Position numbers and translations under genes: made by a program
Assembly (NCBI GenBank): GCA_043814985.1
Contig: JBDRJK010000021.1
Span: 7,253-71,252, forward strand
Reading direction: 5' to 3'
Origin: Candidatus Aenigmatarchaeota archaeon
Lineage (GTDB): Archaea; Aenigmatarchaeota; Aenigmatarchaeia; Aenigmatarchaeales; Aenigmatarchaeaceae
DNA length: 64,000 nt
The notes under the pieces: generated by a model
What the model was told of the DNA's origin: nothing
Database searches by the model: none
The model's input: the letters and a program-made list of their open reading frames with translations, nothing else
Part shown: positions 1-64,000 of the stretch, piece by piece
How positions within the stretch are numbered: the first letter of the stretch is position 1
How the letters are laid out: each line of letters opens with the position of its first letter

Positions 1-3000
1 TTCCATCCACAGACTCTCCTTTTCAGCCCTGTCTCTCCATTGAGCCCAAGTGATGCTTGGGAAGTCTGGCAATTCATAAGTCGGTAAAGTGCTTCCACAA
101 GACGAATCAGCAACGCATCTGGAAGCACCATAGCCGTCAGAGGCTATGCAGCCACTAGGCGTGCATGTCCTTGTTCTCTGCCTTTGGGTAGAAGAACAAG
201 AGCCTCCCCCGCATGAGCCGCTAACCCAGTCAGTGCAGGAGCAGGTTGTCTGCTGGCTTTCAGATGCGAAAGACTGCATGACGTCGAAAAGTTCCGGATA
301 ATCCCTTATGTTCCACTCTTCTGTTCCTCCCTGCGGAGCTGGAACGTACATGAATGCTAGGGCAACATCGACTCCCAAGTCCTTCATCTTTTGAAGAGTT
401 GCTTGGTAAAAAGCTACAGTTTTCACAGGACCGTTTTCGTTTCCGCCCCATTCCGTGGCCCAGAGTTCCATTCCTGCGTTATGCGCGTCTGCAACAGCGT
501 CCTCGACGCTCTGCCAATTGCTGTCCCAAGCTACAGAATTATCATATCTTCCATCCAGATAATGGTTAATGCTAATGTAATCAAATGTGTTCTTGTACCT
601 TTCAGCATCGAATACTGGTCCATTGATTGCATAGGGGCTGTCCGGCAGGCTGTACCTGAAAGTTACTTTGGATTCAGGATCGTTGCTTTGTACCACAGCT
701 ACGGCATCGTCCCAGTAGTCCATCCATTGATTATAGAGTTGGGTATCAGAATTTGATTCCACTCTGCCAGCCTCATTCAATATTGAGTAGCTATGCTTTG
801 GATATGAGGCAAGTCCTTTTGTGTAATAGTCTATCATGTTCAGGTAGTATTGCCTGTATGTGGGATTTGTTGCAATCTGGCGCGTAGACCCGCTTATTTG
901 TCCACCTACTTGGAGATAAGGAACTGTCCATAGAGCGCTTGGTGTGATTGTATGAAAGTCAATCTGCACATTTATTCCCTTCTGCTCTGCAACTGTAAGA
1001 ATCTGTCTTAAAGCGTTTAGAGTTGAAGTACTATATTGGCCTAAAACAGGTTCAAGAACTTGCCATATAAGCCTGACACTAACATACTTGATGCCATGCT
1101 GCCTGAACATTTCAAAGTCACTTTCTATTCTGCTGTTGGAAGGTGCATCCCAAAAATAATAGTTAACACCAACTCCAAAACCATCACTTGTTGTACCTCC
1201 AGTACATGTCTGGTCAATTTGAGACTGAAAGTCGACGAGTTCATCGTATGCAGGCTCTGGGCCTCCTGCGCCGTAGATGTTGAAACCTTCGTCCAGTCCA
1301 GTCCTTCTTGTTTCCCATGCCCATGCATATGCCCTTTGCACTATTCCTGCTTCTTCAAATTTCTGCAGGCTCTGTGTATAATGGATTCTATTTTGCTCAA
1401 GGTTTGTGTTGTCGTCCCCGAACTCTATGATCCAGAGTGACTTGTTCCTAGTCTTCAAATCAGATATAGTGTTGTCCCAATGAGACCATCTACCATTGCC
1501 TTCATTTGCATTTGGATTGGACGGGTCCAGATATATGGTTAATGCGAATACATCGAACACGTCATACAATGAATCGCTGTATTTACCACTTCCAGGAGTG
1601 TACGAAAGTGTGAAGCGACATATTATGGTATGTGAGTTATCCACAGACTCTATGGCGTCATAAGTATCCCTTATTAACTGCTCCATAGGAGCCCTTTGGT
1701 CAGCAGTGTTGTACCAAGGCTCGTTTAGTATGGCCCATGATTCAAGAGCAGGATAGTCTTTCAACTCTGCTACTACTGCCTTTACATATCTAAGCCAGTA
1801 ACTTTTTGTTGGATTTAAAAGCAAGCTAAAGTAGTTAGTACCTGCCCATGAGGGGAATCCTAAATTCCAACCGAACTGCGTCCAAAAGTCCAGATTGACT
1901 TTAATCCCATTGTTGTTAGCAGCATTGAGCACCCTCTTTATATTGTTAAGGTTTCCTGTGCTTAGCTGTGCGTTTCCAGAGTTATAATTAGGCTCCATCA
2001 CGCTCCACATTACACGTACAGAGATGTGCTTTATTCCATCGTTGGCAAACCTTGAGAAATCAGCATTCAATTGGCTATCAGACTCTGACCAGGCATTGCC
2101 GCCTGATATATAATTTATTCCCATAGCCATGCAGCTGTCACCGCTGAAGGTAACAGTCGTTGTGTCGCTATCATAACCAGCACCCGCATTTACTGTAACA
2201 GTGGCAGTGCCTGGCGAGGACGAGCTTATGGTCCTAGAGCATTTGCCATTAGCATCAGCTGTGCAGCCGGATCTGTCAATGGTGCCTAAGTTTGTTGAGA
2301 AAGCTATGTATAGAGTTGGATAAGATGGGTTTGTTTGTGCTGTTAAGGTTGATGTTCCACCTACTGGTATTGATGATGGTGAAGCAGAAACTGATAAAGA
2401 TGGAGAGGAGCTTCCACAAGAAGCATCAGCAACGCATCTGCTTGTTCCCAAACCATCGGATGGAGTACAACCAGTAGGAGTGCATGTCCTTGTTCTCTGT
2501 CTTTGTGTAGAGGAACAAGAACCTCCTCCACACGATCTTGATACCCAGCCAGTGCAGGAGCAGGTTGAAGATGCTGGTGGAATAACCAAACCTAAATCTT
2601 TGTAACGTTGCCAGTTCTCATCATCTTCTCTAAGCCAAATAAAGTTGATTATAATTATGTCAGGATCAGATATGGAACGATCATAGCAATATTCAAGGAA
2701 CTCATTGAGCTCAGCTACTTCCGAACTATCAAACTCGTTTCTCTCCCTATAGTCTGCGCCAACCTCAGTGTTCGCCATCCAGGTTACACCGTTATCAATG
2801 AAGTGCTGCATATCAGCCTTTGCACTCTCTACAGTTTCATCATTGAAGTATGCGTGTATTCCTTGGTAGAATTTATTTTGAGGATCATTGATTTTATCGT
2901 AGGTATGCATCCAGAACCTGTCCATAACCAATATATTCGTTATTCCAGCTTGCCGAAGTTTCATTGTCATGTCATCCATAGTGTCATAAAAGTCATAGCC

Positions 3001-5541
3001 ATTGCTTTCTAAGTTAAACCGTGATAAGACGCTGTCCGGACCAGTTAAGGATAATTCATTGGAAAGTTCGTACCAGACCCTGTGAGAATATTCTTTGTTG
3101 TTGGTTTGTTCTAGGTTCTCGACTTGGTTCTGCGTGGAAATTATGTCATTTATTGCAGTTTGATAATTCTGCATGAATCTAACTGCACCTGAAGAATCTG
3201 GAGGATAAACATGATTTCGATCAACAATAATTATCCAATCATCTGGGGTGTTCTCAAGATAGTGTTCTATGTAAGAAAATCTGTATGGATGAACAGTTGA
3301 CGCCCATGAAGGATTATATGGTAGACGGAAAATTTTCATGTTATTTTCACTCATAAGATTTAAGACGTTGTCTATTTCTGATATTGAAGAAAAATATCCA
3401 CTAAAACCAATTAAAGGGATGTTTGTTGAAGTTGTTGTTGGTTCTTCTGATTGTTTACAGCAGCACACACCAGAGGAACAGCCGTTCTGGTCGATGGATT
3501 TTTCATCTGACGAACAGGTGGCTGTTGATGATGGAGGTTTTGTTGTTATCGGGCTTTTGCTTAAAATAATGTCGTCAAAGTAAACCGTCTTTGTAGACTC
3601 TACTACATCAGTATAATGTTTGACAGGTATCCAGTTGAATTCGTCCTGCTTGAACCGAGTCTGTATATTTCTCCAGTTCACAACTTTTGTTCCATCGATC
3701 CACACCTCAACCACTCCGTTTGTCGGATGGCGCACTACATGATATTGCATAGTGTGCCAAACTCCCCTGGTGAAATAAAAATCAGTGATTGCATCTTCCG
3801 AGTCAACTATCATCCCGTTTTCTACCTTTTGTCTGCCTAACTTGAACCTTAGTTCGTTTCCCTCGAATACAGGTTCGATACGCAAAGTGTTCTGTTCGTC
3901 AACATACTCGAACATTAGGCCTTGGAAAACAAACCATTCGTTTACTCCTGTGAGTAAGAAATCTGATGGAAAAAGGATTTTCACTTGTACCCAGTATTCT
4001 GCTTCACTGAGATATTGAATAACCTCTGTTGATCTGGCTGTGGCTGTTTCTCCTGGCGCAGTGACTTTTAGCACCCTGTTTCCACTATTTTCTGGATCAT
4101 AAGCAAAACTGATAGTTTCTGGACGATATATATGACCTTCGCCCCATCCCGTGAGTTCTCCGCCGACCAGCTGTGTCGTCGAAAAGTCATCTTGCAAAAT
4201 TATGTCTTCAGATGTTCCTTCCCCTCCTCCTGAAGTTCCTCCTTCTGCAAGAGCATTCTTCAATACCTGACCCGAAGCTGTTGGAGTTTCCCAATCATAA
4301 GCCAACAAAGCATGATTTTCCCCTTCTGCATTTGCACCTCCACCAGTGTCTTGTATCCTAAGCCACCACCATGCAACATATCCCATACTCCAATCAGTTC
4401 CATCATTGTTTTCTTGTCCGTTGGCGATTCTAGTCATTAGTCTAACAAATTCAACTTCGTCTTGGTTTCTATAATCTCCGCCAAACTCCTGAACCATTAT
4501 CGGAGCTTTATCAAGAACGTAATCCCATCCCCAATCTCTTATTTCATCTTTTATTCCTTGAACTGTATCATGTCCACCGAACTCATGTGCATATTGGTGA
4601 TAAACATAAACAAGGTTTTCTCCATCTAAGAAGTCAATATTAGGATTGTCCCGGATTGGACGAGCATCATGGCTCCACCCTTGAACTGCAACCATAATCA
4701 GATTTTTTGCTCCTGTCGAACGAATAGCGTCTATAGCTAGTTGAATTGCATCCCACCATTCTTCGTCTGTAACATCATGCGGTTCGTTCCAGGGACCAAA
4801 TATGACATAAGGATTGTCTTTGTAAAGGTTGGCTATTTCTTTCCAAGTTTCAATCCAATCATCTATGTTAGGAGGCATTCTCATTAATTGTCCACTGTAG
4901 TCATGCTCATGAGGATATGTAATAGGGTCACCTCTAACCCACCAAATCAATGAAAGATCAGTGTAGATTCCACGTTCAGCTCCCCAGTCAATTGCTTGTT
5001 GCATCTCCAGTCTGTTTTTTCCTTCCTCCCAATACTCTCTAGTGAACGGAACCCTGACATAATTCGCTCCCCATTTTTCTATTTCATCCCAAGCATGTTC
5101 TGTCCAATCAATCTCAGTTGCTGGGTCACGTCCTGGTTTTGCTATCCAATTCAATCCAGGACGGTTTACTCCACGAAGAAACACAACATTATTGTTAGAA
5201 TCCTTGATCCACCTTCCTTCTGTTTTTAATTCACCATCAGAAGGAGGCTCTACTGGCGGTGTTCCAGAAAATCTGCAAGTTCCTGAGTAAGATGCGCCGA
5301 ATTGCAATTGGCATGCTTGGTTGCAATTCTCACTTGGTGTAATATCATCTGGAGGCGTAGTATCATCAGGAATATTGCCAAAGACTGTTGAAATAGCAGT
5401 GTTTATAAGATCCATTGCTTCATGTTCTCCTTCTGTCGTAAAAGCAAGCCCATAGTTTATAATAATCATAAAAGCGCTCGCGCCTAATAATGCTAACAAG
5501 ACAACTGTGAAAAAGCCCCATGTACCTCCCTTAAAGGCCAT
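1..5541 (-). CDS. Giant membrane-anchored multidomain glycoside hydrolase (>=1847 aa, 3' end outside window): pilin-like N-terminus, 4 GH-A/GH5-like domains, lyase/ConA-like domain, TSP1-like repeats, Big_1 Ig
   Basis: Hand translation from ATG 5541 (MAFKGGTWGFFTVVLLALLGASAFMIII) stays open to base 1. GH5 motifs: LRGVN, WGANYVRVP, WNEPH, NLVYVYHQY, PIMVQEFG. Further acid/base and nucleophile pairs: YELSNE/ANTEVG, AILNEPW/WIIEFG, SILNEAG/WATEWG. Not in the ORF track because there is no stop in the window. Confidence 0.93.
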   Translation of the reverse strand, partial: MAFKGGTWGFFTVVLLALLGASAFMIIINYGLAFTTEGEHEAMDLINTAISTVFGNIPDDTTPPDDITPSENCNQACQLQFGASYSGTCRFSGTPPVEPPSDGELKTEGRWIKDSNNNVVFLRGVNRPGLNWIAKPGRDPATEIDWTEHAWDEIEKWGANYVRVPFTREYWEEGKNRLEMQQAIDWGAERGIYTDLSLIWWVRGDPITYPHEHDYSGQLMRMPPNIDDWIETWKEIANLYKDNPYVIFGPWNEPHDVTDEEWWDAIQLAIDAIRSTGAKNLIMVAVQGWSHDARPIRDNPNIDFLDGENLVYVYHQYAHEFGGHDTVQGIKDEIRDWGWDYVLDKAPIMVQEFGGDYRNQDEVEFVRLMTRIANGQENNDGTDWSMGYVAWWWLRIQDTGGGANAEGENHALLAYDWETPTASGQVLKNALAEGGTSGGGEGTSEDIILQDDFSTTQLVGGELTGWGEGHIYRPETISFAYDPENSGNRVLKVTAPGETATARSTEVIQYLSEAEYWVQVKILFPSDFLLTGVNEWFVFQGLMFEYVDEQNTLRIEPVFEGNELRFKLGRQKVENGMIVDSEDAITDFYFTRGVWHTMQYHVVRHPTNGVVEVWIDGTKVVNWRNIQTRFKQDEFNWIPVKHYTDVVESTKTVYFDDIILSKSPITTKPPSSTATCSSDEKSIDQNGCSSGVCCCKQSEEPTTTSTNIPLIGFSGYFSSISEIDNVLNLMSENNMKIFRLPYNPSWASTVHPYRFSYIEHYLENTPDDWIIIVDRNHVYPPDSSGAVRFMQNYQTAINDIISTQNQVENLEQTNNKEYSHRVWYELSNELSLTGPDSVLSRFNLESNGYDFYDTMDDMTMKLRQAGITNILVMDRFWMHTYDKINDPQNKFYQGIHAYFNDETVESAKADMQHFIDNGVTWMANTEVGADYRERNEFDSSEVAELNEFLEYCYDRSISDPDIIIINFIWLREDDENWQRYKDLGLVIPPASSTCSCTGWVSRSCGGGSCSSTQRQRTRTCTPTGCTPSDGLGTSRCVADASCGSSSPSLSVSASPSSIPVGGTSTLTAQTNPSYPTLYIAFSTNLGTIDRSGCTADANGKCSRTISSSSPGTATVTVNAGAGYDSDTTTVTFSGDSCMAMGINYISGGNAWSESDSQLNADFSRFANDGIKHISVRVMWSVMEPNYNSGNAQLSTGNLNNIKRVLNAANNNGIKVNLDFWTQFGWNLGFPSWAGTNYFSLLLNPTKSYWLRYVKAVVAELKDYPALESWAILNEPWYNTADQRAPMEQLIRDTYDAIESVDNSHTIICRFTLSYTPGSGKYSDSLYDVFDVFALTIYLDPSNPNANEGNGRWSHWDNTISDLKTRNKSLWIIEFGDDNTNLEQNRIHYTQSLQKFEEAGIVQRAYAWAWETRRTGLDEGFNIYGAGGPEPAYDELVDFQSQIDQTCTGGTTSDGFGVGVNYYFWDAPSNSRIESDFEMFRQHGIKYVSVRLIWQVLEPVLGQYSTSTLNALRQILTVAEQKGINVQIDFHTITPSALWTVPYLQVGGQISGSTRQIATNPTYRQYYLNMIDYYTKGLASYPKHSYSILNEAGRVESNSDTQLYNQWMDYWDDAVAVVQSNDPESKVTFRYSLPDSPYAINGPVFDAERYKNTFDYISINHYLDGRYDNSVAWDSNWQSVEDAVADAHNAGMELWATEWGGNENGPVKTVAFYQATLQKMKDLGVDVALAFMYVPAPQGGTEEWNIRDYPELFDVMQSFASESQQTTCSCTDWVSGSCGGGSCSSTQRQRTRTCTPSGCIASDGYGASRCVADSSCGSTLPTYELPDFPSITWAQWRDRAEKESLWME
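91..247 (-). repeat. Cys-rich TSP1-like repeat, copy B (copy A at 2410-2566)
   Basis: TCSCTDWVSGSCGGGSCSSTQRQRTRTCTPSGCIASDGYGASRCVADSSCGS, colinear with copy A at an offset of 2319 nt. Confidence 0.9.
2410..2566 (-). repeat. Cys-rich TSP1-like repeat, copy A
   Basis: TCSCTGWVSRSCGGGSCSSTQRQRTRTCTPTGCTPSDGLGTSRCVADASCGS. Confidence 0.9.
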
Positions 5542-5563
5542 ATATAGAAATATCAATTGTCTG

Positions 5564-5575
5564 GCTTATAAATTT
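5564..5575 (-). promoter_or_regulatory. Putative TATA box for a leaderless transcript of the giant GH gene
   Basis: Minus-strand TTTATAAG about 24-31 nt upstream of ATG 5541. Confidence 0.55.
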
Positions 5576-5596
5576 CAAGGAATTGTGATATGAGAA

Positions 5597-8227
5597 TCAA
5601 CTTAAGTACAACAAAAATTCCTCGTACCTAATCATGCCTTCGCTCTCTCCTGCTAATGCTATCGTATATGTTCCTTCAGGTGTTCCTGGTTCCACTTCAA
5701 TTGTCATCATAGAACCGGGCGGCCCTTCAACAGGGTTAGTGTCAAAGCTGACAGTTATTCCTGTTACTTGTGGGTAAATGGTATAGCTAAGGTAAATGGG
5801 CTTTCTGTCAGGGCCCAAATAATCTATTGTTATGAAAGTTTCTAGGGTTTGGGTATCATCGAGGCTCTTGTCTATTTTCACTAATTGCGATTTGACTCCT
5901 TCCTGATTCTCTGCTTTATCAACTGAGAAATACCTCACATAGCTTGTTCCCCCCGACAGGATGAATGTGGAATAATATATTGATTCAGAAGGGTCACACC
6001 AGTCATTATTAGCATAGCAATAAAAAGTTTTATCACAGCCACTAACATCATCCGAGCATTTTAGCGATATGCTGACATCTCTGTTATACCAGCACTGGTC
6101 AAGGCAGGTCTGGTCATTGCACTGTATTGTTGTTATTGGTGGGAAAATGTCAGCACATTTTATATCATAGCTACAAGAGTATGAACCTTCAGTACATCTT
6201 TCAAAGTCCTCGCAGTCGTCATGGAGATTAAATTCATTGGAAACTGTTGCGCCATTGCACAGATAGCTGGAGCCAGAGCAATACCTGTCTTGATAGCTCA
6301 CGTATACGTCATCCCCACAAGCAGTTCCGTCGCGGCACTCATAGACAGCATCGTAATTCTCATCGCAAAGATATGTGTCTTGCCTGTATAAGTCAGTGGG
6401 GCATGTTGAGCTCGAGCCAGTACAGTATTCTGTTAAATCGCAGGTTCCTCTAGAAGCCCTGCATGGAAAATTAGATTCCCTGTAGTTGCAGCCATCACAG
6501 CAAACTCCAGACGAGCATTCGCAGTCACAGCTGGGATCATAGCTACAAGAGGATGAACCTTCAGTACATCTTTCAGTGTCTGAGCAACCATCATAAAACT
6601 GGTAGTTGGTCCAGTTTGTTGCGCCATTGCACAGATAGCTGGAGCCAGAGCAATGTCTCTCATTATACCTCACGGCTACATCATCGCCACACTCAGTTCC
6701 CCAATAACAACTATAGTCAGTCTGATAATAATAATTGCAGATATAGCTGGAAGACCTGAAATTGCCGCTGGTGTCGCAGCATGGTCCAGAGCCTGGTGCG
6801 CAATCATTTTGTGTGATTTGTGTAAAGGTGACAGTCGTTGTATCAGGTTCATAGCCACCTGCATCTGCTGTCACAGTTGCAGTGCCTGCTGTATTAGAGG
6901 TTATTGTCACAGAGTACTTTCCTGTGCTGTCGGCTGTGCCTGATGATCTTGACAGAGTGCCTAGAGTTGTTGAGAAAACTATGTACAATCCTACATTAAC
7001 CGGGTTTGAGTATGCTGTAAGTGTTGATGTTGTTGTACCGTCTGCTGGTACGGAGGATGGTGAAGCAATCAATGTTAATCTAGGTTCTCCTCCAGAACTT
7101 TGACATGTTCCACTAATACAAGTATCAGTTCCAGAACATGTTCCACAGCTTCCACTACAACCATCAGACCCACAATTCTTTCCTACACAGTTGGGTGTAC
7201 AATCAAAATATGCGATAAATGTACCTACCACACCTGCCAATGCGTTGAATGACGGCAAGGGGCTAAAAGTCTGAGTGTAACCGTTTGATGCCCACATATA
7301 ATCTAAAGCATAGCCGGGGTAGTTAGAAGCTGATATTGATACATAGGTGCCAGCAGCAACTGTTATTGTTTTGCTTGTTGATGTGCATTGGCTGTTAAGA
7401 CATATCTGGCCCCAGTTCTGAGGCGAAACCATGATTGTATATGTGGCATCGTCTTCAGCAATAAGATTGCATTCCCCGTTTTGACATTCATATCCATTTG
7501 AACATGTTCCGCAGTTAATCGTCCCTCCGCAACCATTATTCTGAACTCCACATTCGTAACCAAGACTCCAGCACGTGTTAGGACATTCACACTTGCAGTT
7601 TTCATTACAAAAACCATCGCCAACACATAGGTTATCATTTCGTATTGTAGTACCACAGCCACCAGACATGGTACAACCAGATTCACAACATTCACTTCTA
7701 CAATTGCAGAATTCCTCTTCCCAACAGGAACAATAGAAGCTTGGGTCTTTATTGTATCCAATTCCAAAATTTACACAACTATAGTGGCATGTCTCGCCAG
7801 CACAAAAGGGAAAACCATTACAAAGGTTTATATTTTGACCAATACCAGCTACACTATATCCTTCTTGTTCGCATTTGTAATCGCATGGCTGAACAGGACA
7901 TTGTGCCGGACAATTACAGTAATCACAATGAACATCATCCCAGCAGTAACATATTATCCATTCAGAACCAAGACGTTCAGAGCAGTCACTAGGACCAATC
8001 TCATGACAATTATAGCGGCATGTCTCGCCAGTACAATAAGGAAAACCACTACAAGGATTTGGATCTCTAAAACTACATCCTCCATAATCATAACCACTGC
8101 ATGCATCAGTACATTCTGAGGCAATAACCCCCGTTGAAAATAAGAGAAAGATGTTTAAGGATAAAAATAATACAAGGTATTTACATATTGGATTTTTACT
8201 GATATTTATCACCATTGAAACCTTCAT
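5597..8227 (-). CDS. Secreted Cys-rich adhesin-like protein (876 aa) with Big_1, disintegrin-like, internal repeats and a C-terminal Ig-like domain
   Basis: Sec-like signal LVLFLSLNIFLLFSTGVIA; very Cys-rich; ASPSSVPADG...FSTTLGTL...AGTATVTA (Big_1); CCDGCNY...CRASRGTCDLTEYCTGSSSTCPTD (disintegrin-like). Confidence 0.85.
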   Translation of the reverse strand: MKVSMVINISKNPICKYLVLFLSLNIFLLFSTGVIASECTDACSGYDYGGCSFRDPNPCSGFPYCTGETCRYNCHEIGPSDCSERLGSEWIICYCWDDVHCDYCNCPAQCPVQPCDYKCEQEGYSVAGIGQNINLCNGFPFCAGETCHYSCVNFGIGYNKDPSFYCSCWEEEFCNCRSECCESGCTMSGGCGTTIRNDNLCVGDGFCNENCKCECPNTCWSLGYECGVQNNGCGGTINCGTCSNGYECQNGECNLIAEDDATYTIMVSPQNWGQICLNSQCTSTSKTITVAAGTYVSISASNYPGYALDYMWASNGYTQTFSPLPSFNALAGVVGTFIAYFDCTPNCVGKNCGSDGCSGSCGTCSGTDTCISGTCQSSGGEPRLTLIASPSSVPADGTTTSTLTAYSNPVNVGLYIVFSTTLGTLSRSSGTADSTGKYSVTITSNTAGTATVTADAGGYEPDTTTVTFTQITQNDCAPGSGPCCDTSGNFRSSSYICNYYYQTDYSCYWGTECGDDVAVRYNERHCSGSSYLCNGATNWTNYQFYDGCSDTERCTEGSSSCSYDPSCDCECSSGVCCDGCNYRESNFPCRASRGTCDLTEYCTGSSSTCPTDLYRQDTYLCDENYDAVYECRDGTACGDDVYVSYQDRYCSGSSYLCNGATVSNEFNLHDDCEDFERCTEGSYSCSYDIKCADIFPPITTIQCNDQTCLDQCWYNRDVSISLKCSDDVSGCDKTFYCYANNDWCDPSESIYYSTFILSGGTSYVRYFSVDKAENQEGVKSQLVKIDKSLDDTQTLETFITIDYLGPDRKPIYLSYTIYPQVTGITVSFDTNPVEGPPGSMMTIEVEPGTPEGTYTIALAGESEGMIRYEEFLLYLS
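6245..6654. repeat. Intragenic direct repeat with an identical 38-bp core (6245-6282 = 6617-6654), period 372 nt
   Basis: tgttgcgccattgcacagatagctggagccagagcaat occurs twice; peptide repeat CGDDVxV...CSGSSYLCNGAT...ERCTEGSxSCSYD. Confidence 0.9.
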
Positions 8228-9272
8228 TCTTTAGATACATTTCAAATATAATAGAGTCATCTTTGACAATTTTGGTAACCAATATTTTTCCGTCATACCT
8301 GTAAAAATCAAATCTATTAGGATTATCTTCTTGTGAGGTTAAATATTCCAGTTCTGCATCATCTGAAGAAAATGGGAAAACCATTGCTTTGATTAAGGAG
8401 AATATGTTTTCAAAATCTGTTTCTGAAAAAATAATACTGGAAATTCCTGAGTCTAAATCATAATTTATTACGAGGTTTTCTTCCGAACCCTCACAAAAGA
8501 TATTTAGAGAGTATTCATTCTGATACATGCGTATATAATCTAGTCTGCAAATACTCAAAATCTGAAAAGCTATTCTAGCTTTTTCATCAAAAGGGAGTTT
8601 CTCATCGACTATTATTGGGAAAGAATATGATGTTTTGTTCAAATTAAAGTTTAAAATTGTGTCATAGTAATTACAGGTAAGTTTTACAGACGAAAACATC
8701 TCTTCATTATGAACAAATTCATCATAATCATAAGGCGAGCAATTGTAGAATTCCTTTATGTCTTCATGAACAACATCAGTAAACTCTTCATCTCTACCGT
8801 TTTCAAGCTTAAAGTTGTCAACATCAAAATAATATATCTTAACTATTCCATTATCACAGTAAAAGAACAGATTGTTGTTTTTGGAGTAAAGGAAGTCGCA
8901 GTTGTTATTAGTCAAATCATTGAATACACCCGGTTGTTCCCTCAAAAAAGACCAGCCGTTCATGTCACTAATAATATTTCCGTTTTCAAATTCGGCATAG
9001 TATGGTCTGTCATTGCAAATCATCCAGAACTTGTCGCTGTCTAGGCTTAACTCCTCTCTTTTAATGTCGCAGAACTCTAGATCAGCTTCTAATAATTCCA
9101 AAACAGTTTCTCTGCCTAATGAATCTTGAAGGGAACTGTCCTTTGGTTCCCCATACAAATAATTTATTGACAAGAATATCGCAAATACTATTATCAGACT
9201 TATCAACAATGGCACAAAAACATTCAAGTCCAGTTTCAAGGCTCCAGTAGATTTTCTTTTTCTCATGGGCAT
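8196..9272 (-). CDS. Hypothetical membrane-anchored acidic protein (T4P locus)
   Basis: 358-aa ORF; basic N-terminus then one TM helix; overlaps both neighbours. Confidence 0.8.
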   Translation of the reverse strand: MPMRKRKSTGALKLDLNVFVPLLISLIIVFAIFLSINYLYGEPKDSSLQDSLGRETVLELLEADLEFCDIKREELSLDSDKFWMICNDRPYYAEFENGNIISDMNGWSFLREQPGVFNDLTNNNCDFLYSKNNNLFFYCDNGIVKIYYFDVDNFKLENGRDEEFTDVVHEDIKEFYNCSPYDYDEFVHNEEMFSSVKLTCNYYDTILNFNLNKTSYSFPIIVDEKLPFDEKARIAFQILSICRLDYIRMYQNEYSLNIFCEGSEENLVINYDLDSGISSIIFSETDFENIFSLIKAMVFPFSSDDAELEYLTSQEDNPNRFDFYRYDGKILVTKIVKDDSIIFEMYLKNEGFNGDKYQ

Positions 9273-10150
9273 ACCACCTTAAAGGTTACTGAACCAGGGT
9301 CGACTGTTAAACCAAAATCGAATTCAAGCTCATCATCACCTGTTATTTCCTTCTTATACTTGAATCTTAGTTCAACATACTCATAAGGAATTAATGCATT
9401 AATGGAACTAGGTTCCCCTGGTTTCAAAGGTGCCAGGCAATACGCGTCAGAATGAGGACAATAGCCTACAATGGTTATCTCCACAATATTTTCGTCTATG
9501 TTTGCTATCCTGTTGAAATCTAAGCCAACAAATCTGGGGTCCCCGCTTCCTTTCAGATTATACAATTCATTCACAAGAGCTCCAGGATTGCTTAGAATAT
9601 CTTCAAAATGAGAATCCTCCATTATGGCCCTGCCTGCATTAAGCAGTTTGAAGTAATTGGAGTCTATTATAGAATCAATTTTATGGTCAACAGATATTCT
9701 AGCATCAATGCCTTCGTCATAAAAAGAAATGTACCTGCTTCCCCTTACAAAAAATTGCGTCGAGGCATGGTCATTAACGTCTATTTCAGCCTCATCGAAA
9801 TTTACGCTTATGCTTCCCTTTTCATAGGACTTGGGCATGTTCCTCTTTATCCTTCTCACCAGTTCATCTTCTAGGGTTTGGATTTTGGGATAATCTGGTG
9901 TCCAGAAATCCTCGTATTCCAGGCCGCCAGTTTTACCCAGTTCAAAGGCAGCTCTCTGAGAAATGAAATATAAACTCTGGTCAAATGACTTCAAAAGAAG
10001 TTCAGCCTGGTTTGAAAATGATAACAGCTTGCCCTCTACAGTCACTATGTTCCTTTCAACATTGTATCCCATGTTCAGTCTCAGCAAGAACAGACTGGTG
10101 AGTATGAGTGTTATTCCCACGAAAGCATATGCCCAAACCTGACCTTTCAT
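9263..10150 (-). CDS. Pilin-like protein (class III signal-like), 295 aa
   Basis: Start moved to MKG|QVWAYAFVGITLILTSLFLL (ATGA-type overlap with upstream gene). Confidence 0.78.
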   Translation of the reverse strand: MKGQVWAYAFVGITLILTSLFLLRLNMGYNVERNIVTVEGKLLSFSNQAELLLKSFDQSLYFISQRAAFELGKTGGLEYEDFWTPDYPKIQTLEDELVRRIKRNMPKSYEKGSISVNFDEAEIDVNDHASTQFFVRGSRYISFYDEGIDARISVDHKIDSIIDSNYFKLLNAGRAIMEDSHFEDILSNPGALVNELYNLKGSGDPRFVGLDFNRIANIDENIVEITIVGYCPHSDAYCLAPLKPGEPSSINALIPYEYVELRFKYKKEITGDDELEFDFGLTVDPGSVTFKVVCP

Positions 10151-10653
10151 TTTACATACACCCAAAGCTTTAATTCAACATCTGTTCCGTCCAATGTAAA
10201 CAATTTTGTTGAGCTCTCCTGAACGCGCAGCGGAGTCCTGGGCAGTGATGGCATGTTCTCTTGGACAATTATTATTTCCCTTGTGCCGGTGACTGCTTTT
10301 AACAGGTAAGGCTCGTCAATCCTTGAGGACAAGAAGTTTTCACAAACCGAGCTCAAGTCTATTAAATTGCCTTCCAACCATACTACAGTGTTTTCCTGGA
10401 TCGCCACTGCGTTCAGTATCTTTTTTATTGGCATTCCATTATTCTCGTACTCCATCAGTGATAGTAATGTTGTGTCATATCTAACAGGATTGAAAAATAA
10501 GGTTAGCTCAACGGTTCTCGTTGTTGCAACGCCCAAATTAGTCTCGACATTATAGAGGAGAATAAAGGCCCACAAAATAAGCATTGAAAGCATTATCACT
10601 CCTAATAGGACGAATATCGAGAATATGTCTGAGAAAAGCTGGAATCCCTTCAT
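10147..10653 (-). CDS. Pilin-like protein
   Basis: MKG|FQLFSDIFSIFVLLGVIMLSMLILW; translationally coupled. Confidence 0.78.
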   Translation of the reverse strand: MKGFQLFSDIFSIFVLLGVIMLSMLILWAFILLYNVETNLGVATTRTVELTLFFNPVRYDTTLLSLMEYENNGMPIKKILNAVAIQENTVVWLEGNLIDLSSVCENFLSSRIDEPYLLKAVTGTREIIIVQENMPSLPRTPLRVQESSTKLFTLDGTDVELKLWVYVK

Positions 10654-11048
10654 AGCCTAACCACCAACTCGCCAGGGACTTTCTGGCCATTCCCTAATTC
10701 AACCAGGACATCAAAAACCGCCTTGTCATCCATGAAAGGCTCTGAGCCCAGGAGCACTGTCCTGCTGAAACTTTCGGTTGTTATCTCTATTTCTCCAGCA
10801 GGGTAGTCGAAGCAAGAATCAAGGCTGTCTATTTTTGACTGTAGTATTATGCCCTTCATCCCGTTATTCAGGCAAGGGGATGACATCAGGGCATTTCCTA
10901 AAACATACGCTTCCCTGTTCGCGTCGTTCCTGTAAACAGTAATCTCATAAGTTACATAGGTGAAGAATATCGCCAAGGCTCCCATTACCATCAGTGCTAT
11001 CTGCACTAATTTTATGAAAGTCGATGTTAATTCGGACTGTCCTTTCAT
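10650..11048 (-). CDS. Pilin-like protein
   Basis: MKG|QSELTSTFIKLVQIALMVMGALAIFF, a typical archaeal KG-Q cleavage motif. Confidence 0.82.
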   Translation of the reverse strand: MKGQSELTSTFIKLVQIALMVMGALAIFFTYVTYEITVYRNDANREAYVLGNALMSSPCLNNGMKGIILQSKIDSLDSCFDYPAGEIEITTESFSRTVLLGSEPFMDDKAVFDVLVELGNGQKVPGELVVRL

Positions 11049-11050
11049 CT

Positions 11051-11542
11051 TTACACCGATATTGTTTCTGCTTTTGGATATTCAGGGGTTGGGGCACCAA
11101 TAGATAGGAAGCAAGTCCCATCACTTCTCTCTATCTTTTTAACAGTTATTGTTTGCTTCAAGCCTCTCTTGAGCTTTATTTCTTGTTCATATATTTCACA
11201 GTCAGATGCAAATGCAGTTGGCTCTATTGTTGCAAACTTTGCCTTCAGGTAATAGTCCCCAGGAGGAATAATATGGACGTAGTTCACACCATCCTCTTCA
11301 TAAACACTTATAGTGTATGCCTGCCCTGTTGTTTCAGTGCTTGCCACGAACTCTCCTGGTGCGAAACTGCCTATTGACATGCTTGATGTTAGCCAGTTTT
11401 GAAGCAGGATAGGCTCTACGAACATGAGATAATAGAAGGTGTTGCTTGCAATGCCCTCTTGCCCGAACAGGGTTACCAGTATTACTAAGAGAACAATGAC
11501 TTCTGCAACAAATTTTAGAAAATCCTTTGTTATTTCACTCAT
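11051..11542 (-). CDS. Pilin-like/membrane-anchored protein
   Basis: 163 aa, N-terminal hydrophobic helix, in operon. Confidence 0.72.
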   Translation of the reverse strand: MSEITKDFLKFVAEVIVLLVILVTLFGQEGIASNTFYYLMFVEPILLQNWLTSSMSIGSFAPGEFVASTETTGQAYTISVYEEDGVNYVHIIPPGDYYLKAKFATIEPTAFASDCEIYEQEIKLKRGLKQTITVKKIERSDGTCFLSIGAPTPEYPKAETISV

Positions 11543-11574
11543 AAAATATAATTCATTTGGTATTTAATTATAGG

Positions 11575-14133
11575 TTACCCACCTTCCAACTCTTCCTTGA
11601 CGTTTGCTGCTCCCTCAAGAGGAACTTGAGTGGCGCCCTGTACCAGCTCGTTCCAGGTCAATGGCTTCCACGGTTCTAGAGGCCAGCTTATCATAGACTC
11701 TAAAACTGCTTGGAACAATGATGATGGGTCCACCCAATCAAATATCTTCCATATCTTACTGTTTATAGCTTTTTTGAACACACCACTAGCCTTGTTGTGG
11801 ACGCCGCCAACTATTAATTGTGCAATATCAGTAGCATCAGATGCGAGCCAGGCTCCAGCATATGCATTTACCAGGTCAGTGTCTGCATAGCAATAGTTTG
11901 AGGCAGTGTCGTTCAGGTCAAACCTTTCTATGTCGACGAATATTGTCCACTCGCCCTCGTATCTAGTTTTCCACACCTTGGCCTCTGCAAAGCACGGTCC
12001 AACAGCATAAAACCTTGGATGCTCTGGCACAGCCATTAGAAGTGCTGAATAACCTGCAAATTGGGACCATGCTGTTACTGGTCTCCAAACTCTTATGAAG
12101 TAGTCTTTGGCACTTTCCTTCAAGTAAAAGGGATATTCGTCTAAAGATCCATGGGAGAAGACGCAGAGAGAATTTCCCAGACAACCTTCATAATCGCTCA
12201 GGAATAGCCCCAAAGCTATTGAGTTGGTTGGTGTTATCAGGTTCCTTGCCTTGTACCAGACTGGTCTTGTACGTTTTACATATTTCTTCAGTGTCTCATC
12301 CCATTTGTTATACCAAGGTCTGCTGTCCTGCTTGAAAAGACTAATTACTACCCCATCATCTACATCAGCCCAAGGTTCCAAACCTTTAGCATTAGCCCAG
12401 TCCTTGATATACCTCTCGAACCAGACTTGGGGCATTTTTTGTCGAGTGCCTGCTGGACCATACAAATTCGATATATCATCGTAAATCTTCAAAATCTCGC
12501 TGTCAGAGATTGCCACGTCAAAATTGGGAAGACTGCGTAAATGATCTACAATGCCTAGATTAGGACCTGTATTAGGACCTGTAGTAGCTCTAGGAATCCC
12601 ATCTAGTATTCCATTTGCTATATCTTCGTAACTATTAACCCTCAAATGAGTGGGGAACATCATTATGCCAGCTTCTGTAGTTAAGGGGTTATAGAGATTG
12701 TCAAGTGCATCCAAGGGATCTGTAACACCCATTGCTTTTAATTTATCTGGTATTCCAGTAGAGTCTGTTAAGACACCATTAACCTTAACACCAACCTCAT
12801 CCCAAGAATTCCTAAGCCCTGTCAATAAACCATTTCCTGCAGGATCCAGAATATCATCTGAGAATAAAACTGTCCTTTCAACATTGAATTTTGTTAGCAC
12901 ATCATCAATTAAGATACCGTCAGCGTATTTAGCCAATTCTTCATTAATTGTCCGTCTTTTCAAAAAATCATTATAGTAATTTGTTTTTTTCAGGTCATCT
13001 AAAGTTGCTTGTATTGCCCCTGTTTCATCAAATGCCAATGTGCTTTCTAAAGATCTAGCTCGTCTCTGATCTACAGGATTAGGGCTTGTTTTCAACTCAT
13101 CAATTTGATCCTGTAACACCTCTGCTGTGCTACTTGTTTCAAAAAGGTAGTCATTCTTATTTACACCTTCTGTAAGAGCTTCTCCTATTGTGTTGGTTTC
13201 ATAATCGTATCTGAATGCTACTACCCCTGGACGACCTCCCTCACTGATACTTTCAGGAGGAAGTATGCCTCCTGGGCAATCATTGCATTTCAAAAACCCA
13301 TAGGCAACATCCTCTTTCTCACCTCGTATTATCATTCTATTAGTTAGGGGCCTCCGTGTATTGTCTACCACAATTTGTCCATTAGATGTTATCATGAATT
13401 TATTACCTGATTTTTTCAATATCCCTATATCACTAAGGCCTTCTACTATTTCATCAAACTGTTTTTCTGTCAGTTGGTTGGCAACTTTGATAGCTTCGCG
13501 TCCATCAACAGTTTTGAAACCGTTCAAGAAATTTTTAAAATCAACATCATCAAGAAGTTTATTAGGTCTGAAGATTGAATCAAACAAGTTAAAATTAATC
13601 TCATCTATTTTGCCGGCTATCCTTCTGTAAGTATTAATTCTCTTTATACCCTTCCAAATCTTAGGTCCCCATGACACGAGTTCAACTCCAGTAGATACTG
13701 CCTTTAGACCACCCCAGAATATCAGTGTGGAGCCTGCACCACCGCTCCAAGGATAGTTTTCTGTCCACAGTCCTTGCCAACCAAAGACCGTCCTTCCCGG
13801 GTCCGGGAACTTCTCGTAATATATCTTGTACTCAGGCTCACCACCAAAATACCTAAGCATAGTTTCATAGTTGCCGTAATTTTGCTGGCACAGTCTTATA
13901 AAGGATTTTCTATAATATGCCACATTGTCATTGCTGGGAACCCCGTCCTCGTAGTTCCAAAATGGAAAGTCCTCCCTTGAAACATCATTTATGGCGTTCA
14001 TCAAGTGGAATGCTGTTGTGTTTGCCAGGTCATCGCATTCCGGGGAGCCGAGTATGTGATTGAGTGCAAAAAGAACCACAATGAAAACAACTAGCATTAG
14101 AACAATAACAATTGGTATGTTTGTCGCTTTCAT
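11575..14133 (-). CDS. Large pilin-like-anchored protein (852 aa), function unknown
   Basis: MKA|TNIPIVIVLMLVVFIVVLFAL; long ORF. Confidence 0.8.
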   Translation of the reverse strand: MKATNIPIVIVLMLVVFIVVLFALNHILGSPECDDLANTTAFHLMNAINDVSREDFPFWNYEDGVPSNDNVAYYRKSFIRLCQQNYGNYETMLRYFGGEPEYKIYYEKFPDPGRTVFGWQGLWTENYPWSGGAGSTLIFWGGLKAVSTGVELVSWGPKIWKGIKRINTYRRIAGKIDEINFNLFDSIFRPNKLLDDVDFKNFLNGFKTVDGREAIKVANQLTEKQFDEIVEGLSDIGILKKSGNKFMITSNGQIVVDNTRRPLTNRMIIRGEKEDVAYGFLKCNDCPGGILPPESISEGGRPGVVAFRYDYETNTIGEALTEGVNKNDYLFETSSTAEVLQDQIDELKTSPNPVDQRRARSLESTLAFDETGAIQATLDDLKKTNYYNDFLKRRTINEELAKYADGILIDDVLTKFNVERTVLFSDDILDPAGNGLLTGLRNSWDEVGVKVNGVLTDSTGIPDKLKAMGVTDPLDALDNLYNPLTTEAGIMMFPTHLRVNSYEDIANGILDGIPRATTGPNTGPNLGIVDHLRSLPNFDVAISDSEILKIYDDISNLYGPAGTRQKMPQVWFERYIKDWANAKGLEPWADVDDGVVISLFKQDSRPWYNKWDETLKKYVKRTRPVWYKARNLITPTNSIALGLFLSDYEGCLGNSLCVFSHGSLDEYPFYLKESAKDYFIRVWRPVTAWSQFAGYSALLMAVPEHPRFYAVGPCFAEAKVWKTRYEGEWTIFVDIERFDLNDTASNYCYADTDLVNAYAGAWLASDATDIAQLIVGGVHNKASGVFKKAINSKIWKIFDWVDPSSLFQAVLESMISWPLEPWKPLTWNELVQGATQVPLEGAANVKEELEGG

Positions 14134-14150
14134 TATATATCAACATTAAT

Positions 14151-14456
14151 TTACTGTTTGGGTGGGCAGGAGCAATAAACTTCCAAGTCTTTGACAGTTT
14201 GAATTTTTAAACGTTCGAAAGCCAATGTATACAAATCCCCTCCACTCGGGTCTTCTTCAATGCACTGTATATCTTGAATTACACTGATGCTTGTGGGACA
14301 GCCATATGCCCTGTATTTAATGCAGCAGTTTCTCATTTCATTCTGCAGATTTAAATCTTCACCAAAAGGAAGTATGTTTCCTGTTACCAACAGCGCTCCT
14401 ACAACTATAACAATTAAGAAAATTACAAGCAATACCAACTTATCTAAAGCCATCAT
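14151..14456 (-). CDS. Small Cys-rich pilin-like protein
   Basis: N-terminal TM helix, 6 Cys in the globular part, ATGA overlap. Confidence 0.75.
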   Translation of the reverse strand: MMALDKLVLLVIFLIVIVVGALLVTGNILPFGEDLNLQNEMRNCCIKYRAYGCPTSISVIQDIQCIEEDPSGGDLYTLAFERLKIQTVKDLEVYCSCPPKQ

Positions 14457-14767
14457 ATTTTAGCCTTACAAAGGTTTCTACAATTATCTATGTCCCAATT
14501 TGACATGTCGTCGTCAGGGGGTTTCCCAAGGGCAGTTGCACAGTTCTCATTCACAGGGTATATCTCATTGTTTGCTATAACGTTTTGACCTTTACCTTCT
14601 CTGTAGTCTCCAACTCCCCAGTAAATACAGAACTGCCTGAAGTCTATTTGATTGCCTGTGTCCTCCCCGAAGGAGAAAACAGGATTGACCACAATTATCG
14701 CTATTACTAGGAGAATAATGACTACAAATATCAAACCTAAAAGCACCTCTAATTCTAAGCCCTTCAT
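14453..14767 (-). CDS. Small pilin-like protein
   Basis: MKG|LELEVLLGLIFVVIILLVIAIIVV; 4 Cys. Confidence 0.82.
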   Translation of the reverse strand: MKGLELEVLLGLIFVVIILLVIAIIVVNPVFSFGEDTGNQIDFRQFCIYWGVGDYREGKGQNVIANNEIYPVNENCATALGKPPDDDMSNWDIDNCRNLCKAKI

Positions 14768-14771
14768 ATAA

Positions 14772-16043
14772 TCACGTTATACAATTAGTGCACCAAATGC
14801 TGATGGTTGTGTCATACTTGTCAACGCAAATTGGATATTCCACCGTTCCTGCAATTATATTAAACCAGTTTTTGACTGAAACTATGTACGTTCTCACTAG
14901 GGTCTCATGACCCAGTTTTCCATTGGCAGTAATTCCGCCACCAATCTTGATTGTAACAGGAACACGACCTTGACCTTGACACCATCTACCTTCTGTAATT
15001 TTTGATGAAAGGCAATCCTGTTCAGACAGACATGACTCATCATCAGTTATGGTAGTACCTGAAAAAAGGTCTCTTAACTTTTGCATGGTAAAGGGACTTT
15101 GTGTTGGTTGTATGACTACAGTCGCACGATAGACTTCCCTGGCCTCTTCATACCAATGACCGATAATATCGGTCTTTCTGGTGTTACTTAATACATCAGC
15201 AATAAAATCAAACTTATCTTCAGGCCTATTTACTGGGATTTCCTCAAAATGTAACTCGTACTGCAGATTGGTGGGATACCACACTGTACCGTAGATGTAC
15301 TCTTTGCCGCTTTCTAATACCTTGTTATAAATCCATTCAATGTTGTCCCTACCTTGATCTCCACCATCACAAAAATCATCCCCAACATTGCTCCCACCGT
15401 CACAGTGTCTATCCCAATTTCCTATATTGTTCGCATTAGGGACAAAGCAAGCATTGTTGCCAAACTCAGTTAAAACGCCATCTATGGGGTCTGCAAATTC
15501 ATCCGAACAAATGTACTTATCATCTAAAGTCCTGTCCTTCAAGTTGTAGTTTACGCAGATCTCGTCAAGGAGCGGTATGGCTGTCCCACCCTCTTGGCAG
15601 AAATTACATCCTTCAGTAAGGCTTCCTGTTCCTCCTGGATTATTCCTACCCGCTTCAAGCTCGAATCTTTTAATGTCTATTAGGCATTTTGTGCCTAGGC
15701 AGTTTTTGCCGTTGCCAATATCCCTGGTTTCAGAAAAACCCTTGGATATAAAATCATCTGAAATGGTATTTGCTATTTCACATGCAACCTCGGAAGGCTG
15801 TCTTGGTCCTGCATTTCCTGAATACCTATCAAAGTAATCATCAACATACTCTAGCGGTCCCAAGGCATCCTCTTTCGAAATGTCGAACTCATTACCAACA
15901 TCGTACCCCGGAACTGTTCTGCCAAGAATATCAATGAGCGACTCCTTTGTGACTATCTGGAAAAGGAAAATAGCAAAGGCTATTAACAGAACAAGGAAAA
16001 GGATTTTCGGAAGGTAATCAATCAACGTTCCCATTACGCCCAT
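14772..16043 (-). CDS. Membrane-anchored Cys-containing protein, paralog of the N-terminal half of 16541-19504
   Basis: Shared blocks QPSExACxIAN, CQEGGTAIPLLDExCVN, FGNNxCxVPN, NWDxHCxGG. Confidence 0.82.
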   Translation of the reverse strand: MGVMGTLIDYLPKILFLVLLIAFAIFLFQIVTKESLIDILGRTVPGYDVGNEFDISKEDALGPLEYVDDYFDRYSGNAGPRQPSEVACEIANTISDDFISKGFSETRDIGNGKNCLGTKCLIDIKRFELEAGRNNPGGTGSLTEGCNFCQEGGTAIPLLDEICVNYNLKDRTLDDKYICSDEFADPIDGVLTEFGNNACFVPNANNIGNWDRHCDGGSNVGDDFCDGGDQGRDNIEWIYNKVLESGKEYIYGTVWYPTNLQYELHFEEIPVNRPEDKFDFIADVLSNTRKTDIIGHWYEEAREVYRATVVIQPTQSPFTMQKLRDLFSGTTITDDESCLSEQDCLSSKITEGRWCQGQGRVPVTIKIGGGITANGKLGHETLVRTYIVSVKNWFNIIAGTVEYPICVDKYDTTISIWCTNCIT

Positions 16044-16107
16044 AAATCCTATTGGTTAGAACTATATATTAAATGTTTTGTTTTCTTCTGATTAAATTGT
16101 GATATTT

Positions 16108-16503
16108 CTATGAGCACTTGTTGTCAGACCCGCAACTGCCCATTATGCAGTCAGCATCTGTCATGCAGCCGCAGAACGGCTGAAAATCCCCAGGATATAC
16201 TGTTATGCATCTTGTGCCGTCTTCTTGGTTTAGGCAATCTTCATGGGTCTTGCAAATCTCCATTTCCCTGTCATATTCACTGAAACGTTCGGGATCATAG
16301 CTGTAATCATTGTCAGCGTTCAAATCAGTGTGACACCCAGGGTCTTCCTTGTCAACCAACATGTCATTATCGTTGTCCCTTCCGTCACTGCATTCCGGAA
16401 TTTTTTCTGACTGATTGCCCATCCAGCTTCCTACCAGCACGGCTAGAAACACTATTAAAATAATGAAAGCCATTAAAACTATAATGTCATTGTCGCCTTT
16501 CAT
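16108..16503 (-). CDS. Pilin-like protein with an Asp-rich putative Ca-binding loop and a small Cys domain
   Basis: MKG|DNDIIVLMAFIILIVFLAVLV; ECSDGRDNDNDMLVDKEDPGC. Confidence 0.78.
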   Translation of the reverse strand: MKGDNDIIVLMAFIILIVFLAVLVGSWMGNQSEKIPECSDGRDNDNDMLVDKEDPGCHTDLNADNDYSYDPERFSEYDREMEICKTHEDCLNQEDGTRCITVYPGDFQPFCGCMTDADCIMGSCGSDNKCS

Positions 16504-16540
16504 AAGAAAGATATTCTATTTTTAGAATATAAAATTAGGG

Positions 16541-19504
16541 CTAATATAGTTTATTGTCTGAAAGAATCACTTCCATGTCGCTGCTAACTCCAGCTATGAT
16601 TTCTGGTATTGTGGCTGTTCCACGATTTTCATTGCACCATCCTACCAGTGGGAAGCAAACATACTTGTTAGAATCGGATGGTATGATTTCTAATTTTACA
16701 AGGTCGCCTTCTCTGACTTTTGATTCAATATATCCACCGTTAGGAATAAATTGACTACAATCACCATTTACACATATTCTTCCCGTTCCCCCTGTAAGTA
16801 TTATCTTCCACTTGACCATGAAGGAAGCGTACATAATACCGCTCGCTCCTGCTTTTATGCCTGATATTGGGTAAGGGCCTGGTGTTCCAGGATAATCATA
16901 GCTGCATACTTCTTGTCCAGAACCGAAATTAACACATGCATAATTGCTTGACTCATCAGGTGTTGACACCAATGTTACAGTCTCGCCTGTTACAAATGGT
17001 ACAGTAACAGGTCCTGTTTCGTGTGTGGCGCACTGTCCTTTTACACATATGCTTCCTTTGCCTGCTGAGACTCCAATCTCCCAGAAATTATAAGTGCATT
17101 CCTCAGTCTGGCCGCAGTTCACCTTCTTACATCCACTTACTCCACATCCCGTTCCACCGCAATTTGTTTCCCTATTAGCAAAATTACAAGCACTACAATC
17201 AGTCACTACTTTAGAAACACCAACCCAGAAAGGTCCACAATAACATTCAACATCACAAAGCACATGAGGAACATTACCTTCTTCATAACAAATACCCCCT
17301 CCTACACAATTACAACTACTGGTGCAGCAATCTTCACCTCCTGTATTTAGACCGCAATCTGTGCATAATCCGGTTGCACAAACTCTGCATATAGCAGTTG
17401 CTTGGTCACAATGCCATCCCGCTTTGCATACTGTACCTTCGCAGCCATACTTACAATTTTTAACACTGCTGTATGTGCATGGGCTGCCTGAACCTCCCTT
17501 ATATTCTTTACCAATTTCACATTTGTCAGGACAGTCTCCTCCTCCGCCACCAGAATCCATGGTTGCCATTCTCCATTCATCAAAATCACCATCCTTGTCA
17601 ATGTCTATGCAGGCATAATAATTGTCCGTGCTAGAATAGCTTAGAGTTTTTGTAATAGCAAAGGGCTGAGGATTATATGGTTCACCTGCCCAGCAATAGA
17701 GACTGTCTTCCTTGGACTGTTGGCTGTCAATATTAAAAACTGCCAAGGGTGTCTTGAAACCAACATTTTTTCCATCACATTCTTGATCGAAGAAATATAC
17801 ATCATGATCGTAGCAATAGCGCAAATTCCCAATTGTAGCCCTAGCGCTACTGCCCGTGTCTGTAACAGAGAGAGTCATTCCATCCGCATCGCAACAATTA
17901 TTCGATCTCCCAGTCACATTTATGATTACAACATCCCTTAAGTATGAGATGCCTCTCCAGCAAGGACTTCCTGGCCAGAAGCAGCTACCAATATGGAACG
18001 ATATACCACTATCATATATACTAAACCAATTATTAACTACAACCCTGTAAACCCCTTCGCTTTTGAAATTTTCATTTGGTTCAACGTTTGATTTAACAAC
18101 AATACTTTTTGGTGTCCTATCTTGACAGGTTACCTGCCAACAACTTCCCATAAAATGACTTTCTAGAAAAGCTTTTAAGGAGTCAGCTTCTACAAGTTCT
18201 GCGCCTTTAAAGGTTATCACACCTTGGTTCTTCAGGCAATCATCTATGCCTTCACAGCTATTGGAAAGAATACAGCGTGTAGAGTCTTCGTTTGGTGATA
18301 AGCCAATGCAATCTTCGTTGTCAAACGATAAATCATCAGTCACCTCTTCTATTTTCTTTTTCACCTCTATAAGTCCTGTTTGATCATCCCCTCTGAATAT
18401 GAAATCCATAACGCTTCTGGCCTGTCTAGTGTAAAAGCCTAGATAATTATTCCTGACCTCCCAGTTGCTGTAACTTCCTTTATTACTCACTACATCTCCG
18501 ATACGGTCTAGCATATCAGTAGTGGAATCAGCTAAATTAATGTGAGGTATCCTTGCAAAATTAACATTGTATTTTTCCTTCTCAGGAATCCAAGTAACTC
18601 CGAAAACATAGTGGCGTTCATCATGGTCCAGAATACCTTTGGTGTCAAGATTTTCAATCTCATTCACTAGATATCTTGTGTCATACTCAGGTGTTATTTG
18701 AGGATCTACATCACAACCACTGCCTGCGCAGTCAGCCACCCACCATCTGTTCCAATCGTAAATAAGGTCTTGACCATTGTCGCAAAAAATAGGATTAGGC
18801 CAGTTACCATCATTGTCCCCGCCTTGGCAATGATTGTCCCAATTTGCCAGGGAACCAGCTTTATTTTTATTAGGAACGTAGCATACATTATTTCCAAACT
18901 TTATTTCAAAGCTATTATCTGTCATACGGGGAATAAAGCCGCCATTACAGAAATTGCTGCTCTCAACTTTCCTGTCCTTCAATTGCATGTTCACACAGGT
19001 CTCGTCAAGGAGCGGTATTGCTGTTCCACCCTCCTGACAGAGATGACAAGGGCCAGAAACAACATCATTCAATACAGTTTCCCACACTCCACCATTAGCA
19101 ATCATTTCATTTTGTGTAAATTCCTTAAGCGTGAATATCTTGCCCGAGCTTATTATGAGTTCATTTGCAAAGGATAGTATACGCTCTCCCCTAAGTGTTT
19201 CCCTGCCGTAAGTCTGATAGTCACTGTGTATTATGTTTGCTATGTGGCAGGCAATCTCAGAAGGCTGAAAGGGCTCCCAGGCCTCAAGAGGAAGCAGATG
19301 CGTTAGTATATCAGGTTCAAGTGGATCCTTGATTATGGGAGTTGTATATGTTATGTCTCCCTCAGAACCCAGCTGTTTTATTGCGGCATCTCTCGCGCCT
19401 TCGGGGTCAAACCTGTAGAACTGTTGCCAGATTGATGTCCCAAGAAGGCTTACGATTAATGCGGTAACTATTAATAAAACGACCATGAGGGTGACATTAG
19501 TCAT
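16541..19504 (-). CDS. Large membrane-anchored Cys-rich surface protein (987 aa)
   Basis: N-terminal TM helix; Cys-rich C-terminal third; two GxICVxGxC beta modules. Confidence 0.85.
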   Translation of the reverse strand: MTNVTLMVVLLIVTALIVSLLGTSIWQQFYRFDPEGARDAAIKQLGSEGDITYTTPIIKDPLEPDILTHLLPLEAWEPFQPSEIACHIANIIHSDYQTYGRETLRGERILSFANELIISSGKIFTLKEFTQNEMIANGGVWETVLNDVVSGPCHLCQEGGTAIPLLDETCVNMQLKDRKVESSNFCNGGFIPRMTDNSFEIKFGNNVCYVPNKNKAGSLANWDNHCQGGDNDGNWPNPIFCDNGQDLIYDWNRWWVADCAGSGCDVDPQITPEYDTRYLVNEIENLDTKGILDHDERHYVFGVTWIPEKEKYNVNFARIPHINLADSTTDMLDRIGDVVSNKGSYSNWEVRNNYLGFYTRQARSVMDFIFRGDDQTGLIEVKKKIEEVTDDLSFDNEDCIGLSPNEDSTRCILSNSCEGIDDCLKNQGVITFKGAELVEADSLKAFLESHFMGSCWQVTCQDRTPKSIVVKSNVEPNENFKSEGVYRVVVNNWFSIYDSGISFHIGSCFWPGSPCWRGISYLRDVVIINVTGRSNNCCDADGMTLSVTDTGSSARATIGNLRYCYDHDVYFFDQECDGKNVGFKTPLAVFNIDSQQSKEDSLYCWAGEPYNPQPFAITKTLSYSSTDNYYACIDIDKDGDFDEWRMATMDSGGGGGDCPDKCEIGKEYKGGSGSPCTYSSVKNCKYGCEGTVCKAGWHCDQATAICRVCATGLCTDCGLNTGGEDCCTSSCNCVGGGICYEEGNVPHVLCDVECYCGPFWVGVSKVVTDCSACNFANRETNCGGTGCGVSGCKKVNCGQTEECTYNFWEIGVSAGKGSICVKGQCATHETGPVTVPFVTGETVTLVSTPDESSNYACVNFGSGQEVCSYDYPGTPGPYPISGIKAGASGIMYASFMVKWKIILTGGTGRICVNGDCSQFIPNGGYIESKVREGDLVKLEIIPSDSNKYVCFPLVGWCNENRGTATIPEIIAGVSSDMEVILSDNKLY

Positions 19505-19534
19505 AATTATTTTTAATGCGGTTTTGTATATAAA

Positions 19535-19747
19535 TCAAGCTGGTATAATTGCGCATCCGTGGGTCAAGGCCTTGAATATGTTGCCGAATGGTATCCAGAA
19601 CATGGCCCCGCACACTATCTTTCTTACAAAGGTCCCACCGAAGAATATGGGATCTATTAAAAATACAAAAACAACCAGCCCTATGAGTACTATAACCATT
19701 ACTACTATCACTGATGTTAAATGTTCTGTCATATCCATACAAATCAC
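19535..19747 (-). CDS. Small pilin-like membrane protein (alternative start 19738)
   Basis: Hydrophobic helix; ends LTHGCAIIPA, similar to its neighbour. Confidence 0.7.
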   Translation of the reverse strand: MICMDMTEHLTSVIVVMVIVLIGLVVFVFLIDPIFFGGTFVRKIVCGAMFWIPFGNIFKALTHGCAIIPA

Positions 19748-19983
19748 AAAGGAACTAAATCACACGATTTATGCAACGCACCAACAAACAATTTTAAAGC
19801 AAAGTTTGCATTTTCTCCCCCGAAAAAATTCTCGAGCAGCGTGAAAGCAAAATTGCAACTCCACTTGCCAGGGCATATCCCCCCGAAAAAGTTGCAATAC
19901 AGTATAGCGAACAACAAACTCAGGACTACTATAACTGCTATATTTTCTACGATTATGTGGTACAACCACGATATGTCTGCCAT
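19744..19983 (-). CDS. Small pilin-like membrane protein
   Basis: Hydrophobic helix; ends LHKSCDLVPL; GTGA overlap. Confidence 0.7.
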   Translation of the reverse strand: MADISWLYHIIVENIAVIVVLSLLFAILYCNFFGGICPGKWSCNFAFTLLENFFGGENANFALKLFVGALHKSCDLVPL

Positions 19984-19990
19984 TCAATCA

Positions 19991-20155
19991 CTATATGATG
20001 TTTCCGAAAAACGTGCTCATTATGTTTGCCAAAAATGCGAGCGGGCCCTCAGGAGGTCCGATTTTGAATCCCATGTAAAAACTTATTATAGCAAATAACA
20101 TAATCAAGGCAAGTGCCAATAAAACTGCCTTTTTTATCAACTCTTTGGATATCAT
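19991..20155 (-). CDS. Small hydrophobic pilin-like protein (54 aa, not in ORF track)
   Basis: MISKELIKKAVLLALALIMLFAIISFYMGFKIGPPEGPLAFLANIMSTFFGNII; fills the operon gap. Confidence 0.7.
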   Translation of the reverse strand: MISKELIKKAVLLALALIMLFAIISFYMGFKIGPPEGPLAFLANIMSTFFGNII

Positions 20156-20159
20156 CAAA

Positions 20160-20291
20160 TCACGGCTCTATAATGTTTGTTACATCCAGGTAACCGAATA
20201 TAAGCTCGTTAGCGAACAAAACCATAAAAAGCACTATTATGACTGCTACTATTATCCAAAAAAGCATCTCCTGAAGATCTAGTCCTTTCAT
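20160..20291 (-). CDS. Flp-sized pilin-like protein (43 aa)
   Basis: MKG|LDLQEMLFWIIVAVIIVLFMVLF with Glu at +5; ATG lies 2 nt after the platform gene stop. Confidence 0.8.
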   Translation of the reverse strand: MKGLDLQEMLFWIIVAVIIVLFMVLFANELIFGYLDVTNIIEP

Positions 20292-20293
20292 GC

Positions 20294-22375
20294 TTATCCC
20301 ATGGGCTCCAATAAAGCTGCAATCGAGCTTCCGAACATTGCGTATGTTACTGTCCAGCTTATGATATAGATTACTATTCCGAATAATAAAATCATCCATA
20401 TGTTCTGCCTGACGCCAACAGGGTCATCCCCATATTTGACGCCATTCAGGAAGTATGATAAGAGGACAGCTGTCTCGATCATGTATATCCCTACAACCAG
20501 CTGGAAGAACGTTGGTGAAACTGGCATTTCACCTCCCATTGCCCAAGGTATCATGAAAACTGACTGTGCCGCGTTCATTCCTCCTGATGCTGAAGACATT
20601 ATGCCCTGCATTGCTGCACCTAGGTTTGTCAGTATCTGGATTATTATCACTGCCAGAGTAACTGTGACACCGGCTACCATTGGGGCAAGGAACATTGCCA
20701 GGAATTTCATGCTGGTTATTGTCTCGCCGAGAATCTCCTCTATTTCTTCCTTGACTTCATGAACGTCCTTGAGGTATCTTGAAATTATTACCATTGAATT
20801 GGAGGCAGTCTTGATGCTTTTTTTGGAAGACTGTATTACTGTCTGCATTATTGAGTGGATTAATTTTGAGGGATAGTACCAGAGAGCTCCTACTTCCTTG
20901 TCAAACAGGGCTTCCTCGAAAGTGTAGCCGAACCTCTTCATGTTCAAGCTTACTATTTCGAACATGTCCGCTATTTTCATTTCTTTAAGGTTGGCCCTTG
21001 CCTTATCAATAGCAAGTTCCAGAGGCAAGCCTCCTGATAATGAGTTCCCCAGTTGGAACAGCGCTGTTGCGAACTCGTCCTCTATCTTTTCAATGTCCCT
21101 TCTTATCTTGATTTTCTGGTAGCTGTCCAAAAAGGTATATACTACAATTATCAGTGCGATACCCAGTATCAGCAGCAAGGAAAAGTTAACTGAGATGTAA
21201 ACTTCTGGGTCGCCCATGCCCATGACGCCTGTAAAGATGAAGGGTATTGATATTAAGATTGCTATTGGCAGAATAGGAATGAACCTGTTTCCCAAAGAAA
21301 ACTTTCCCATGGGAGGCGTTCCCTTTGCCTTTGAGATGTCCGGGGGGGAGAATGTTGGTGGCTTGGATGATAGGATGTAATTAACAATAAAGTAAAGTGA
21401 GACAGGTAATAAAATGTCATAACCGAAGAAGACAAATGAAGGCTTGACAACATCTGCTATGAATATCAAGATAATTGGAAACAAGATAAGGCCCATTACA
21501 GGTAGCAAAATACCCATTGCGTATATCAGCGTCATTGGCATTCTTAGGCCTGCTGCATAGTGCCTGGCCCTCTCCCTTGTACCGTTCAATATAACATTGA
21601 TTGTTTCCTCGTAAACCATTTCCCTTCTTGCTTCCTCAACAATCGACCCTCTCAGAAGGTTAAGGGCCTCAGAGAATTCCTTGTTGTTGTCCTTCCACTT
21701 ATTGATGTAGTCAATCAAGGCATAATCAGCAGAAGCGTACTTGCCTGTTTCAATGTCCCACAATAATTTTCTCAAATCCCAGGCCAGCGGACCCTCCAGA
21801 TATTGGGAAGCAAACCTCACAGCACCCTCCAAGTTAGGTGAGGACCTCATGTAAATGACCATGTAAAGGATTGCCAACACAGAGTCAGAGGACATTTTCA
21901 TCTTCATTGATTTTGACATTGTGTCAGGATAATTGTAGAAATACCAGAAAACTACAAAAACAAGAATACCGCCGAACACAGAAAAAACTATGTCAGTCCC
22001 TATGATGATAAGGAGAATTAAAAGAGACAGGGAAATTAAAGTTGCTAATAATGTTAAAGAGTAGGCTCCCTTTGGTGTTGCATTAATGTAACCTGCCCTT
22101 AGCGATGACATGAGTCTGGCTGATGTTTTATCGTCAGGCTTCATGGGAAGAATTCTTTCAGCACGAGAGCATGCCTTCTCGTATAATGTCACTGGCTTCT
22201 GTTCCAGCTCTTCTAGAAAGGTCAGATACTCTGTCGGATAGGGAAAGAACTTCTCTCCTTTAGGCATCTGGATGTCTGTTGTCTTTAGAGCTCTCCTAAT
22301 CTGTTGCCTTTTCAGTTCTCTTGCCTTTCTCTGAGCCTCTTCAATTTTCTTCTTATTTTTCTTTTCAAAAACCAT
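20294..22375 (-). CDS. Type IV pilus/T2SS F-domain membrane platform protein (TadC/PilC-like)
   Basis: 693 aa polytopic; SSPNLEGAVRFA and IEDEFATALFQLGNSLSGGLPLE helical domains; adjacent to the ATPase. Confidence 0.88.
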   Translation of the reverse strand: MVFEKKNKKKIEEAQRKARELKRQQIRRALKTTDIQMPKGEKFFPYPTEYLTFLEELEQKPVTLYEKACSRAERILPMKPDDKTSARLMSSLRAGYINATPKGAYSLTLLATLISLSLLILLIIIGTDIVFSVFGGILVFVVFWYFYNYPDTMSKSMKMKMSSDSVLAILYMVIYMRSSPNLEGAVRFASQYLEGPLAWDLRKLLWDIETGKYASADYALIDYINKWKDNNKEFSEALNLLRGSIVEEARREMVYEETINVILNGTRERARHYAAGLRMPMTLIYAMGILLPVMGLILFPIILIFIADVVKPSFVFFGYDILLPVSLYFIVNYILSSKPPTFSPPDISKAKGTPPMGKFSLGNRFIPILPIAILISIPFIFTGVMGMGDPEVYISVNFSLLLILGIALIIVVYTFLDSYQKIKIRRDIEKIEDEFATALFQLGNSLSGGLPLELAIDKARANLKEMKIADMFEIVSLNMKRFGYTFEEALFDKEVGALWYYPSKLIHSIMQTVIQSSKKSIKTASNSMVIISRYLKDVHEVKEEIEEILGETITSMKFLAMFLAPMVAGVTVTLAVIIIQILTNLGAAMQGIMSSASGGMNAAQSVFMIPWAMGGEMPVSPTFFQLVVGIYMIETAVLLSYFLNGVKYGDDPVGVRQNIWMILLFGIVIYIISWTVTYAMFGSSIAALLEPMG

Positions 22376-24607
22376 TCAAACACTCGAATATTTTTTAAAC
22401 CATTCCAGCCATTGCTTGAAAATCCTGTTGCTGTCAATAAAGCCCAAGTCCTCTCTTGAGCTTCCAGCTATCTTGTGGAACATCTGGTTGGCTTTAATGG
22501 TTGTTTCGGCCTCTAACAGGTCAGGCTTGTTTTTACTGTTTGCAATCCTGACTATTGTCTCAAGAATCTTTGACCTCAGGTTGATGTTGTCCCAGACTTG
22601 ATCCCACCTTCCAGCCCATCCAGGAACCCTGTTGGAAATCTGGTTAAGGACATAGGACTCGCCGTTCAACAAGGTGTCTGTTGGCTTCAGTGTGTCCTCT
22701 GTGGAGTCATACTCCAAAAGATTGACAAAGCCTCCCTCGTCCACGGGGTCCTTTTTCCAGTGCTTCCTCACTTCAGTGACTTCAACCACTCTCCTGAATG
22801 TTCTCAGGCCGTCTGATGTTCTCAATTTATTGCAGATAACAATGAAGTCAACAGCCTTGAAGCTTGTAGGCGGAACTCCCAAGTCATTGACCAGCCTGTC
22901 ATATACTCCGTAGGCAGACTCGCCGTGCACAGTTCCAGCAACAACATTAGCCATTGCGCCTATTCTCATGGCCTCGAATAGGGCCTTTGCCTCCATACTT
23001 CTGATCTCACCCAAAAACAAGCAGGAGTCACCCAACCTTAGAGAAGTTCTTATGACTTCCTCTGCAGGCAGTTCCAATTCAACCCTTGTTATAACTGATC
23101 TTGATTTGAGCCTTTCAATATTATATCCTAGATTCCTCAGTTGCTCGACTGGAAGTTCCAACGTATCTTCTGAGGTGATAATCCTGTTATAAGGAAGTAT
23201 CTGAAGCATCATGCTTCCCAACAAAGAAGTTTTTCCAGCGCCCCTTGTTCCTGCAACTAAAATAGTTCTTCCGTATGAAGCAACAAACCACATCAATCCT
23301 CCAAACAAAGAATTGAAGTATTTGTTATTCATGAACAATGGGAAGGTCCATGGTTTGAACCTGTGCCTTCTCAATGCAAAGCCTAATCCATCTGGAGATA
23401 GTCTTGGGTTGATAGCAGCAACCCTTGCAACGCCCCCCTGTATTAGCAACTCTGTATCTAAAACAGGGTTTGCCTCATCCAAAGGCCTGCCTGATAATAG
23501 CTTGAAACGCGTTGCCCACCTGTCGCCGTCCTGCCTTGTTGGGACAAGGTTGGTCTCACACTCCTCATAATCTTGGTGATAAATAAAAACAGGAAGGTTT
23601 CCCATTGGTGAGTTGATGAAGATATCCTGTATCTTATCATCTTTCAATAAGACCTCGATTATGCCTAAACCAGCAGTGTACCTTGTTAATATTTCTGCGA
23701 GCTTATCCAGCTGGCCCTCTTTGAAAGTCTTGCCAACCTCCTCTGCCAAATCTCTCAATAAGTCCAAGCTCAAGGTATGGAAGATTTCCCTCATTCTCTG
23801 CTGATCGCCTGTTTCCAGTTCCCTTGGCCTTCTCTCCTCCAGTACTCTTCTAGCTGCATCAAGAAGATTGTACTCGTCCTCGTCCAATTTAAACTCAGGG
23901 GGAACAGCATGGTAGATGTATCTGACTTTGTCAGGAACCTTGAATATCTCAACATCAGTGTCACCGACCTTATACCTTGCAACAGTCTCGCCTGGTGGCG
24001 GCTGGGCCATGAATTTGGTGTACATGAAGTTCGGTCTTATGGTAGGCTGGAAGAATTTCCTGTACAAAGTCCTGTCGCCAATATGATAGCCTGACAAGTA
24101 GGGTATTGACCTATCAATCAGCTCTGTCTTTTCCAAAAGTTCTTTCAAAGGTATCAGGGCATTCTCAAGATAGTGGCTTATGCACTTGTTGTACTCGTCA
24201 GAAACCATCTTAGTTTTCAAATGCCTTATCTCCCTTGTTAAATTAACATAGCCTCCAATCGGATCTCCCCTTAACTGTAAAGTTACTAGGTCTCTTAACC
24301 ATCCATACCATTGCGGCAAATATCTGGAGCACTCGCCGGTCGCAATGTTCCTCACTGACAATATTTTCTTCTCCTTTACAGCATGCGTTATTATCTGAGC
24401 AATCTCCTTGAGCATTTTAGTCTGCTCTAAATCATACTCGTACTCCCTTGTCTCTGCAATGATAATGCTGACAACTCTTTTTTCCTCTATGAGCTTCTCA
24501 ACTATTCTTGCCATCACAACATCAGAATCCTCAACAGTAAAGCCGAACACTGAGCCTAAGCAGCTCATCCTCAGAACCCCATCTTTGACTTCTGTCTCAA
24601 AAACCAT
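22376..24607 (-). CDS. Type II/IV secretion (pilus assembly) ATPase, VirB11/TadA family
   Basis: Walker A GTRGAGKTS, Asp box EDTLEL, SLRLGD...LGEIR, His box GTVHG. Confidence 0.95.
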   Translation of the reverse strand: MVFETEVKDGVLRMSCLGSVFGFTVEDSDVVMARIVEKLIEEKRVVSIIIAETREYEYDLEQTKMLKEIAQIITHAVKEKKILSVRNIATGECSRYLPQWYGWLRDLVTLQLRGDPIGGYVNLTREIRHLKTKMVSDEYNKCISHYLENALIPLKELLEKTELIDRSIPYLSGYHIGDRTLYRKFFQPTIRPNFMYTKFMAQPPPGETVARYKVGDTDVEIFKVPDKVRYIYHAVPPEFKLDEDEYNLLDAARRVLEERRPRELETGDQQRMREIFHTLSLDLLRDLAEEVGKTFKEGQLDKLAEILTRYTAGLGIIEVLLKDDKIQDIFINSPMGNLPVFIYHQDYEECETNLVPTRQDGDRWATRFKLLSGRPLDEANPVLDTELLIQGGVARVAAINPRLSPDGLGFALRRHRFKPWTFPLFMNNKYFNSLFGGLMWFVASYGRTILVAGTRGAGKTSLLGSMMLQILPYNRIITSEDTLELPVEQLRNLGYNIERLKSRSVITRVELELPAEEVIRTSLRLGDSCLFLGEIRSMEAKALFEAMRIGAMANVVAGTVHGESAYGVYDRLVNDLGVPPTSFKAVDFIVICNKLRTSDGLRTFRRVVEVTEVRKHWKKDPVDEGGFVNLLEYDSTEDTLKPTDTLLNGESYVLNQISNRVPGWAGRWDQVWDNINLRSKILETIVRIANSKNKPDLLEAETTIKANQMFHKIAGSSREDLGFIDSNRIFKQWLEWFKKYSSV

Positions 24608-24684
24608 AACAATACCTAACTTTAATATGAAAACTCAATAATTATATATAAATGGTGATTTTAAAATAATAATATTGTGATTAG

Positions 24685-25059
24685 ATGGTAGAGAGAGATG
24701 TTCAGGCAATTCTTAATGAGCTCGTGAGGAGAGCAAACGAAACCTCCAGGAGGCTGAGAGCTTTGGAGGAGAGGGACTCCTTAATTGAGACCAGGGTTTC
24801 TTCTCTCCAGGACGAGGTATTGAAGATGAATGATGAGAAAAGGATTATCCATGACAGGATAGGCGACAAACTGACTGAAATTGAAACTAATATATTGAGG
24901 ATTGACAATGAATTAATAAGGATGAACAAGGCCGTTGAGAAGATGGCCAAGCGAACCGAGTTGAAAGAGCTGGAGAACATGATCGCGATTTTTAGCCCAA
25001 TGAGGACAAACTTCACTACAAAGGAAGACGTGAAGAGAATTCTAAGAGAGATGAAATAA
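24685..25059 (+). CDS. Coiled-coil hypothetical protein
   Basis: 124 aa with heptad pattern; divergent from the pilus ATPase. Confidence 0.8.
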   Translation: MVERDVQAILNELVRRANETSRRLRALEERDSLIETRVSSLQDEVLKMNDEKRIIHDRIGDKLTEIETNILRIDNELIRMNKAVEKMAKRTELKELENMIAIFSPMRTNFTTKEDVKRILREMK

Positions 25060-25805
25060 TGTTTCTGTTGCCATTCCATAAAAAGAAAGAGGAAGTCACG
25101 AGAGTGTATGTCCCTGTTGACCTTGTGCTAAGCTACTCTTCACAGGGGCTTTCTGAGAACGAGATAAAGGATCGTTTGCATGCTCAAGGCTTTGATTCAG
25201 AATTGGTTGAGAAGGCATTAAGGATTGCATTAAAGGAAAAGGTAACTTCCCAACTTCCAGAGGTTGCGCCACCGCAGCAGCAGTTTCATGTTCCACATCC
25301 TCAACCAATGTCGCATACAATGGAAATATCAAGGCACCCCATGCCAATGGGCTATCCGCCTGAGAGGGTTGTGTCGCCTGACGAGCCGAGACAGCTTCCA
25401 GCAGAGCAGGCTGCCCAACCATTCACCTTTGAACCAGAAGCAGCAAAAATGGCTGAAAGCCCCATTGGTGAAATAACAATCGAAGAGATAATAGAAGGAG
25501 TGGTTAACGAGAGGTGGCAGGATTTTGAAGAAAGACTGGTTGACTTTGAGAAAAGGGACATGCTTTTGGAGGCTCAGATAGAGGACCTGAGAAAGAGGTC
25601 CAAGGAAATAGAGAACATACTAAGGGAAAAGGAAAAGGGCCTTGTTAGCAAGCTTGATGATTTCGGCGGTTCTGTGGAGAACATTGAGGGAAGGATCGGT
25701 TCAATAGAAAAGGTTTTCAAGGACTTCTTGCCAGAGCTGACCCAGAACATTAAAAATATGTCTGAACTTATTGATAATATAAAAGAAAAAGAAAAAGGTC
25801 ACTGA
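25059..25805 (+). CDS. Hypothetical protein: small helical N-domain, Pro/Gln linker, coiled coil
   Basis: 248 aa; TAATG overlap; IEEIIEGVVNERW followed by a coiled coil. Confidence 0.82.
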   Translation: MFLLPFHKKKEEVTRVYVPVDLVLSYSSQGLSENEIKDRLHAQGFDSELVEKALRIALKEKVTSQLPEVAPPQQQFHVPHPQPMSHTMEISRHPMPMGYPPERVVSPDEPRQLPAEQAAQPFTFEPEAAKMAESPIGEITIEEIIEGVVNERWQDFEERLVDFEKRDMLLEAQIEDLRKRSKEIENILREKEKGLVSKLDDFGGSVENIEGRIGSIEKVFKDFLPELTQNIKNMSELIDNIKEKEKGH

Positions 25806-25826
25806 ACTCAAAAGTCTTGTTTACTT

Positions 25827-26351
25827 CTACATCTTTCCAGATTCTGAAACCATCCACAAGACTGCAACACCGATTACGATCAATACCCATGTTCCCATAC
25901 CGATTGCAGGGAATGCAGTAATTCCAATCAAAGCGGGTCCGCCAGCTACCACGAAAATTACAGCTGCTACAGCCATTACTGCCAATGTCATCAACCTTCC
26001 ATGTATTTTAAATGGATGGTTTTCTACAGCCACATCCTTGCCTTCCTTGTTCTTCTCAATTCCTATGATTCTTATTTGTCCTATTTCTATTAAGGACAAA
26101 ACGACTAGGAAGCCAATTGATGCTACTACTAAACCTGTAGACATTGTTGCTATAGCTGTTATAACTGCTGTAGGTACAGCCATTAACACGAACAAACCTG
26201 TTATGACTGACACTATAGCTGCTGGTGCTCTGCCTAATATCTTAAGCTTTGTCATTAGTTCAAAGACTATCGCGAAGGTCAAAACCCACAATAATATCTG
26301 CGGTAGTCCAAGACCTGCAACGTATGCTAAACCAGTTGTTAATCCGTCCAT
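25827..26351 (-). CDS. Multi-pass membrane protein, paralog 1
   Basis: LPQILLWVLTFAIVFELM...HPF; start MDGLTT (track start 26363). Confidence 0.8.
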   Translation of the reverse strand: MDGLTTGLAYVAGLGLPQILLWVLTFAIVFELMTKLKILGRAPAAIVSVITGLFVLMAVPTAVITAIATMSTGLVVASIGFLVVLSLIEIGQIRIIGIEKNKEGKDVAVENHPFKIHGRLMTLAVMAVAAVIFVVAGGPALIGITAFPAIGMGTWVLIVIGVAVLWMVSESGKM

Positions 26352-26373
26352 ATTTTTCACCAATTTTTTTTAT

Positions 26374-26943
26374 TTAATTTTTTCCTGTTTCCTTAACCAT
26401 TATCCAAATACTTGCAACCATAATTATGAGGAAAAATACTATTGCTATCAGAGGATCGGAAAGTGAAATTCCAATGTTAGGGATGTTCAGTATTTCCAAA
26501 CCTCCAGCTCCTATGAATATCAATATCAAAAGCACCAATAATGCGGTTGCGAAAAACTTGGGATGCTTTGCGAACACATGCTCTCCGCCGATTTTTGTGC
26601 CTGTTATCTCCAAAAATATCATGGCAATTATCAGGCCGAATGCAACCACTATTGACGATGTCATTAAAGTGCTTATGAAGCCAGCCGCCTGAGTTCCCGC
26701 AGCTGCTATTAAAACCATGAATGAAGCGACTATTGCTATCACGCCTCTGGTTGTTATTGACTTGGGCAATTCAATATGTGACAGTATTCCATATACGACT
26801 GCCAGGGTCAAAAGCCAAAGCAATACCAACTGGAAGCCAGCTGCCCTCATGTTTATTATCAGGTCCTCTACTGGGTTTGCCAAGACTGGGCTTGCTAACA
26901 GCAAGATACCAACCAAACATGATGCAATTTTATTACCCTTCAT
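26374..26943 (-). CDS. Multi-pass membrane protein, paralog 2
   Basis: FQLVLLWLLTLAVVYGIL...HPK; start moved to MKGNKIAS. Confidence 0.8.
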   Translation of the reverse strand: MKGNKIASCLVGILLLASPVLANPVEDLIINMRAAGFQLVLLWLLTLAVVYGILSHIELPKSITTRGVIAIVASFMVLIAAAGTQAAGFISTLMTSSIVVAFGLIIAMIFLEITGTKIGGEHVFAKHPKFFATALLVLLILIFIGAGGLEILNIPNIGISLSDPLIAIVFFLIIMVASIWIMVKETGKN

Positions 26944-27004
26944 ATTTACTACCTTATAGTAATATATTGTGTTGAGCCCCCATATAAAGCTATCGTTTTC
27001 ATCT

Positions 27005-27514
27005 TCATACTTTTTTATGTTCTTCTTTCCCAGGTAATACCTCACGACCGGCTTTAAAGGCCGCCCAAAATATGGCTAAAATGAATACTATTGCAAATAA
27101 TATGATTAGGTTATTACCATTACCGATATAAGGCAGTGAGGGAATTAGGTCAGAGTATGTGAAACCTAGGGCCAGCATTAGAAACAGGACTGCTCCTGTT
27201 ATGAGCATGCCGCTTTCTGATCTTGATTCTTTAGAAGGCCTTCTTAGGCCGAACATTTCCAGAATAAATGCTATGAAAAACATGACTATGAAAAAGGCTG
27301 TTATGTTCCCGAACTGGGCCCAAAGAAAGCCTACAAATGTTGCGTTGCCAACAGCGAAAAACGAGATTGCCAATGCAATAACGAAGTTAACGCCCCGGTT
27401 CTTGAATACCTTGGTTATTTCTAAAACTCCAAAAACAACTGCCATAACAAAAAGAAAAGGAATTAGAAACTCACTCGACTGCAATGCTATCAGATCAATT
27501 GCCATACCTTTCAC
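27005..27514 (-). CDS. Multi-pass membrane protein, paralog 3
   Basis: LIPFLFVMAVVFGVLEITKVFKNRGVNFVIALAIS. Confidence 0.8.
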   Translation of the reverse strand: MKGMAIDLIALQSSEFLIPFLFVMAVVFGVLEITKVFKNRGVNFVIALAISFFAVGNATFVGFLWAQFGNITAFFIVMFFIAFILEMFGLRRPSKESRSESGMLITGAVLFLMLALGFTYSDLIPSLPYIGNGNNLIILFAIVFILAIFWAAFKAGREVLPGKEEHKKV

Positions 27515-28086
27515 TAAAGATTATCTTTTTCATGCTCCAATGCTTTTTTCTGAGCCTCTAAGTGTGCAATCGTCGTTCTTATGTATGAACTTGCCGTTGG
27601 ATCAGCACTGCTAGCCTCCCTTCTGTAAGACCTTATCTGTTTATTTAAAAGGTCTATCTCTTTATCTATTGCCTTCTTCCTTTTGCCCTTTTCAGTTGCC
27701 TTGGTTGCCACGCCCTTTCCAATGTTGAACAGTTCTGGAACCTTTGAGGGATGTATGACTCTGCTCCATATGAAAAAGAAAAAACCAACTATCAATGCCA
27801 AATACCACCATCCTAATAAGAACGGTAACATAGTTCCATAATAACTGTAGGGCGTTCCCGTCAAAACAAGGGTTAAGTAAGCCCCAATTGCGAAGAGATA
27901 TCTCATACCCTTATGCATAGGGGCAAGAACCCATGAAAGGCCATATATGAAAAGGAATAATATGATGTGCGGAATAAAGAACAAGTTCAACAGCTGTTCT
28001 TGCGGTGTCATATATCTTGATATTGTCATAGGGTCGATTCTGAGTAATTGATTAAAGATTAAATACAATATGTCAACTGTTGCCAT
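27514..28086 (-). CDS. Membrane protein with a C-terminal coiled coil
   Basis: 3-4 TM helices and a basic helical tail; start 28086 supported by TTTTTATATA about 25-30 nt upstream. Confidence 0.78.
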   Translation of the reverse strand: MATVDILYLIFNQLLRIDPMTISRYMTPQEQLLNLFFIPHIILFLFIYGLSWVLAPMHKGMRYLFAIGAYLTLVLTGTPYSYYGTMLPFLLGWWYLALIVGFFFFIWSRVIHPSKVPELFNIGKGVATKATEKGKRKKAIDKEIDLLNKQIRSYRREASSADPTASSYIRTTIAHLEAQKKALEHEKDNL

Positions 28087-28143
28087 ATGAAGAATATAGA
28101 AAGTCATGTATATAAAAATTTCAAGATTAAGAATATTCCGTTA

Positions 28144-29019
28144 CTAACGATCGTACATAATTCTTAGGCTGCGATCAGAATCTATTGGTTTTATTTTTAC
28201 CTTTTTCTCTCTTCCCTTTCTTTTAGTAGTTTTACTGTTGTAGCTAGATTTTCCTCTTAAATAAAAAAGAGGACCATCACTAATTATCACTTCGCCATTT
28301 TCTCCAGCCTCTGCGTATACATGTTTTAAAGCTTTTTCAAACCAATTGTCTTTAGCTTTTGATTTTCCTTTGTTTACGGTACTTATAGGGCCGTAAGATA
28401 CATTTAATGGAATCTCCGTGTAATTGTCGTTATCAAAGGTAAAACTTTGACTTACAGCATAACTTGGTTGGCCTGGAACATTGTTTACATTAAATTCTCC
28501 ACCATACATTATTTGGTGTTGATTTGATCCTTCGACATTTACGTTTATTGGAGGTATTCCACCATTACCACCTGCTCCTCCTGGCCCGCCAATTCCACCT
28601 CCACCATCTGGGCTAACACCTGGTTTTGTTTTAGATAAACCTATCTTAAATAAGTCCCAGTCTACTTCTTTCAGTTGTTCATTTAATTCTTTGAATTCTT
28701 TTTCATTTTTTCTATTATCTATATAACCATCAGCAAATCCTAGTCCAAAAGAGAATGCTGTGATTACAGCAGATGCTGCATCCCAGTAAAAAGGATGCAT
28801 GCCAGGAATAATGTTCATATACATGTCGAAAGGTGTTTGTGTCGGATTGGCATACTTATAATCCTGGCTTCTAACTTCGTTTGTAACAGTATTTTTGTAA
28901 GGTTGTCCGGCTCCTAAATTTTTTATATTACCAGCAGTTGTACCTCTAGAAGATTCATGAGAACCGGACCATATTTGAGGTGGAGCTTCTAATGTTATCA
29001 TTTTTTTTGTTTCTTCCAT
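28144..29019 (-). CDS. Hypothetical protein with a Gly-rich linker
   Basis: ~291 aa AT-rich ORF; PDGGGGIGGPGGAGGNGG. Confidence 0.65.
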   Translation of the reverse strand: MEETKKMITLEAPPQIWSGSHESSRGTTAGNIKNLGAGQPYKNTVTNEVRSQDYKYANPTQTPFDMYMNIIPGMHPFYWDAASAVITAFSFGLGFADGYIDNRKNEKEFKELNEQLKEVDWDLFKIGLSKTKPGVSPDGGGGIGGPGGAGGNGGIPPINVNVEGSNQHQIMYGGEFNVNNVPGQPSYAVSQSFTFDNDNYTEIPLNVSYGPISTVNKGKSKAKDNWFEKALKHVYAEAGENGEVIISDGPLFYLRGKSSYNSKTTKRKGREKKVKIKPIDSDRSLRIMYDR

Positions 29020-29125
29020 TTTTATCACTTTATTTGTCTTCCATTATTATTGCTTTTATTAGATCATTCATTATTATCACTATATTTACTACCCAATAGT
29101 AAATATATTACAAAAGAATATAAAG

Positions 29126-29356
29126 CTATCGTTCTAGCTTGAAAACTTCAAGTTCCTCGCAAATCTCGAGGATGGCCCAAGCCCAGACAATGGCCTCAAA
29201 GCTCTTGACCTCGTTGTTTGCTTTAAGAAAATGTTTTGAATCAGAAATATAGGCTTTCATGTTGGTGAGCATTTCCTGTCCTTTGTCATCTTTGACTTTT
29301 ATCATTTCAACCAAAGGCTCTATCTTTACAGTCATTTTCTCTATTTCTTCCTTCAT
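29126..29356 (-). CDS. DUF357-like small protein
   Basis: AYISDSKHFL...SFEAIVWAWAILE; coupled to dph5. Confidence 0.75.
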   Translation of the reverse strand: MKEEIEKMTVKIEPLVEMIKVKDDKGQEMLTNMKAYISDSKHFLKANNEVKSFEAIVWAWAILEICEELEVFKLER

Positions 29357-30072
29357 TGGAACAACTCCAGAAAGTCCTTTTCCCTGAAGTGCAGCCTCCC
29401 AGGAATCACTATGACTGCTGGCAAGTCTATTGACTTTGCCATAAGGTTCTTGACAGTGTCATAGAATACCTCAGACTCGCCACCAGCTCTTGAGAGAACA
29501 GCCAGATTGTCAAGGTTTTTCACCAATTTTGCCTTCAGGAGAAGTTTGAGGGCATCAGAAATTCTCAAATTGATGTTGACTACTCTGTCAATGTCCAATA
29601 ACAAAAGAGTATGAAGCTTCAATTTCTTGTTTCCTTTAACAGTCTTCTTAACATTCTCCATTTTTCCTGACATGGGGATGGTCGCTATCTTGCCGAACTT
29701 GTACAATTGCAAGCCTATCTCACCAACAGCAGAGACAATAGAGGCATTGTGGATCACTTTGACAGGAATCTTCCTCAATTTAGCTTGGTAAACCAAGTCA
29801 ATGTGAGTTGTGGCTGACAAAGGGTCGCCTGGAACAAAAATAGCAATGTCCTTTTCCTTGGCCTCCTCCACCAAAGCCTCAGAGTTCTCCTCCATGTCCT
29901 TTCTTTTCAGCAACTTGACGCTTTTTCCAATAACTTCTTCCAAACCTTCAACAGAACCCTGCCACACAGAAGTGTATAGTTCCGCGTAACAGTCACACTT
30001 CTTGGCAATCTCAACTGCTTTCAGCGACAAGTCCCTCTCGTCATTCAATCCTAAACCAATCAGATACAGCAT
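29353..30072 (-). CDS. dph5: Diphthine synthase
   Basis: MLYLIGLGL, YAELYTS, GDPLSATTH, GLQLYKFG, LHTLLLLDI. Confidence 0.95.
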   Translation of the reverse strand: MLYLIGLGLNDERDLSLKAVEIAKKCDCYAELYTSVWQGSVEGLEEVIGKSVKLLKRKDMEENSEALVEEAKEKDIAIFVPGDPLSATTHIDLVYQAKLRKIPVKVIHNASIVSAVGEIGLQLYKFGKIATIPMSGKMENVKKTVKGNKKLKLHTLLLLDIDRVVNINLRISDALKLLLKAKLVKNLDNLAVLSRAGGESEVFYDTVKNLMAKSIDLPAVIVIPGRLHFREKDFLELFQ

Positions 30073-30105
30073 ATTTTTAATGTGGTCCAAAGAAATATAT
30101 AAAAC

Positions 30106-30864
30106 ATGCGAATAGCCTATGAGGTAATCGGGGACAGGGTAAAGTCAGTAGCTCTGATAGGAGAGGATACTAAAAATCCTAAGAAAGCTGCTGAGGAAAT
30201 AATGAAAAGACACAAGGCTGTCAAGTCAGTTCTACAGAAAACCGACAAGAGGCAGGGAAAGTTCAGGCTTCATCCTTACAAGCTGATAAAGGGAAGTAGA
30301 GACACAGAAGTCATTCACAAAGAGCATAATTACCTGATAAAAATTGACCCGAAAAAGGTCTATTTCTCACCAAAGGAAGGAACAGAAAGGCAGAGGATAG
30401 TTGAACTGGTCAGGAACGGTGAACGCATACTTGTAATGTTCTCAGGAGCAGCGCCATACGCAATAGCAATAGCCAAGAAGTACCCTCATAACGAGATAAT
30501 GGCCATTGAGATAAATGTCAAGGGAGTGGTTTATGCTCAAAAAAATGCCAGGTTAAACAAGCTAACCAACATAAAGAACATATGCTGGGACATCAGGGAG
30601 GCTAGGGGAATAGGCAAATTTGACAGAATAATAATGCCCCTGCCAGAAACTGCTATTGATTACTTGGACGAGGCTGTTCTCCATTCCAAAAAAGGCACCA
30701 TAATTCACTTGTATGGCTTTTCAAAGGGTTTTGATGAACTGGAAAGAAAGGTCAAGCTCAAAGCCTACATCTACAACTTCAAATACAAGATAGTTGGCAA
30801 GCAGAAAGTGTTGTCCTATTCTCCAGGAGTGTCAAAGAACAGGCTTGACATCAAGCTTTTGTGA
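30106..30864 (+). CDS. trm5: Trm5/Met-10-like tRNA methyltransferase
   Basis: KVYFSP, VMFSGAAPY, FDRIIMPLP. Confidence 0.75.
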   Translation: MRIAYEVIGDRVKSVALIGEDTKNPKKAAEEIMKRHKAVKSVLQKTDKRQGKFRLHPYKLIKGSRDTEVIHKEHNYLIKIDPKKVYFSPKEGTERQRIVELVRNGERILVMFSGAAPYAIAIAKKYPHNEIMAIEINVKGVVYAQKNARLNKLTNIKNICWDIREARGIGKFDRIIMPLPETAIDYLDEAVLHSKKGTIIHLYGFSKGFDELERKVKLKAYIYNFKYKIVGKQKVLSYSPGVSKNRLDIKLL

Positions 30865-31663
30865 CTTTCAAATCAAAAACATAGTGGTATACCTTCGGGG
30901 CGTATGATTTTATTCTTGTTACCTTGATTACTTTGGCTTTTTTGCCTAATTTTTCCTTTAGTCCCTTGATTTCGCTTTCCTTTGCTGTTCTGTGCAAGTG
31001 AATTATGCATTTTTTCTTGGCAATTCTCATGGCATGTGGCAGGAACTTCTCTGTATCAAACAAATGTCCCATGACTATCCTGTTTGCAGTGTTCTTCAGT
31101 AATTTCGAGAAATCCCTGCAGTCTCCTTGTAGTATCTCTATCTTGTTCTCCACTCCGTTCAGCCAGGTGTTCCTTCTCAGTAGCTCTGTTGACTTGGGAT
31201 TGATGTCTATTGCGTATATCTTGTCAGGATTTGAGTACTTTGCCAGGAATATGGAGAAATAGCCTATGCCAGCAAACATGTCAACTATGGTTTCATTTGG
31301 CTTGGCTAGCTTTACTAGCCTCATTCTTTCCCTCTTGTTGCCCTGGGACCACATGACCTGTGAAACATCTATCAGGAACTGGCATTTGTGCTCCTTGTGC
31401 AGGGTTTGGGTTGACTTGCAGCCTGCTATAACCTCTATGGAAGGCTTCCTAGTCACTGATTTGATTCCCTTGAACAAACAAACAGTAAGAATGTATGGAA
31501 ACATTTCAAGCAAGGACTTCCCAATAAGTTTTTTGTGCTTGACCAGTTTCTTGTCCAGCTTGATTAGCATTATCTTGCCTAGTATCTGGTAGCCTCTTGG
31601 TAGGAGGTTTAGCTCTTCTTCAGACAAGTCAAGCTTCTTTCTCATGCTAGTGTAGAATGTCAT
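30851..31663 (-). CDS. taw2: Taw2/TYW2-like SAM-dependent tRNA (wyosine pathway) transferase
   Basis: HKEHKC, VMWSQGNKRER, VDMFAGIGYFSI, RIVMG, KSYAP. Confidence 0.75.
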   Translation of the reverse strand: MTFYTSMRKKLDLSEEELNLLPRGYQILGKIMLIKLDKKLVKHKKLIGKSLLEMFPYILTVCLFKGIKSVTRKPSIEVIAGCKSTQTLHKEHKCQFLIDVSQVMWSQGNKRERMRLVKLAKPNETIVDMFAGIGYFSIFLAKYSNPDKIYAIDINPKSTELLRRNTWLNGVENKIEILQGDCRDFSKLLKNTANRIVMGHLFDTEKFLPHAMRIAKKKCIIHLHRTAKESEIKGLKEKLGKKAKVIKVTRIKSYAPKVYHYVFDLKVTKA

Positions 31664-31683
31664 AATATCTATTGTTTGTGCGA

Positions 31684-31700
31684 ATAAAAAAAAGAAAAGG
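31684..31700 (-). terminator. Oligo-T terminator
   Basis: Minus-strand CCTTTTCTTTTTTTTAT about 30 nt after stop 31728. Confidence 0.6.
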
Positions 31701-31727
31701 GGTGGGTGTTTAAAAATACAATATTCA

Positions 31728-32108
31728 CTAGAACTTTGTAGATGCTGACAACCATATTGCTTTCAATGCAATCAAGACTGCTGCTGGTACAACTAAAATT
31801 CCAATGTTGTTCACGATTGCTACCAAGTAAGTTGACAACGGTAGTGGAAGGTTTGCGAATGCTGATCCTGCGTTACCAGCTGCCATTAAAGCAATAACAG
31901 CTAACAGAAACATGTCTACTTCCTTGAAATCAATACTACCTACTCCAGCTACACCTAACAATCCGATTACGAATCCTAGTACTGCTAGGACAACTGTTAC
32001 CATTGATGCGTCGATTGTTGGCACTAAGCCAGCTACGACTGCCACTAAGATACCTAGTACAAAAAGCCACCCACTTGCTTTTACCCATCCTGATGCTTTT
32101 TTTGCCAT
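31728..32108 (-). CDS. Small 4-TM membrane protein
   Basis: 126 aa; AGGTGA SD-like motif upstream; own terminator. Confidence 0.82.
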   Translation of the reverse strand: MAKKASGWVKASGWLFVLGILVAVVAGLVPTIDASMVTVVLAVLGFVIGLLGVAGVGSIDFKEVDMFLLAVIALMAAGNAGSAFANLPLPLSTYLVAIVNNIGILVVPAAVLIALKAIWLSASTKF

Positions 32109-32182
32109 AGTTTCACCTATATTTCAATTGGAAAAACCGACTTTTAAAAGTATCGTCGTCAGGCGTTGTATTAGGAACTTAT

Positions 32183-32728
32183 TTAAACGGGCTCAGAAAA
32201 GGTATTTGCCTCGAATTTGTATATCTTTGACATTGGGTCTAACCAAGAATCAGCTGTTAATCCTGCTTTGTAGCATAAATTCTCCAGATATTGCTCCAGA
32301 TTCCATTTTTGATCAATGGGAACCTTGGGAAGGAAGAGTCCCCCCATTATTCCGTTCCTTATAATCAGACCATGCTTCCCCAATTCTATTTCTTTCTTGT
32401 AATTCTTCTGAAAATTTTCAATCAGCACTGGTTCGGTCAGGACAGAAACCTCGATTTTTATGTTCTTTAGTTCGTTTTCTTCAAGAGGTTCGAATCTTGG
32501 GTCCCTGCAGGCAAGACAAGCAGCCTCAACCAAGCCCTCTATTAAAGGCTTTTGAGGATAAGGCAAGCCTATACATCCTCTCAGCATGCCTTTTTTGTAG
32601 AGGGTTACGAAAACTCCCCTCTTTTCTTTCAATTCTTCTGGAAAATCAGTTGGAACATCAATTCTCTTGCCTGTTTTCACATAGTTTTCAATAGATTCTC
32701 TTGATAGCTTCAGGATAAACTCTCTCAT
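32183..32728 (-). CDS. AMMECR1 family (AmmeMemoRadiSam protein A)
   Basis: RGVFVTL, LRGCIG, DPRF, EVSVLT, LCYKAG. Confidence 0.93.
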   Translation of the reverse strand: MREFILKLSRESIENYVKTGKRIDVPTDFPEELKEKRGVFVTLYKKGMLRGCIGLPYPQKPLIEGLVEAACLACRDPRFEPLEENELKNIKIEVSVLTEPVLIENFQKNYKKEIELGKHGLIIRNGIMGGLFLPKVPIDQKWNLEQYLENLCYKAGLTADSWLDPMSKIYKFEANTFSEPV

Positions 32729-32749
32729 AGAAGTTAGTTCAGGTACGAA

Positions 32750-35386
32750 CTATTTATTTTTAGAGAATCTCATTAGGATTTCTGGCATTGCTAATAGACC
32801 TAGACTGGAGAACAATAACACCTTTACCCAGTCCATCAAGCTTAGCGCAGTCAGATGGAATATTCCTTGGAATAACGGTACATATATTATGACTATTTGC
32901 AGAATAAATGATATCAATACAGCAATTAGTAATTTTTTATTTGTCAGGGGATTTAACCTAAAAACACCCTTTTTTTCAGACCTGCAATTGAATACAAAAA
33001 ACATCTCGAAAAATATTGCAGCACTAAAAGCCATTGTTTGTGCTTTCTCTAAACCGTTTGGTAATTCTAAAATAAAAATGCCAAAGGATGAAGCAAAATC
33101 CAATATTGATGCAAATATTATAAAAGCTAGTGTGCCTGTTATTATTCCTTTTTTAGGGTCTCTTGGAGGTTTTTTCATTACATCAGGATCTTTTGGGTCA
33201 ACACTCAGTGCCAAAGCAGGAAGCCCGTCTGTAATCAAGTTAATCCACAGTATGTGAATAGGTAAATAAGGTAAAATAATAGCCCCTGTTGCGTCAGTGA
33301 GTCCAATTAGCATGGGCACAGTTATCATTGCCAGCTCATCGAAATTGGCTGCCAGCAGGAACCTGACGAATTTTCTAATATTATCATAAATGCCCCTGCC
33401 TTCTTCAACAGCAGAGACTATTGTGGAAAAATTATCATCCATCAAGACCATGTCAGCAGCTTCCTTTGACACGTCAGTTCCCTTTATCCCCATTGCAATA
33501 CCAACATCTGCTTTTTTCAGGGCAGGTGCGTCATTGACACCATCACCTGTCATGGCAACCACATGGCCATTGGACTTTAGTATGTCAACAATTCTTATCT
33601 TATGACTTGGTGATACTCTTGCGAATATCACAGTGTCCTCCACAACTTCCTTTAGCTTTTTATCGTCCATCTTGTCCAGTTGTTCACCCCTTAGGATGTT
33701 TCCTTGCAGACCAACCTGGGAAGCAATTGCTTTTGCTGTTAATTCATGATCGCCTGTTATCATTTTTATTTTGATTCCAGCCCTCTTGCAAAGAGCAATA
33801 GCGCTTTTGGTCTCCTTTCTTGGCGGATCTATCATTGCAACTAGGCCAACAAAAGTCATGTTACTTTCAACTGAGTTTATGGAATATCTCTTTGATAACT
33901 CCTTATAAGAGAAGCCCAATACTCTGAGACCGTTTCCTGCCAACTCATGAACAATCTTTAATATCTTTTCCTTGTCTGCCTTTACCAATTTTTTGTTGAT
34001 GTAGATTTTGTCGCACATACCAAGTATGACTTCTGGAGCACCCTTGGTGTATGCGAAGATATCTCCTCCAATATTGTGGATTGTTGTCATTTTCTTTCTC
34101 TCAGAAGAGAATGGAATCTCATTGATTTTCTTATAATCTTCCTTTATTCCACTCTTTTCTGCCAGAACCTTCAAAGCTCCTTCAGTAGGGTCACCAATCA
34201 CTTCCCACTGCTTTCCCCCCTTCAATATAGAATTATTACACATCGATCCTATCTTCAAAAGAATATCAAGACTTCCTATCCTTCTCGGGTCTATTTTCTT
34301 GTCGTTCAATAGAAAATCTCCCTTTGGATTAAAACCAACTCCAGTAACATCTATGATTTTTCCATTGACCCATATTTTTTTAACTGTCATTTCGTTTGTT
34401 GTCATAGTTCCAGTCTTATCCGCGCAGATAACTGTTGTTGATCCCAAAGCCTCGACTGCAGCCAGTCTTTTTATTACTGAATTCTTTTTCAGCATCCTCT
34501 GGGTTCCTAGAGCAAGGGTTAATGTTATGACAGCCGGGAGTCCTTCTGGGACAGCTGATATTGCCAGACTCAGTGCTGTCATGAACATGTAAAAGGGGTC
34601 TATGTTCCTGACCAATCCAATGGAGAAAATAATTGTGCTTGCTATCAGGACAACCAAGCCCAGCATTTTTCCAAGGCTTTGTAGTTTTATCTGCAGTGGT
34701 GTCGGCTCTTCCCTTTCCTGCACCATGCCTGCTATCTTTCCCATTTCAGTTGACATTCCAGTGGAAATCACAATTCCCATGCCTCTCCCATATGTGACCA
34801 GCGTTCCCATGAATCCCATGTTTTCCATTTCTGTGAGGGAGACATCTTTCAAAGGTTTTGTGTGCTTTGTTGCTGCTACTGATTCACCTGTTAGCATTGA
34901 TTCATCAATTTTCAGGTTCAATGCTTCGAACAATCTTATATCTGCAGGAACCCTGTTTCCTGCCTCAAGAATGACAATGTCTCCTGGGACAATCTGTTCT
35001 ATTGGCACTTCGACCTTTTCCATGTTTCTGACAACAAGGACCTTTGTCACAATAAGTTTTTTCAGAGCCTCAATTGCCTTTTCAGCCTTGTACTCCTGAT
35101 AAAAGCCTAGGATAGCGTTTAATACAAGAATAGCTCCTATTACAATTGCGTCTGTGATTAAACCTAGAACAAGTGATATTGCAGTTGCGAAGAGAAGCAA
35201 AATAACCAGAAAGCTCTTGAACTGCTCCAGTAAAATTATCAGGGATGTTCTCCTTTTCTTGCTCCTAATCTTGTTCATTCCATACTCTCTGAGTCTTAAA
35301 TTGGCTTCAGAACTTTTCAGACCTTTCTCGTTGGTTTTCAATTCCTTGAAGACTTCCTCAGAACTCATTGTATGCCATTTGTTCAT
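32750..35386 (-). CDS. P-type (IIA-like, Ca2+) cation ATPase
   Basis: LTGES, VPEGLP, DKTGT, MTGDGVNDAPALK, LWINLITDG. Confidence 0.95.
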   Translation of the reverse strand: MNKWHTMSSEEVFKELKTNEKGLKSSEANLRLREYGMNKIRSKKRRTSLIILLEQFKSFLVILLLFATAISLVLGLITDAIVIGAILVLNAILGFYQEYKAEKAIEALKKLIVTKVLVVRNMEKVEVPIEQIVPGDIVILEAGNRVPADIRLFEALNLKIDESMLTGESVAATKHTKPLKDVSLTEMENMGFMGTLVTYGRGMGIVISTGMSTEMGKIAGMVQEREEPTPLQIKLQSLGKMLGLVVLIASTIIFSIGLVRNIDPFYMFMTALSLAISAVPEGLPAVITLTLALGTQRMLKKNSVIKRLAAVEALGSTTVICADKTGTMTTNEMTVKKIWVNGKIIDVTGVGFNPKGDFLLNDKKIDPRRIGSLDILLKIGSMCNNSILKGGKQWEVIGDPTEGALKVLAEKSGIKEDYKKINEIPFSSERKKMTTIHNIGGDIFAYTKGAPEVILGMCDKIYINKKLVKADKEKILKIVHELAGNGLRVLGFSYKELSKRYSINSVESNMTFVGLVAMIDPPRKETKSAIALCKRAGIKIKMITGDHELTAKAIASQVGLQGNILRGEQLDKMDDKKLKEVVEDTVIFARVSPSHKIRIVDILKSNGHVVAMTGDGVNDAPALKKADVGIAMGIKGTDVSKEAADMVLMDDNFSTIVSAVEEGRGIYDNIRKFVRFLLAANFDELAMITVPMLIGLTDATGAIILPYLPIHILWINLITDGLPALALSVDPKDPDVMKKPPRDPKKGIITGTLAFIIFASILDFASSFGIFILELPNGLEKAQTMAFSAAIFFEMFFVFNCRSEKKGVFRLNPLTNKKLLIAVLISFILQIVIIYVPLFQGIFHLTALSLMDWVKVLLFSSLGLLAMPEILMRFSKNK

Positions 35387-35462
35387 AAATATTTGTTGAT
35401 TTTCTTGATTTAAAGTTTAACCATCAGAAAATAATATAAGCCGGTTAACAGAACATAAGAAT

Positions 35463-36398
35463 ATGCTGTTCATCAACTTTGTGTATTTTTTGATTGCGTG
35501 CTTTTTCCTGGCTATTGGAGGAAACTTGGTTGTTAGGAGCCTGTCAGAGGTAGCTAGGCATTACCAGATGAGGGAATTCGTTCTCGGTTTTGTCTTGGTC
35601 GCAATATCAACCTCAATACCAGAGCTCTTTGTCGGCATATTCTCTGCTTTGGATAATGTTCCTGCCATTTCCTTCGGTGATGTTATAGGAGCCAACATAG
35701 TCGACCTGACAATAGTGATTGGCTTTGCTGCCTTGTTGGGAAAGAGGGTATTTGTCGAGAGGGAAATAAACAAGGATGACATACTCTATACAACCCTGAT
35801 AGCATTCCTGCCGATTTTGCTGTTTTTCGATCAGCAATTGTCAAGAATAGACGGATTAATACTGTTGTCTGTTTTTGCTTTGTACATTGTTATGCTTGTT
35901 AAACGGAGGAAGCACTTTCATGCCCTAAAGGATGGCATATCAAAGGCGAGGGTATTGTTGGACATAATTGTTTTCATAATAAGCTTGGCTATTCTTTTGG
36001 TGTCTGCCAAGTTCGTTGTCGAGACTGCTGAGATAATAGCTATTGAACTGGCTTTTCCGGAAATCCTTGTTGGTTTGATTATAGTAAGCATAGGGACGAC
36101 CCTGCCAGAGCTTTCATTTGAAGTCAACTCTGTGAGAAAGGGTTTCTGTGGCATGGCTTTAGGAGACTTGCTGGGAAGTGTTGTCATAAACTCCTGCCTT
36201 GTGTTGGGCATTGCATCTCTGATATACCCAATTACTGCAGAGTTCCTGCCCTTTTTAATAGGCTCGATATTCTTAATGGCAATACTGGGGATTTTCGCTG
36301 TTTTCGCTAAAACAGGAAGGGTAATAACAAGAAAAGAGGGCCTCATACTCATCTTATTCTATGTTATGTTTGTGGTAACTAGCATTCTGGCTAGATAG
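35463..36398 (+). CDS. Na+/Ca2+ exchanger (CaCA/YrbG family)
   Basis: Alpha repeats STSIPE...GDVIGAN and GTTLPE...GDLLGS. Confidence 0.92.
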   Translation: MLFINFVYFLIACFFLAIGGNLVVRSLSEVARHYQMREFVLGFVLVAISTSIPELFVGIFSALDNVPAISFGDVIGANIVDLTIVIGFAALLGKRVFVEREINKDDILYTTLIAFLPILLFFDQQLSRIDGLILLSVFALYIVMLVKRRKHFHALKDGISKARVLLDIIVFIISLAILLVSAKFVVETAEIIAIELAFPEILVGLIIVSIGTTLPELSFEVNSVRKGFCGMALGDLLGSVVINSCLVLGIASLIYPITAEFLPFLIGSIFLMAILGIFAVFAKTGRVITRKEGLILILFYVMFVVTSILAR

Positions 36399-36478
36399 CC
36401 TAGTAGTTATTATTCAAACATGTAAGAAACAAAGCTTAAAGCAAAATTATTTTATAGGACATTAACTATTATTATCAA

Positions 36479-39193
36479 ATGATAAAGAAAAAATCCTTGA
36501 GCAATCTGCCCCACTCACAGACTGTTGAAGAGATACTGCAGACATTATCTTCTAACATAAATGGGTTTTCTGAGAAAGAAGCAAAAACTCGCTTAGAAAA
36601 ATTTGGTGTTAATGAAATACCTGAAAAAAAAGCTAGACACCCTGTTTTAATTTTTCTTAAACAATTCCATAGTATTCTGATTTATATTCTTATTATTGCC
36701 GCTGTTATTTCCTCCCTTTCTGGTGATCTAATTGATGTTTACATAATCACTGGTGTTATTTTAATTAATGCCGTAATGGGGTTTGTGCAAGAGCGTAGAG
36801 CTGACCAATCAATCCAAGCATTGAAAAAGATGATCGTACCCCACGCAAAAGTTTATAGGGAAGGAGAATTATTACAAATAGCTGCAAGGGAATTGGTGCC
36901 TGGTGACATTGTCTTATTGGAAGAAGGTGACAAGGTTCCTGCTGATGCAAGACTTCTAGAAATAAAAATTTTTAGGACCGTAGAAGCGTCTTTGACAGGA
37001 GAATCGCTTCCTGTTGAAAAAGACATTAAAGTATTGTCTGAAAGAACTGCTTTGGCTGATTGTAAAAACATGGTTTGGATGGGCACTTTCGTTGCAAGGG
37101 GACAGGCTAAGGCAGTTGTCACTGCAACAGGCATCAATACAGCATTTGGTAAAATAGCCCAAGACATAGAAAAAATAAAAAGAGTAAAGGGGCATTTTAA
37201 AGAAAAGACTGACAAGCTGGCAAAACAAATGGGTATTATTGCAGCTGTTGGCGCGTCAGTAACATTCATTATCGGCTTCTTTATTAGAGGTTTTGAGTTT
37301 TTAGAAATATTCCGTTTTACCTTGGCTTCTCTTGTTTCCGGGATTCCAGAAGGATTGCCCGCGGTATTGGTAATTGTGCTTTCTATTGGTGCACATAGAA
37401 TGGCAAAGAAAAATGCTATCATTAGAACATTGCCATCAACAGAAACACTTGGTGTAGTAACAGTCATTATGACAGACAAGACGGGAACACTTACGGAAAA
37501 TACTATGAATGTGGAAAAAATAATTTTGCCGAATGAAACTGAGATTACAGTGTCTGGAAAGGGCTGGATACCTTCTGGAAGTTTTTTCCAAGAAGAAAAA
37601 ATTATTCATCCTTCAGGAAACCCCTCTTTAGCAAAACTTCTCGAGATTGCTGCTATATCCAGCGATGCTGAGCTTTTAAGAGAAAAAGATCGCTATGAAA
37701 TTATCGGAGACCCAACTGAAGCTGCCCTTACTGTCTTAGCAGAAAAAGCAGGGATAAAAAAAGAAAAAATATTAGAAAAAGTAAAAGAAATAGACGAACT
37801 GCCCTTTAGTCAAGAATTAAGATGTGAGGCATCTCTTTTAATTTTTCCAGAAAAATCTAAAAAGAAAGAAGTTTATGTTGTCGGTGCTCCTGAAGCTATT
37901 CTCAATCATTCCGCATACGTTCTTGAAAACAATAAATGTAAAAAAATGACTAAAAAACAGCGTGAAGATATTTCAGCTCAAGTAGAGCAATTAACAAAAA
38001 AAACAATGAGAGTTCTTGCTTTAGCCTATAAAGAAGTGCCACAACATATAGATGGCTTATCAGAAAATTTAGTTAGTAGACTTGTTTTCGTTGGTATTGT
38101 TGGTATGAAGGATCCCCCAAGGCCAGAAGTGAAAGAAGCTATTGTCAAAGCCAAGAAAGCTGGCATTAGAATTATTATGACAACAGGAGACCATAAAGGC
38201 ACGGCTGTTGCAATTGCCAAAGAAGTTGGTCTTATTGACAAAAAATCAAAAAGCAGATATCCTGAAGCTTTCACAGGCCAAGAATTATCAGAATTGTCAG
38301 AAAAGGAATTTGGAGACACAGTAAAAAATGTTTCTGTATTTGCTCGTCTAACACCAAATATGAAGTTAAGGATTGCTGAAACATTACAAAAACAGGGTCA
38401 TGTTGTAGCAATGACAGGAGATGGTGTGAACGATGCACCTGCCCTGAAAAAAGCAGATGTTGGTATTGCAATGGGGATAATTGGTACTGATGTGTCTAGA
38501 GAATCTAGTGAGATTGTGCTTGCTGATGATAATTTTGCTTCTATTGTTAGTGCAATAGAAGAAGGAAGAATTGTTTTTAAAAATACCCGTCAGGCAAGTT
38601 CTTTCCTTGTCACCACCAGTTTTGCGGAAGATATAGCTATTATAACTACAATGCTTTTCGGTCTGCCTTTGCCTCTGTTGCCCGTTCAGATACTCTGGCT
38701 CAACTTGGTCACAGATGGCGTCTCTGATGTTGCATTGGCTGCTGAACCAGGTCATGGAGATGTCTTGGAGGAAGTGCCGCGAAAATCCAAAGAGGGTATC
38801 TTGTCAAAGGAGATAATACCGTTTCTACTTTTAATGACCTGTATTATGGTCGTTTTTACGCTAGCTATTTTCAATAGTTATCTGCCTCAGGGAGAAGAGA
38901 AGGCGCGAACAGTAGCTTTTGTCGTTATGGCGTTCACCCAACTCTTTAACGTTCTTAACATGCGTTCTCTTAAGAAATCCATTTTCAAGATAGGCTTCTT
39001 TAGCAACAGGTACATTGTCGTATCTCTGCTAATCTCAATCACACTTTTGCTTATGGTGATATATACGCCGTTTTTCCAAACCATATTCCAGTTTGTTCCA
39101 TTGAGCTTTGTGGAATTATTGACGATATTCCTTCTATCGTCCACGGTCTTCTGGTTCGGCGAGCTATACAAATTTATAAAGAAGAAAATTTGA
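36479..39193 (+). CDS. Second P-type (IIA-like) cation ATPase
   Basis: LTGES, IPEGLP, DKTGT, MTGDGVNDAPALK, LWLNLVTDG. Confidence 0.95.
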   Translation: MIKKKSLSNLPHSQTVEEILQTLSSNINGFSEKEAKTRLEKFGVNEIPEKKARHPVLIFLKQFHSILIYILIIAAVISSLSGDLIDVYIITGVILINAVMGFVQERRADQSIQALKKMIVPHAKVYREGELLQIAARELVPGDIVLLEEGDKVPADARLLEIKIFRTVEASLTGESLPVEKDIKVLSERTALADCKNMVWMGTFVARGQAKAVVTATGINTAFGKIAQDIEKIKRVKGHFKEKTDKLAKQMGIIAAVGASVTFIIGFFIRGFEFLEIFRFTLASLVSGIPEGLPAVLVIVLSIGAHRMAKKNAIIRTLPSTETLGVVTVIMTDKTGTLTENTMNVEKIILPNETEITVSGKGWIPSGSFFQEEKIIHPSGNPSLAKLLEIAAISSDAELLREKDRYEIIGDPTEAALTVLAEKAGIKKEKILEKVKEIDELPFSQELRCEASLLIFPEKSKKKEVYVVGAPEAILNHSAYVLENNKCKKMTKKQREDISAQVEQLTKKTMRVLALAYKEVPQHIDGLSENLVSRLVFVGIVGMKDPPRPEVKEAIVKAKKAGIRIIMTTGDHKGTAVAIAKEVGLIDKKSKSRYPEAFTGQELSELSEKEFGDTVKNVSVFARLTPNMKLRIAETLQKQGHVVAMTGDGVNDAPALKKADVGIAMGIIGTDVSRESSEIVLADDNFASIVSAIEEGRIVFKNTRQASSFLVTTSFAEDIAIITTMLFGLPLPLLPVQILWLNLVTDGVSDVALAAEPGHGDVLEEVPRKSKEGILSKEIIPFLLLMTCIMVVFTLAIFNSYLPQGEEKARTVAFVVMAFTQLFNVLNMRSLKKSIFKIGFFSNRYIVVSLLISITLLLMVIYTPFFQTIFQFVPLSFVELLTIFLLSSTVFWFGELYKFIKKKI

Positions 39194-39257
39194 TTTCGCT
39201 GTATGTTATTCTGGCAAGATAGTTAATAATAAGAACTGGTCGCAGTAAAATAAAGTT

Positions 39258-40142
39258 ATGATACAGACTTTTTTCGCAGCCCTGTTTTTGATATTGGGGC
39301 TCTCATTCACCATACATTCGTTTTTCTACGAGAAGAAGAACCTTATTTTCATAATTGGCTTGATGGTATTCTCAATCATATCACTTTTCTACTGGTACAT
39401 CTCAATACTTGTTCTGATTCTATTTACTTTATACAAGAAGTACGACTTCGGCGAGTTTGCCACGCTCAACATGTTCACTGCAGTTCTCATGGCCTGGTTT
39501 TTTTTGAATTTGTTCTTGCTGAACCTTAACATCTCCTTTTACCTGATAGCAATGGTCTCCTTGGTTGCAATGTCTTTGTTGGCCATATTCGGCATATTCG
39601 AGCAGAAGCTGAAAAAGTACATCCTGATATCAAACATAATACAGATACTTTTTGTTGTTCTGGATTTGTCTGTCACCAAGATGCTGGGGAAGATGGGTGT
39701 CCTGAGTACCATCCAGATTTTCAACTATACATTCGCAGGCCTGACCTTCTTCCTTACACTGTGGATTTTCGGAAGGAAAAAAGTTTTGATAAATGAGCTT
39801 GAAGGTTCATATTTCGCGAGCAGGGCGAACGACATATTTGCAACAATAGCTTGCTTATCATTAGCAGGACTGCCAGCTTTCAACATGTTCGTTTCAGAAT
39901 GGTTTCTGTTTGTGGGAAGCTTTGCCTTAACACCGATAATAACAGTAATGGGCATCTTCCTTGCTCTGTTGCTTTTCATAATGTACTACAAGATTGTTTA
40001 TGTTCTGCTTGTTGGCGAGGGCAGGCAGAAGACTATCCCGCAACCAATAACAATAGTTAACGGAATCTTAGCTGTTACTTGCGTTATTTTGGGGCTGTTG
40101 CCTTGGTTACAATTAGAGATACTAACGAGGGTGGTAATATGA
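39258..40142 (+). CDS. Short antiporter-like (NuoL/M/N, MrpD/MbhH-like) hydrogenase membrane subunit
   Basis: LSLAGLPAFNMFVSEW; first gene of the hydrogenase operon. Confidence 0.75.
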   Translation: MIQTFFAALFLILGLSFTIHSFFYEKKNLIFIIGLMVFSIISLFYWYISILVLILFTLYKKYDFGEFATLNMFTAVLMAWFFLNLFLLNLNISFYLIAMVSLVAMSLLAIFGIFEQKLKKYILISNIIQILFVVLDLSVTKMLGKMGVLSTIQIFNYTFAGLTFFLTLWIFGRKKVLINELEGSYFASRANDIFATIACLSLAGLPAFNMFVSEWFLFVGSFALTPIITVMGIFLALLLFIMYYKIVYVLLVGEGRQKTIPQPITIVNGILAVTCVILGLLPWLQLEILTRVVI

Positions 40143-40309
40143 AGAGGAAAAAAACAAAGCACATACATGACATCTACATGGGAGGAGAAAGGGACCCGGA
40201 GAAGCTGATCATTCCAGAGGACTTGGGAAAGTTCTTTGACAAGAAAATGGTTTTCCTGGTGTTCTTCGTATTATTGATAATGCTTTTGATTGCAGGTGTT
40301 GGTCTATGA
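40139..40309 (+). CDS. Small hydrogenase-associated membrane protein (56 aa)
   Basis: MKRKKTKHIHDIYMGGERDP plus one TM; ATGA overlaps on both sides. Confidence 0.65.
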   Translation: MKRKKTKHIHDIYMGGERDPEKLIIPEDLGKFFDKKMVFLVFFVLLIMLLIAGVGL

Positions 40310-40734
40310 AAAAAATAATAAAGTCCCCCTGGATTACTAATTTCGATGCAGGCGGGTGCAACGGATGCATACTGGAGATATTCGCTTTATTGACACCCAG
40401 ATATGATATTGAAAGGTTCGGTTGTCTGTTGAAAGCAAGCGCAAGGCATGCAGACATCCTGATAGTTAGCGGGATTGTCAATAGGCAGAACAAGGAGAGG
40501 TTGAAAACTATTTACGATCAGATGGCAAAGGACAAGAAGGTTGTTGTAATAGGTTCCTGTGCAATAACTGGTGGACCTTTCAAGGATTGTTACAATTTCG
40601 CGGGTCCTGTTGACAAAGTGATACCAGTGGACATGTACATTCCTGGTTGCCCGCCAAGACCAGAAGCTATAATAGAAGGACTAGTAAAACTGTTAGGTAG
40701 TTTGAATGATAAAAGTAAGAAACAGAATAAATAA
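40306..40734 (+). CDS. Group 4 [NiFe]-hydrogenase small subunit (EchC/MbhJ/NuoB-like)
   Basis: GGCNGC, YDIERFG, GSCAITGG, PVDMYIPGCPPRP. Confidence 0.93.
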   Translation: MKKIIKSPWITNFDAGGCNGCILEIFALLTPRYDIERFGCLLKASARHADILIVSGIVNRQNKERLKTIYDQMAKDKKVVVIGSCAITGGPFKDCYNFAGPVDKVIPVDMYIPGCPPRPEAIIEGLVKLLGSLNDKSKKQNK

Positions 40735-41023
40735 GTATTCGAGGCTGATAGCAATTGTCTGCAGAGACGAGAATGACTTTTACTTAGATTACTATTTCGA
40801 TTACAATGGCAGGATATCTGTTTTGAAGTTCAAGGTTCCCAAGAAAAAGCCAGTGATAGAAAGCATAGTGGCAGACTATCCAGGCGCAGACTATTTCGAG
40901 AGGGAGATACACGACTTCTTTGGTGTCGAGTTCAGCGGCAACCCGAATCTTCACCTTAAATTGTTCCTGCCGGACAATTGGAACAAGAAGCCGCCCATGT
41001 TGAAGGATGATAAGAATGCATGA
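40706..41023 (+). CDS. NuoC/EchD/MbhK-like subunit
   Basis: EREIHDFFGVEFSGNP. Confidence 0.88.
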   Translation: MIKVRNRINKYSRLIAIVCRDENDFYLDYYFDYNGRISVLKFKVPKKKPVIESIVADYPGADYFEREIHDFFGVEFSGNPNLHLKLFLPDNWNKKPPMLKDDKNA

Positions 41024-42185
41024 TATGAAGCACGACTACACAATACCCTTGGGTCCCCAGCACCCGACCCTGAAAGAGCCAATGTGCATAAGGGTCAGCT
41101 TGGACGGGAGTGTCATCAAAGATGTTAATGTGAGGATGGGCTATACTCATAAGGGGATTGAAAAGGTTATGGAAGGAAAGAACCCTGATTCTGCCCTTTA
41201 TGTTTCACAGAGAATATGCGGCATATGCTCTGCTGCCCATGAGAATGCCTACTGCAGGACTGTTGAAGCTATTTTGAATTATGATCCTGAACCAAAGGTC
41301 AAGTACCTGAGAGCATTGATGATGGAATTGGAAAGAATGCACAGCCATTTGTTATGGTTGGGTGTCATTGCCCATGAGATAGGCTACGAGACTCTGTTCA
41401 TGTACTTCTGGAGGGAGAGGGAAAAGATAATAGACATTTTCGAGAAGATGACAGGTGGTAGGGTTCACCATAACTTCAACAAGATAAGGACAGTCAGGTT
41501 TGATTTCGAGCACGGCAACAAGGAGTTCATCTTGAAAAGGCTTAACAGCGTCAAGAAAAAGGTGGACGACTACTTGAGCGAAATCAATTCCGACAATGTC
41601 ATAAGTTCGAGATTGAAAGACATCGGGATAATAACCAACAGCGATGCAAAGAGGTACTGCTTGACAGGTCCCAATGCAAGGGGAAGCGGAGTCTCTTGTG
41701 ATGTGAGAAAGTACGACCCGCCCTACAAGATATACAAGAATTTCGATTTCAACGAGATTATTGAAGACAGGGGAGATTCCTTTGCCAGGACTTCCGTCAG
41801 AATAAAAGAGCTTCTGGAATCAATAAAAATAATAAAACAATGTTTGGACATGATGCCTCAGAAGAGAATACCAAAGTTCTCGTTCACCAACATACCGCAG
41901 GGCGAGGGAATTGGGAGGGTCGAGGCTCCAAGAGGCGAGTTGTTCTACTACATCAAATTCAAGGACAACAAGATTGACAGGGTGAAGATGAGAACACCCA
42001 CCTTCGGCTATTTCAAGATAGCTGAAAAGATTCTGGTTGGAAGAAGAATCGGGGACGTGCCAGTCATAATCGGTTCACTTGACCCATGCTTCAGTTGCAT
42101 GGAAAGGGTGATGGTTGTCAAGGACGGAAAGTCTGAGATGCTTAATGAGATCAACTTCAGGAGGAAGTATCTATGTACGAAATAA
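41007..42185 (+). CDS. Group 4 [NiFe]-hydrogenase large subunit (EchE/MbhL-like)
   Basis: GPQHP, RICGICS (L1), EAPRGE, DPCFSCMER (L2) plus a C-terminal extension. Confidence 0.93.
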   Translation: MIRMHDMKHDYTIPLGPQHPTLKEPMCIRVSLDGSVIKDVNVRMGYTHKGIEKVMEGKNPDSALYVSQRICGICSAAHENAYCRTVEAILNYDPEPKVKYLRALMMELERMHSHLLWLGVIAHEIGYETLFMYFWREREKIIDIFEKMTGGRVHHNFNKIRTVRFDFEHGNKEFILKRLNSVKKKVDDYLSEINSDNVISSRLKDIGIITNSDAKRYCLTGPNARGSGVSCDVRKYDPPYKIYKNFDFNEIIEDRGDSFARTSVRIKELLESIKIIKQCLDMMPQKRIPKFSFTNIPQGEGIGRVEAPRGELFYYIKFKDNKIDRVKMRTPTFGYFKIAEKILVGRRIGDVPVIIGSLDPCFSCMERVMVVKDGKSEMLNEINFRRKYLCTK

Positions 42186-43027
42186 TTTTTCTTGTGCTGG
42201 TCCCTTTCCTTGCGTTACTATATGAGGGATTCTTCAGAAAACTAAATGCAAGATTCCAGAACAGGATAGGGCCGCCAATACTGCAGCCCTTCTATGACAT
42301 AATGAAACTTTGGGAGAAAAAGCCGCTGAAGAGCCAGAACGATCCCTTCTACAAGTATTCACCATTATTATATTTCATTTCAGTTTATGCATTATTCCTG
42401 TTCATTCCATTCTCCATAATAAGTTTCCAGTATGATTTTGTCTTGCTGCTCTATCTCACAATACTGGCAAGCGCCTTCTATGTTCTAGCTGGTTTGTCCT
42501 CTGACAATCCCTTCGGTATTATTGGTTCAATGAGAGAAATGATACTGATGATAACCTATGAGATCACCCTTGTCATAACAGTCTTCAACTTCATCATGTT
42601 TTCTGGAGTTCTCTCTTTTGCTGATTTCAATTCTAACCTGTTGATACTATCCCTTCCGCTATCCGCGATAGGATTGGCAATTGTATCTTTAGTTGAGGTC
42701 CACATAACGCCCTTTGACACAACAGAGGCCAAGACAGAAATAATGGGAGGCAGCACCACAGAGTATAGCGGAAGGAACTTGGCTCTGATGAAGATGTCAA
42801 TGGTAATGAAGAGGCTGTTCTTCATTTTCCTTTTGCCTTTCCTTTTGTTCGGGAGAGATCTTATGATTCTTATACCAGCTAGTTTCGTCTTCCTGTTCAT
42901 CTATGCCCTGTCACAGGCAACAACTTCCAGATACAGGGTTGATCAGGCTTTCAAGGTATACTTCTACATCATGGTACTTGTCCTGATAGATTTCATTCTG
43001 ATAATGAGGGGGATAGTATGGGCATAA
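42173..43027 (+). CDS. NuoH/EchB/MbhM-like membrane subunit
   Basis: ARFQNRIGPPILQPFYD, PFD..EA..EI.GG..TEYSG. Confidence 0.92.
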   Translation: MYEIIFLVLVPFLALLYEGFFRKLNARFQNRIGPPILQPFYDIMKLWEKKPLKSQNDPFYKYSPLLYFISVYALFLFIPFSIISFQYDFVLLLYLTILASAFYVLAGLSSDNPFGIIGSMREMILMITYEITLVITVFNFIMFSGVLSFADFNSNLLILSLPLSAIGLAIVSLVEVHITPFDTTEAKTEIMGGSTTEYSGRNLALMKMSMVMKRLFFIFLLPFLLFGRDLMILIPASFVFLFIYALSQATTSRYRVDQAFKVYFYIMVLVLIDFILIMRGIVWA

Positions 43028-43353
43028 CAACCGAGGCAATAAAGAATCTATTCAAGAAGCCCTTCACAAGAAGATATCCCAAGGAAAAATTGAAACCCTA
43101 CAAGAGATTCCGCGGAAGAATCAAGTACTATCCCAAGAGGTGCATAGGTTGCAGGTTGTGCGAAAAGTACTGCCCTGTTGGTGCTGTCAAATTCCATAAG
43201 AAGGGAAAGATAGACTTTGATTTGGGAATATGCGTGACATGCGGTATGTGTCAGGATGTCTGCCCGACGCAACCTAAGTCAATAGAAATGACCAATGAGT
43301 TTGAATTTTCTAACAAGGACAAGAAAAAACTGAAAAATGTTGTAAATGAATAG
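43018..43353 (+). CDS. NuoI/EchF/MbhN-like 2x[4Fe-4S] subunit
   Basis: CIGCRLCEKYCP, CVTCGMCQDVCP. Confidence 0.92.
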   Translation: MGITTEAIKNLFKKPFTRRYPKEKLKPYKRFRGRIKYYPKRCIGCRLCEKYCPVGAVKFHKKGKIDFDLGICVTCGMCQDVCPTQPKSIEMTNEFEFSNKDKKKLKNVVNE

Positions 43354-44215
43354 GGAAAATCTTGGAGTATTGCTTGCTGTACTAACTGCCCTAGTCAGCG
43401 GTTTCTCCATAGTCGCCAACAAGTTCTTCCTAGTTTCATTAGATCCAACTCTTTTCACAGCACTTAGAACATTTTTTGTGGGCATGGGGTTCTTCCTGAT
43501 TTCATTTTATAAGAACAAGTTTAGCTTAAAGGATTTCAACAAGGTTTCTTGGAAGATGCTCTTGGCAATAGGAGTTGTTGCTGGGTTTGCTTTCCTAGCT
43601 TTCTTCAATGGATTAAAGATTACAACTGCTGGAAGGGCTGCCTTTCTTCACAAGTTATTACCACTGTTCGTTACAGTGCTAGCATTCTTCTTCCTAAAGG
43701 AGAAAATAACAAGAAAACAGGTCTATGCAATGCTTGTTATGATTCTGGGTACATACCTAATATCCTACAGTGCTATAACGTTTGATGTTGCCTTCGGGGA
43801 TTTGTTGATAATTGTTGCCACGATTCTGTTTGCCGTGGAGAACATAATGTCCAAGTACGCCATGACAAACAAGGAGTCGAATTTTGTTGTGTCATTTTGT
43901 AGAATGTTTTTTGCATCCCTTGTATTACTGTCAATTGTGTTGCTTGCAGGAAATTACGACCAGTTGCTTTTGTTGAATTATGAGCAGATATTGTATATCG
44001 GGACTTCCATTTCATTACTGTTCCTCTACGTGCTCTTCTGGTACTATTCGATAAGCCTGATAAAAGTATCAAAGGCGTCAACCCTTCTTTTGCTGTCGCC
44101 GTTCATTTCCCTGTTCATGTCATTCATGTTGTTGGGAGAAGCTTTTTTGCCGTTGCAGATTCTCGGTTCTGTCCTAATTCTTGTTGGGGCTTTCATTGTT
44201 TCAAGAGCTGGTTGA
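43346..44215 (+). CDS. EamA/DMT family transporter
   Basis: 10 TM, two repeats, FFLKEKI. Confidence 0.88.
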   Translation: MNRENLGVLLAVLTALVSGFSIVANKFFLVSLDPTLFTALRTFFVGMGFFLISFYKNKFSLKDFNKVSWKMLLAIGVVAGFAFLAFFNGLKITTAGRAAFLHKLLPLFVTVLAFFFLKEKITRKQVYAMLVMILGTYLISYSAITFDVAFGDLLIIVATILFAVENIMSKYAMTNKESNFVVSFCRMFFASLVLLSIVLLAGNYDQLLLLNYEQILYIGTSISLLFLYVLFWYYSISLIKVSKASTLLLLSPFISLFMSFMLLGEAFLPLQILGSVLILVGAFIVSRAG

Positions 44216-44603
44216 CATTTTCGACTATTTTCCCCATCTTGCTTTTCAGCTCTTCACTCATTTCAATTCCGAAGTCAATGCTCTTTGTCTGAATCCCTAT
44301 TATCTTTATTTTGGAATTGGGCAGAAACTTTTGAAGCAGGTCAAACGTTATGTTGTGGGTAGATATCACGACATTCTTTATGTCATTCAGTTCGAATGTC
44401 CTGACCTCGCCGACTTCCCCGTCAAACTGCAGAGCGTCAATAATCACTAATTCCTCGCAGATTTTCAGCTGGTCTATGAAGTTCTCAGGAGTGGTCTCTC
44501 CCTTTATTTTTTTGATGCCTTCAACATCCAGCTTATCTAGAACAATGTTTCCTATGTTGTCGTCACACTTGATGGGATTGCCGATGCTCATGACAGTTTT
44601 CAT
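44193..44603 (-). CDS. hycI: Hydrogenase maturation protease
   Basis: IGNPIKCDDNIG, TPEN, IIDA, ISTH. Confidence 0.88.
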   Translation of the reverse strand: MKTVMSIGNPIKCDDNIGNIVLDKLDVEGIKKIKGETTPENFIDQLKICEELVIIDALQFDGEVGEVRTFELNDIKNVVISTHNITFDLLQKFLPNSKIKIIGIQTKSIDFGIEMSEELKSKMGKIVENVNQLLKQ

Positions 44604-44617
44604 AAAATTTATTAGAT

Positions 44618-45163
44618 GTGGTTATACTTAATTATTATATGCTTAAGGAAGATAAGATAAGATTTTTGAAAATGGCCATTTCATGCCTGAGAAAGGGAGA
44701 TGATAAAAGACCTATATTCAGTCCTGATGTTCCTACAGATGAGGATGTTGAAATCATTAAGAAATCCTTGGAAACAGGGAATATTGAAGAGAATATGCTG
44801 AAGAGGTTTTTCCCGATAGCGTACAAGGGAGTTAGCGAGTATGGTTTCTTTGAATATTTTTTCTCAATACATAACATGAACATAGGCATGCTGGAAAAAT
44901 ACACTAAAGATAAATTGGTTGATTGGTGCACTGCCTTTCCGGGTAAGATAGTTGATAGAAAAGAATCCAAATGGGTTGTTGAAAGATATGATGGTAAAAG
45001 AATAATCTCAGACTCGGAGGCGTATCCGGGGATAACAATTGAGAAGGAATTAAAAATCGGGGACTTTGTCATACTTCACAGGGACAAGATTCACATGGTC
45101 TTGAATAAAGATGAATTTGAAACTGCCTTGAAATTCTATAATAAATTCAGAAATGAAAAGTAA
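44618..45163 (+). CDS. Hypothetical protein with a HypC-like OB-fold C-terminus
   Basis: WCTAFPGKIV...LKIGDFVILH; lies between hycI and a hypC-like gene. Confidence 0.65.
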   Translation: MVILNYYMLKEDKIRFLKMAISCLRKGDDKRPIFSPDVPTDEDVEIIKKSLETGNIEENMLKRFFPIAYKGVSEYGFFEYFFSIHNMNIGMLEKYTKDKLVDWCTAFPGKIVDRKESKWVVERYDGKRIISDSEAYPGITIEKELKIGDFVILHRDKIHMVLNKDEFETALKFYNKFRNEK

Positions 45164-45164
45164 A

Positions 45165-45245
45165 CTATCTTCTCTTCCTTCTCTTGATTTTCTTTTTCCT
45201 CTTCTTTTTCTTCTGCTTTTTGGTCAGCCTTTTTGTTTTTGCCAT
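45165..45245 (-). CDS. Tiny Lys/Arg-rich peptide (26 aa, not in ORF track)
   Basis: MAKTKRLTKKQKKKKRKKKIKRRKRR; TTTTATAT about 25-30 nt upstream. Confidence 0.55.
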   Translation of the reverse strand: MAKTKRLTKKQKKKKRKKKIKRRKRR

Positions 45246-45308
45246 GTTAAGAATATGTCAAATGAGAATATAAAATAATTTTATAAGAGGCAAAAACCAT
45301 TTAGGGAT

Positions 45309-45461
45309 ATGTGTTTAATTGAGAAAGGAACTGTTCTCGAAGTTAAAGGCAAGACCGCTATTGTCAATGTTAGTGGTATGAAGAAGGAAGTCACGGTCAC
45401 TGAGGATGTGGAAGTCGGTGACAGGATCAATGTTTTTCAGACTCTGGGGTTCAAAAAGTAA
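45309..45461 (+). CDS. hypC: HypC-like hydrogenase chaperone (50 aa, not in ORF track)
   Basis: MCLIEKGTVLEVKGKTAIVNVSGMKKEVTVTEDVEVGDRINVFQTLGFKK; TTTTATAA upstream. Confidence 0.75.
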   Translation: MCLIEKGTVLEVKGKTAIVNVSGMKKEVTVTEDVEVGDRINVFQTLGFKK

Positions 45462-45491
45462 TCTTAATTTTTGAATTTTCTAAAGAAAAAA

Positions 45492-45583
45492 TGGTAGCGG
45501 GGGCTGGATTTGAACCAGCGACCTTCGGGTATCTCATCAGAGATTATGAGCCCGACGGGCACTCCTGGCTGCCCTACCCCGCT
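45492..45583 (-). tRNA. Initiator tRNA-Met(CAU) with a 14-nt intron at 37/38 (45531-45544); CCA encoded
   Basis: AGCGGGG acceptor stem with A1-U72, GGG/CCC anticodon stem, CTCATA loop, GGTTCAAATCC T-arm, oligo-T downstream. Confidence 0.95.
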
Positions 45584-45624
45584 ATGTTCTAATAATAAGA
45601 TGTTAAAAGTTATATAAGCTTTTC

Positions 45625-46485
45625 TTACAATGCCATCAGTATTATTCCCAACAGCATGAAAACAGAGCCTAGCACGCGCTGCAGTACATTGCCTTCCTTG
45701 AAGAACTTGAAACCGTAGAACGAACCGATTAGTATGCTTGTTCTCTTGACAGCTATGGCATAGACTGCTAATGTCATGGTAAATGTGTATGAAAGACTCA
45801 CTTCAGAAAGTGCCATGAAGAAGCCTATGCCCGTTAAATTCTTGAAGTTCTTTTTCACTTCGCTGAACCTTACCCTTTTCGTCAGGAAGACGAAGAGAGA
45901 GAAGATAATTGCCGCTATGAGGTACTCTGAAAAAACTCCGAAAAATACGTTAGAGCTGTTTATCAGATATTTGATGGAAGTGGCTGTTATGCTCCAAAGG
46001 GCAGAGACGCCCAGCATGAGGACGGGTCCCCTTTCTTTTACAAGATATATGAAGGGGTGCAATATACTTTTCTTGATTTCCTTTATGTTTAGCACATATG
46101 CTCCAACTACTATGCTTATTATTCCTATGATGCCGACGGGGTTTGGGAACTCTCCCAAAATCAGGGGCCCTGTGAGAAGCATGAAGATAGGGGTGAAGGC
46201 AAGCATTGGTAGGGTGAGCGACAAGGGCGAGATTGATATTGCCTTCATGTAGAGGAGAACCGAAACAATATACACAATCGCTGCTATGAGGGCAACGAAC
46301 CAGAAGAACAAAGTCGTCTGGGGAATTCCCACAAAGATGAGAGCAAAGGCTAAGAAGGGTAGGGTCAGGGTCATCAGGGACCATGTTGTAAGGTAGTGGT
46401 CGGCTTTTTTCATGGTTTGCTTGCTGATGTAGTCCTTGGTGGCAGATGCGAAGGCGGTGAACAAGGCCGTGACAATCCAGAACAT
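45625..46485 (-). CDS. EamA/DMT family transporter
   Basis: SPLSLTLPMLAFTP, AIAVKRTS, FFKE. Confidence 0.88.
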   Translation of the reverse strand: MFWIVTALFTAFASATKDYISKQTMKKADHYLTTWSLMTLTLPFLAFALIFVGIPQTTLFFWFVALIAAIVYIVSVLLYMKAISISPLSLTLPMLAFTPIFMLLTGPLILGEFPNPVGIIGIISIVVGAYVLNIKEIKKSILHPFIYLVKERGPVLMLGVSALWSITATSIKYLINSSNVFFGVFSEYLIAAIIFSLFVFLTKRVRFSEVKKNFKNLTGIGFFMALSEVSLSYTFTMTLAVYAIAVKRTSILIGSFYGFKFFKEGNVLQRVLGSVFMLLGIILMAL

Positions 46486-46535
46486 AATAAGAAATTTGTC
46501 TTTAGTTAAATATTAATAAGTCTTATAACTAAAGG

Positions 46536-47207
46536 GTGTTTATGACAACCATTCTTGGTATTGACGAGGCCGGCCGCGGGTCAGTTATAGGCCCCATGTG
46601 CATCGGGGGCGTGGTTATTGACGAGAAGGACTCAGCCAAGCTAAAGGCTTTGGGAGTCAAGGACAGCAAGCTGTTAACTCCTGAGCAGAGAGAGGCTTTA
46701 TATCCCAAGATAAAAAAACTGGCAAAGGATCATGTTGTTCTCAAGGTTTCTGCCAAGCAGATAGACCAGATGAGGAAGACAACCAACCTCAACAGGATTG
46801 AGGCTCAGAAGATGGCAGAGATAATCAAGGCCATGAATGCTGACAAGGCTTATGTTGACGCGCCGCAGGTCTCTACGGAAAAGTTCAAGAATATACTGCT
46901 GGCCTTGGCTGAGAACAAAACTAAGATAATAGCTGAGAATCATGCTGATTTGAAATACCCTGTCTGTTCGGCAGCAGCCATACTCGCAAAAGTGGAGAGG
47001 GACAGGGATGTGGAGAGGATAAAGAAGATAGTGGGCTTTGACTTCGGAGTGGGCTATCCCCATGACCAGAGGAGCATTGACTTTGTCAAAAAGGCCTTAA
47101 AGGAGAAGAAACACTTGGAATTCTTAAGGCATTCATGGGTTACTGTGAGCAATCTTAAAAATGAGAAGGAACAAAAAACATTAAAAGAGTATAAGAGAAA
47201 TAAATAA
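46536..47207 (+). CDS. rnhB: Ribonuclease HII
   Basis: GIDEAGRG, VKDSK, AAAILAKVERD, C-terminal PIP box QKTLKEY. Confidence 0.96.
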   Translation: MFMTTILGIDEAGRGSVIGPMCIGGVVIDEKDSAKLKALGVKDSKLLTPEQREALYPKIKKLAKDHVVLKVSAKQIDQMRKTTNLNRIEAQKMAEIIKAMNADKAYVDAPQVSTEKFKNILLALAENKTKIIAENHADLKYPVCSAAAILAKVERDRDVERIKKIVGFDFGVGYPHDQRSIDFVKKALKEKKHLEFLRHSWVTVSNLKNEKEQKTLKEYKRNK

Positions 47208-47218
47208 GGAGGATTATT

Positions 47219-47476
47219 ATGAAAAATACGAACAAGACAACTATTGTTTATGTGGTAAGCGGGATACTGATAGGCTATATTAGTTTCTTGCTTAACAGCG
47301 AGTTTCTAGCTCTGGGTCTGGCATTTGTATCTTTATTTTTGATTGCGGAAATATTGAAAAAGGCGTTGAAGATAGATTCTAAGTTCAAGTGGTTCTGGTC
47401 CCACGGTGGATGGGTATACCTTTTCATCTGGTTCATAACATGGGTACTAGTCTGGAACCAGCCATTTGTTTTGTGA
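47219..47476 (+). CDS. Small 3-TM membrane protein
   Basis: 85 aa; GGAGG SD; YLFIWFITWVLVWN. Confidence 0.75.
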   Translation: MKNTNKTTIVYVVSGILIGYISFLLNSEFLALGLAFVSLFLIAEILKKALKIDSKFKWFWSHGGWVYLFIWFITWVLVWNQPFVL

Positions 47477-47480
47477 TTTT

Positions 47481-48824
47481 ATGATTGAGAATATTGGTGA
47501 CTGGCAGAGAACACATTATTCCAAGCAGGTCAAGCCGGAAATGGGCAATGAAGAAGTCATTGTGATGGGTTGGGTCAGAGAATTAAGGGACTTGGGTAAA
47601 TTGAAGTTCATCAAGCTGGCTGACAGGGAAGGCTTCATACAGGTTACTGCAAAGGAAGGGGACGTCAAGCCGGATATAATCAATAAAATAGAAGGCTTGG
47701 GAAGGGAGGATGTCATTGCTGTCAAGGGCATTGTAAAGGCAAGCAAGCAGGCTCCCAATGGAATCGAAATAATGCCAGTTGATGTGAGGATTCTTAACAC
47801 TTCTGATTCACCATTGCCTCTAGAGCTGGAGACCAAGAAAACACCTGCTCACATTGATACGAGGATGAACTGGAGATTTTTAGATTTGAGGAAACATGAG
47901 AACAATCTCATATTCAAGATACAGACTGCAATGGAAATGGCCATGAGGGAATTCTGGATCAAGAATGGTTTCATTGAAATTCATTCTCCTAAATTAATGG
48001 GTTCTCAGAGCGAGACAGGAGCAGAGCTGTTCACTGTTGTCTATTTTGACAGGGAAGCGTATCTGGCACAATCGCCCCAGTTCTACAAGCAGCTGGCAAT
48101 GATTGCAGGTTTTGATAGGGTTTTTGAGATAGCTCCTGTTTTCAGGGCCAATCCATCTCATACAGTTAGGCATGACACCGAGTACACTTCTATTGATATG
48201 GAGATGTCTTGGATAAGTTCACATGAGGATGTGATGGCATTTGAGGAAAAGTGGATTACCTATGTGATTGAACAAGTGAAGAAACAGTATGGAGACAAGA
48301 TAAAGGAAACATTTGGTTTTGAATTGGTTGTTCCCAAAATACCTTTCCCAAGAATGACTCTCAAGGAAGCCAAGGATAAAATCAAGAAAACTGGTAAAAA
48401 GGTTTCATACAAAGAGGACCTTTCACCTGAGGAGGAAAGGCTTTTGGGAGAATTGGTAAAGGAAGAGTCCGGTCATGAGTTTGTGTTTGTGACTGAGTTC
48501 CCGTGGAAGATTAAGCCTTTCTATCACATGAGAGACGAGAAGAATCCTGGAGTGACAAAAGGTTTCGACTTACTGTGGAAAGGATTGGAAGTGACCACAG
48601 GCTCTCAGAGAGAGCACAGGTATGACGTGTTGGTTGAGCAGGCAAAGGAGAAGAAGCTTAAGTTGGACAGCATAAAGTCTTATCTGGATTTTTTCAGGTA
48701 TGGGGCGCCTCCACATGGCGGTTTAGGTTTTGGTTTGACAAGGGCTCTTATGACAATGTTTGAAATGAAAAATGTGAGAGAGGTCACTTTCGCTTTCAGA
48801 GACATGGACAGGCTTTATCCTTAG
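47481..48824 (+). CDS. aspS: Aspartyl-tRNA synthetase 1 (probably non-discriminating)
   Basis: RTHYS, RDLG, QAPNGIE, QSPQFYKQ, FRANPSHTVRH, GSQREH, PPHGG. Confidence 0.95.
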   Translation: MIENIGDWQRTHYSKQVKPEMGNEEVIVMGWVRELRDLGKLKFIKLADREGFIQVTAKEGDVKPDIINKIEGLGREDVIAVKGIVKASKQAPNGIEIMPVDVRILNTSDSPLPLELETKKTPAHIDTRMNWRFLDLRKHENNLIFKIQTAMEMAMREFWIKNGFIEIHSPKLMGSQSETGAELFTVVYFDREAYLAQSPQFYKQLAMIAGFDRVFEIAPVFRANPSHTVRHDTEYTSIDMEMSWISSHEDVMAFEEKWITYVIEQVKKQYGDKIKETFGFELVVPKIPFPRMTLKEAKDKIKKTGKKVSYKEDLSPEEERLLGELVKEESGHEFVFVTEFPWKIKPFYHMRDEKNPGVTKGFDLLWKGLEVTTGSQREHRYDVLVEQAKEKKLKLDSIKSYLDFFRYGAPPHGGLGFGLTRALMTMFEMKNVREVTFAFRDMDRLYP

Positions 48825-49274
48825 GTGATTAAGATGAGAGAGTGTATATTTTGCGAAATTGTAAAGGGAAAAAGAGAAAAAAATCACAAGATTCTTGAAA
48901 ATGATAAGCATCTGGCTTTTCTAGATATTTATCCTGTTACTAAGGGCCAAACCTTGGTTATACCTAAGAAGCACTACAAAGGTTTAGGTGTTTTTAGTCT
49001 TACAAGAAATGAATATGAGGATTTGTTTCTCTTCGCTAAAAAGACCGCAAGAAAAATCAAGAAAAAACTCAAACCCAAGTTCATAATTATGGTCGTAGAG
49101 GGCATGATGATTGATCATCTTCACATAAAGCTTTATCCTATATACAAAATACAAAAGAAGTCTGACAACAGGCTTCTAAAGCCTTATCAGCCATATAAAG
49201 GATATTTGATAACCCAGATAGGGCCGAAAGCCAGTGAAAAAAAACTTAAAAGAATAGCCCGCCTTCTTTCCTGA
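48825..49274 (+). CDS. HIT family hydrolase (HxHxK variant)
   Basis: CIFCEI, AFLDIYP, LVIPKKH, HLHIKL. Confidence 0.88.
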   Translation: MIKMRECIFCEIVKGKREKNHKILENDKHLAFLDIYPVTKGQTLVIPKKHYKGLGVFSLTRNEYEDLFLFAKKTARKIKKKLKPKFIIMVVEGMMIDHLHIKLYPIYKIQKKSDNRLLKPYQPYKGYLITQIGPKASEKKLKRIARLLS

Positions 49275-49340
49275 AGAATTTCTATTATATATTTAAAGTT
49301 TACTACTATATTGTAATACATAAATTAGGAGTGTGTTATT

Positions 49341-50687
49341 ATGGTAGAAATTAATTATAATGAAAAACAGATTGAATTGCTTCTAGGAAAGAGAAAACAA
49401 AATGCAGAAGTGACAGAAAGAGATTTTGGTAGCGATGTTGTTGTCGCAGGATACATAAAGAATATAGCAGATCTTGGTAAAAATATGAAGTTTCTAACTT
49501 TGGCAGATGCCTCAGGGGAAATACAACTGACGTTAAAGAAAGGAGTTTATGTTGGAGTTGAGGATGCTAAAATGCTCACCCCTCATACCTTTATTGTTGC
49601 GAAAGGTGAGGCATGTAAAGGAAGGGCTAAAGACGGTCGTGAAGTTCTTGTAAAAGATATTAGTCTTTTGAGCGATGTTGTAACAGAGAAGATTCCAACA
49701 GAGATGAGGACCAGTCTTGACAAGAGATTGGATTACAGGTGGGTGGATTTGAGGAATGAAAAGCACAGGTTCCCTCTTACAATGGTTTCCGAGTTCACAA
49801 GGTATTCAAGGGACTTTTTCAATGAAAACGGCTTCACTGAAATTTTCACGCCAAAGATAGTGGGTACTCCAACTGAGGGTGGAGCAGAGGCGTTCCCTGT
49901 TCTTTATTTTGACAGGGAAGCGTATCTGGCACAATCGCCCCAGTTCTACAAGCAAATGGCTATATGCTCTGGTTTTGACAGGGTTTTTGAGATAGCTCCT
50001 GTTTTCAGGGCCAATCCATCCCACACTACAAGGCATGATACCGAGTACACCTCTTTGGATTTCGAGATAGGGTACATTACATCGCATCAGGATGTAATGA
50101 AAGCCGAAGAGGGTATGCTGAGCCATGTTTTCAAAAACATTAAAGAGAAGTATGGGGATAAAATCAGGAAGAAATTCAAACAGGAGATAGACGTTCCTAA
50201 AAATATACCTCAAATAAGGATGGAGGAAGCTTACGAGATTGTAACAAAGGAAGATGTAGACGAAAAAGGCAGCTTGAGACCATCAGGGGAGAAGGCTGTT
50301 TCTGAACATGTTAAGGAAGCATACGGAAGTGATTTCATCTTTATAACAGATTTCCCTTATGATGCTAGACCTTTTTATCATATGAAGGGTGAAGCTATGA
50401 GGAACGGTAAAGAGACTACGAAGAGCTTTGACCTGATTTACAGAGGTGTAGAGATTACAACAGGCGCTCAGAGGGAACACAGGCACGGAAAATTAACAGC
50501 CCAAGTGGTTGAGAAAGGCTTAAGTACTAATAATCTAAAACAATATCTAGATTTTTTCAAGTACGGAGCACCTCCCCACGGTGGTATCGGGTTGAGCCCT
50601 AGTAGAGTTGTCACGAACATGCTTGATCTCGGGAATGTGAGGGAAGCAACAATGGCTCCGAGGGATCCGAAAAGACTGTTTCCATAG
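49341..50687 (+). CDS. aspS: Aspartyl-tRNA synthetase 2
   Basis: EGGAE, QSPQFYKQ, FRANPSHTTRH, GAQREH, PPHGG. Confidence 0.92.
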   Translation: MVEINYNEKQIELLLGKRKQNAEVTERDFGSDVVVAGYIKNIADLGKNMKFLTLADASGEIQLTLKKGVYVGVEDAKMLTPHTFIVAKGEACKGRAKDGREVLVKDISLLSDVVTEKIPTEMRTSLDKRLDYRWVDLRNEKHRFPLTMVSEFTRYSRDFFNENGFTEIFTPKIVGTPTEGGAEAFPVLYFDREAYLAQSPQFYKQMAICSGFDRVFEIAPVFRANPSHTTRHDTEYTSLDFEIGYITSHQDVMKAEEGMLSHVFKNIKEKYGDKIRKKFKQEIDVPKNIPQIRMEEAYEIVTKEDVDEKGSLRPSGEKAVSEHVKEAYGSDFIFITDFPYDARPFYHMKGEAMRNGKETTKSFDLIYRGVEITTGAQREHRHGKLTAQVVEKGLSTNNLKQYLDFFKYGAPPHGGIGLSPSRVVTNMLDLGNVREATMAPRDPKRLFP

Positions 50688-50696
50688 GTTGTTTAT

Positions 50697-52004
50697 TTGC
50701 TGAATAGAGACTTAATAAAAAATGTTAAAAAACAAGATAAAGAAAAAGACGTTAACGTTTTTGGATGGCTTAAAAACAAAAAGGATTTTGGCAAAATAAT
50801 CATTTTGAGAATAGTTGATTCTTCTGGAGAGATTCGTGCTGTGGCAAAGACCAAAATATTGAAAGAGAACTCTTTTCTTGATATCAAGAAGCTCAAGAAG
50901 GAATCCTGTATAAATGTTATGGGAAATTACGATTCCAAAAAGAAAGAAATCCAGATAAAAGAAATAAAAATTATTGCAGCTGCTACTAAGTCTATATCGC
51001 CCTCCGCAAGGGATGATTTTGATATCTATAATCAGAAATACACAAGTCTTGTCTGCGATAACAGGCACATCTATTTGAGAAACGAGAAAATTGCCACAAT
51101 ACTCAAGATTAGGAGCATGTTCATGGAGGAAATGCGCGATTACTTCCAAAAGAACAATTTCATCAATTTTAGCGCACCGATTTTGACCAACATAACACTT
51201 TATGGCGACAAGACAGCCTTTGATATTGATTTCTGTGGTAAGAAACTCTACCTCACACAATGCACAGCATTCTATCTGGAGTCTGCTATACCGGCTTTCG
51301 AGAAGGTTTATTTCATGTCGCCTTCTTTCAGGAATGAAAAGTCTAAGAGCAGGAGGCATCTTAGCGAATACTGGCACTGCAAAGGAGAAATAGCTTTTTG
51401 TGATTTAGAAGGAATGATGAAGTTTGTAGAGAATATGACATACACTGTCTACAAAAATCTAGTAAAAAACGCAGGAGAGGAGATGAGGAAAATAACCAAA
51501 ATAGATTTTAACAAATTCAAGCCACCTTACAAGTCAATTACCTATGAAAAGGCCGTTGAAGTTCTACAGAATAATGGTTTCAAAATAAAGTTTGGTCAAA
51601 GCATTGGGAGTGACGAAGAAAGATTCTTAGGTGAGAGGATGAAAAAAATGTTTTGGATCAAGTTCCTACCAAGAAAGGTGGAGGCATTCCCCTACAGAAT
51701 CAACCCTTCTGATGAAAGAACAACACTGACGGCAGACCTCTTGTGCAATGAGTCTGGCGAGATATTGGGAACCGCTGAAAAGATATATCAAAAGGAAGAA
51801 TTGGAAAGAAGGATGAGGGAGGATTTCGTTGCACATCCAAAAGAAATTTACAAATGGTACATAGAGCTTAGAGAAATGGGCTTGCCGCCGCATAGTGGTT
51901 TTGGTATGGGTGTGGAAAGAGTCTTGAGAAGTTTTCTTAATCTTAAACATGTAAGGGATGTTATACCTTATCCAAGACTTTATACAAGATTACCTTATCC
52001 TTGA
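50697..52004 (+). CDS. Divergent asparaginyl-tRNA synthetase-like protein
   Basis: OB domain plus motif 2 PSFRNEKSKSRRHLSEYW, motif 3 PHSGFGMGVER, RDVIPYPR. Confidence 0.85.
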   Translation: MLNRDLIKNVKKQDKEKDVNVFGWLKNKKDFGKIIILRIVDSSGEIRAVAKTKILKENSFLDIKKLKKESCINVMGNYDSKKKEIQIKEIKIIAAATKSISPSARDDFDIYNQKYTSLVCDNRHIYLRNEKIATILKIRSMFMEEMRDYFQKNNFINFSAPILTNITLYGDKTAFDIDFCGKKLYLTQCTAFYLESAIPAFEKVYFMSPSFRNEKSKSRRHLSEYWHCKGEIAFCDLEGMMKFVENMTYTVYKNLVKNAGEEMRKITKIDFNKFKPPYKSITYEKAVEVLQNNGFKIKFGQSIGSDEERFLGERMKKMFWIKFLPRKVEAFPYRINPSDERTTLTADLLCNESGEILGTAEKIYQKEELERRMREDFVAHPKEIYKWYIELREMGLPPHSGFGMGVERVLRSFLNLKHVRDVIPYPRLYTRLPYP

Positions 52005-52897
52005 TTTAATAATATTTCTATATTTTCAGAACCAATTTTTTTAAGAGTATCGTCATTGAAATCTAAGTTCATAAAACTCTTTACAACATTCATATATTTT
52101 TCTTCAGTAATGTAGGGTAAATCTGTTCCGAATAATATCTTTTCAGCACCCAATGTTTTGATTAGAAAATCATATACGTCTTTACAATTCTTTTTGGTTT
52201 TAGCTGCAAACCTATCCAAAAGACTGGTTTCAACAAAAACATTCTTTGTCTTTCTAGCATTTTCCAATACACCAGTGTCAAGCCTAGCACAGTGGGCAAT
52301 TATGAAGCTTACAGAGGGATAGCATCTGGCAAGTTCTATTATATTAGAAGGTAGTGAGTTTTCATCCTCACCTGAATGCGAGATAAAAACAAGGCCGTTT
52401 TCCTTGACAATATCCATTATTTCTGTTTTAGCTAGTTTTTTTGGGGAGAAATTAGTTACAAAGGGATGTATTTTAACACCTATTATACCTTTCTCAATAT
52501 AATCATTCAGACATTTCACATTTTTAGGGTATCTCGGGTCTATTATTATGAAAGGTAATAAATCCTTGTTTCTTTTCCCAATGCCAATTATCTTTTCATT
52601 TTCTTTGTGATAGGGGTTTTCCTTGATTTTCCACCTTCCCTTACAGAGGGGGCATTCCAGAATGTAATGGTCTTCATGGACGCTTAAACATGTGGGGGAA
52701 AGACCGTAAGATTTGCAGTTTTTATTTTCACATGTTAGCTCTCTTACGCTTGGGCAGGGGAAAATTACAGATTTTTCAACCCCATTTTTTCTCATTAAAT
52801 CTAATAGCCTACTTTCTGATAACGATATCTTTCTATCAGTCTTTCTGTTATAATAGTAATCGTTTCCTATATGCACGTGGCAGTCTGTTATTTTCAT
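51995..52897 (-). CDS. Amidohydrolase_2-like metallohydrolase with a Cys-rich insertion
   Basis: DCHVHIG, GVKIHP, SHSG, IIAHC, LFGTDLP; insert CENKNC...CPLC. Confidence 0.85.
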   Translation of the reverse strand: MKITDCHVHIGNDYYYNRKTDRKISLSESRLLDLMRKNGVEKSVIFPCPSVRELTCENKNCKSYGLSPTCLSVHEDHYILECPLCKGRWKIKENPYHKENEKIIGIGKRNKDLLPFIIIDPRYPKNVKCLNDYIEKGIIGVKIHPFVTNFSPKKLAKTEIMDIVKENGLVFISHSGEDENSLPSNIIELARCYPSVSFIIAHCARLDTGVLENARKTKNVFVETSLLDRFAAKTKKNCKDVYDFLIKTLGAEKILFGTDLPYITEEKYMNVVKSFMNLDFNDDTLKKIGSENIEILLNQG

Positions 52898-52956
52898 AAT
52901 TATAATTATATATGGAAACCATAAATTTTATAAGTTTCTAATATTCTAATGATGTT

Positions 52957-53136
52957 ATGGCTTGGTCTATAAACAATGAAAAATGCATTAGATGTGGAGG
53001 CTGTGTTTCAGTCTGCCCTTTTGCTGCATTAGAGCTGGATGACGATGTTATTCATGATGAAAAGCTGTGCACTTTGTGCGGAATTTGCGAGAAAGCTTGT
53101 CCTGTAAGAGCAATAGAGGTGAAAAAAGATGGGTAA
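52957..53136 (+). CDS. 2x[4Fe-4S] ferredoxin (59 aa, not in ORF track)
   Basis: CIRCGGCVSVCP...CTLCGICEKACP; upstream of GGR. Confidence 0.92.
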   Translation: MAWSINNEKCIRCGGCVSVCPFAALELDDDVIHDEKLCTLCGICEKACPVRAIEVKKDG

Positions 53137-53200
53137 GAAAAGGAGCTGGAAAACTGGGAAATCCCAGACCAAATATTCAAGAGAGAAGAAGAAAAAATGA
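53129..53200 (+). CDS. Possible 23-aa basic peptide
   Basis: MGKKRSWKTGKSQTKYSREKKKK; GAGGTGA SD upstream; bridges ferredoxin and GGR. Confidence 0.4.
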   Translation: MGKKRSWKTGKSQTKYSREKKKK

Positions 53201-53204
53201 TACT

Positions 53205-54350
53205 ATGTACGATGTGATAATTGTCGGCGCTGGTCCTGCTGGAAGCTCTTGTGCCAAGAGGTTGGTAGAGAAGGGTTTCTCTGTTAAGATATTTGACAGG
53301 AGAGAGGAGTTAGGAGTTCCTGTCAGGTGCGGGGAAGGCTTGAGCGAGCATGCTCAGGATATTATAGGTAAGATTCCCAAAGAATGCATTTCCCAGAATA
53401 TCAAGGGAGCCAGGGTATATGCCCCAAACGGCAAGTACTTGGAAGCTGTGCTTGAGACTGGAGGATTCATACTGGACAGGAGAAAGTTTGACAAGTGGTT
53501 GGCAGAGAAGGCTGAGAAGGCAGGCGCGGAAATACAGAAGGACACCCTGATCACCGATTTCATAGTGGAGGACGGCTACTACATCGGAGTCAAGGGCGAG
53601 GGCTTTGAGGAAAAGGCAAGAATGGTTGTCTGCGCCACAGGAGCCGAGTCTGCTTTAAGGAAGTCTTTGAAGGTCTTCTCAAAGCTGGAGCTTATTGATT
53701 CTTGCTTGCAATATAAAATGTCCGGCATTGGTTCGGACCAGGATTTCATCCACATTTATCTTGGGAACGAGATATCTCCAAGGGGATACACTTGGGTGTT
53801 TCCAAAGGGAGGCGACAAGGGCAATGTCGGAGTGGGCATCATTCCAGGAGAAAAAACAGCCAAGCACTATCTGGACAAGTTCATTAAGGAGACCGATGAA
53901 CTGAAGAACGGCGAAATATACTTGGTCGAGGGAGGCTGCGTTCCTGTTGGCGGCATGCTGAAGGATGCAGTGGATAATGGTTTATTGCTGTGCGGCGAGG
54001 CAGCGCATTATGTCAACCCCATACATGGTGGCGGCATAAAGGAAGGTATCGTATCAGGTTTTTTGGCTGCTGATGTCATTGCAGAATGTTTAAAGAATAA
54101 TGATGTTTCCAAAAAAGCCCTGTCCAAGTACAATGACTTGTGGTGGGAGCAGAGAGGCAACAAGCTGAAGAAGGTGGAGAAGCTGAGGGAAGTTCTCGAG
54201 AAGCTCTCTGACAAGGATTTGAACGAGTTGCTTGATGTTCTCAAGCCAGAGGACATTGTTGATTTCACCAGGGGAGCCAAACTCTCTGTTCTTGCAAAGG
54301 CCCTCATGAGAAAGCCCAGGTTGTTAGGACTGGCTAGGCACTTGATGTAA
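53205..54350 (+). CDS. Digeranylgeranylglycerophospholipid (geranylgeranyl) reductase
   Basis: MYDVIIVGAGPAG, PVRCGEG, PRGYTWVFPKG, NPIHGGGI. Confidence 0.92.
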   Translation: MYDVIIVGAGPAGSSCAKRLVEKGFSVKIFDRREELGVPVRCGEGLSEHAQDIIGKIPKECISQNIKGARVYAPNGKYLEAVLETGGFILDRRKFDKWLAEKAEKAGAEIQKDTLITDFIVEDGYYIGVKGEGFEEKARMVVCATGAESALRKSLKVFSKLELIDSCLQYKMSGIGSDQDFIHIYLGNEISPRGYTWVFPKGGDKGNVGVGIIPGEKTAKHYLDKFIKETDELKNGEIYLVEGGCVPVGGMLKDAVDNGLLLCGEAAHYVNPIHGGGIKEGIVSGFLAADVIAECLKNNDVSKKALSKYNDLWWEQRGNKLKKVEKLREVLEKLSDKDLNELLDVLKPEDIVDFTRGAKLSVLAKALMRKPRLLGLARHLM

Positions 54351-54413
54351 TCAGCTTATTTAATAACAATACAAATAATTATTTTATCTAAGTTGCAATA
54401 TTCTAGTGGTAAG

Positions 54414-56891
54414 ATGACGAGAATAGAAAAATTAGATATACAGGGTTTCAAGTCCTTTTCCAGGAAGACTTCCCTAACTTTCCCTAGCAACTTCTCTGTG
54501 ATATGCGGTCCCAACGGCTCTGGCAAGTCCAACATACTTGACGCGTTATGTTTCGTTCTGGGAAGGACCTCTGCCAAAAGCTTGAGGGCTGACAGGATGA
54601 TGGAGATGATATTCCACGGCACAAAGAATAGGCCTCCCGCAGAGCTGGCAAAGGTCTCAATGCATTTTGACAACTCAAGTAAAGAGTTCCCCTTTGAGGA
54701 TGACAAGGTCATCCTGTCCAGGAGAATAAACAGGAAAGGCATTTCCATTTACAAATTAAACGGAAGGACTGTTACAAGGGAAAGGATCCAGGAGATTCTC
54801 AGGCCTGTCAGAATCCGACCTGGCGGCCACAATATAATTTTGCAGGGAGATGTCACTGAGATAGTTGAGATGAGTCCTCTGGAAAGAAGAGAGATTATTG
54901 ATGAGATATCTGGGATAAAGGAGTTCGACCAGAAGAGAGACAAGGCCCAACGCGAGTTGATGACAGTCGAGAACCGGTTAAAGGAGTCGCATATCATTCT
55001 TCACGAGAAAAGGTCAAACCTTGTCAGGCTTGAAAAGGAGAGTAAAGATGCTCAAAGATACCAGAAGCTGACAAGGGAACTTGATAAATTAAGAGCCTCT
55101 TTGGCAAGGCACAAGCTGAGTGTTGCTGAGAAGGCAATGGCAAAGCTCGACGAGAAAATAAGTAATATCGAGACAGGTGACATTGACAAGGAAGTTGATG
55201 TGATAGAGAAGGAGTTGGAGAGGGTTGAGAAGGAGAGGGATGTTGTTGACAAGAGGCTTTTTGACAGGACCAAGGACATTGCCATAATTAAAGAAGTTGA
55301 GAAGATAAGGTCTGAGATAAACAGGAACAGGGACAAGATAGATATGGGACAGCTCAACATAAGAAGGACAGAGGACGTGATAAGGAGATTAGAATACTTG
55401 CAGCAGAAGGAGAGGGAAGGTTCTGTCAGCAAGGCTGTCAAGGAGATAATGAACCTTGGTTGGACAGGAGTATACGGGACAATTTCCTCGTTGTCAAAGG
55501 TTTCCAAGAAGCACCAGTCAGCAATTGAGGTGGCTGCTGGCCCGCATCTTAATGATATAATTGTTTCTGATGAAAGGGTTGCAATTGAGTGCGTTAACCA
55601 TTTGAAGAAAAACAAGATTGGGAGGGCAACGTTTCTTCCCCTGAACAAGATAAAAACAAGGGACAGCAAAGGTCTGAAGAAGTTCTCTTATGATGACGGC
55701 TTTGTTGGCATAGCAATCGATTTGGTAGAGTTTGACAACAAGTACTACAATGCATTTTCTCATGTTTTCGGGAGCACTGTCATTGCCAACACAATCAGTG
55801 ATGTCAGGAGGATGGGCATAGGCAATGCTAGGTTTGTAACTCTTGAAGGAGACTTGATAGAGAGGTCAGGAGCAATAATCGGCGGTTATTACATCAAGAA
55901 GAGGGTCTTTTCTGGCAAGGAGGAGATTGAAAAATATACTAATGACAAGGCAAAGCTGGCTGCTGACATCAAGGTTCTGGAGAAGGATATTGTTTCTCTG
56001 AAAGCTCAGTTGGAGTCTTTAACAACTGAGGAGGAAACTGGCAGCAAGGAATTGACTGACATGCAGAAGAAAAGGCAGATGCTGGAAGAGATGTTCGACT
56101 CATTGGAAAAGAAGAGGAAGAGTATGTTCCACGAGAGGATGAACTCCCAGGAGAGCATTAACAAATTAAGAATTAGAAAGGCAAGGCTTGAGGCGGAATT
56201 AGAAAACCTTAAACTGGAGTTCGAGAACTACAAGAAGACCGAGACGCTTGACATTACCCCGTCTGTTCTGGAAAATAGGATACACCAGACCACTGTCTAC
56301 ATAAACGCTTTGGGACTGATAAACATGAAGGCTCTTGAGGAGTATGACGAGCAGAAGATAATATTCACCGATCTTAAGGAGAAGGTCGACAAGTTGACAG
56401 AGGAGAGGAACAAGATTCTAGAGATAATAGCCGAGATTGAGGGCAAGAGGAAGGAGTCATTTACCAAGACCCTGGATGAATTGAGAAAGGAGTTCAAGAT
56501 TGTTTTCCATGACTTGATGAAGGGCGAGGCTGATTTGAGGCTGATAGGCGGTATGGACAGTGGCTTATTGATTGAAGGCAGTGCAAAAACTAAAAAGATG
56601 ATGAACATAGATTTGATGTCTGGTGGCGAGAAGACCTTGACTGCTCTAGCATTCCTGTTTGCCATCCAGAGGTTCAGGCCAGCGCCGTTTTATATTCTTG
56701 ACGAGATTGACGCTGCTTTAGATAAACCGAACACCAAAAAGACAGTTGAGTTGATTAAGAAGTATTGCGACAATTCCCAGTTTATTGTTATTTCACATAA
56801 TGAAGCGACAATCCAGGCAGCTGATTCTGTGTACGGAGTTTCTATGGAAGAAGGGGAGTCTAGGTTGGTTGGAATAAAGATGCCTGGCTAA
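54414..56891 (+). CDS. smc: Chromosome segregation protein SMC (short, 825 aa)
   Basis: GFKSF, GPNGSGKSN, hinge GRATFLPL...GAIIGG, MSGGEK, YILDEIDAALD. Confidence 0.95.
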   Translation: MTRIEKLDIQGFKSFSRKTSLTFPSNFSVICGPNGSGKSNILDALCFVLGRTSAKSLRADRMMEMIFHGTKNRPPAELAKVSMHFDNSSKEFPFEDDKVILSRRINRKGISIYKLNGRTVTRERIQEILRPVRIRPGGHNIILQGDVTEIVEMSPLERREIIDEISGIKEFDQKRDKAQRELMTVENRLKESHIILHEKRSNLVRLEKESKDAQRYQKLTRELDKLRASLARHKLSVAEKAMAKLDEKISNIETGDIDKEVDVIEKELERVEKERDVVDKRLFDRTKDIAIIKEVEKIRSEINRNRDKIDMGQLNIRRTEDVIRRLEYLQQKEREGSVSKAVKEIMNLGWTGVYGTISSLSKVSKKHQSAIEVAAGPHLNDIIVSDERVAIECVNHLKKNKIGRATFLPLNKIKTRDSKGLKKFSYDDGFVGIAIDLVEFDNKYYNAFSHVFGSTVIANTISDVRRMGIGNARFVTLEGDLIERSGAIIGGYYIKKRVFSGKEEIEKYTNDKAKLAADIKVLEKDIVSLKAQLESLTTEEETGSKELTDMQKKRQMLEEMFDSLEKKRKSMFHERMNSQESINKLRIRKARLEAELENLKLEFENYKKTETLDITPSVLENRIHQTTVYINALGLINMKALEEYDEQKIIFTDLKEKVDKLTEERNKILEIIAEIEGKRKESFTKTLDELRKEFKIVFHDLMKGEADLRLIGGMDSGLLIEGSAKTKKMMNIDLMSGGEKTLTALAFLFAIQRFRPAPFYILDEIDAALDKPNTKKTVELIKKYCDNSQFIVISHNEATIQAADSVYGVSMEEGESRLVGIKMPG

Positions 56892-57530
56892 TTACAACTC
56901 TTTAATTGCTGGTAAATCCGAAATCCTAATAACAGCATCTTCCGGTATTTTCAACATGCTTCTGCAATCAATGCCGAAAATTCCCGTTTTCTTTCCCCCT
57001 TCTTTCCCAAAACCATAAACATGGTAATCAACAGGTCCCAGAGAGGTTTCGGCAATTTTTTCTCCTGAGCCGTTTTTTACTAAATTATCTATTTCCCTCT
57101 TTAAAAATTCTAAATGACATTCTTGCGTAATGATAACACCTTTTTTATTTTCTCCTTCCTTCTGCTGGTAATTCAAACACACTAAACCCCCTGCCACAAA
57201 TTCATTCTTATAATTATTTTTCCTTTGAATTTTCTTAGCCTTTCTTGTCAATTTTTTAGAAAGTTTATAGGGCATTTTCTTATTTTTAGAACAAGCATAA
57301 CTTACTGTCTCAATAATTTCTTCCATTCCTTCTGGTCTGTGCAACTCTGAACAGCTATTGCATACACCTACAAGGGTGTAGTTTTTCCCTTCAAACAGTT
57401 TATATGCGGCTCTTTCAATTTCAGCCTTAAGTTGGACTTCTTTCCTCCCTGTAACCTCTGATATAATTTTGTTAATGTCTGATGCACCTTCTCTTAACTC
57501 ATTAACATACAAAGGTTTTTGGCGTGACAT
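56892..57530 (-). CDS. Hypothetical protein
   Basis: 212-aa AT-rich ORF abutting the smc stop. Confidence 0.65.
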   Translation of the reverse strand: MSRQKPLYVNELREGASDINKIISEVTGRKEVQLKAEIERAAYKLFEGKNYTLVGVCNSCSELHRPEGMEEIIETVSYACSKNKKMPYKLSKKLTRKAKKIQRKNNYKNEFVAGGLVCLNYQQKEGENKKGVIITQECHLEFLKREIDNLVKNGSGEKIAETSLGPVDYHVYGFGKEGGKKTGIFGIDCRSMLKIPEDAVIRISDLPAIKEL

Positions 57531-57638
57531 AGAATTTAATTGAAAGGAAAAGGATTTAAGCCTTTCTCGGTGTTGTTGGAAAAGCCGGGAACAATCCTGC
57601 AGATATCTTTATACGGTTTACAACAAAAGAAAATAGCT

Positions 57639-58436
57639 ATGGAAGAAAAATTCATAATCCAAGTTGAGAATCTCACGAGGAAGTTCGGGAATTTTACAGC
57701 AGTGGATGACATCTCCTTCAAGGTCAAAACCGGAGAAATATTCGCTTTCCTGGGCCCGAACGGAGCTGGGAAGACGACGACCATCAAAATGCTGACAACG
57801 CTTCTCAAACCGACTTCCGGCAGCATGAACATCAACGGCTTCGATTCCGTGGCCAAGCAAAACGAAACGAGGAGCTCCTTTGGGATAGTGTTTCAGGACC
57901 CCAGCCTGGATGACGAGCTGACCGCTTACGAGAACATGGAGTATCACGGCGTGCTGTACAAGATTCCCAAGGACATCAGGAAGAAGAGGATAGAGGAGAT
58001 GCTGAGATTCGTCGAACTCTGGGACAGAAAAAAAGATCTGGTGAAGACTTTTTCCGGTGGAATGAAAAGGCGGTTGGAAATCGCGTGCGGGCTCTTGCAC
58101 CATCCGAAGATTTTCTTCCTGGACGAGCCGACCTTGGGGTTGGACCCTCAGACAAGAAACCATATCTGGGAGTACATACAGAAGCTGAACAGGGAAGAGG
58201 GGACCACAATATTTTTTACGACGCATTACATGGAGGAGGCTGCCAAGGTCTCAAGTGTCATAGCAATCATCGACGGAGGAAAAATAATAGCCCAGGGAAC
58301 TGCAGAGGAGCTGAAGGCAACAACAAAGACCGCCTCCCTTGAAGACGCTTTCATAAGCCTGACCGGCAAACAGATACGGGAGGAAGACGCAAGCAGCGCT
58401 GACCGCATGAGAATGCGACGCAGGATGTTCAGGTGA
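57639..58436 (+). CDS. ABC exporter ATP-binding protein (DrrA-like)
   Basis: GPNGAGKTT, FSGGM, FLDEPT; start MEEKF. Confidence 0.93.
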   Translation: MEEKFIIQVENLTRKFGNFTAVDDISFKVKTGEIFAFLGPNGAGKTTTIKMLTTLLKPTSGSMNINGFDSVAKQNETRSSFGIVFQDPSLDDELTAYENMEYHGVLYKIPKDIRKKRIEEMLRFVELWDRKKDLVKTFSGGMKRRLEIACGLLHHPKIFFLDEPTLGLDPQTRNHIWEYIQKLNREEGTTIFFTTHYMEEAAKVSSVIAIIDGGKIIAQGTAEELKATTKTASLEDAFISLTGKQIREEDASSADRMRMRRRMFR

Positions 58437-59194
58437 TGAATATGGATGCTAATGTAATTTTCGTTCTTTGGAAAAGGCAGCTGAAGAGATACTTCCGCTC
58501 AAGGTCCAGGATGATAGGCTCGGTAGCGCAGCCCCTGCTGTTCCTGTTTGCATTCGGTTTTGGGTTCAGTTCGGTTTTCCAACAGGCAGGGCAGGGCAAT
58601 TACTTCCAGTTCCTAGCGCCAGGAATCGTTTCCATGGCCATACTTTTCACTTCAATTTTCACTGGAATAGAAATAATCTGGGACAGGCAGTTCGGCTTTC
58701 TCAAGGAGACACTGGTTGCACCCGTGTCCAGGCTTGAAATCATGATTGGCAAGACCCTGGGCGGGGCGACCGTGGCAAGCCTTCAGGGAATCATTGTGAT
58801 AGGCATATCATTGCTTGTAGGTTTCGTTCCCTATAGCCTTGTGATGATTCCTGTGGCCTTTGCCTTCATGTTCCTGATTGCCACGCTCTTTGCAGCGATC
58901 GGGACTGCGATTGCTTCGCTCTTGGAGGACATGCAGGGCTTCCAGCTTATCATGAACTTCTTTGTGATGCCCATATTCTTCCTGTCGGGGGCCCTGTTCC
59001 CGCTGGAGGGGCTGCTGGAAGTGGTTGGGATACTTTCAAAGGTGAACCCACTTTCGTACGGGGTCGACGGCATCCGTTCCGCTCTTACAGGTGTCAGCTA
59101 CTTCGGGTTTGCAATCGATTTCGCAGTCCTTGGCGTTTCAACGGCAGTCTGCCTTGCTGTCGGCAGCTATCTCTTCTCCAAGATGCAGATATGA
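58433..59194 (+). CDS. ABC-2 type permease (DrrB-like)
   Basis: WDRQFGFLKE, FFLSGALFP, NPLSYGVD. Confidence 0.92.
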   Translation: MMNMDANVIFVLWKRQLKRYFRSRSRMIGSVAQPLLFLFAFGFGFSSVFQQAGQGNYFQFLAPGIVSMAILFTSIFTGIEIIWDRQFGFLKETLVAPVSRLEIMIGKTLGGATVASLQGIIVIGISLLVGFVPYSLVMIPVAFAFMFLIATLFAAIGTAIASLLEDMQGFQLIMNFFVMPIFFLSGALFPLEGLLEVVGILSKVNPLSYGVDGIRSALTGVSYFGFAIDFAVLGVSTAVCLAVGSYLFSKMQI

Positions 59195-59235
59195 TGGCTT
59201 AGAAAAAATTTAAATTTCCTCCCTCTATTTACTTT

Positions 59236-59760
59236 ATGTTAAACATCTACCAGCCAGCAGAAGACTCGTTCCTCTTGGAAAAGTATGTAAAGAAACTGGC
59301 AAGGGGAAAAGTCCTGGACATGGGCACAGGTTCAGGAATACAGGCAAAGGCTGCTTTAGAAAGAACTGATTCTGTTACAGCAGTTGACATCAATCCAGAA
59401 GTGATCGAGCACTGCAAGAGCATCAAGAACGTTGAGTTCATCCAATCCGACCTCTTCTCCTCTGTCACTGGCAAGTTCGACACGATAATATTCAACGCAC
59501 CATATCTTCCTGAAGAGGGTCCCAAGGACCCTGCCTTAGATGGAGGAAAGAAAGGACATGAAACAATAGAAAGGTTCCTGAGCCAGGTAAAGGAGTTCCT
59601 TTCAAAGGACGGAATAATACTCCTGGTCTTCTCATCATTCACTAACAAGGAAAAGGTGGATCACTTAATTGTGGAGAACGGCTTCAGGTTTGAAGAGTTG
59701 GAAAGGATACACTTCTCCTTCGAGAACATCTACTGCTACAAGATAACTATTTCTTTCTAA
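59236..59760 (+). CDS. HemK2/PrmC-like N5-glutamine methyltransferase
   Basis: YQPAEDSFLL, LDMGTGSG, FNAPYLP, DGG. Confidence 0.88.
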   Translation: MLNIYQPAEDSFLLEKYVKKLARGKVLDMGTGSGIQAKAALERTDSVTAVDINPEVIEHCKSIKNVEFIQSDLFSSVTGKFDTIIFNAPYLPEEGPKDPALDGGKKGHETIERFLSQVKEFLSKDGIILLVFSSFTNKEKVDHLIVENGFRFEELERIHFSFENIYCYKITISF

Positions 59761-61063
59761 GAGCGCTTCCAATAATGTCCTCTAAATTCGGTCTTCCAAT
59801 TTCCCTTAACTCGTACCTCACTCTAACAGAGGGCTTGTTGATGTTCAGAAGGTTCCTCAAATCAATAGGAGTTCCAATCAGAACAGTGTCGCAGTCAACC
59901 TTGTTGATGGTCTGCTCAAGCTCAACTCTTTGCCTCTTTGAATAGCCCATTGCAGGCAGCACTGCGCCTAAATGAGGATAATCAACAAAGACATCCTTGA
60001 TTGAGCCGACAGCCTGGCTTCTCGGATTAATTATGTATGCTCCCAGGTTCTTGGCAACAATGCTGGCAACTCCAAAGGCCAGGCCGCCGTGAGTCAAGGA
60101 TGGTCCGTCCTCAACACAGAGAACTCTCCTCCTCTCTACAAGCTCTGGCCTGTCAACGAAAGGAGGCATGGCCCCCCTGATTATCTTGGCCCTCTTGTTG
60201 GCGTACTTGACGTTCTGGATAACAGTTTCTATGTCCAGAGGGTTGGCAGTGTCAATCTTGTTGACAATGACAACATCAGCCATCCTTAGGTTGGTCTCAC
60301 CAGGATAGTACATCAGCTCGTGTCCGGGCCTTCTCGCGTCAGCAACAACTATGTGAAGGTCAGGCTTGATGAAGGGCAAATCATTGTTCCCACCGTCCCA
60401 TACAATAACATCAGCCTCCTTTTCAGCTTTCTTCAAAATCTTGGCATAGTCAACGCCTGCATAAAGTATATCGCCCTCTTCAATGTGCAGCTCGTACTCC
60501 TCCCTCTCCTCGATGGTCGAGTTGTAATTGTCCAAGTCGTCCCTTGAGGCAAACCTCTGGACAATCATGTTTTTTAGGTCGCCGTAAGGCATTGGATGCC
60601 TGATTATAACGAACTTTATGCCCTTGGACCTCAGTATCCTGCATATCCTTCTTGAGGTAGGAGACTTGCCAGAACCAGTCCTGACGCCGCACACAGAAAT
60701 TACAAACTTGTTTGATTTGAGCATTGTGCTTTTCAGGCCCATGAGCTTGAAGTCAGCCCCATGCGACATCACTATGGACGCCTTTTCCATGACATCCATG
60801 TGCGTCAAATCCGAGTAAGCTAGAACAACCTCGTCAACCTTGTACTTTTCAATCAGTTTGGGTAGCATGCTCTCAGGAAATATGGGTATGCCCTTTGGAT
60901 AGAGCCTGCCTGCTAGGATTTTTGGATAGAACTTGTTAACAATATACGGTATTTGAGCATGAGTAAAGGCCACAACCTTGTAGTTCTTGTTGTCCCTGTA
61001 ATATATGTTGAAGTTGTGGTAGTCCCTGCCAGCTGCTCCCATTATTATAACATTTTTTCTCAT
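59747..61063 (-). CDS. P-loop NTPase, cyclic 2,3-diphosphoglycerate synthetase-like family
   Basis: GAAGRD, RTGSGKS, RHPMPYG, WDGGNND, EDGPSLTHG. Confidence 0.82.
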   Translation of the reverse strand: MRKNVIIMGAAGRDYHNFNIYYRDNKNYKVVAFTHAQIPYIVNKFYPKILAGRLYPKGIPIFPESMLPKLIEKYKVDEVVLAYSDLTHMDVMEKASIVMSHGADFKLMGLKSTMLKSNKFVISVCGVRTGSGKSPTSRRICRILRSKGIKFVIIRHPMPYGDLKNMIVQRFASRDDLDNYNSTIEEREEYELHIEEGDILYAGVDYAKILKKAEKEADVIVWDGGNNDLPFIKPDLHIVVADARRPGHELMYYPGETNLRMADVVIVNKIDTANPLDIETVIQNVKYANKRAKIIRGAMPPFVDRPELVERRRVLCVEDGPSLTHGGLAFGVASIVAKNLGAYIINPRSQAVGSIKDVFVDYPHLGAVLPAMGYSKRQRVELEQTINKVDCDTVLIGTPIDLRNLLNINKPSVRVRYELREIGRPNLEDIIGSALRKK

Positions 61064-61116
61064 AAGACTCTAGATAAATTTATAAGATATTCTTATTAAA
61101 GCTTTATTAGAACAAG

Positions 61117-61809
61117 ATGTTATCTGACAAACAATTGATTGATTTAATGGTCTCGGAGCCCAGCTGGGAAGACGTTATTGTCAAAATCATTGCGGAAGAG
61201 GGCATGGACCCTTGGTCTGTTGACATAATAAGGCTTTCCGATGTTTTTCTCGACTACCTTAAAAAAGTAGAGGGGCTTGACTTGAGAATACCAGCAAGGT
61301 TCATTCTGATAGCGTCAATACTGTTAAGGATGAAATCGGACGTTTTGGCTGAGAAGAAGGATAAGGTCCTTATTCCAGAGTCGGAGAAGGAGCCTGATGA
61401 CATGCTAAGGATTCTGGCAGAAGTCCCGCCTTTGAACCCTCCCTTAAAGAGGATTCCATTAAGGAACGTTTCCTTGGACGAACTGATATCAGCCCTAAGA
61501 AAGGCTTACGATGTCCAGGACAGGAGGGTTGAGAGAAAGAGAAGGGTCAAGAGGGCTGTTGACTTTGCCATGCCAGTAACAGAAGAAGACATAACACTGA
61601 GAATAGAAAAGCTACTGACAAACATCAATCAGGCTTTGGTTGAAGTGGACAACATAGAGTTTTCAAGGCTGGTCAAGAGGTGGGGAAGGAAGGAGATTGT
61701 CGAGACATTGATACCCTTGCTGCACTTGTCGCAGGACGGAAAAATCAATTTGTTGCAGAACGAGATGTTCAAAGAGATCACAGTGAGGATGAAAAAAGAT
61801 CAGACTTAA
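61117..61809 (+). CDS. scpA: Kleisin ScpA
   Basis: MDPWSVDI, ASILLRMKS, IPLLHL...LLQ. Confidence 0.9.
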   Translation: MLSDKQLIDLMVSEPSWEDVIVKIIAEEGMDPWSVDIIRLSDVFLDYLKKVEGLDLRIPARFILIASILLRMKSDVLAEKKDKVLIPESEKEPDDMLRILAEVPPLNPPLKRIPLRNVSLDELISALRKAYDVQDRRVERKRRVKRAVDFAMPVTEEDITLRIEKLLTNINQALVEVDNIEFSRLVKRWGRKEIVETLIPLLHLSQDGKINLLQNEMFKEITVRMKKDQT

Positions 61810-61888
61810 ATATTTTTCTTATTATAACATCATCCCAAAGGCACTAAAAGCATATTTTAATTCTCCGGTAATACTAATTAGGGGTTAA

Positions 61889-62446
61889 ATGAATGAGCAA
61901 AAGCTAAAGTCAGTTGTTGAGGCAGCCTTGTACATGGCGAACGAGCCTATCTCAGTAAAAGAAATGGCAAAGATGTTCAATGTGGAGCCCGACAGTGTAA
62001 AGGTTGTCATAGACGAATTCAAGAAGGAACTGGAAAGTTCTGAACACGGTATCTATATTCTAGAAACACCAAGAGGCTACCAGATAAGGGTCAAACCAAA
62101 GCTTGATCCGTTGGTCAGAAAATTAACCCCGTACAAGGATCTGAGTAGAGGCCTGTTAAGAGTATTAGCTCTAGTCGCATACAAGCAGCCGATAACTCAA
62201 TCTGAAATTGTGAAAGTGATTGGCAACAGGACTTACGAGTATGTCAAGGCGTTGAAGGAAAGGGGACTTGTTAACACTGTCAAGCAGGGCAGGACAAAGG
62301 CCTTGGTTCCCACAAAGGAGTTCGCCAACTACTTCGGCTTGGAAAAGCCTGAGGACATAAAAAAGTTCTTTGAGGAGTACAAGGAAGAGACAGTTAAGGA
62401 AACTGATGAGAGCGACGTGAAAAGTTCTGAGGAAATGGGCGCATAA
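61889..62446 (+). CDS. scpB: ScpB
   Basis: VEAALY, LALVAYKQPITQ, TKEFANYFG. Confidence 0.93.
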   Translation: MNEQKLKSVVEAALYMANEPISVKEMAKMFNVEPDSVKVVIDEFKKELESSEHGIYILETPRGYQIRVKPKLDPLVRKLTPYKDLSRGLLRVLALVAYKQPITQSEIVKVIGNRTYEYVKALKERGLVNTVKQGRTKALVPTKEFANYFGLEKPEDIKKFFEEYKEETVKETDESDVKSSEEMGA

Positions 62447-62518
62447 TAATTATTATTTTGCTAGGCTCAGACCTAACAATTCTAAAGATTTTATAAAGCT
62501 GATCAATTAACTAGGATT

Positions 62519-62992
62519 ATGGAAATAGACAGGAAGACATTAAAGGCTCTGGCAGCAGACACCAGGTTGGACATTCTCAAAAGTCTAGGCAAAAGAAGGA
62601 AGACTCCCTCCGAATTATCCAAGGAATTGCATTTAGCCACATCAACTGTTACTGAACACTTGGAAAAACTAGAGAAGGCTGATTTGATAAAAAGAGAAGA
62701 GACAGGACACAAGTGGATATATTATTCCCTTTCAAGAAATGGAGAGAATCTAGTAAAGCCGAAATATCCCGTCCAGTTCGTCTTTATGTTGAGCATAACC
62801 ATCATAGTCATTATCTCGGCTAGCATTCTAATGTACGGCAACTATTCAAGCATGCAGGCATCTGATAGCGGGGAAGCGCTTTCAGCACCAATGTCCCAGA
62901 GAGCAGTAACAGAAGAAACAGCCAAAATAGGAATCAGCAACATGACGAACGAGACCAATATAACTAATACAACAAATTCTACTTTCCCTTAG
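62519..62992 (+). CDS. ArsR-type winged-HTH regulator with a C-terminal TM helix
   Basis: KALAADTRLDIL, STVTEHL, WIYYSL, then FVFMLSITIIVIISASILM. Confidence 0.85.
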   Translation: MEIDRKTLKALAADTRLDILKSLGKRRKTPSELSKELHLATSTVTEHLEKLEKADLIKREETGHKWIYYSLSRNGENLVKPKYPVQFVFMLSITIIVIISASILMYGNYSSMQASDSGEALSAPMSQRAVTEETAKIGISNMTNETNITNTTNSTFP

Positions 62993-63654
62993 ATTATGTC
63001 TCTTTCCTGCAACCTTGCATATACCTCTTTGTGTATCTCTTCAGGTGAGATGAAATTTCCATTTTTGCAGCATTCAATTACTATCCAGCCTTCTATGTCT
63101 GCTATATCAAGATATGTTCTTCTCACAATCTCCTGATAGCTCATGTCTTCCTCATGTATGTCCTTCTCTCCTCCTATCATCTCATTTTTCTTTTCCCTTT
63201 TGGAGAACAGTTTCCTCGAGACTTTTGGGGGGACGTCGAGTATTATGATGGCATCAGGTTGAGGCATCCTTTTGTCAATGTCCTTTATCCACTCCCATAT
63301 CTCAAACCTTCTAGCACCTTCTAGTTTGGCTGCTTGGAATATATTGGAGGCAGTGAACCTGTCAGAAATTATGTTTACCCCAGCGTCCAGCTTGTCCTTT
63401 ATTTCATTCTGGAACTGGTACCTGTCCATGGAATAAAACAGAGAGCATATCTCCGGGGTCATCTCTTCCTTGGAGCCAAAGTCACCTTTCAGGTACTTGG
63501 CAACAAACACACCCAAAGGAGTCTTCTGGTAGGTAGGGAAGTGTAGCACCTCGACCTTTTCACCATTGCTCCTTAATTTTTCAGCAAGAAGATTGGTCTG
63601 AGTTTTCTTTCCAGAGGAGTCTATTCCCTCAAAAATTATGAATTTCCCTTTCAT
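62989..63654 (-). CDS. tmk: Thymidylate kinase
   Basis: FEGIDSSGKKTQ, HFPTY, ISDRF, DIHE. Confidence 0.92.
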   Translation of the reverse strand: MKGKFIIFEGIDSSGKKTQTNLLAEKLRSNGEKVEVLHFPTYQKTPLGVFVAKYLKGDFGSKEEMTPEICSLFYSMDRYQFQNEIKDKLDAGVNIISDRFTASNIFQAAKLEGARRFEIWEWIKDIDKRMPQPDAIIILDVPPKVSRKLFSKREKKNEMIGGEKDIHEEDMSYQEIVRRTYLDIADIEGWIVIECCKNGNFISPEEIHKEVYARLQERDII

Positions 63655-63655
63655 A

Positions 63656-64000
63656 TCAAACATCAAAGCAGTATTTTATCTTTTGGAATTGTTTTCTGAA
63701 TTCAATAACTTCTTCCTTTATTTTTTTAGGATCCTTTTTATCAATGAGAGCGTTCCTGAAGAATGTCGCAATTGCTTTCATTTCCCTCTCCCTCATACCG
63801 AATCTTGTCAGCTCCTGAACACCCAATCTTATTCCTGAAGGGTTCCTAGTTGCATCGTCTGAAGAATCTCCTGGCAAGGCGCTCTTGCTGGTTATTATGT
63901 TGCATTCCTCTAGAATGTTGGCAACAGTCTTCCCTCCGCCAAACTTCTTGACATTTACCATGGCTTGATGAGATTCAGTGAAGCCTAGTTGAGGGCATAG
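63656..64000 (-). CDS. glyA: Serine hydroxymethyltransferase, C-terminal part (5' end outside window)
   Basis: GFTESHQ, NPSGIRLGVQELTRFGM, archaeal-type C-terminus KYCF. Confidence 0.92.
   Translation of the reverse strand, partial: LCPQLGFTESHQAMVNVKKFGGGKTVANILEECNIITSKSALPGDSSDDATRNPSGIRLGVQELTRFGMREREMKAIATFFRNALIDKKDPKKIKEEVIEFRKQFQKIKYCFDV

Follow-up and report, generated by a model that had tools for sequence, protein, structure and literature searches.

The locus analysed here, from a tiny groundwater archaeon of Candidatus Aenigmatarchaeota in the DPANN group, is probably a type IV filament (pilus) system specific to the Aenigmatarchaeota lineage, in which a carrier pilin, protein G, would present adhesins and enzymes. 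It encodes a secretion ATPase and a platform protein, its genes keep their order in related genomes, K-G is invariant in its small pilins, and protein G is fused in relatives to unrelated catalytic and binding domains. Given these fusions, and a second protein of the same genome that is headed by a pilin module, the proteins of the locus look like modular pilins in a DPANN type IV filament system, a kind of protein already known in bacteria. Such pilin-like proteins, fused or linked to enzymes and lectins, suggest a filament that presents enzymes and adhesins, beyond surface adhesion only.

Gene content and extent of the locus

The window, i.e., the whole stretch of DNA that was analysed, comprises 64,000 nucleotides, and its positions 1-24607 hold 19 open reading frames (ORFs), which are all encoded on the minus strand with intergenic distances between -32 and +64 nt. 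Four of them are micro-ORFs and 13 code for N-terminally anchored proteins; the remaining two encode a secretion ATPase and a platform protein. From the ATPase onwards, the 19 ORFs are:

22376..24607, minus strand: secretion ATPase, 743 aa (PF00437 52.7 bits, cut-off 24.9)
20294..22375, minus strand: platform protein, 693 aa (PF00482 25.6 bits, cut-off 25.2, in two stretches)
20160..20291, minus strand: micro-ORF, 43 aa, MKGLDLQ... and hydrophobic helix (positional orthologues in genomes G002 and G003 begin MKP and MRV)
19991..20158, minus strand: micro-ORF, 55 aa, one hydrophobic helix (position kept in G002 and G003)
19744..19983, minus strand: micro-ORF, 79 aa, hydrophobic helix, 4 Cys (position kept in two relatives)
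19535..19747, minus strand: micro-ORF, 70 aa, conserved C-terminal motif (tblastn matches in 6 related loci, 27-53% identity)
16541..19504, minus strand: variable N-anchored protein, 987 aa, 5.9% Cys, without K-G (no Pfam match)
16108..16503, minus strand: small pilin-like protein, 131 aa, MKGDND... and helix, 7.6% Cys (weak matches in two relatives)
14772..16043, minus strand: variable N-anchored protein, 423 aa, without K-G (domain in common with the 987-aa protein)
14453..14767, minus strand: pilin-like protein A, 104 aa ([KR]G in 5/6 orthologues; tblastn matches in 3 loci)
14151..14456, minus strand: pilin-like protein B, 101 aa (K-G in 3/6 orthologues)
11575..14133, minus strand: large N-anchored protein C, 852 aa (conserved family of unknown fold)
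11051..11542, minus strand: pilin-like protein D, 163 aa, conserved (K-G 2/6, K-S 1/6, alignment A5)
10650..11048, minus strand: pilin-like protein E, 132 aa, conserved (K-G 4/6, alignment A6)
10147..10653, minus strand: pilin-like protein F, 168 aa, conserved (M-K-G invariant 7/7, alignment A7)
9263..10150, minus strand: protein G, 295 aa, conserved carrier module (variable C-terminal cargo in relatives)
8196..9272, minus strand: genome-specific N-anchored protein, 358 aa (no Pfam match)
5597..8227, minus strand: genome-specific secreted protein, 876 aa, 10% Cys, Sec-type N-terminus (Big_1 44.7 bits)
1..5541, minus strand, and 779 nt past the window start: multi-enzyme protein, 2106 aa (GH5 in four stretches, 152.5 bits)

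The preliminary description had thus correctly seen a tightly packed, co-oriented set of 19 genes with an ATPase, a platform protein (both with matches over the cut-off) and many N-terminally anchored proteins. The locus does not end at position 1: the last gene runs past the window start, and five pilin genes of an MKG-I/M-ELPI family follow it in the same orientation, between 1.2 and 3.8 kb beyond the window start, their row interrupted by one Alba gene. Several internal genes (those of the 987-, 131-, 423- and 2106-aa proteins) have a TATA-like box some 30 nt ahead of them, which suggests that more than one transcript may cover the locus.

About 220 aa at the N-terminus of the ATPase are additional, and its Walker A motif, GTRGAGKT, lies at residue 453. 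Among solved structures it matched the archaeal GspE 2oap best (E 1e-31, alignment starting at residue 221), and the FlaI structure 4ii7 with E 5e-16. The ATPase has full-length orthologues in 348 of the phylum's 371 genomes and in 97 of the 98 high-quality ones. Directly abutting it (gap 0 nt), the platform protein unites two T2SSF domains and eight hydrophobic segments in one polypeptide, the margin of its PF00482 match being small (22.7 and 21.7 bits per domain in a genome-wide scan), and at two other loci of the genome (contigs C1 and C19) the platform takes a two-gene form. A GspE/FlaI/TadA-family ATPase and a polytopic T2SSF platform, both marks of the type IV filament (T4F/TFF) superfamily, are thereby present, and the genome also encodes the A24-family prepilin peptidase of such systems (PF01478 42.5 bits, cut-off 26.5; 273-aa open frame), at C11:82298-82642 outside the locus. 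As had been noted before, profile searches found no archaellin, FlaH-type or prepilin-peptidase match within the window; an archaellin-like gene lies on C1, and a FlaH-like gene on C13 adjoins another ATPase and further platform genes.

Pilins, conserved block and variable cargo

In an alignment of 16 sequences of the MKG-I/M-ELPI family, K2 and G3 were invariant (16/16), and a confident AF2 model (pLDDT 84.1) shows residues 8-31 as an N-terminal helix, together with a small helical head, for which model-based structure comparison found no solved counterpart. This N-terminus agrees with the prepilin-type motif of the T4F/TFF superfamily; none of the proteins of the locus matched a pilin family of Pfam or NCBIfam. 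The family was recovered from 41 of the 42 genomes of the order with 1-9 copies each. With a strict criterion, a start codon followed by [KR][GA] and a hydrophobic 18-mer, 40 class-III-like N-termini were obtained for the whole genome; 11 of them fall into the 28.5-kb locus, which makes up 3.5% of the genome. The eight starts said earlier to combine K-G or K-A with a hydrophobic helix all read accordingly (MKG at 20291, 16503, 14767, 11048, 10653 and 10150; MKA at 14133; MAFKG at 5541). The four micro-ORFs (43, 55, 79 and 70 aa; 19535-20291) had been described as micro-pilins: each indeed has a hydrophobic helix and its counterpart at the same position in two relatives, but in this genome K-G occurs only in the first, and it is replaced by KP and RV in the two orthologues of that ORF, and therefore the pilin label was not upheld. 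Judged by their sequences, they are small membrane proteins.

The order of ATPase, platform protein, variable genes and the seven-gene block A, B, C, D, E, F, G was the same in 6/6 related genomes compared, and the succession of F, G, pilins, Alba and pilins was kept in seven of eight, the contig of the eighth ending inside G. Of five more distantly related genomes of the phylum, only two have a long row of N-anchored genes after the ATPase. The locus is conserved and linked to the ATPase in relatives, in line with its initial designation as a type IV filament locus. Within the block, K-G is missing from three, three and two of six orthologues of B, D and E, respectively. The copy of B in this genome begins MMALDK, without K-G, and its orthologue in genome G016 matches the pilin profile (E 1e-6); the copy of D starts MSE directly at the helix. 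Protein C, which keeps its position in 6/6 genomes, belongs to a rare family (159 cluster representatives among 1.84 billion proteins, E <= 0.001) without Pfam or NCBIfam match; its six orthologues (824-1034 aa) have invariant Cys and Trp, K-A is found in this genome alone and K-G in 0/6 orthologues. The domain common to the 987- and 423-aa proteins recurs in same-position proteins of two relatives.

Protein G bears [KR]G ahead of its helix in 18/18 recovered N-termini, and its module occurs in 20 of the order's 42 genomes, within open frames 236-1672 aa long. In this genome it is bare, without a cargo domain, and its structure model is poor (pLDDT 54.5). In relatives it is extended C-terminally by a GH39-like domain (E 4.5e-8), LVIVD plus a papain-type Peptidase_C1 (E 3e-35), a Laminin_G_3 lectin (E 1e-24), dockerin-like stretches or a VWA domain, so that cargo does vary between genomes, as had been proposed. 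A linker of about 35 aa in the G016 fusion recurs in the 2106-aa enzyme at residues 70-118 (E 3e-6, a value for that single comparison; the linker was recovered again in a second search). A 2371-aa protein on C19 of the present genome consists at residues 1-105 of a full pilin module (hhalign probability 99.5%, E 4e-22) and also carries PA14 and Peptidase_M64. Both the C19 protein and G in relatives hence join an N-terminal pilin or pilin-like module to an unrelated functional domain, the architecture of a modular type IV pilin.

Such a combination is absent from the 2106-aa enzyme, whose N-terminus offers K-G and a helix only: MAFKG is followed, directly after K-G-G, by a hydrophobic helix of about 25 aa. 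Its first 110-130 residues yielded no relative besides the linker motif and the pilin profile did not match it, and therefore we assign it a helix without a pilin module. Along its length it carries, besides GH5, Peptidase_M14 (95.6 bits), Polysacc_lyase (40.5 bits) and a Big_1 match below the cut-off, with NE[PLA] motifs at residues 252, 828, 1273 and 1589 and HGNE at 1890. The 876-aa protein additionally matches Invasin_D3, and, below the cut-off, Disintegrin and an OmpL47-type barrel. Glycoside hydrolase, lyase-like, peptidase, Ig-like and cysteine-rich modules are accordingly all found in the large proteins, in support of the earlier view of binding modules next to hydrolases. A link of the three distal genes to the ATPase in relatives was not supported: tblastn found no linked orthologue of the 358-, 876- and 2106-aa genes in 17 related loci, and GH5 genes, present in three of the five relatives examined, lie on other contigs, all four with short Sec-type signals. 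Taken as a whole, the earlier interpretation stands for the pilus locus, the enzyme and cysteine-rich modules and the variable cargo, but is weakened by these three distal genes and by the Sec-type signs. Cohesin and dockerin (PF00963, PF00404), on which cellulosome-type display depends, had no match in the genome, which is 91% complete; dockerin-like stretches occur in relatives only.

Proposed mechanism and competing explanations

In the mechanism we propose, the small cysteine-rich MKG-I/M-ELPI pilins would first be cut behind K-G by a peptidase of PibD/FlaK type, whose gene lies on another contig, and then be assembled into a filament by the ATPase and the platform protein, accompanied by the fixed set A, B, D, E, F and G and the membrane-anchored C. 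Protein G would act as the carrier pilin: its N-terminal module of about 290 aa is conserved and, depending on the genome, has been joined to hydrolases, a protease, lectins or vWA; in this genome three separate genes, including that of the 2106-aa enzyme, occupy the slot directly after G. Because this enzyme has a K-G of its own and a long hydrophobic helix, it is proposed to be held in the membrane or the filament by its N-terminus. By way of carrier pilins and the anchored enzyme, such a filament would expose a surface, a polymer or a partner cell to adhesins and degradative enzymes, and might serve in host contact, perhaps in the episymbiotic or predatory lifestyle suggested earlier.

Alternatively, a surface-protein island could lie beside a pilus operon, the 987-, 423-, 852-, 358-, 876- and 2106-aa proteins being ordinary Sec-inserted, anchored or secreted surface enzymes and adhesins, neighbours through co-regulated surface functions, with only the small pilins entering the filament. 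We consider this rather unlikely. It is favoured by the Sec-type signals and the unlinked position of the GH5 enzymes in relatives, the Sec-type appearance of the 876-aa protein, the lack of K-G in C and in the 987- and 423-aa proteins, the 2106-aa enzyme without pilin module and the TATA-like boxes ahead of four of the genes. However, large cargo is covalently joined to the K-G-bearing G module, which is conserved within the locus, the C19 giant has an entire pilin module at its start, C occupies the same position in all six genomes, and the stretch of about 25 hydrophobic residues after K-G-G in the 2106-aa protein looks unlike the short signals found in its Sec-type relatives.

An archaellum or a DNA-uptake (Com-like) pilus is highly improbable. 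The best NCBIfam score of the ATPase was indeed obtained with the FlaI model, and the order of ATPase, platform, pilins and four more pilin-like genes, which resembles that of comG operons, counts for the Com-like variant. Nevertheless, that score (123.9 bits) stays far under the cut-off of 550 for an equivalog FlaI, archaellin and FlaH are absent from the locus, the relevant genes lying on C1 and C13, with the FlaH-type gene on C13 beside another ATPase and platform genes, and no sign of DNA binding was seen in the locus. Improbable, though less so, is a bindosome-like assembly or pseudopilus, short and cell-bound in or under the envelope, which would keep enzymes and binding proteins near the membrane for nutrient capture, as has been suggested for sugar-binding proteins of Sulfolobales. 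The many different K-G proteins beside sugar-releasing hydrolases and a weak NCBIfam BasE match would agree with it, and class III signals on functional non-pilin proteins are documented in archaea (PMC13705601). The BasE match, however, reaches 50.6 bits against a cut-off of 1000, the scanned locus proteins contain no substrate-binding-protein or ABC-transporter domain, so that the combination of a BasE ATPase and class III binding proteins with ABC transporters which marks a bindosome (Bas) was not found, and a polymerised filament is the better fit for a small promoter-bearing pilin present in five to six copies. We retain the filament with carrier pilin G as the preferred reading.

Comparison with known systems

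Minor-pilin tip complexes, GspH-K as well as FimU-PilVWX/PilY1, include a large member or partner. Likewise, D, E, F and G are four consecutive pilin-like genes in fixed order, of which the last is the largest and most variable, and G might be located at the tip, although D-G show no sequence or validated structural similarity to these complexes (GspH-K of type II secretion and FimU-PilVWX with PilY1, as named in PMC8179133). The Epd pilus or T4F system 1 of methanogens, whose pilins are reported in many DPANN genomes, is also encoded by an archaeal multi-gene operon, rich in minor pilins and with large adhesin-like proteins, but has two platform genes (PMC13705601, PMC4858521), whereas both T2SSF domains are found in one 693-aa protein here; profile searches with the locus proteins found no Epd pilin, EppA or DUF2341. 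In the bindosome, substrate-binding proteins of Sulfolobales and other archaea bear class III signals (Sivabalasarma and Albers 2026, PMC13705601), and functional non-structural proteins with a prepilin-type N-terminus are likewise proposed to be carried by a type IV filament base; there, however, they are transporter binding proteins beside ABC transporters, in contrast to hydrolases, proteases and lectins inside a filament locus, and the main text of that article is without the terms 'hydrolase', 'glycoside' and 'enzym'.

Bacterial modular type IV pilins such as PilB (vWA module) and PilC (lectin module) of Streptococcus sanguinis (Raynaud et al. 2021, PMC8179133) link a pilin module with class III signal to a functional module in very diverse architectures, and vWA, ConA-like lectins and peptidases, which that article also lists, are among the types seen on G or the pilin family here. 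Its census used a bacterial pilin signature, and archaea go unmentioned in its text (0 occurrences; PMC8179133). The present case differs in that the organism is a DPANN archaeon, the G and MKG-IELPI carriers match no known pilin family, cargo reaches >2000 aa, and GH39-like and papain-type domains occur, together with a separate gene for four GH5 and M14. A further-reaching reading, possible but held only tentatively, is a catalytic pilus with G and MKG-IELPI modules as interchangeable carriers of hydrolases, proteases, lectins and vWA, and with the 2106-aa enzyme and its five catalytic domains held by a prepilin-type helix. If so, an ATPase nearly universal in the phylum would drive an enzyme-presenting fibre for attacking, or feeding on, polymers or the envelopes of partner cells, and archaea would have an equivalent of modular pilins as well as of cellulosome-like display.

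Layout, machinery and pilin genes

The genome behind the window comprises 808 kb in 21 contigs and is 91% complete, with 40% GC. The window covers positions 7253-71252 of one of these contigs (C21). In it 19 ORFs, all on the minus strand and separated by gaps of -32 to +64 nt, fill window positions 1-24607. The preliminary description of this run as a type IV pilus locus was confirmed, and the eight K-G/A starts it had listed, in which lysine and glycine or alanine precede a hydrophobic helix, were found to be correct when ORF starts were re-read; its extent, however, had been underestimated, as the locus is larger and runs beyond the window start.

Features of the locus (window coordinates, or L002 for the extended locus; A-G, block of conserved N-anchored genes, with size ranges in six genomes)
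22376-24607, minus strand: secretion ATPase, first ORF, 743 aa (PF00437, 52.7 bits)
20294-22375, minus strand: platform protein, second ORF, 693 aa (two T2SSF domains, single chain)
14453-14767, minus strand: A (~100 aa)
14151-14456, minus strand: B (~100 aa)
11575-14133, minus strand: C (824-1034 aa)
11051-11542, minus strand: D (152-714 aa)
10650-11048, minus strand: E (132-406 aa)
10147-10653, minus strand: F (161-191 aa)
9263-10150, minus strand: G (285-1671 aa)
8196-9272, minus strand: 358-aa protein
5597-8227, minus strand: 876-aa protein
L002:6473-12793, minus strand: 2106-aa enzyme (GH5 in four stretches, 152.5 bits)
~2413-2562 and 94-243, minus strand: cysteine modules of the 2106-aa enzyme (C-S-C-T-x-W-V-S-x-S-C-G-G-G-S-C...R-T-C-T-P)
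L002:4257-4580, minus strand: Alba chromatin/RNA-binding gene (PF01918, 76.7 bits), on C21 outside the window, 2.7-3.0 kb past its start
L002:1700-3285, plus strand: 16S rRNA gene, full length (1324.7 bits), directly past the last pilin gene
L002:1125-1195, plus strand, and L002:3349-3420, minus strand: tRNAs flanking the 16S rRNA gene

The best solved relatives of the ATPase were archaeal GspE 2oap (E 1e-31, alignment from residue 221), FlaI and CpaF; its Walker A motif lies at residue 453, and roughly the first 220 residues form an extra domain. The platform gene is followed by four micro-ORFs of 43-79 aa with one or two hydrophobic helices each, whose positions are matched in two relatives, and 13 proteins downstream of these carry an N-terminal hydrophobic helix. 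Window positions 14001-24000 are recorded in three DNA runs from two studies (groundwater, biofilm), and the sequencing-run listing shows no RNA run for this stretch.

Beyond the 2106-aa ORF, a 465-nt gap containing a convergent 115-aa ORF leads to five paralogous genes of 99-136 aa, all starting MKG-I/M-ELPI, with a sixth paralogue on contig C8. Across 16 aligned members of the family, taken from five genomes, K2 and G3 never vary, and conservation extends to four cysteines and a D-x-D-x-D-G-like loop. The AlphaFold2 model (pLDDT 84.1) places residues 8-31 in a helix and shows a small head of mostly helical structure. Helical and cysteine-rich, this head differs from the beta-sheet heads of known pilins. 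Neither Foldseek against the PDB (nothing at E <= 0.001) nor VIA-align wide (best Z only 3.2) retrieved a solved counterpart of the head, the family profile found among PDB sequences only an archaeal 'Flagellin' chain at E 0.25, and no curated pilin model matches these proteins. Their reading as pilins is based on the N-terminus of class III type, small size, copy number, linkage to the machinery and a prepilin peptidase that the genome encodes on contig C11 (PF01478, 42.5 bits). The heads also show a conserved F/Y-D-A/V-D/N-x-D-G loop resembling a calcium-binding loop, and end in C-G-C-x. A pattern script, run without statistical control at 40% GC, placed TATA-like boxes (TTTTATATA) ~30 nt ahead of three of these five genes. 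Predicted transcript starts lie at about the same distance ahead of the ATPase, the 987-aa, 131-aa, 423-aa and 2106-aa genes and the pilin genes.

The Alba gene sits between the third and fourth pilin genes, and an Alba gene holds a position between pilin genes in seven of eight related genomes examined. An Alba-like gene near pilus genes was also seen in a distant genome (G138). Non-coding stretches of relatives at the position of the 16S rRNA gene may represent the same gene. Elsewhere in the window, a tRNA of ~90 nt (45492-45583, minus strand; Rfam 52.7 bits), to which ARAGORN assigns the odd four-letter anticodon 'cata', probably contains an intron.

Conservation and the prepilin-type start

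A search of public genomes with the ATPase retrieved 17 loci, 15 of them at 54-94% identity and, where labelled by organism, from Candidatus Aenigmatarchaeota; the remaining two belong to Hadarchaeota (36%) and Nanoarchaeota (40%). Full-length orthologues with 52-84% identity cover 348 of the phylum's 371 genomes, 97 of its 98 high-quality ones and 162 of its 170 genera. Six genomes of the same family share one gene order: ATPase and platform lead, large N-anchored proteins follow in a set that varies, and then comes the fixed block A-G. The succession F, G, pilins, Alba, pilins was recovered in seven of eight genomes, the contig of the eighth stopping within G. Elsewhere in the phylum, five genomes belonging to other families gave a mixed picture: two (G195, G138) possess a shorter run of N-anchored genes ending in pilins, one (G248) has three N-anchored genes and two (G304, G034) have none. 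Thus, the ATPase is phylum-wide and the long locus a trait of part of the order. Within the order, the small pilin family occurs in 41 of 42 genomes with one to nine matches each, and the G module in 20 of 42 (8 of 15 high-quality genomes), in open frames of 236-1672 aa.

The class III motif is distributed unevenly over the block. F begins M-K-G in all seven sequences and G carries [KR]G in 6/6, a count which extends to 18 of 18 recovered N-termini over 20 genomes (two N-termini were unrecovered). [KR]G was also found in five of six A proteins, a leader of K-G type in four of six E and three of six B proteins, and K-G in two of six D proteins with K-S in one more. The K-G leader has been lost from B and D in three genomes (the window's own, G002 and G003) and from E in two; the leaderless forms begin one to three residues ahead of the helix (MSE-, MTE-, MME-) and, to judge from these starts, would need no peptidase. 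K-G is absent from all six C proteins, a single K-A occurring in the window's genome, and C is therefore probably a signal-anchored protein rather than a pilin. Its family is narrow, with 159 representatives at E <= 0.001 among 1.84 billion, 87 of them at E <= 1e-30. No domain was recognised in C, Pfam searches with 10 of these 159 relatives yielded no meaningful match, and an ESM Atlas search with C, whose own model was poor, returned no usable match.

Carrier modules and their cargo

Residues 1 to ~290 of G are conserved, with 29 invariant columns, and the C-terminal remainder varies by genome. G is thus, as far as sequence can tell, a carrier, in which one conserved N-terminal module is joined to differing C-terminal modules between genomes. 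Four longer forms were found among 5.8 billion proteins, one of them of 1102 aa and annotated with VWA domains. The AlphaFold2 model of G, built from six sequences, was poor (pLDDT 54.5) and excluded from fold searches, and a complex prediction for D, E, F and G, made with their soluble regions (score 0.09, mark 0.32), was uninformative either way.

C-terminal parts of G, and further large proteins with a prepilin-type start
Window's genome (295 aa) and G017 (279 aa): G without cargo
G016: G with GH39-like domain (E 4.5e-8)
G012: G with seven LVIVD repeats and a papain-family protease (E 3e-35)
G011: G with dockerin-like insert and cysteine-rich repeats
G007: G with Ig-like repeats, from alignment only, without Pfam support
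G024: G with ConA-like lectin domain (E 1e-24)
G013: G in a 907-aa form, no recognised domain
G000:C19:5815-12930 (locus L079 of the window's genome): giant modular pilin, 2371 aa, two PA14 domains and an M64 peptidase domain
Window's genome, M-[KR]-G start and helix: 1333 aa with four lectin domains; 715 aa with a beta-propeller

The giant protein on contig C19, whose gene lies away from any ATPase, matches the pilin profile over its residues 1-105 (hhalign probability 99.5%, E 4e-22), where the pilin module of the locus is present in full, and is a second putative carrier. In relatives the same profile also matches four open frames (848, 552, 548 and 396 aa) at their starts, and in G030 profile residues 41-115 match within an 881-aa frame. 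Two more large proteins of the window's genome start with M-[KR]-G and a helix. Besides the ATPase of C21, four secretion ATPases (C19, C15, C1, C13) exceeded the Pfam T2SSE cut-off, which brings the 808-kb genome to up to five type IV filament ATPases; the platform is split into two genes beside those on C1, C13 and C19, C13 also has a FlaH-type gene, and C1 an archaellin-like one. Neither cohesin nor dockerin was found in this genome at 91% completeness.

In relatives, cargo is encoded directly 3' of the G module, and the same slot is here filled by free-standing genes, which, we infer, use the filament. None of the 17 related loci contains a counterpart of the 358-aa gene. For the 876-aa gene they yielded just two weak matches, both short and both within other variable proteins, in two relatives; for the 2106-aa gene, just a linker motif. 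The 876-aa protein has a Sec-type start, consists of 10% Cys and matches Big_1 above the cut-off and disintegrin-like and OmpL47-type models below theirs. Apart from GH5, the 2106-aa enzyme matches Polysacc_lyase (PF14099, 40.5 bits), Big_1 below the cut-off and a C-terminal Peptidase_M14 (95.6 bits). It shows NE[PLA] at residues 252, 828, 1273 and 1589 and HGNE at 1890, motifs which we take to mark the acid/base residue of GH5 and the zinc ligands of M14, respectively. Two near-identical cysteine modules of ~50 aa (residues 994-1043 and 1767-1816) flank enzyme domains; they resemble thrombospondin type 1 repeats, but no Pfam model matched them.

Ahead of its first GH5 the enzyme has MAFKG, then ~25 hydrophobic residues, a spacer and a linker, and this linker also precedes the GH39-like domain of G in G016 (18/49 identical, E 3e-6 in a single comparison; recovered in another search). 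N-terminal searches and the pilin profile detected no pilin module in the enzyme, and its residues 1-130 gave no match to proteins of 1158-3686 aa. GH5 genes occur on other contigs in three of five relatives examined, and all four of their GH5 proteins bear short Sec-type signals ending just ahead of the GH5 domain. The first GH5 of the 2106-aa enzyme belongs to the same family (LKTEGRWIKD vs LH[IT]EG[RK]YI[KM]D). One of the four, from a genome of the same genus (G001:C7:1-15465, locus L036), is a giant whose open frame spans 5155 aa, carries a Sec-type signal and matches GH5 twice; it may be longer, as its contig begins within the frame. The preliminary description had assigned both adhesins and enzymes to the pilus, a reading that was partly supported: the type IV filament system, with pilin modules carrying adhesin and enzyme domains, was borne out, and the 2106-aa enzyme, encoded here with a K-G helix, may be displayed on the filament.

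Comparison with known systems

DPANN archaea depend on touching other cells or on polymers from outside, and their surface machinery is poorly known. The locus is a type IV filament system with adhesin and enzyme domains on pilin modules: an ordered stretch of ~28 kb, conserved in an Aenigmatarchaeota family, in which enzymes and lectins are grafted onto pilin modules. It offers concrete candidates, open to experiment, for the means by which such tiny cells attach to and break down whatever they meet, and may serve in host contact or polymer degradation. Since the carrier modules and C are unmatched in curated libraries, library-based censuses are expected to miss the system. In the available text of the 2016 census of archaeal systems neither DPANN nor Aenigmarchaeota are mentioned (PMC4858521). 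In DPANN an ordered type IV filament locus was described as rare and pilins as scattered (PMC13705601, section 7), and for archaea class III signals were reported on substrate-binding proteins proposed to ride the filament base (PMC13705601, sections 18, 21); the words hydrolase, glycoside and enzym are absent from the accessible text of that paper. No description of the present locus was found in the literature, though S4/S5 Tables and S10 Fig of PMC13705601 may list DPANN loci.

Modular pilins are established in bacteria, where over 1200 such proteins fall into 264 architectures and lectins, vWA domains and peptidases are among the modules, and archaea are unmentioned in the text on modular pilins in that source (PMC8179133). 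The locus follows the same principle in a lineage that is new to it; its carrier families are likewise new and its cargo is mostly catalytic. The idea of the modular pilin is thereby taken beyond bacteria into archaea, and beyond adhesion into catalysis.

Follow-up and report, generated by a model that had tools for sequence, protein, structure and literature searches.

We analysed a 64,000-nt window of an archaeal contig (G000:C21:7253-71252), at the left edge of which lies a minus-strand gene for a giant multi-domain protein. In an open-ended ORF listing, its frame occupies window positions 1..5556, runs for 1852 aa from a TTG and is open at the window edge, and its translation within the window contains zero stops. 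On contig C21 the frame stops at 6473; counted from the TTG it has 2,111 codons, and from the ATG at window 5541 (5541-5539) it has 2,106. The gene is complete on the contig, and its frame is free of stops across 6,333 nt. Domain residue numbers are counted from the TTG. The original prediction of an uninterrupted minus-strand frame of at least 1847 codons was thus borne out. It had also called this frame hidden. The frame is indeed missing from the default ORF list, since that listing omits ORFs crossing the window end, but the protein is already publicly annotated: the exact ATG-start 2,106-aa product is present in the public (NCBI) protein set. Extending the contig leftward to the end of the frame at C21:6473 added a C-terminal Peptidase_M14 domain to the predicted architecture.

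Overall, a Pfam scan of the whole protein and of its pieces showed that the domain order and coordinates originally proposed were essentially right. Behind the N-terminus follow a first GH5 domain, a PF14099 jelly-roll, a second GH5 domain, a Cys repeat, an Ig-like domain, a third and a fourth GH5 domain, another Cys repeat and the M14 domain. The four barrels expected to be of clan GH-A, with both candidate catalytic Glu each, all turned out to be GH5-type, with NE and a later Glu in register. What had been described as a lyase-like domain matched the PF14099 profile over its cut-off, and the two Cys repeats resolved into one 171-nt direct repeat with copies 77% identical. In the whole-protein scan we detected no CBM, no solute-binding protein family and, at E<=0.1, no dockerin or cohesin that would mark a cellulosome component.

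The giant begins with the leader MAFKG and a hydrophobic helix of about 30 residues (5437..5541, minus strand, from the translation), a candidate class III (prepilin-type) signal or signal anchor. According to the main text of Raynaud et al. 2021 (PMC8179133), a class III signal consists of a short hydrophilic leader that ends in Gly or Ala and then a hydrophobic stretch of about 21 residues or more; MAFKG and the ~30 mostly hydrophobic residues after it conform to this description. A crude pattern of [KR][GA] plus hydrophobic residues was matched by the giant and, in all, by 48 of the 950 ORFs of the genome. A FlaFind-type pattern did not fit even the canonical small pilin-like proteins of the same locus. 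No pilin head and no match to a pilin model were found in the giant, the N-terminal 99 aa of which have no Pfam match, and its first 110 aa have no paralogue among the other ORFs of the genome. The residue after K-G is Gly, which is absent at that place from the other listed K/R-G proteins. The helix contains an A-S-A motif, which we take to be a possible signal peptidase I site, and hydrophobic residues go on beyond it. A Peptidase_A24 (prepilin peptidase) gene is present in the genome at C11:82298-82642 (42.5 bits). The description of the giant as pilin-anchored is favoured by the K-G leader, the helix and the A24 peptidase, but not by the missing pilin head and model match, the Gly at +1 and the A-S-A motif. 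This description is best supported, indirectly, by a pilin-fused paralogue and by recurrent pairs of pilin and giant genes (see below), and we consider it plausible. Judged from its sequence, the giant itself may be processed as a prepilin, at slightly under even odds.

Barrel 1 (4222..5244, minus strand; residues 105-445; candidate catalytic E258 and E357) scored 100.7 bits against PF00150, the curated cut-off of which is 23.5 bits. It was matched by 43 solved GH5 sequences at E<=0.01 with NEP in register, and hhalign aligned it to the barrel-2 family with a probability of 82.6%, pairing NE, H.Y and E. Barrel 2 (2542..3459, minus strand; residues 700-1005; E834 and E931) is divergent: by itself it had no Pfam match, and a phmmer search with the single sequence gave no meaningful match to solved structures. 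Searching 1.84 billion protein representatives yielded 142 relatives. The family alignment of 44 sequences keeps R, H, NE, H.Y, E and W, all eight residues being invariant or conserved at >=90%, with E135 and E232 as the invariant Glu; PF00150 was matched by 34 of these 44 members, and the family profile matched solved GH5 at E=6.9e-16. Barrel 2 was the barrel for which the (beta/alpha)8 fold was assessed by a model. The AF2 model built with the 44-sequence alignment had a pLDDT of 90.9, a pTM of 0.89 and alternating strands and helices, and the PDB matches listed by Foldseek were all GH5 cellulases or mannanases (probability 1.00, TM 0.48-0.58). AlphaFold run on the single sequence gave a pLDDT of only 34.1. 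In piece numbering, the alignment-based model has E931 within strand 227-234 and E834 just past strand 128-131, that is, on strand 7 and after strand 4, in keeping with the original prediction. Family profile and predicted model together show barrel 2 to be GH5-like despite the lack of a Pfam match of its own.

Barrel 3 (1177..2121, minus strand; residues 1146-1460; E1279 and E1378; PF00150 36.6 bits) matched the solved GH5 beta-mannanases 3wfl and 3ziz at E ~3e-5 with NEP aligned. Barrel 4 (202..1176, minus strand; residues 1461-1785; E1595 and E1702) scored over the respective cut-offs of both PF00150 (29.8 bits) and GH42 (28.3 bits) and gave only weak matches to solved structures. The full conserved set of GH5 is R, H, N, E, H, Y, E and W. 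The H and Y near strand 6 are kept in barrels 1 and 4, and in barrel 3 the two conserved His are replaced by W and T. In the family alignment of barrels 3 and 4, NE and the nucleophile E are present in all eight sequences. The profile of this small family aligned to the barrel-2 family profile with a probability of 90.7% and the catalytic residues in register; single barrels 3 and 4 gave no significant hhalign match to the barrel-2 profile (2.4% and 2.6%). The mutual identity of the four barrels is ~20-30%, and the nearest solved relatives are endoglucanases for barrels 1 and 2 and mannanases for barrel 3. We infer from these patterns that the barrels are catalytically active and differ in specificity.

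The polysaccharide-lyase-like beta-jelly-roll between the first two barrels (3517..4221, minus strand; residues 446-680) scored 46.0 bits against PF14099 (cut-off 29.9), a profile of the heparin lyase I / glucuronan lyase type. Its nearest Atlas clusters are PF14099 or heparin-lyase-I-like with a score of 0.96, and the search against solved structures gave one non-significant match only; the domain may act as a lyase or may bind glycans. The Cys-rich repeat lies with copy 1 at 2404..2565 (residues 998-1051) and copy 2 at 88..246 (residues 1771-1823), both on the minus strand, and modules 62-69% identical to it also occur in the proteins P0144 and P0145. Next to copy 1 is the Ig-like (Big_1 / Invasin_D3-like) domain at 2146..2391 on the minus strand, with 26.1 bits for Big_1, under the cut-off of 34.9, and further weak matches to Invasin_D3, Big_3_5 and PKD.

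The C-terminal region starts at 1..87 on the minus strand and continues beyond the window, where the M14 zinc carboxypeptidase domain occupies C21:6476-7252, followed by the stop codon at 6473-6475. It scored 100.3 bits against PF00246 (Peptidase_M14) and is the sole M14 match in the genome. The motifs HGNE and NRNF and the third His (NLHTG) align with carboxypeptidases D and B, while the equivalents of Tyr248 (AY...) and Glu270 (LIEF) were placed by motif alone; the MpaA NCBIfam model gave 25.5 bits at a cut-off of 157. This domain changes the picture from a pure glycanase to a glycanase plus peptidase. The giant is quite probably catalytically active in this combined role.

On the 5' side of the giant, we read from the sequence a TATA-like box, TTTATAA (5566..5572, minus strand), 31 nt from the ATG. 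It is a candidate promoter, and an equally spaced TTTATAT(A) precedes the ATG of several other genes of the locus. With a TATA-like box of its own, the giant need not be transcribed together with the filament genes. Upstream on the same strand, a secreted protein of 876 aa (5597..8227; Big_1 44.7 bits; Disintegrin 30.3 and OmpL47-type barrel 26.5, both below cut-off) is likely an adhesin. It shares with the giant a 51%-identical stretch comprising part of the Cys repeat (copy 1) and the Ig-like domain. The ORF list and N-termini then show a run of tightly packed, co-directional minus-strand genes (8196..19504), all with an N-terminal hydrophobic helix. Five of them (9263-10165, 10147-10653, 10650-11048, 14453-14767 and 16108-16503) start with M(x)KG before the helix, and two encode large proteins of 852 and 987 aa; no Pfam family was found in the scanned genes of this run. 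Further upstream on the minus strand lie a type IV filament (T4F) platform protein of T2SSF-like type (20294..22375; PF00482 25.6 bits, cut-off 25.2) and, adjacent to it, an assembly ATPase of the FlaI/TadA family (22376..24607; PF00437, T2SSE, 52.7 bits). The NCBIfam FlaI model scored 123.9 bits on this ATPase, well below its cut-off of 550, and a TadA-family model 105.5 bits. The genome has five T4F-type ATPase genes, that is, five T2SSE matches over cut-off with the ATPase of the locus included. Downstream of the giant, past one opposite-strand ORF, are five small genes encoding pilin-like proteins (MKG[IM]ELP...). The small pilin-like proteins matched no Pfam family, and the nearest Atlas clusters of a small pilin are unnamed archaeal proteins; size, MKG leader and helix suggest that the small M(x)KG genes are pilin-like. 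Adjacent T2SSE and T2SSF genes together with small M(x)KG genes mark an archaeal type IV filament locus, the prepilin peptidase of which is encoded on another contig. The giant had been placed in a type IV pilus locus, and the ATPase and platform genes upstream on the same strand agree with this. As for its being the last gene, it does end the co-directional run, but the five small pilin-like genes follow beyond the opposite-strand ORF.

A paralogue on contig C19 (C19:5815-12930, 2,371 aa) combines a pilin-like domain with three GH5 domains, a GH39/GH5-like domain, two PA14 domains and an M64 peptidase, and its first 104 aa are homologous to the small pilin-like proteins (E=1e-11). The Pfam scan of this whole protein omitted PF00150, which was returned by its pieces and by the genome search. 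On contig C8, a giant modular GH5/PA14 protein is directly preceded by a small pilin-like gene. The same arrangement occurs in the same-genus genome G001, where the small upstream gene overlaps a giant frame of at least 5,153 aa by 4 nt, and in a related MAG (locus L019), where the syntenic site is a different one. Adjacency of pilin and giant was thus seen at three or more distinct loci. The giants on C8, G001 and L019 carry classical Sec-type signal peptides and no K-G leader. The best barrel-2 homologue, P0002, has an archaellin/pilin-like N-terminus (Arch_flagellin 27.2 bits, cut-off 29.5). Among the 142 representatives of the barrel-2 family, the crude pilin pattern occurs in 5 and some N-terminal hydrophobic segment in 40. 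A relative, P0047, has a dockerin. The search for full-length homologues in the 1,161-3,695-aa band returned 2 proteins only, each with single shared modules. Against 41 genomes (its own and 40 relatives), the giant had any match in 7 and a full-length match in none. The search for related loci gave no relative with barrel 3; with P0145 it gave 89 relatives, 80 of them kept, mostly through the widespread LamG module, and L019 alone was informative.

The gene belongs to an archaeon whose genome measures 808 kb and is 91% complete. The archaeal 16S rRNA, the size of the genome and the taxa of the Atlas clusters closest to a small pilin-like protein suggest that this archaeon is DPANN-like; the sequences come from groundwater and biofilm metagenomes. 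More than 2% of the genome DNA is spent on three giant modular enzymes, the window's giant and two that neighbour each other on C19, and each unites glycanases with a peptidase or with hydrolases of other kinds. A search of this genome, at 91% completeness, yielded no BPD_transp_1 ABC permease (the control was positive in 14 of 14 known genomes) and neither GH1 nor pyruvate kinase; enolase and two MFS transporters are present. The genome thus seems to lack sugar ABC import, and the missing permease, GH1 and pyruvate kinase speak against simple sugar feeding.

The explanation that we favour, with a probability of about 0.6, is an intact gene from which a small-genome, DPANN-like archaeon makes a multi-enzyme that is extracellular and attached to the cell. 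Disulfide-rich spacers and the Ig-like domain would separate four (beta/alpha)8 retaining glycosidases, the jelly-roll and the M14 peptidase, and MAFKG with its helix would hold the giant at the membrane. This N-terminus would most likely be a class III signal, cut after Gly5 by the A24 peptidase of the genome, and the enzyme would be carried by a type IV filament made of the neighbouring small pilin-like proteins, either on it or at its base or tip. Combined cleavage of glycans and peptides would act on an extracellular polymer, either a host cell envelope or a biofilm/EPS matrix, and would serve access or attachment, not bulk sugar feeding. The host wall, S-layer glycans and EPS originally proposed would be candidate substrates.

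The strongest competitor is an ordinary Sec-exported glycanase/peptidase, released or tethered by its helix, which has no link to a pilus and has pilin genes as neighbours only through a shared "surface island". The N-terminus would then act either as a Sec signal peptide, with cleavage at A-S-A, or as a type II signal anchor. The A-S-A motif itself, the missing pilin head, the TATA-like box of the giant, the Sec-type signals of the C8, G001 and L019 giants, and the rarity of the crude pilin pattern in the barrel-2 family (5 of 142, as against a hydrophobic segment in 40) are consistent with such export. However, a hydrophobic stretch of ~30 residues is long for a Sec h-region and continues past A-S-A, and MAFKG resembles the MKG leaders of the neighbours. 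In addition, the C19 paralogue is fused to a pilin-like domain, and pilin and giant genes adjoin at three or more distinct loci. We regard plain Sec export as the less likely of these two readings. Much less credible is a non-catalytic adhesin, in which barrels and jelly-roll are lectin-like glycan binders through which the cell adheres to a host or surface. In its favour, the 876-aa neighbour and related giants are rich in modules typical of adhesins (Big_1, PA14 and LamG), and barrel 3 has lost two conserved His. By contrast, in all four barrels both catalytic Glu persist, as does the Asn that precedes the acid/base, the eight signature residues are invariant or almost so across the 44 barrel-2 family sequences, and the zinc and substrate-binding motifs of M14 are intact, which makes this reading quite improbable.

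Contigs of three public runs (X1, X2 and X3, from two studies) tile the giant's ORF, mostly with 0 mismatches, some bins of the ORF being without contig cover in X2 and X3. X1 and X2 contigs bridge every domain boundary at 0 mismatches, and X3, from another study, bridges several. One X1 contig joins across 552 nt within the jelly-roll region; it probably represents another organism or strain, since it shows further differences and its short side measures just 48 nt. An assembly chimera or decaying pseudogene, with the long frame as an artefact, might be suspected from the metagenome-assembled origin, the internal Cys-rich repeats and this joining contig, but can be set aside in view of the 6,333 nt without a stop, the mere 77% identity of the repeat copies over 171 nt, the contigs spanning all domain boundaries and the intact motifs of domains that all belong to recognisable families. 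We are accordingly nearly certain that this is a real gene with the stated domain architecture.

Within the favoured reading of a cell-attached multi-enzyme, a functional link between the giant and the pilin system is a little better than an even bet. The giant may be a pilus-linked tool digesting host envelope or biofilm matrix. More tentatively, and well short of even odds, we propose an "enzymatic pilus" as the catalytic counterpart of the archaeal bindosome: T4F machineries would display giant multi-enzyme subunits, and the filament would be a reach-out drill that opens the host envelope or biofilm matrix for an episymbiont unable to import or ferment sugars conventionally. Such enzymes would be mounted in three ways, fused to a pilin (the C19 paralogue and P0002), on a bare prepilin-type helix (the window's giant) or docked to an adjacent small pilin (C8, G001 and L019).

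Cellulolytic bacteria have multi-catalytic modular glycoside hydrolases and cellulosomal enzymes in which linkers and binding modules join several GH domains in one chain, and the CelA-type enzymes of Caldicellulosiruptor are encoded beside a type IV pilus locus (the tapirin/T4P neighbourhood). The CelA-type enzymes resemble the giant in having several GH domains in one chain and T4P-adjacent genes. Unlike the CelA-type and cellulosomal enzymes, the giant gave no match to a CBM, dockerin or cohesin; it combines four GH5-type barrels with PF14099 and M14 and belongs to an archaeon with an 808-kb genome.

As far as the main text of Raynaud et al. 2021 (PMC8179133) goes, bacterial modular type IV pilins such as Streptococcus sanguinis PilB/PilC carry lectin, PA14 and peptidase modules; they mostly have two modules, which are binding modules or S74/M26 peptidases, and the largest has 860 residues. 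The word "hydrolase" is absent from that main text. The common plan, to the extent described there, is a functional module behind a class III signal or pilin module, into which the C19 paralogue fits; the window's giant differs in having no pilin head. Compared with those bacterial proteins, the present ones are archaeal, have 2,106 and 2,371 residues and carry four glycosidase domains plus a zinc peptidase. In the archaeal bindosome, as presented in the main text of Sivabalasarma & Albers 2026 (PMC13705601), solute-binding proteins with class III signals work with ABC transporters. The likeness to this account lies in proteins other than pilins that bear a prepilin-type N-terminus and thereby "functionalise" a surface T4F machinery. 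Here, however, the cargo would be enzymes, the giant has no solute-binding domain and the genome yielded no BPD_transp_1 permease partner; "hydrolase" and "enzym" are absent from that main text. Its section 7 states that ordered T4F loci are rare in DPANN, whereas the T4F locus of the giant is ordered. A bulk CAZy count from DPANN MAGs (PMC12153355) reports GH5 as the cellulase-type family, with 229 hits in its data set; in its main text, architecture, pilin context and giant multi-domain proteins are unmentioned. Our literature searches, at the level of main texts, turned up no account of pilin-linked multi-GH5 giants from archaea.

How DPANN-type archaea attach to, or gain access to, their partners or substrates is largely unexplained, and the giant bears on that question. 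Giants of this kind are tied repeatedly to one family of small pilin-like proteins, once by gene fusion. Even if the link to the pilus is not physical, the giant offers four divergent GH5 enzymes in compact form, and one of these barrels belongs to a distinct GH5 subfamily with only 142 representative clusters in 1.84 billion proteins. If the link is physical, the "modular pilin" and "bindosome" concepts would widen beyond binding modules to machines of several enzymes, and would reach archaea; concrete, testable candidates would also be at hand for the apparatus with which an uncultured lineage interacts with its host.

The long minus-strand frame at the left edge of the window proved to be real. 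When open ends were allowed in the ORF listing, a single frame appeared at window 1..5556; started at a TTG, it has 1,852 codons and runs off the left edge, and its translation contained no stop codon, in line with the original prediction of an uninterrupted frame of at least 1847 codons. The frame had been described as hidden; it is missing from the default ORF track, but only because ORFs that leave the window are unlisted by default. As expected, the gene continues past the window: the window corresponds to C21:7253-71252, and extending the contig leftward reached the gene's stop at C21:6473. Counted from the TTG, the gene has 2,111 codons; counted from the ATG at window 5541, where the protein begins MAFKG..., it has 2,106. 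We regard this ATG as the better start because a TTTATAA box sits 31 nt upstream of it, a spacing shared by several other locus genes with TTTATAT(A), and because the public (NCBI) protein set contains exactly the 2,106-aa version, the TTG version being absent there. The genome comprises 807,958 bases in 21 contigs (completeness 91.2%, contamination 0.9%). That the gene is an assembly chimera is unlikely, because its sole internal DNA repeat is 171 nt long with 77% identity, and because contigs of three public runs (X1, X2 and X3) from two studies of groundwater and biofilm metagenomes tile the ORF, most with 0 mismatches. All domain boundaries are bridged by contigs of X1 and X2, and several by those of X3, which comes from the other study; since the genome may itself have been assembled from X1 or X2, X3 alone counts as independent.

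Scanned as a whole against Pfam, the giant protein matched Cellulase/GH5 at 153.6 bits in four stretches and Polysacc_lyase (PF14099) at 40.7 bits. A piecewise scan used the curated cut-offs of PF00150 (23.5), PF14099 (29.9), Big_1 (34.9), GH42 (21) and Peptidase_M14 (21.6). PF00150 was passed by barrel 1 (100.7 bits), barrel 3 (36.6 bits) and barrel 4 (29.8 bits, with GH42 at 28.3 bits), and PF14099 by the jelly-roll between barrels 1 and 2 (46.0 bits). Barrel 2 had no match, and the Ig-like domain reached 26.1 bits with Big_1, under the cut-off. The C-terminal 326 aa, mostly outside the window, matched Peptidase_M14 at 100.3 bits, and nothing else in the genome matched M14. In this domain, HGNE, NRNF and a His further on align with the residues by which carboxypeptidases D and B bind zinc and substrate. 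The domain predicted to be lyase-like thus passes the PF14099 profile, and its nearest Atlas clusters are PF14099 or heparin-lyase-I-like (score 0.96). It had no significant match among solved structures and may be either a glycan cleaver or a mere glycan binder.

A Cys-rich repeat of about 55 residues (CSCTxWV..CGGGSCSSTQRQRTRTC...) occurs twice in the giant, at window 88-246 and 2404-2565. No Pfam match was reported for the repeat, which resembles a thrombospondin type-1-like W/C/R pattern. Copies with 61-69% identity are present in two database homologues, P0144 and P0145, and a 51%-identical stretch of the 876-aa upstream protein (window 5597-8227) corresponds to part of the repeat plus the Ig-like domain. 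The metagenome contigs also showed variation within the gene. One X1 contig, with two further differences and a short side of 48 nt, contains a join that skips 552 nt, or 184 codons, and keeps the frame (L003:10871-11424 in locus coordinates, window 3619-4172). This join would take out most of the PF14099 domain, and the contig may come from a related organism or strain without that module. Over barrel 1 (L003:11588-12535, window 4336-5283), contigs of X1 and X2 add up to a depth 2-3x that of the rest of the gene. The excess stems from additional contigs with many differences, which suggests a related GH5-1-like sequence of another strain or species in the same samples.

Both candidate catalytic Glu, predicted to be kept in all four barrels, were located at E258/E357, E834/E931, E1279/E1378 and E1595/E1702 in barrels 1-4 (numbered from the TTG). 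For barrel 2, exhaustive phmmer among 1.84 billion proteins yielded relatives in 142 representative clusters at E<=1e-3. In an alignment of the giant's domain with 43 short members (44 sequences), H83, E131, E135, H202, Y204, E232 and G234 are invariant and R45, N134 and W275 at least 90% conserved; this set is the GH5 signature. PF00150 was matched by 34 of the 44 members, the giant's copy being among the 10 without. The barrel-2 profile found GH5 enzymes of solved structure, with 94 sequences at E<=1 and the best match, 5ecu, at 6.9e-16; the NE and TE motifs line up. AlphaFold gave a pLDDT of 34.1 for barrel 2 from the single sequence and, with the alignment, a pLDDT of 90.9, a pTM of 0.89 and beta/alpha alternation. 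A Foldseek search of the PDB with this model returned 354 matches at E<=0.001; among the matches listed, all were GH5 cellulases or mannanases (probability 1.00, TM 0.48-0.58), so structure prediction bore out the barrel. When barrel 1 was aligned with the barrel-2 family, the probability was 82.6% and NE, H.Y and E fell into register. Barrels 3 and 4 taken singly proved too divergent for such a comparison; an alignment of their own family, in which NE and the nucleophile Glu are kept in 8/8 sequences, matched the barrel-2 family with a probability of 90.7%, and here NE, Y, E and W correspond. At the positions of two usually conserved His, barrel 3 has W and T. The nearest solved relatives are endoglucanases for barrel 1 and GH5 beta-mannanases for barrel 3 (E about 3e-5); barrel 4 had weak matches only.

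The giant is embedded among filament genes. Densely packed upstream on the same strand are genes for a FlaI/TadA-family ATPase (T2SSE, 52.7 bits) and a T2SSF-like platform protein (25.6 bits vs a cut-off of 25.2). This run also holds the gene for the 876-aa protein, which is Big_1/disintegrin-like, and about a dozen genes whose products all have an N-terminal hydrophobic helix, five of them M(x)KG.... Past the giant lie one small opposite-strand ORF and then five more small genes and an Alba gene. The five begin MKG[IM]ELP... or contain MKGIALP..., and none matched a Pfam family; from size, leader and helix, we read the small locus proteins as putative pilins. The giant is thus not the last gene of a type IV pilus locus, as had been proposed. 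The nearest Atlas clusters of a neighbouring small pilin-like protein are mostly from Aenigmatarchaeota and Nanobdellota, and the giant's contig carries a complete archaeal 16S rRNA (1,324.7 bits). Given also its 808-kb genome at 91% completeness, the organism is probably a DPANN-type archaeon. A Peptidase_A24 prepilin peptidase gene is on contig C11. According to the consulted part of a 2026 survey, ordered T4F loci are rare in DPANN (PMC13705601). This genome has five T2SSE matches above cut-off (C19, C15, C1, C21 and C13) and, within its 808 kb, several clusters of M(K/R)G plus helix genes.

Other features in and around the window were also recorded. A 131-aa MKG plus helix protein (window 16108-16503, minus strand) scored 32.6 bits, under the cut-off of 41, with the 'acidic double-disulfide repeat' NF033662 and is another Cys-rich small surface protein. 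Just past the giant and outside the window (C21:1700-3285 and 4257-4580), the 16S rRNA gene, two tRNAs and an Alba-like gene are interspersed with small pilin-like genes. A 92-nt tRNA at window 45492-45583 (minus strand; ARAGORN 'tRNA-???', loop 'cata'; Rfam tRNA 52.7 bits) is possibly an intron-containing archaeal tRNA.

Whether the giant is pilin-anchored, as claimed, is less clear from its own N-terminus than from indirect evidence, which is stronger. Its first 110 residues have no paralogue in the genome and no pilin head, a Gly follows the K-G, and an A-S-A motif lies within the helix; on these grounds the N-terminus may be a Sec signal or signal anchor. In favour of the pilin link stand a pilin-fused paralogue and recurrent pairs of pilin-like and giant genes. 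PF00150 occurs in three ORFs of the genome, in 8 stretches. One of them, at C19:5815-12930, encodes 2,371 aa starting MRGVELS..., and its residues 1-104 are homologous to the small pilin-like proteins adjoining the window's giant (E=1e-11). There follow GH5 (52.5 bits), barrel-2-type GH5 (45.2), GH5 (83.3), GH39/GH5-like (32.5), two PA14 domains and a C-terminal Peptidase_M64 (60.1 bits); the two giants share one plan and differ in the peptidase. On C8, the gene immediately upstream of a large PA14 protein encodes a small pilin-like protein. In the syntenic counterpart of this pair, in a genome of the same genus, the small pilin-like gene shares 4 nt with a frame of at least 5,153 aa that contains PA14 x4, GH5 and a PL-like domain. 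A related MAG has such a pair, a pilin-like gene and then a 1,406-aa GH5 protein, inserted at another syntenic site. The best barrel-2 homologue, P0002 (815 aa), has an archaellin-like N-terminus (27.2 bits, cut-off 29.5) followed by LamG and GH5; another, P0047, combines M14, dockerin, LamG and GH5. Modules have been shuffled among giants: P0144 (3,087 aa) resembles the window's giant in barrel 3 (55% identity), the Cys repeat (62-67%) and M14 (35%). The distribution of GH5 is patchy: of the 41 genomes searched, the organism's own included, 5 had it.

The pilin-fused paralogue is the second of three large secreted proteins in succession (C19:5-16117), a second 'giant enzyme' island in addition to the window's gene. 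The first is an ORF that runs into the contig start and has 1,920 aa or more; it matches GHL15 (65 bits) and a metallophosphoesterase (43.3 bits), with a PF14099-like domain below cut-off (26.3 bits). The third, after a 201-aa ORF, is an 847-aa S8 subtilase. Whole-protein hmmscan of the paralogue (L099:5815-12927 in locus coordinates) does not list PF00150 at E<=0.001; pieces and the genome search detect it. The third GH5 protein (C21:95881-98061; 726 aa, PF00150 95.6 bits) is Cys-rich in its N-terminal half, and its N-terminus is of the Sec or anchor type.

In the literature, supplements aside, our searches turned up no account of archaeal giants that link several GH5 domains and a peptidase to a pilin. 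In the parts of these sources consulted, DPANN MAGs have had their GH5 genes counted (PMC12153355); in bacteria, modular pilins are an established class, for which mainly binding modules are named and the largest cited case has 860 residues (PMC8179133); and archaeal class-III-signal binding proteins have been proposed to functionalise T4F machineries (PMC13705601).

The protein itself is solid: its architecture, intact catalytic motifs and genomic association with filament genes are all directly observed. The enzymatic-pilus reading, the attractive part of the finding, is unproven. The giant would be exported and then kept in place through the helix at its N-terminus, most probably in the manner of a prepilin-type substrate. 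On long spacers stiffened by disulfides, it would display four glycanases that differ in specificity, a jelly-roll that is either lyase-like or binding, and a carboxypeptidase. The genome (91% complete) has enolase and two MFS transporters; no BPD_transp_1 ABC permease, GH1 or pyruvate kinase was found in it, and these absences mildly favour a role in opening a host envelope or a matrix over feeding on released sugars.

Follow-up and report, generated by a model that had tools for sequence, protein, structure and literature searches.

The window analysed here, i.e. the whole stretch of 64,000 nucleotides from a Candidatus Aenigmatarchaeota archaeon (GCA_043814985.1, JBDRJK010000021.1:7253-71252), carries a type IV filament operon in which the filament ATPase and the platform protein are accompanied by four pilin-like genes, followed by p358 and then by the gene for the Sec-type protein p876 (Table 1). 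The last pilin-like gene, p295, together with p358 and p876 forms one tightly packed gene row with overlaps of 10 and 32 nt, and the gaps of the three small pilin-like genes ahead of it are -4, -4 and 2 nt. The products of these small genes start with MKG/hydrophobic helices, are encoded in the same order beside the p295 homologue in the related loci L001 and L003, and are probably minor pilins. A promoter and terminator scan used bacterial-type signals and is uninformative for an archaeon.

Table 1. Positions of the genes and domains considered here, counted from the first letter of the window
Feature	Position	Strand	Basis
p295, large pilin-like protein, 295 aa	9263..10150	-	ORF and homologue comparison
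p358, membrane-anchored, between the two halves	8196..9272	-	ORF
p876, Sec-type secreted Cys-rich multidomain adhesin-like protein, 876 aa	5597..8227	-	ORF
p295 tail, residues 276-295, orphan Ig strands A and A'	9266..9325	-	fused-homologue alignment, profiles
p876 N-terminal signal peptide, ~residues 1-36	8120..8227	-	by eye and homologue N-termini
p876 OmpL47-type beta-barrel domain, ~residues 696-786	5870..6142	-	NF047446 match
p876 C-terminal Ig-like domain, strands B-G only, ~residues 788-876	5600..5866	-	HMM, hhalign
Three small pilin-like genes (168, 132, 163 aa), directly upstream of p295	10147..11542	-	N-terminal helices
Type IV filament core: platform protein (693 aa, T2SSF) and ATPase (743 aa, T2SSE/FlaI-like)	20294..24607	-	Pfam, NCBIfam

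p295 begins with MKG|QVWAYAFVGITLILTSLFLL, a short charged start with a G/A cleavage motif and a hydrophobic helix that, judged by sequence, resembles an archaeal class III signal peptide with predicted cleavage. The lysine at position 2 is nearly invariant in the family, and the MKG start with its hydrophobic helix is kept in 16 homologues. In the Atlas, the clusters nearest to p295 consist of DPANN hypothetical proteins; the structural likeness to PilX_N/GspI pilins is weak (TM 0.32-0.36 by query), and a PDB sequence search with the p295 profile returned nothing useful. p295 is probably a tip or minor pilin of the filament encoded in the operon, the tip being its presumed location.

p876 has a putative signal peptide (...STGVIA|SEC), and five of its homologues (P0024, P0031, P0034, P0042 and P0120) likewise start with Sec-like signal peptides. 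It contains 88 cysteines and lacks both a pilin helix and a C-terminal anchor. Pfam assigns residues 384-470 to Big_1/Invasin_D3, and residues 548-612 resemble a disintegrin below the threshold; further on lies a putative OmpL47-type domain (NF047446 at residues 714-785, full length over model positions 1-68, E 6.8e-6, 26.5 bits against a cutoff of 40) with seven family-conserved cysteines, kept in 7 of the 8 family members, P0052 being a fragment. Most of the 508 matches to p876 in the representative search, including many multi-repeat relatives, are driven by this OmpL47-type part of the query.

Complementary ends of the adhesin-like protein and the pilin

The C-terminus of p876 (...VKIDKSLDDTQTLETFITIDYLGPDRKPIYLSY...EEFLLYLS) forms an Ig-like domain, which the first-pass annotation had described as lacking its first strand and as following directly on the preceding domain. 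Both descriptions agree with the profile comparisons. An HMM of length 101, built from 59 full-length domains of relatives, matches p876 only over positions 15-98, i.e. from strand B onward (E 4.3e-15), and 169 of the 194 domain matches of the same search begin at position 5 or earlier. Similarly, hhalign of a 7-sequence Ig profile (A3) with the last 126 aa of p876 covers columns 15-99 (probability 97%, E 2.8e-11). A search of the PDB for signs of an I-set-like topology with profile A3 recovers the first Ig domain of NCAM (2ncm, E 0.0043), whose A/A' strands fall on profile positions 5-20; PDB sequence searches with the p876 C-terminus and with profile A2 gave nothing useful, and no Pfam family reaches threshold on these Ig domains. 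In all eight members of the p876 family the A-less Ig comes straight after the OmpL47-type domain, with 3-8 residues between that domain and strand B. It is kept at 38-56% identity across eight relatives, in four of which it is internal rather than terminal, and an orphan A-A' strand of at least 4 bits was not found in cis in the p876-family proteins. Counts of A-less domains at C-terminal (5/7) and internal (11/187) positions were set aside as evidence, the protein set having been retrieved with an A-less C-terminal query and several of the 'A-less' calls within these counts being divergent or interrupted domains.

p295 ends in EFDFGLTVDPGSVTFKVVCP, a 20-residue tail with a penultimate cysteine, which had been annotated as just such an orphan strand. 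In the alignment with the fused homologues described below, the tail matches strands A-A' of their first Ig domain (Ig1) column by column. It is the sole match in a real frame context in the window to the expression [DE][FY].[LIVM].[LIVMA].P, and with an A-A' sub-HMM it ranks first among the 331 six-frame ORFs of the window (5.5 bits, the next 3.9). With hhalign (profile A1 against the Ig profile) it gives the only match, over columns 1-20, at E 0.015 and a probability of 3% for these 20 columns. Taken alone, this likeness is not significant, and the identity of the tail as A-A' follows from the full-length alignment with the fused homologues. The window holds exactly one Ig-HMM match and one A-A' tail.

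The pilin relatives show a characteristic pattern at this point: 14 of 22 end or switch straight after A', and each of these keeps the motif FDFxLxVxP...C (12 short forms and 2 with a Cys-rich extension). The cysteine lies 18 residues past the first F in 11 of the 14, is the unpaired third or fifth cysteine in all 12 short forms, and is absent from all six forms that run on into B-G. The conservation of the tail, which the first-pass annotation had left as a point to be checked, is thus borne out.

Fused relatives and the history of the split

Relatives in which both parts occur in one chain, another point that annotation had left to be checked, do exist: six distinct proteins (P0168, corresponding to L001, as well as P0169, P0171, P0172, L003 and P0009) consist of the pilin followed by a complete Ig1. 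They show a pilin-Ig-Ig-Ig-Cys-rich architecture, with lengths of 853-867 aa for L001/P0168 and 970 aa for L003, whereas P0009 is truncated. Strands B-G of their Ig1 are 35% identical to the p876 C-terminus; by BLASTP the latter is 35% identical to Ig1 and 28% to Ig3 of P0168, though phmmer with p876 against the fused pilins found no match. The adhesin relative P0034 is collinear over residues 686-970 with residues 370-675 of the fused pilin P0172 (32% identity, E 2e-29), and its C-terminal domain aligns with P0172 803-1014 (E 6e-17), which indicates that the adhesin half corresponds to the fused protein minus the pilin and A-A'. In a tree of 190 Ig domains computed from the B-G columns only, all eight A-less domains fall in one clade of 19 (SH-like 96) that also holds all five fused-pilin Ig1 domains, as well as Ig3 domains. 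In P0108 the same domain is interrupted in cis by ~320 aa at the A'|B loop, so this loop tolerates separation of the two parts. P0108 had been considered as a second 'socket' protein and was rejected, since its own A-A' strand ~320 aa upstream makes it a cis-interrupted domain.

Around two fused-pilin loci the Ig-HMM detected no A-less Ig within ~10 kb. The short pilin P0010 and P0031, an adhesin ending in an A-less Ig, derive from the same source and from contigs of equal length (6207), which makes them a candidate pair; co-location of both halves was verified in the present window alone.

The first-pass annotation had offered the splitting of an ancestral gene by insertion as an alternative account of the two parts. 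In its local form, i.e. a recent insertion of p358 that cut one pilin-adhesin gene, we regard this as highly improbable. p358 does have a GC content of 0.323 against 0.40-0.44 in its neighbours, and no homologue of it was found in L001-L003 or in the collected proteins of relatives; it shows no Pfam or NCBIfam match, and its structural neighbours in the Atlas are only weakly PepSY-like (TM < 0.4). Yet in p876 the partial domain is preceded by a signal peptide belonging to that protein and by ~750 residues, which makes the domain order permuted relative to the fused forms, with the partial domain at the C-terminus rather than the N-terminus, and 12 other short pilin forms end at the same point. 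A six-frame Ig-HMM scan of 7900-9500 recovered no B-G remnant, and a repeat search around p358 found nothing resembling insertion ends and no flanking repeats. What stands of the proposal is a putative older event, a fission or a fusion located precisely in the A'|B loop, which is supported by the sequence comparisons. Multiple independent events of this kind are suggested by a count of three changes and by the fact that none of 200 bootstrap trees unites the fused forms in one clade, but their monophyly is not rejected (p-AU 0.113).

These relatives also bear on whether the two parts are mere evolutionary leftovers, the tail being what remains of a fused pilin after truncation and the A-less Ig a decayed or degenerate domain, with no joint role. 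The existence of fused forms, the A'|B loop as a rearrangement hot spot and the low profile score of the tail would all suit such an origin. We nevertheless consider it improbable, given that the tail motif, its length and its cysteine are kept in 14 relatives that are only 36-60% identical overall, that the A-less Ig is retained to the degree noted above, that no pseudogene remnants lie between the genes, and that the same protein occurs on two contigs.

A putative split-Ig joint at the pilus tip

The reading we favour, and hold to be somewhat probable, is that p876 is tethered to the type IV pilus by strand complementation in trans with the tip pilin p295. One Ig-like domain would be divided between two exported proteins that a single DPANN-type archaeal operon encodes: p295 would supply A-A' and the cysteine as the donor or 'plug', and p876 would supply B-G of the same subtype as the acceptor or 'socket'. 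After export the pilin tail would enter as A, beside B, and as A', beside G, and complete the adhesin domain. The completed domain would tie an otherwise unanchored adhesin to the pilin capping the pilus, an arrangement that relatives would reach through covalent fusion. In an Ig domain starting at B the two termini lie at the same pole, and the pilin would therefore approach at the other, as it does in the fused forms. Both this geometry and the physical docking of the tail in the p876 domain are predictions from the alignments.

Several lines argue for tethering in trans: the complementary halves, with the tail on columns 1-20 and p876 on 15-99 and one of each in the window; the six fused relatives as a 'Rosetta stone'; the conservation of the tail with constrained geometry and of the acceptor in 8/8; the collinearity of P0034 and P0172, the shared Ig clade, P0108 and the gene overlaps; the fused-pilin loci without an A-less Ig nearby and the common source of P0010 and P0031; and the bacterial precedent for strand addition, as set out in the accessible parts of its descriptions (PMC12918778, PMC13711793). 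Against it count the weak score of the tail alone, the OmpL47 junction (8/8), the internal A-less Ig (4/8) and the overlap at columns 15-21, to which both the p295 tail and the p876 linker align; on account of this overlap, part of A' in p876 may already be filled in cis.

The OmpL47 junction and the internal A-less Ig lend weight to a functional separation of the two parts, which we consider rather unlikely: the OmpL47-type domain and the A-less Ig would be self-sufficient, the place of strand A at the edge being taken by the barrel or by its last strand, and the tail would act within the pilin tip complex as a cis or inter-pilin C-terminal strand as in GspK/XcpX, possibly disulfide-linked to a minor pilin. 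In none of 172 proteins does a complete Ig of this family come after an OmpL47-type domain, so the OmpL47-type domain, which always precedes the A-less Ig, could stand in for strand A in cis. According to the available text of one report on bacterial T2SS and Com/Tad systems, the tip complex receives a C-terminal strand from the large tip pilin itself (PMC12918778). The minor pilin p168 has a single cysteine that could pair with that of the tail. This cysteine is not conserved, its counterparts in L001 and L003 having two and one, respectively, although the pilins there are fused and without a tail cysteine. Such a separation would also leave unexplained why the tail is homologous to A-A' of an Ig completed in cis by the fused relatives, why the adhesin family starts exactly at B of the same Ig subtype, and why the cysteine occurs only where B-G is absent (14/14 vs 0/6). 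As for the cysteine itself, any role as a covalent lock is conjectural. The mature adhesins have both odd (87, 97, 69, 51) and even (98, 94) cysteine counts, so a disulfide lock between tail and adhesin is unsupported, which counts for the functional separation; cysteine parity was dropped as evidence for such a lock, p168 too having a single cysteine.

Strand complementation in trans has parallels in the bacterial PilC/PilY1-PilK systems, where, in the accessible portions of the reports, a Sec-exported adhesin is joined to a tip minor pilin by strand addition, with cis versions in relatives (PMC12918778 / PMC13533445, Ellison et al.; PMC13711793, Yount et al.). Common to both are a large Sec-exported non-pilin adhesin beside minor pilins, a short terminal beta-strand that completes, or here would complete, the partner's sheet, and relatives with the strand in cis (GspK and CpaL there, the fused pilins here). 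In those systems the far C-terminus of the adhesin joins the beta-sheet of the PilK-type pilin, whereas here the sequence points to reversed polarity, with the pilin as donor and the adhesin as acceptor; the completed unit would be an Ig-like domain outside the pilin fold and not the sheet of the pilin itself; the donated segment would comprise two strands (A and A', ~18 residues) instead of 6-10 residues; and the present system is archaeal, with a conserved terminal cysteine. No Pfam or NCBIfam match links p295 or p876 to PilY1/PilC, PilK or GspK/PilX.

An Ig-like domain missing an edge strand that another polypeptide supplies is also described, in the text available of each source, for chaperone-usher pili, archaeal threads (PMC9715654), cannulae (PMC12518558), Taf pili (PMC12337348) and CPR Pam pili (PMC13278184). 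There, identical or similar subunits polymerise into a fibre and the C-terminal G strand is usually the one missing, whereas the joint proposed here would be single and heterotypic, would link cargo to a type IV filament, and concerns a domain short of its N-terminal A/A'. Unlike the loci of chaperone-usher pili, the present operon contains genes for the ATPase and platform protein of a type IV filament, and no PapD-like chaperone or usher was found among its 14 proteins with Pfam and NCBIfam. Type V pili (FimA/Mfa1) share the proposed polarity, a C-terminal donor strand replacing the acceptor's N-terminal 'anchor' strand; they differ, in the part of the account at hand, in that a protease first releases the acceptor strand and that lipoprotein subunits form a homopolymer (PMC13655056), and no homology to them was found here. 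The modular type IV pilins PilB and PilC of Streptococcus sanguinis, as presented in the excerpts available (PMC8179133, PMC9934059), resemble P0168, P0169, P0171, P0172 and L003 in carrying adhesin modules grafted at the C-terminus; p295, in contrast, is unfused and retains just two strands, the initial ones of the first such module. Finally, CofJ-CofB and TcpF-TcpB also place an operon-encoded Sec-exported protein on a type IVb tip minor pilin via a short flexible terminal segment, but in the available passages the N-terminal segment of the secreted protein binds a lectin-type domain of the pilin trimer, and no domain is split (PMC6048534, PMC9565799).

Were the domain reassembled in trans, pilus-tip strand addition would be common to Bacteria and Archaea, invented with opposite polarity. 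The two parts would constitute a natural compact protein-ligation pair of an 18-residue tag and a ~90-residue domain, and a pilin ending in FDFxLxVxP...C together with a secreted OmpL47/A-less Ig protein would serve as a metagenome signature for pilus cargo. More tentatively, and with considerable doubt, we propose a DPANN-type 'plug and socket' in which any secreted protein with an OmpL47-type domain and an A-less Ig might be clipped onto the tip pilin plug (A-A' and the cysteine), perhaps disulfide-locked, with lineages switching repeatedly between split and fused forms at the A'|B loop. Adhesin or enzyme cargo would then be exchangeable while the pilus is unchanged, and type IV filaments would have their first example of a heterotypic split-Ig joint, a mirror image of PilY1-PilK strand addition.

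To our knowledge, how archaeal type IV pili carry adhesins is essentially unknown. A survey of archaeal type IV filament loci, in its accessible portion, notes adhesin-like neighbours, gives no attachment mechanism and does not use the word 'strand' (PMC13705601). The attachment of adhesins matters most for ultrasmall episymbiotic DPANN lineages, which need a grip on hosts or substrates. Three GH5 domains and one polysaccharide lyase domain are present in the secreted protein (>1851 aa) encoded by the next gene downstream of p876, so that binding to polysaccharide surfaces may be a function of the pilus.

Two probable parts of one Ig domain in a pilus gene row

The genes for the pilin-like p295 and the secreted, Cys-rich, adhesin-like p876 sit in an extended row of minus-strand genes in an archaeal genome (see the table); the window further codes for TYW2/Trm5 methyltransferases, a geranylgeranyl reductase and SMC/ScpAB. 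From p987 to p876 all intergenic gaps are 64 nt or less, and consecutive genes overlap by 4 nt (p168/p295), 10 nt (p295/p358) and 32 nt (p358/p876). The intervening p358 has the lowest GC content of the operon (0.323 vs 0.40-0.44), an N-terminal membrane anchor and 8 Cys, and no relatives are detectable in related loci. It is a candidate assembly factor or, alternatively, a possible insertion confined to this lineage. Membrane-anchored chaperones are described for the CPR Pam pili (PMC13278184), and a comparable holdase role for p358 would be speculation by analogy. DPANN-type archaea are the source of the p295 homologues; one carries the name Candidatus Anstonellales, and in the Atlas the neighbours belong to Nanobdellota and Woesearchaeota.

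Coordinates, strands and positions of the gene row and of other features in the window
Feature	Position	Strand	Remark
T2SSE/FlaI-like ATPase	22376-24607	-	first in gene row
T2SSF platform protein	20294-22375	-	second in gene row
several Cys-rich and pilin-like genes, then 852-aa protein		-	between platform and small pilins
131-aa pilin-like protein	16108-16503	-	acidic double-disulfide repeat
three small pilin-like proteins (163, 132, 168 aa)		-	between 852-aa protein and p295
163-aa pilin	11051-11542		homologue fused in locus L003
p295, pilin-like, 295 aa	9263-10150	-	after 168-aa pilin
p358, membrane-anchored, 358 aa	8196-9272	-	after p295
p876, 876 aa	5597-8227	-	after p358
secreted protein, >1851 aa, three GH5 domains (cellulase matches) and polysaccharide lyase domain	1-5556	-	directly downstream of p876; C-terminus beyond window end
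two divergently oriented P-type cation ATPases (878, 904 aa)	32750-39193		on either side of Na/Ca exchanger gene
tRNA, 92 nt	45492-45583	-	sole tRNA of window
three tandem class II aminoacyl-tRNA synthetases	47466-52004	+	

The first-pass annotation had described an orphan first strand at the end of p295 and an Ig-like domain lacking that strand at the end of p876, and both descriptions hold. An Ig-domain HMM of 101 positions, built from 59 full-length domains collected with the first Ig domain (Ig1) of a fused homologue, begins with the consensus ...PDFTISASPASQSVAQGES..., in agreement with the first-strand consensus given in the first-pass annotation. The match of p876 to this HMM is confined to positions 15-98 (E 4.3e-15), with 169 of the 194 domain hits in the same search starting at position 5 or earlier. 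An independent seven-sequence Ig profile (A3) likewise aligned by hhalign to the last 126 residues of p876 over columns 15-99 (probability 97%, E 2.8e-11), and its one hit in the p295 family alignment placed p295 residues 276-295 on columns 1-20, a match too short for significance alone (E 0.015, probability 3%). When a sub-HMM of strands A-A' was run over 331 six-frame ORFs of the window, the p295 tail came out top, at 5.5 bits vs 3.9 for the runner-up. The tail and the linker of p876 overlap on profile columns 15-21, so that some of A' may be filled by p876 itself. The naming of the strands gains some support from a weak match of the profile to NCAM Ig1 (2ncm, E 0.0043), whose A and A' strands fall on profile positions 5-20. 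The p876 Ig is preceded by a domain of OmpL47 beta-barrel type (NF047446, 26.5 bits, under cutoff), which ends just 3-8 residues before strand B.

Short-tailed and fused pilins

The p295 pilin belongs to a conserved family. Twelve of the 16 near-length homologues of p295 end in FDFxLxVxP, followed by about eight residues, a Cys and a single further residue (a few more in two of them). Six distinct relatives instead extend from the tail position into three Ig domains, the first of them complete, and then a C-terminal region rich in Cys: P0168 (the same as the gene in locus L001), P0169, P0171, P0172, the gene in locus L003 and P0009, which is cut by a contig end. When full-length sequences were aligned with MAFFT, the short-form tails fell column for column on strands A-A' of the first Ig; the short forms end at the A'-to-B turn. 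In two longer relatives, P0004 and P0170, the tail and its Cys are retained, and Cys-rich repeats follow in place of strands B-G. P0013 and P0014 have different C-termini. The 131-aa pilin-like protein of the window has a match to the acidic double-disulfide repeat NF033662 (E 4.9e-8, under cutoff), and a similar acidic Cys motif was seen by eye in P0014, after the pilin domain in place of the Ig tail.

A penultimate Cys, which in p295 is C294 (tail end at 9266-9271), is present in all 14 forms without strands B-G in cis and in none of the six Ig-continuing forms; counted from the first F, it lies at 18 residues in 11 of the 14, at 16 in two and at 19 in one. Each of the 12 short forms has one or two conserved Cys pairs, which leaves this Cys as the odd one. 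This strict pairing of Cys with the lack of B-G in cis suggests that the tail Cys might serve as a covalent lock. Among the exported proteins of the operon, odd numbers of Cys are found in p168 (1), p295 (3) and mature p876 (87); the adhesin relatives are of mixed parity.

In a tree of the pilin domain only, the labels 'tail+Cys' and 'fused' require three changes. The fused forms are monophyletic in 0 of 200 bootstrap trees, and an AU test did not reject a single clade of them (p 0.113). The first-pass annotation had offered the split of an ancestral gene by insertion as its alternative; as a local event this is not supported. L003 has, at positions 4934-7078, a 714-aa homologue of the 163-aa pilin from the window that is fused to a complete Ig and further modules; thus, several minor pilins of this lineage occur both short and adhesin-fused. 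The adjoining L003 ORF (7081-9030, 649 aa) has three near-identical dockerin-like repeats beside a masked/N stretch, which may reflect misassembly of a repetitive region.

Adhesins with an A-less Ig domain and the domain lineage shared with fused pilins

The last 126 residues of p876, searched against the full library, returned 508 proteins, mostly matched via the OmpL47-type part, and seven matched over the whole query: P0024, P0031, P0034, P0042, P0052 (a fragment), P0120 and P0151. In these seven and p876 alike, an OmpL47-type domain with seven conserved Cys is followed directly by an Ig starting at HMM position 15-23. The OmpL47-type domain may accordingly cover the open Ig edge in cis, since it precedes the A-less Ig in all eight with no counterexample among 172 proteins. 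An orphan A-A' strand elsewhere in the same chain was found at 4 bits or more in none of the eight. The A-less Ig is C-terminal in p876, P0031, P0120 and the P0052 fragment, and internal in the remaining four. As judged by eye, those full-length members whose N-termini are intact begin with Sec-type signal peptides.

A FastTree phylogeny of 190 Ig domains, restricted to the B-G columns, groups all eight A-less domains in a clade of 19 members (SH-like 96). The same clade contains all five Ig1 domains of fused pilins, five Ig2/3 domains and another domain of P0034; 79 columns do not resolve the finer order. More telling for a shared domain lineage is a collinear match (32% identity, E 2e-29) between P0034 residues 686-970, which start with the A-less Ig, and P0172 residues 370-675, the part of that fused pilin that spans Ig1 from strand B, Ig2 and Ig3. 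The two proteins also match in their C-terminal domains (E 6e-17). Thus, P0034 corresponds to the fused protein minus pilin and A-A', with a signal peptide, Cys-rich modules and an OmpL47-type domain in their place. P0108 (1310 aa) has a cis-interrupted Ig, with A-A' at 885-900 (18 bits), about 320 residues of YQGS...YKDGY repeats and B-G at the C-terminus (1225-1309). The sequence shows a natural domain insertion into the A'|B loop, which points to that loop as a tolerated break point.

As to co-occurrence, the window encodes one tail and one A-less Ig two genes apart, and the two fused-pilin loci contain solely complete Ig domains within ~10 kb. The short pilin P0010 and the adhesin P0031 share a common source label, with a longest contig of 6207 nt for both.

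The predicted joint and further features of the window

The best available reading, which we regard as reasonably probable, is that the p295 tail completes the p876 Ig in trans and so tethers the adhesin to the pilus. As a pilin, p295 would be inserted in the membrane and expose its globular domain and tail on the outer side, and p876 would be exported by Sec without an anchor of its own. The tail would then place strand A beside B and A' beside G. In an Ig domain that starts at strand B, the N- and C-termini lie at one pole; hence the remainder of the adhesin would exit from one pole and the pilin enter from the opposite one. Spatially this would match the fused relatives, and the joint would be loaded in shear. 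On the model of bacterial tip complexes, the four pilin-like proteins and the adhesin might prime and cap the filament; alternatively, the p295 tail may act inside such a pilin tip complex instead. The donor-strand link first proposed is partly supported, by the complementary, conserved halves and the fused homologues, and the docking of the two chains stays a prediction.

Related systems are known. In bacteria, papers of 2026 describe strand addition that ties PilC/PilY1 adhesins to PilK/PilX minor pilins (PMC12918778/PMC13533445, PMC13711793), with cis versions in GspK and CpaL (PMC12918778/PMC13533445). Archaeal donor-strand filaments are described for threads (PMC9715654), cannulae (PMC12518558) and Taf pili (PMC12337348), and in type V pili a C-terminal donor takes the place of an N-terminal strand (PMC13655056). 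The openly accessible literature yielded no description of an adhesin coupled to a type IV filament through a split Ig, or of any such archaeal joint; the word 'strand' does not occur in a survey of archaeal T4F (PMC13705601).

Elsewhere in the window, two of the three tandem synthetases are non-discriminating AspRS paralogues (NF003483, 546 and 453 bits), and the third is AsnRS-like, under cutoff (319 vs 414 bits). The tRNA (Rfam tRNA, 52.7 bits), to which ARAGORN assigns a four-base anticodon 'cata', is probably an intron-containing tRNA(CAU).
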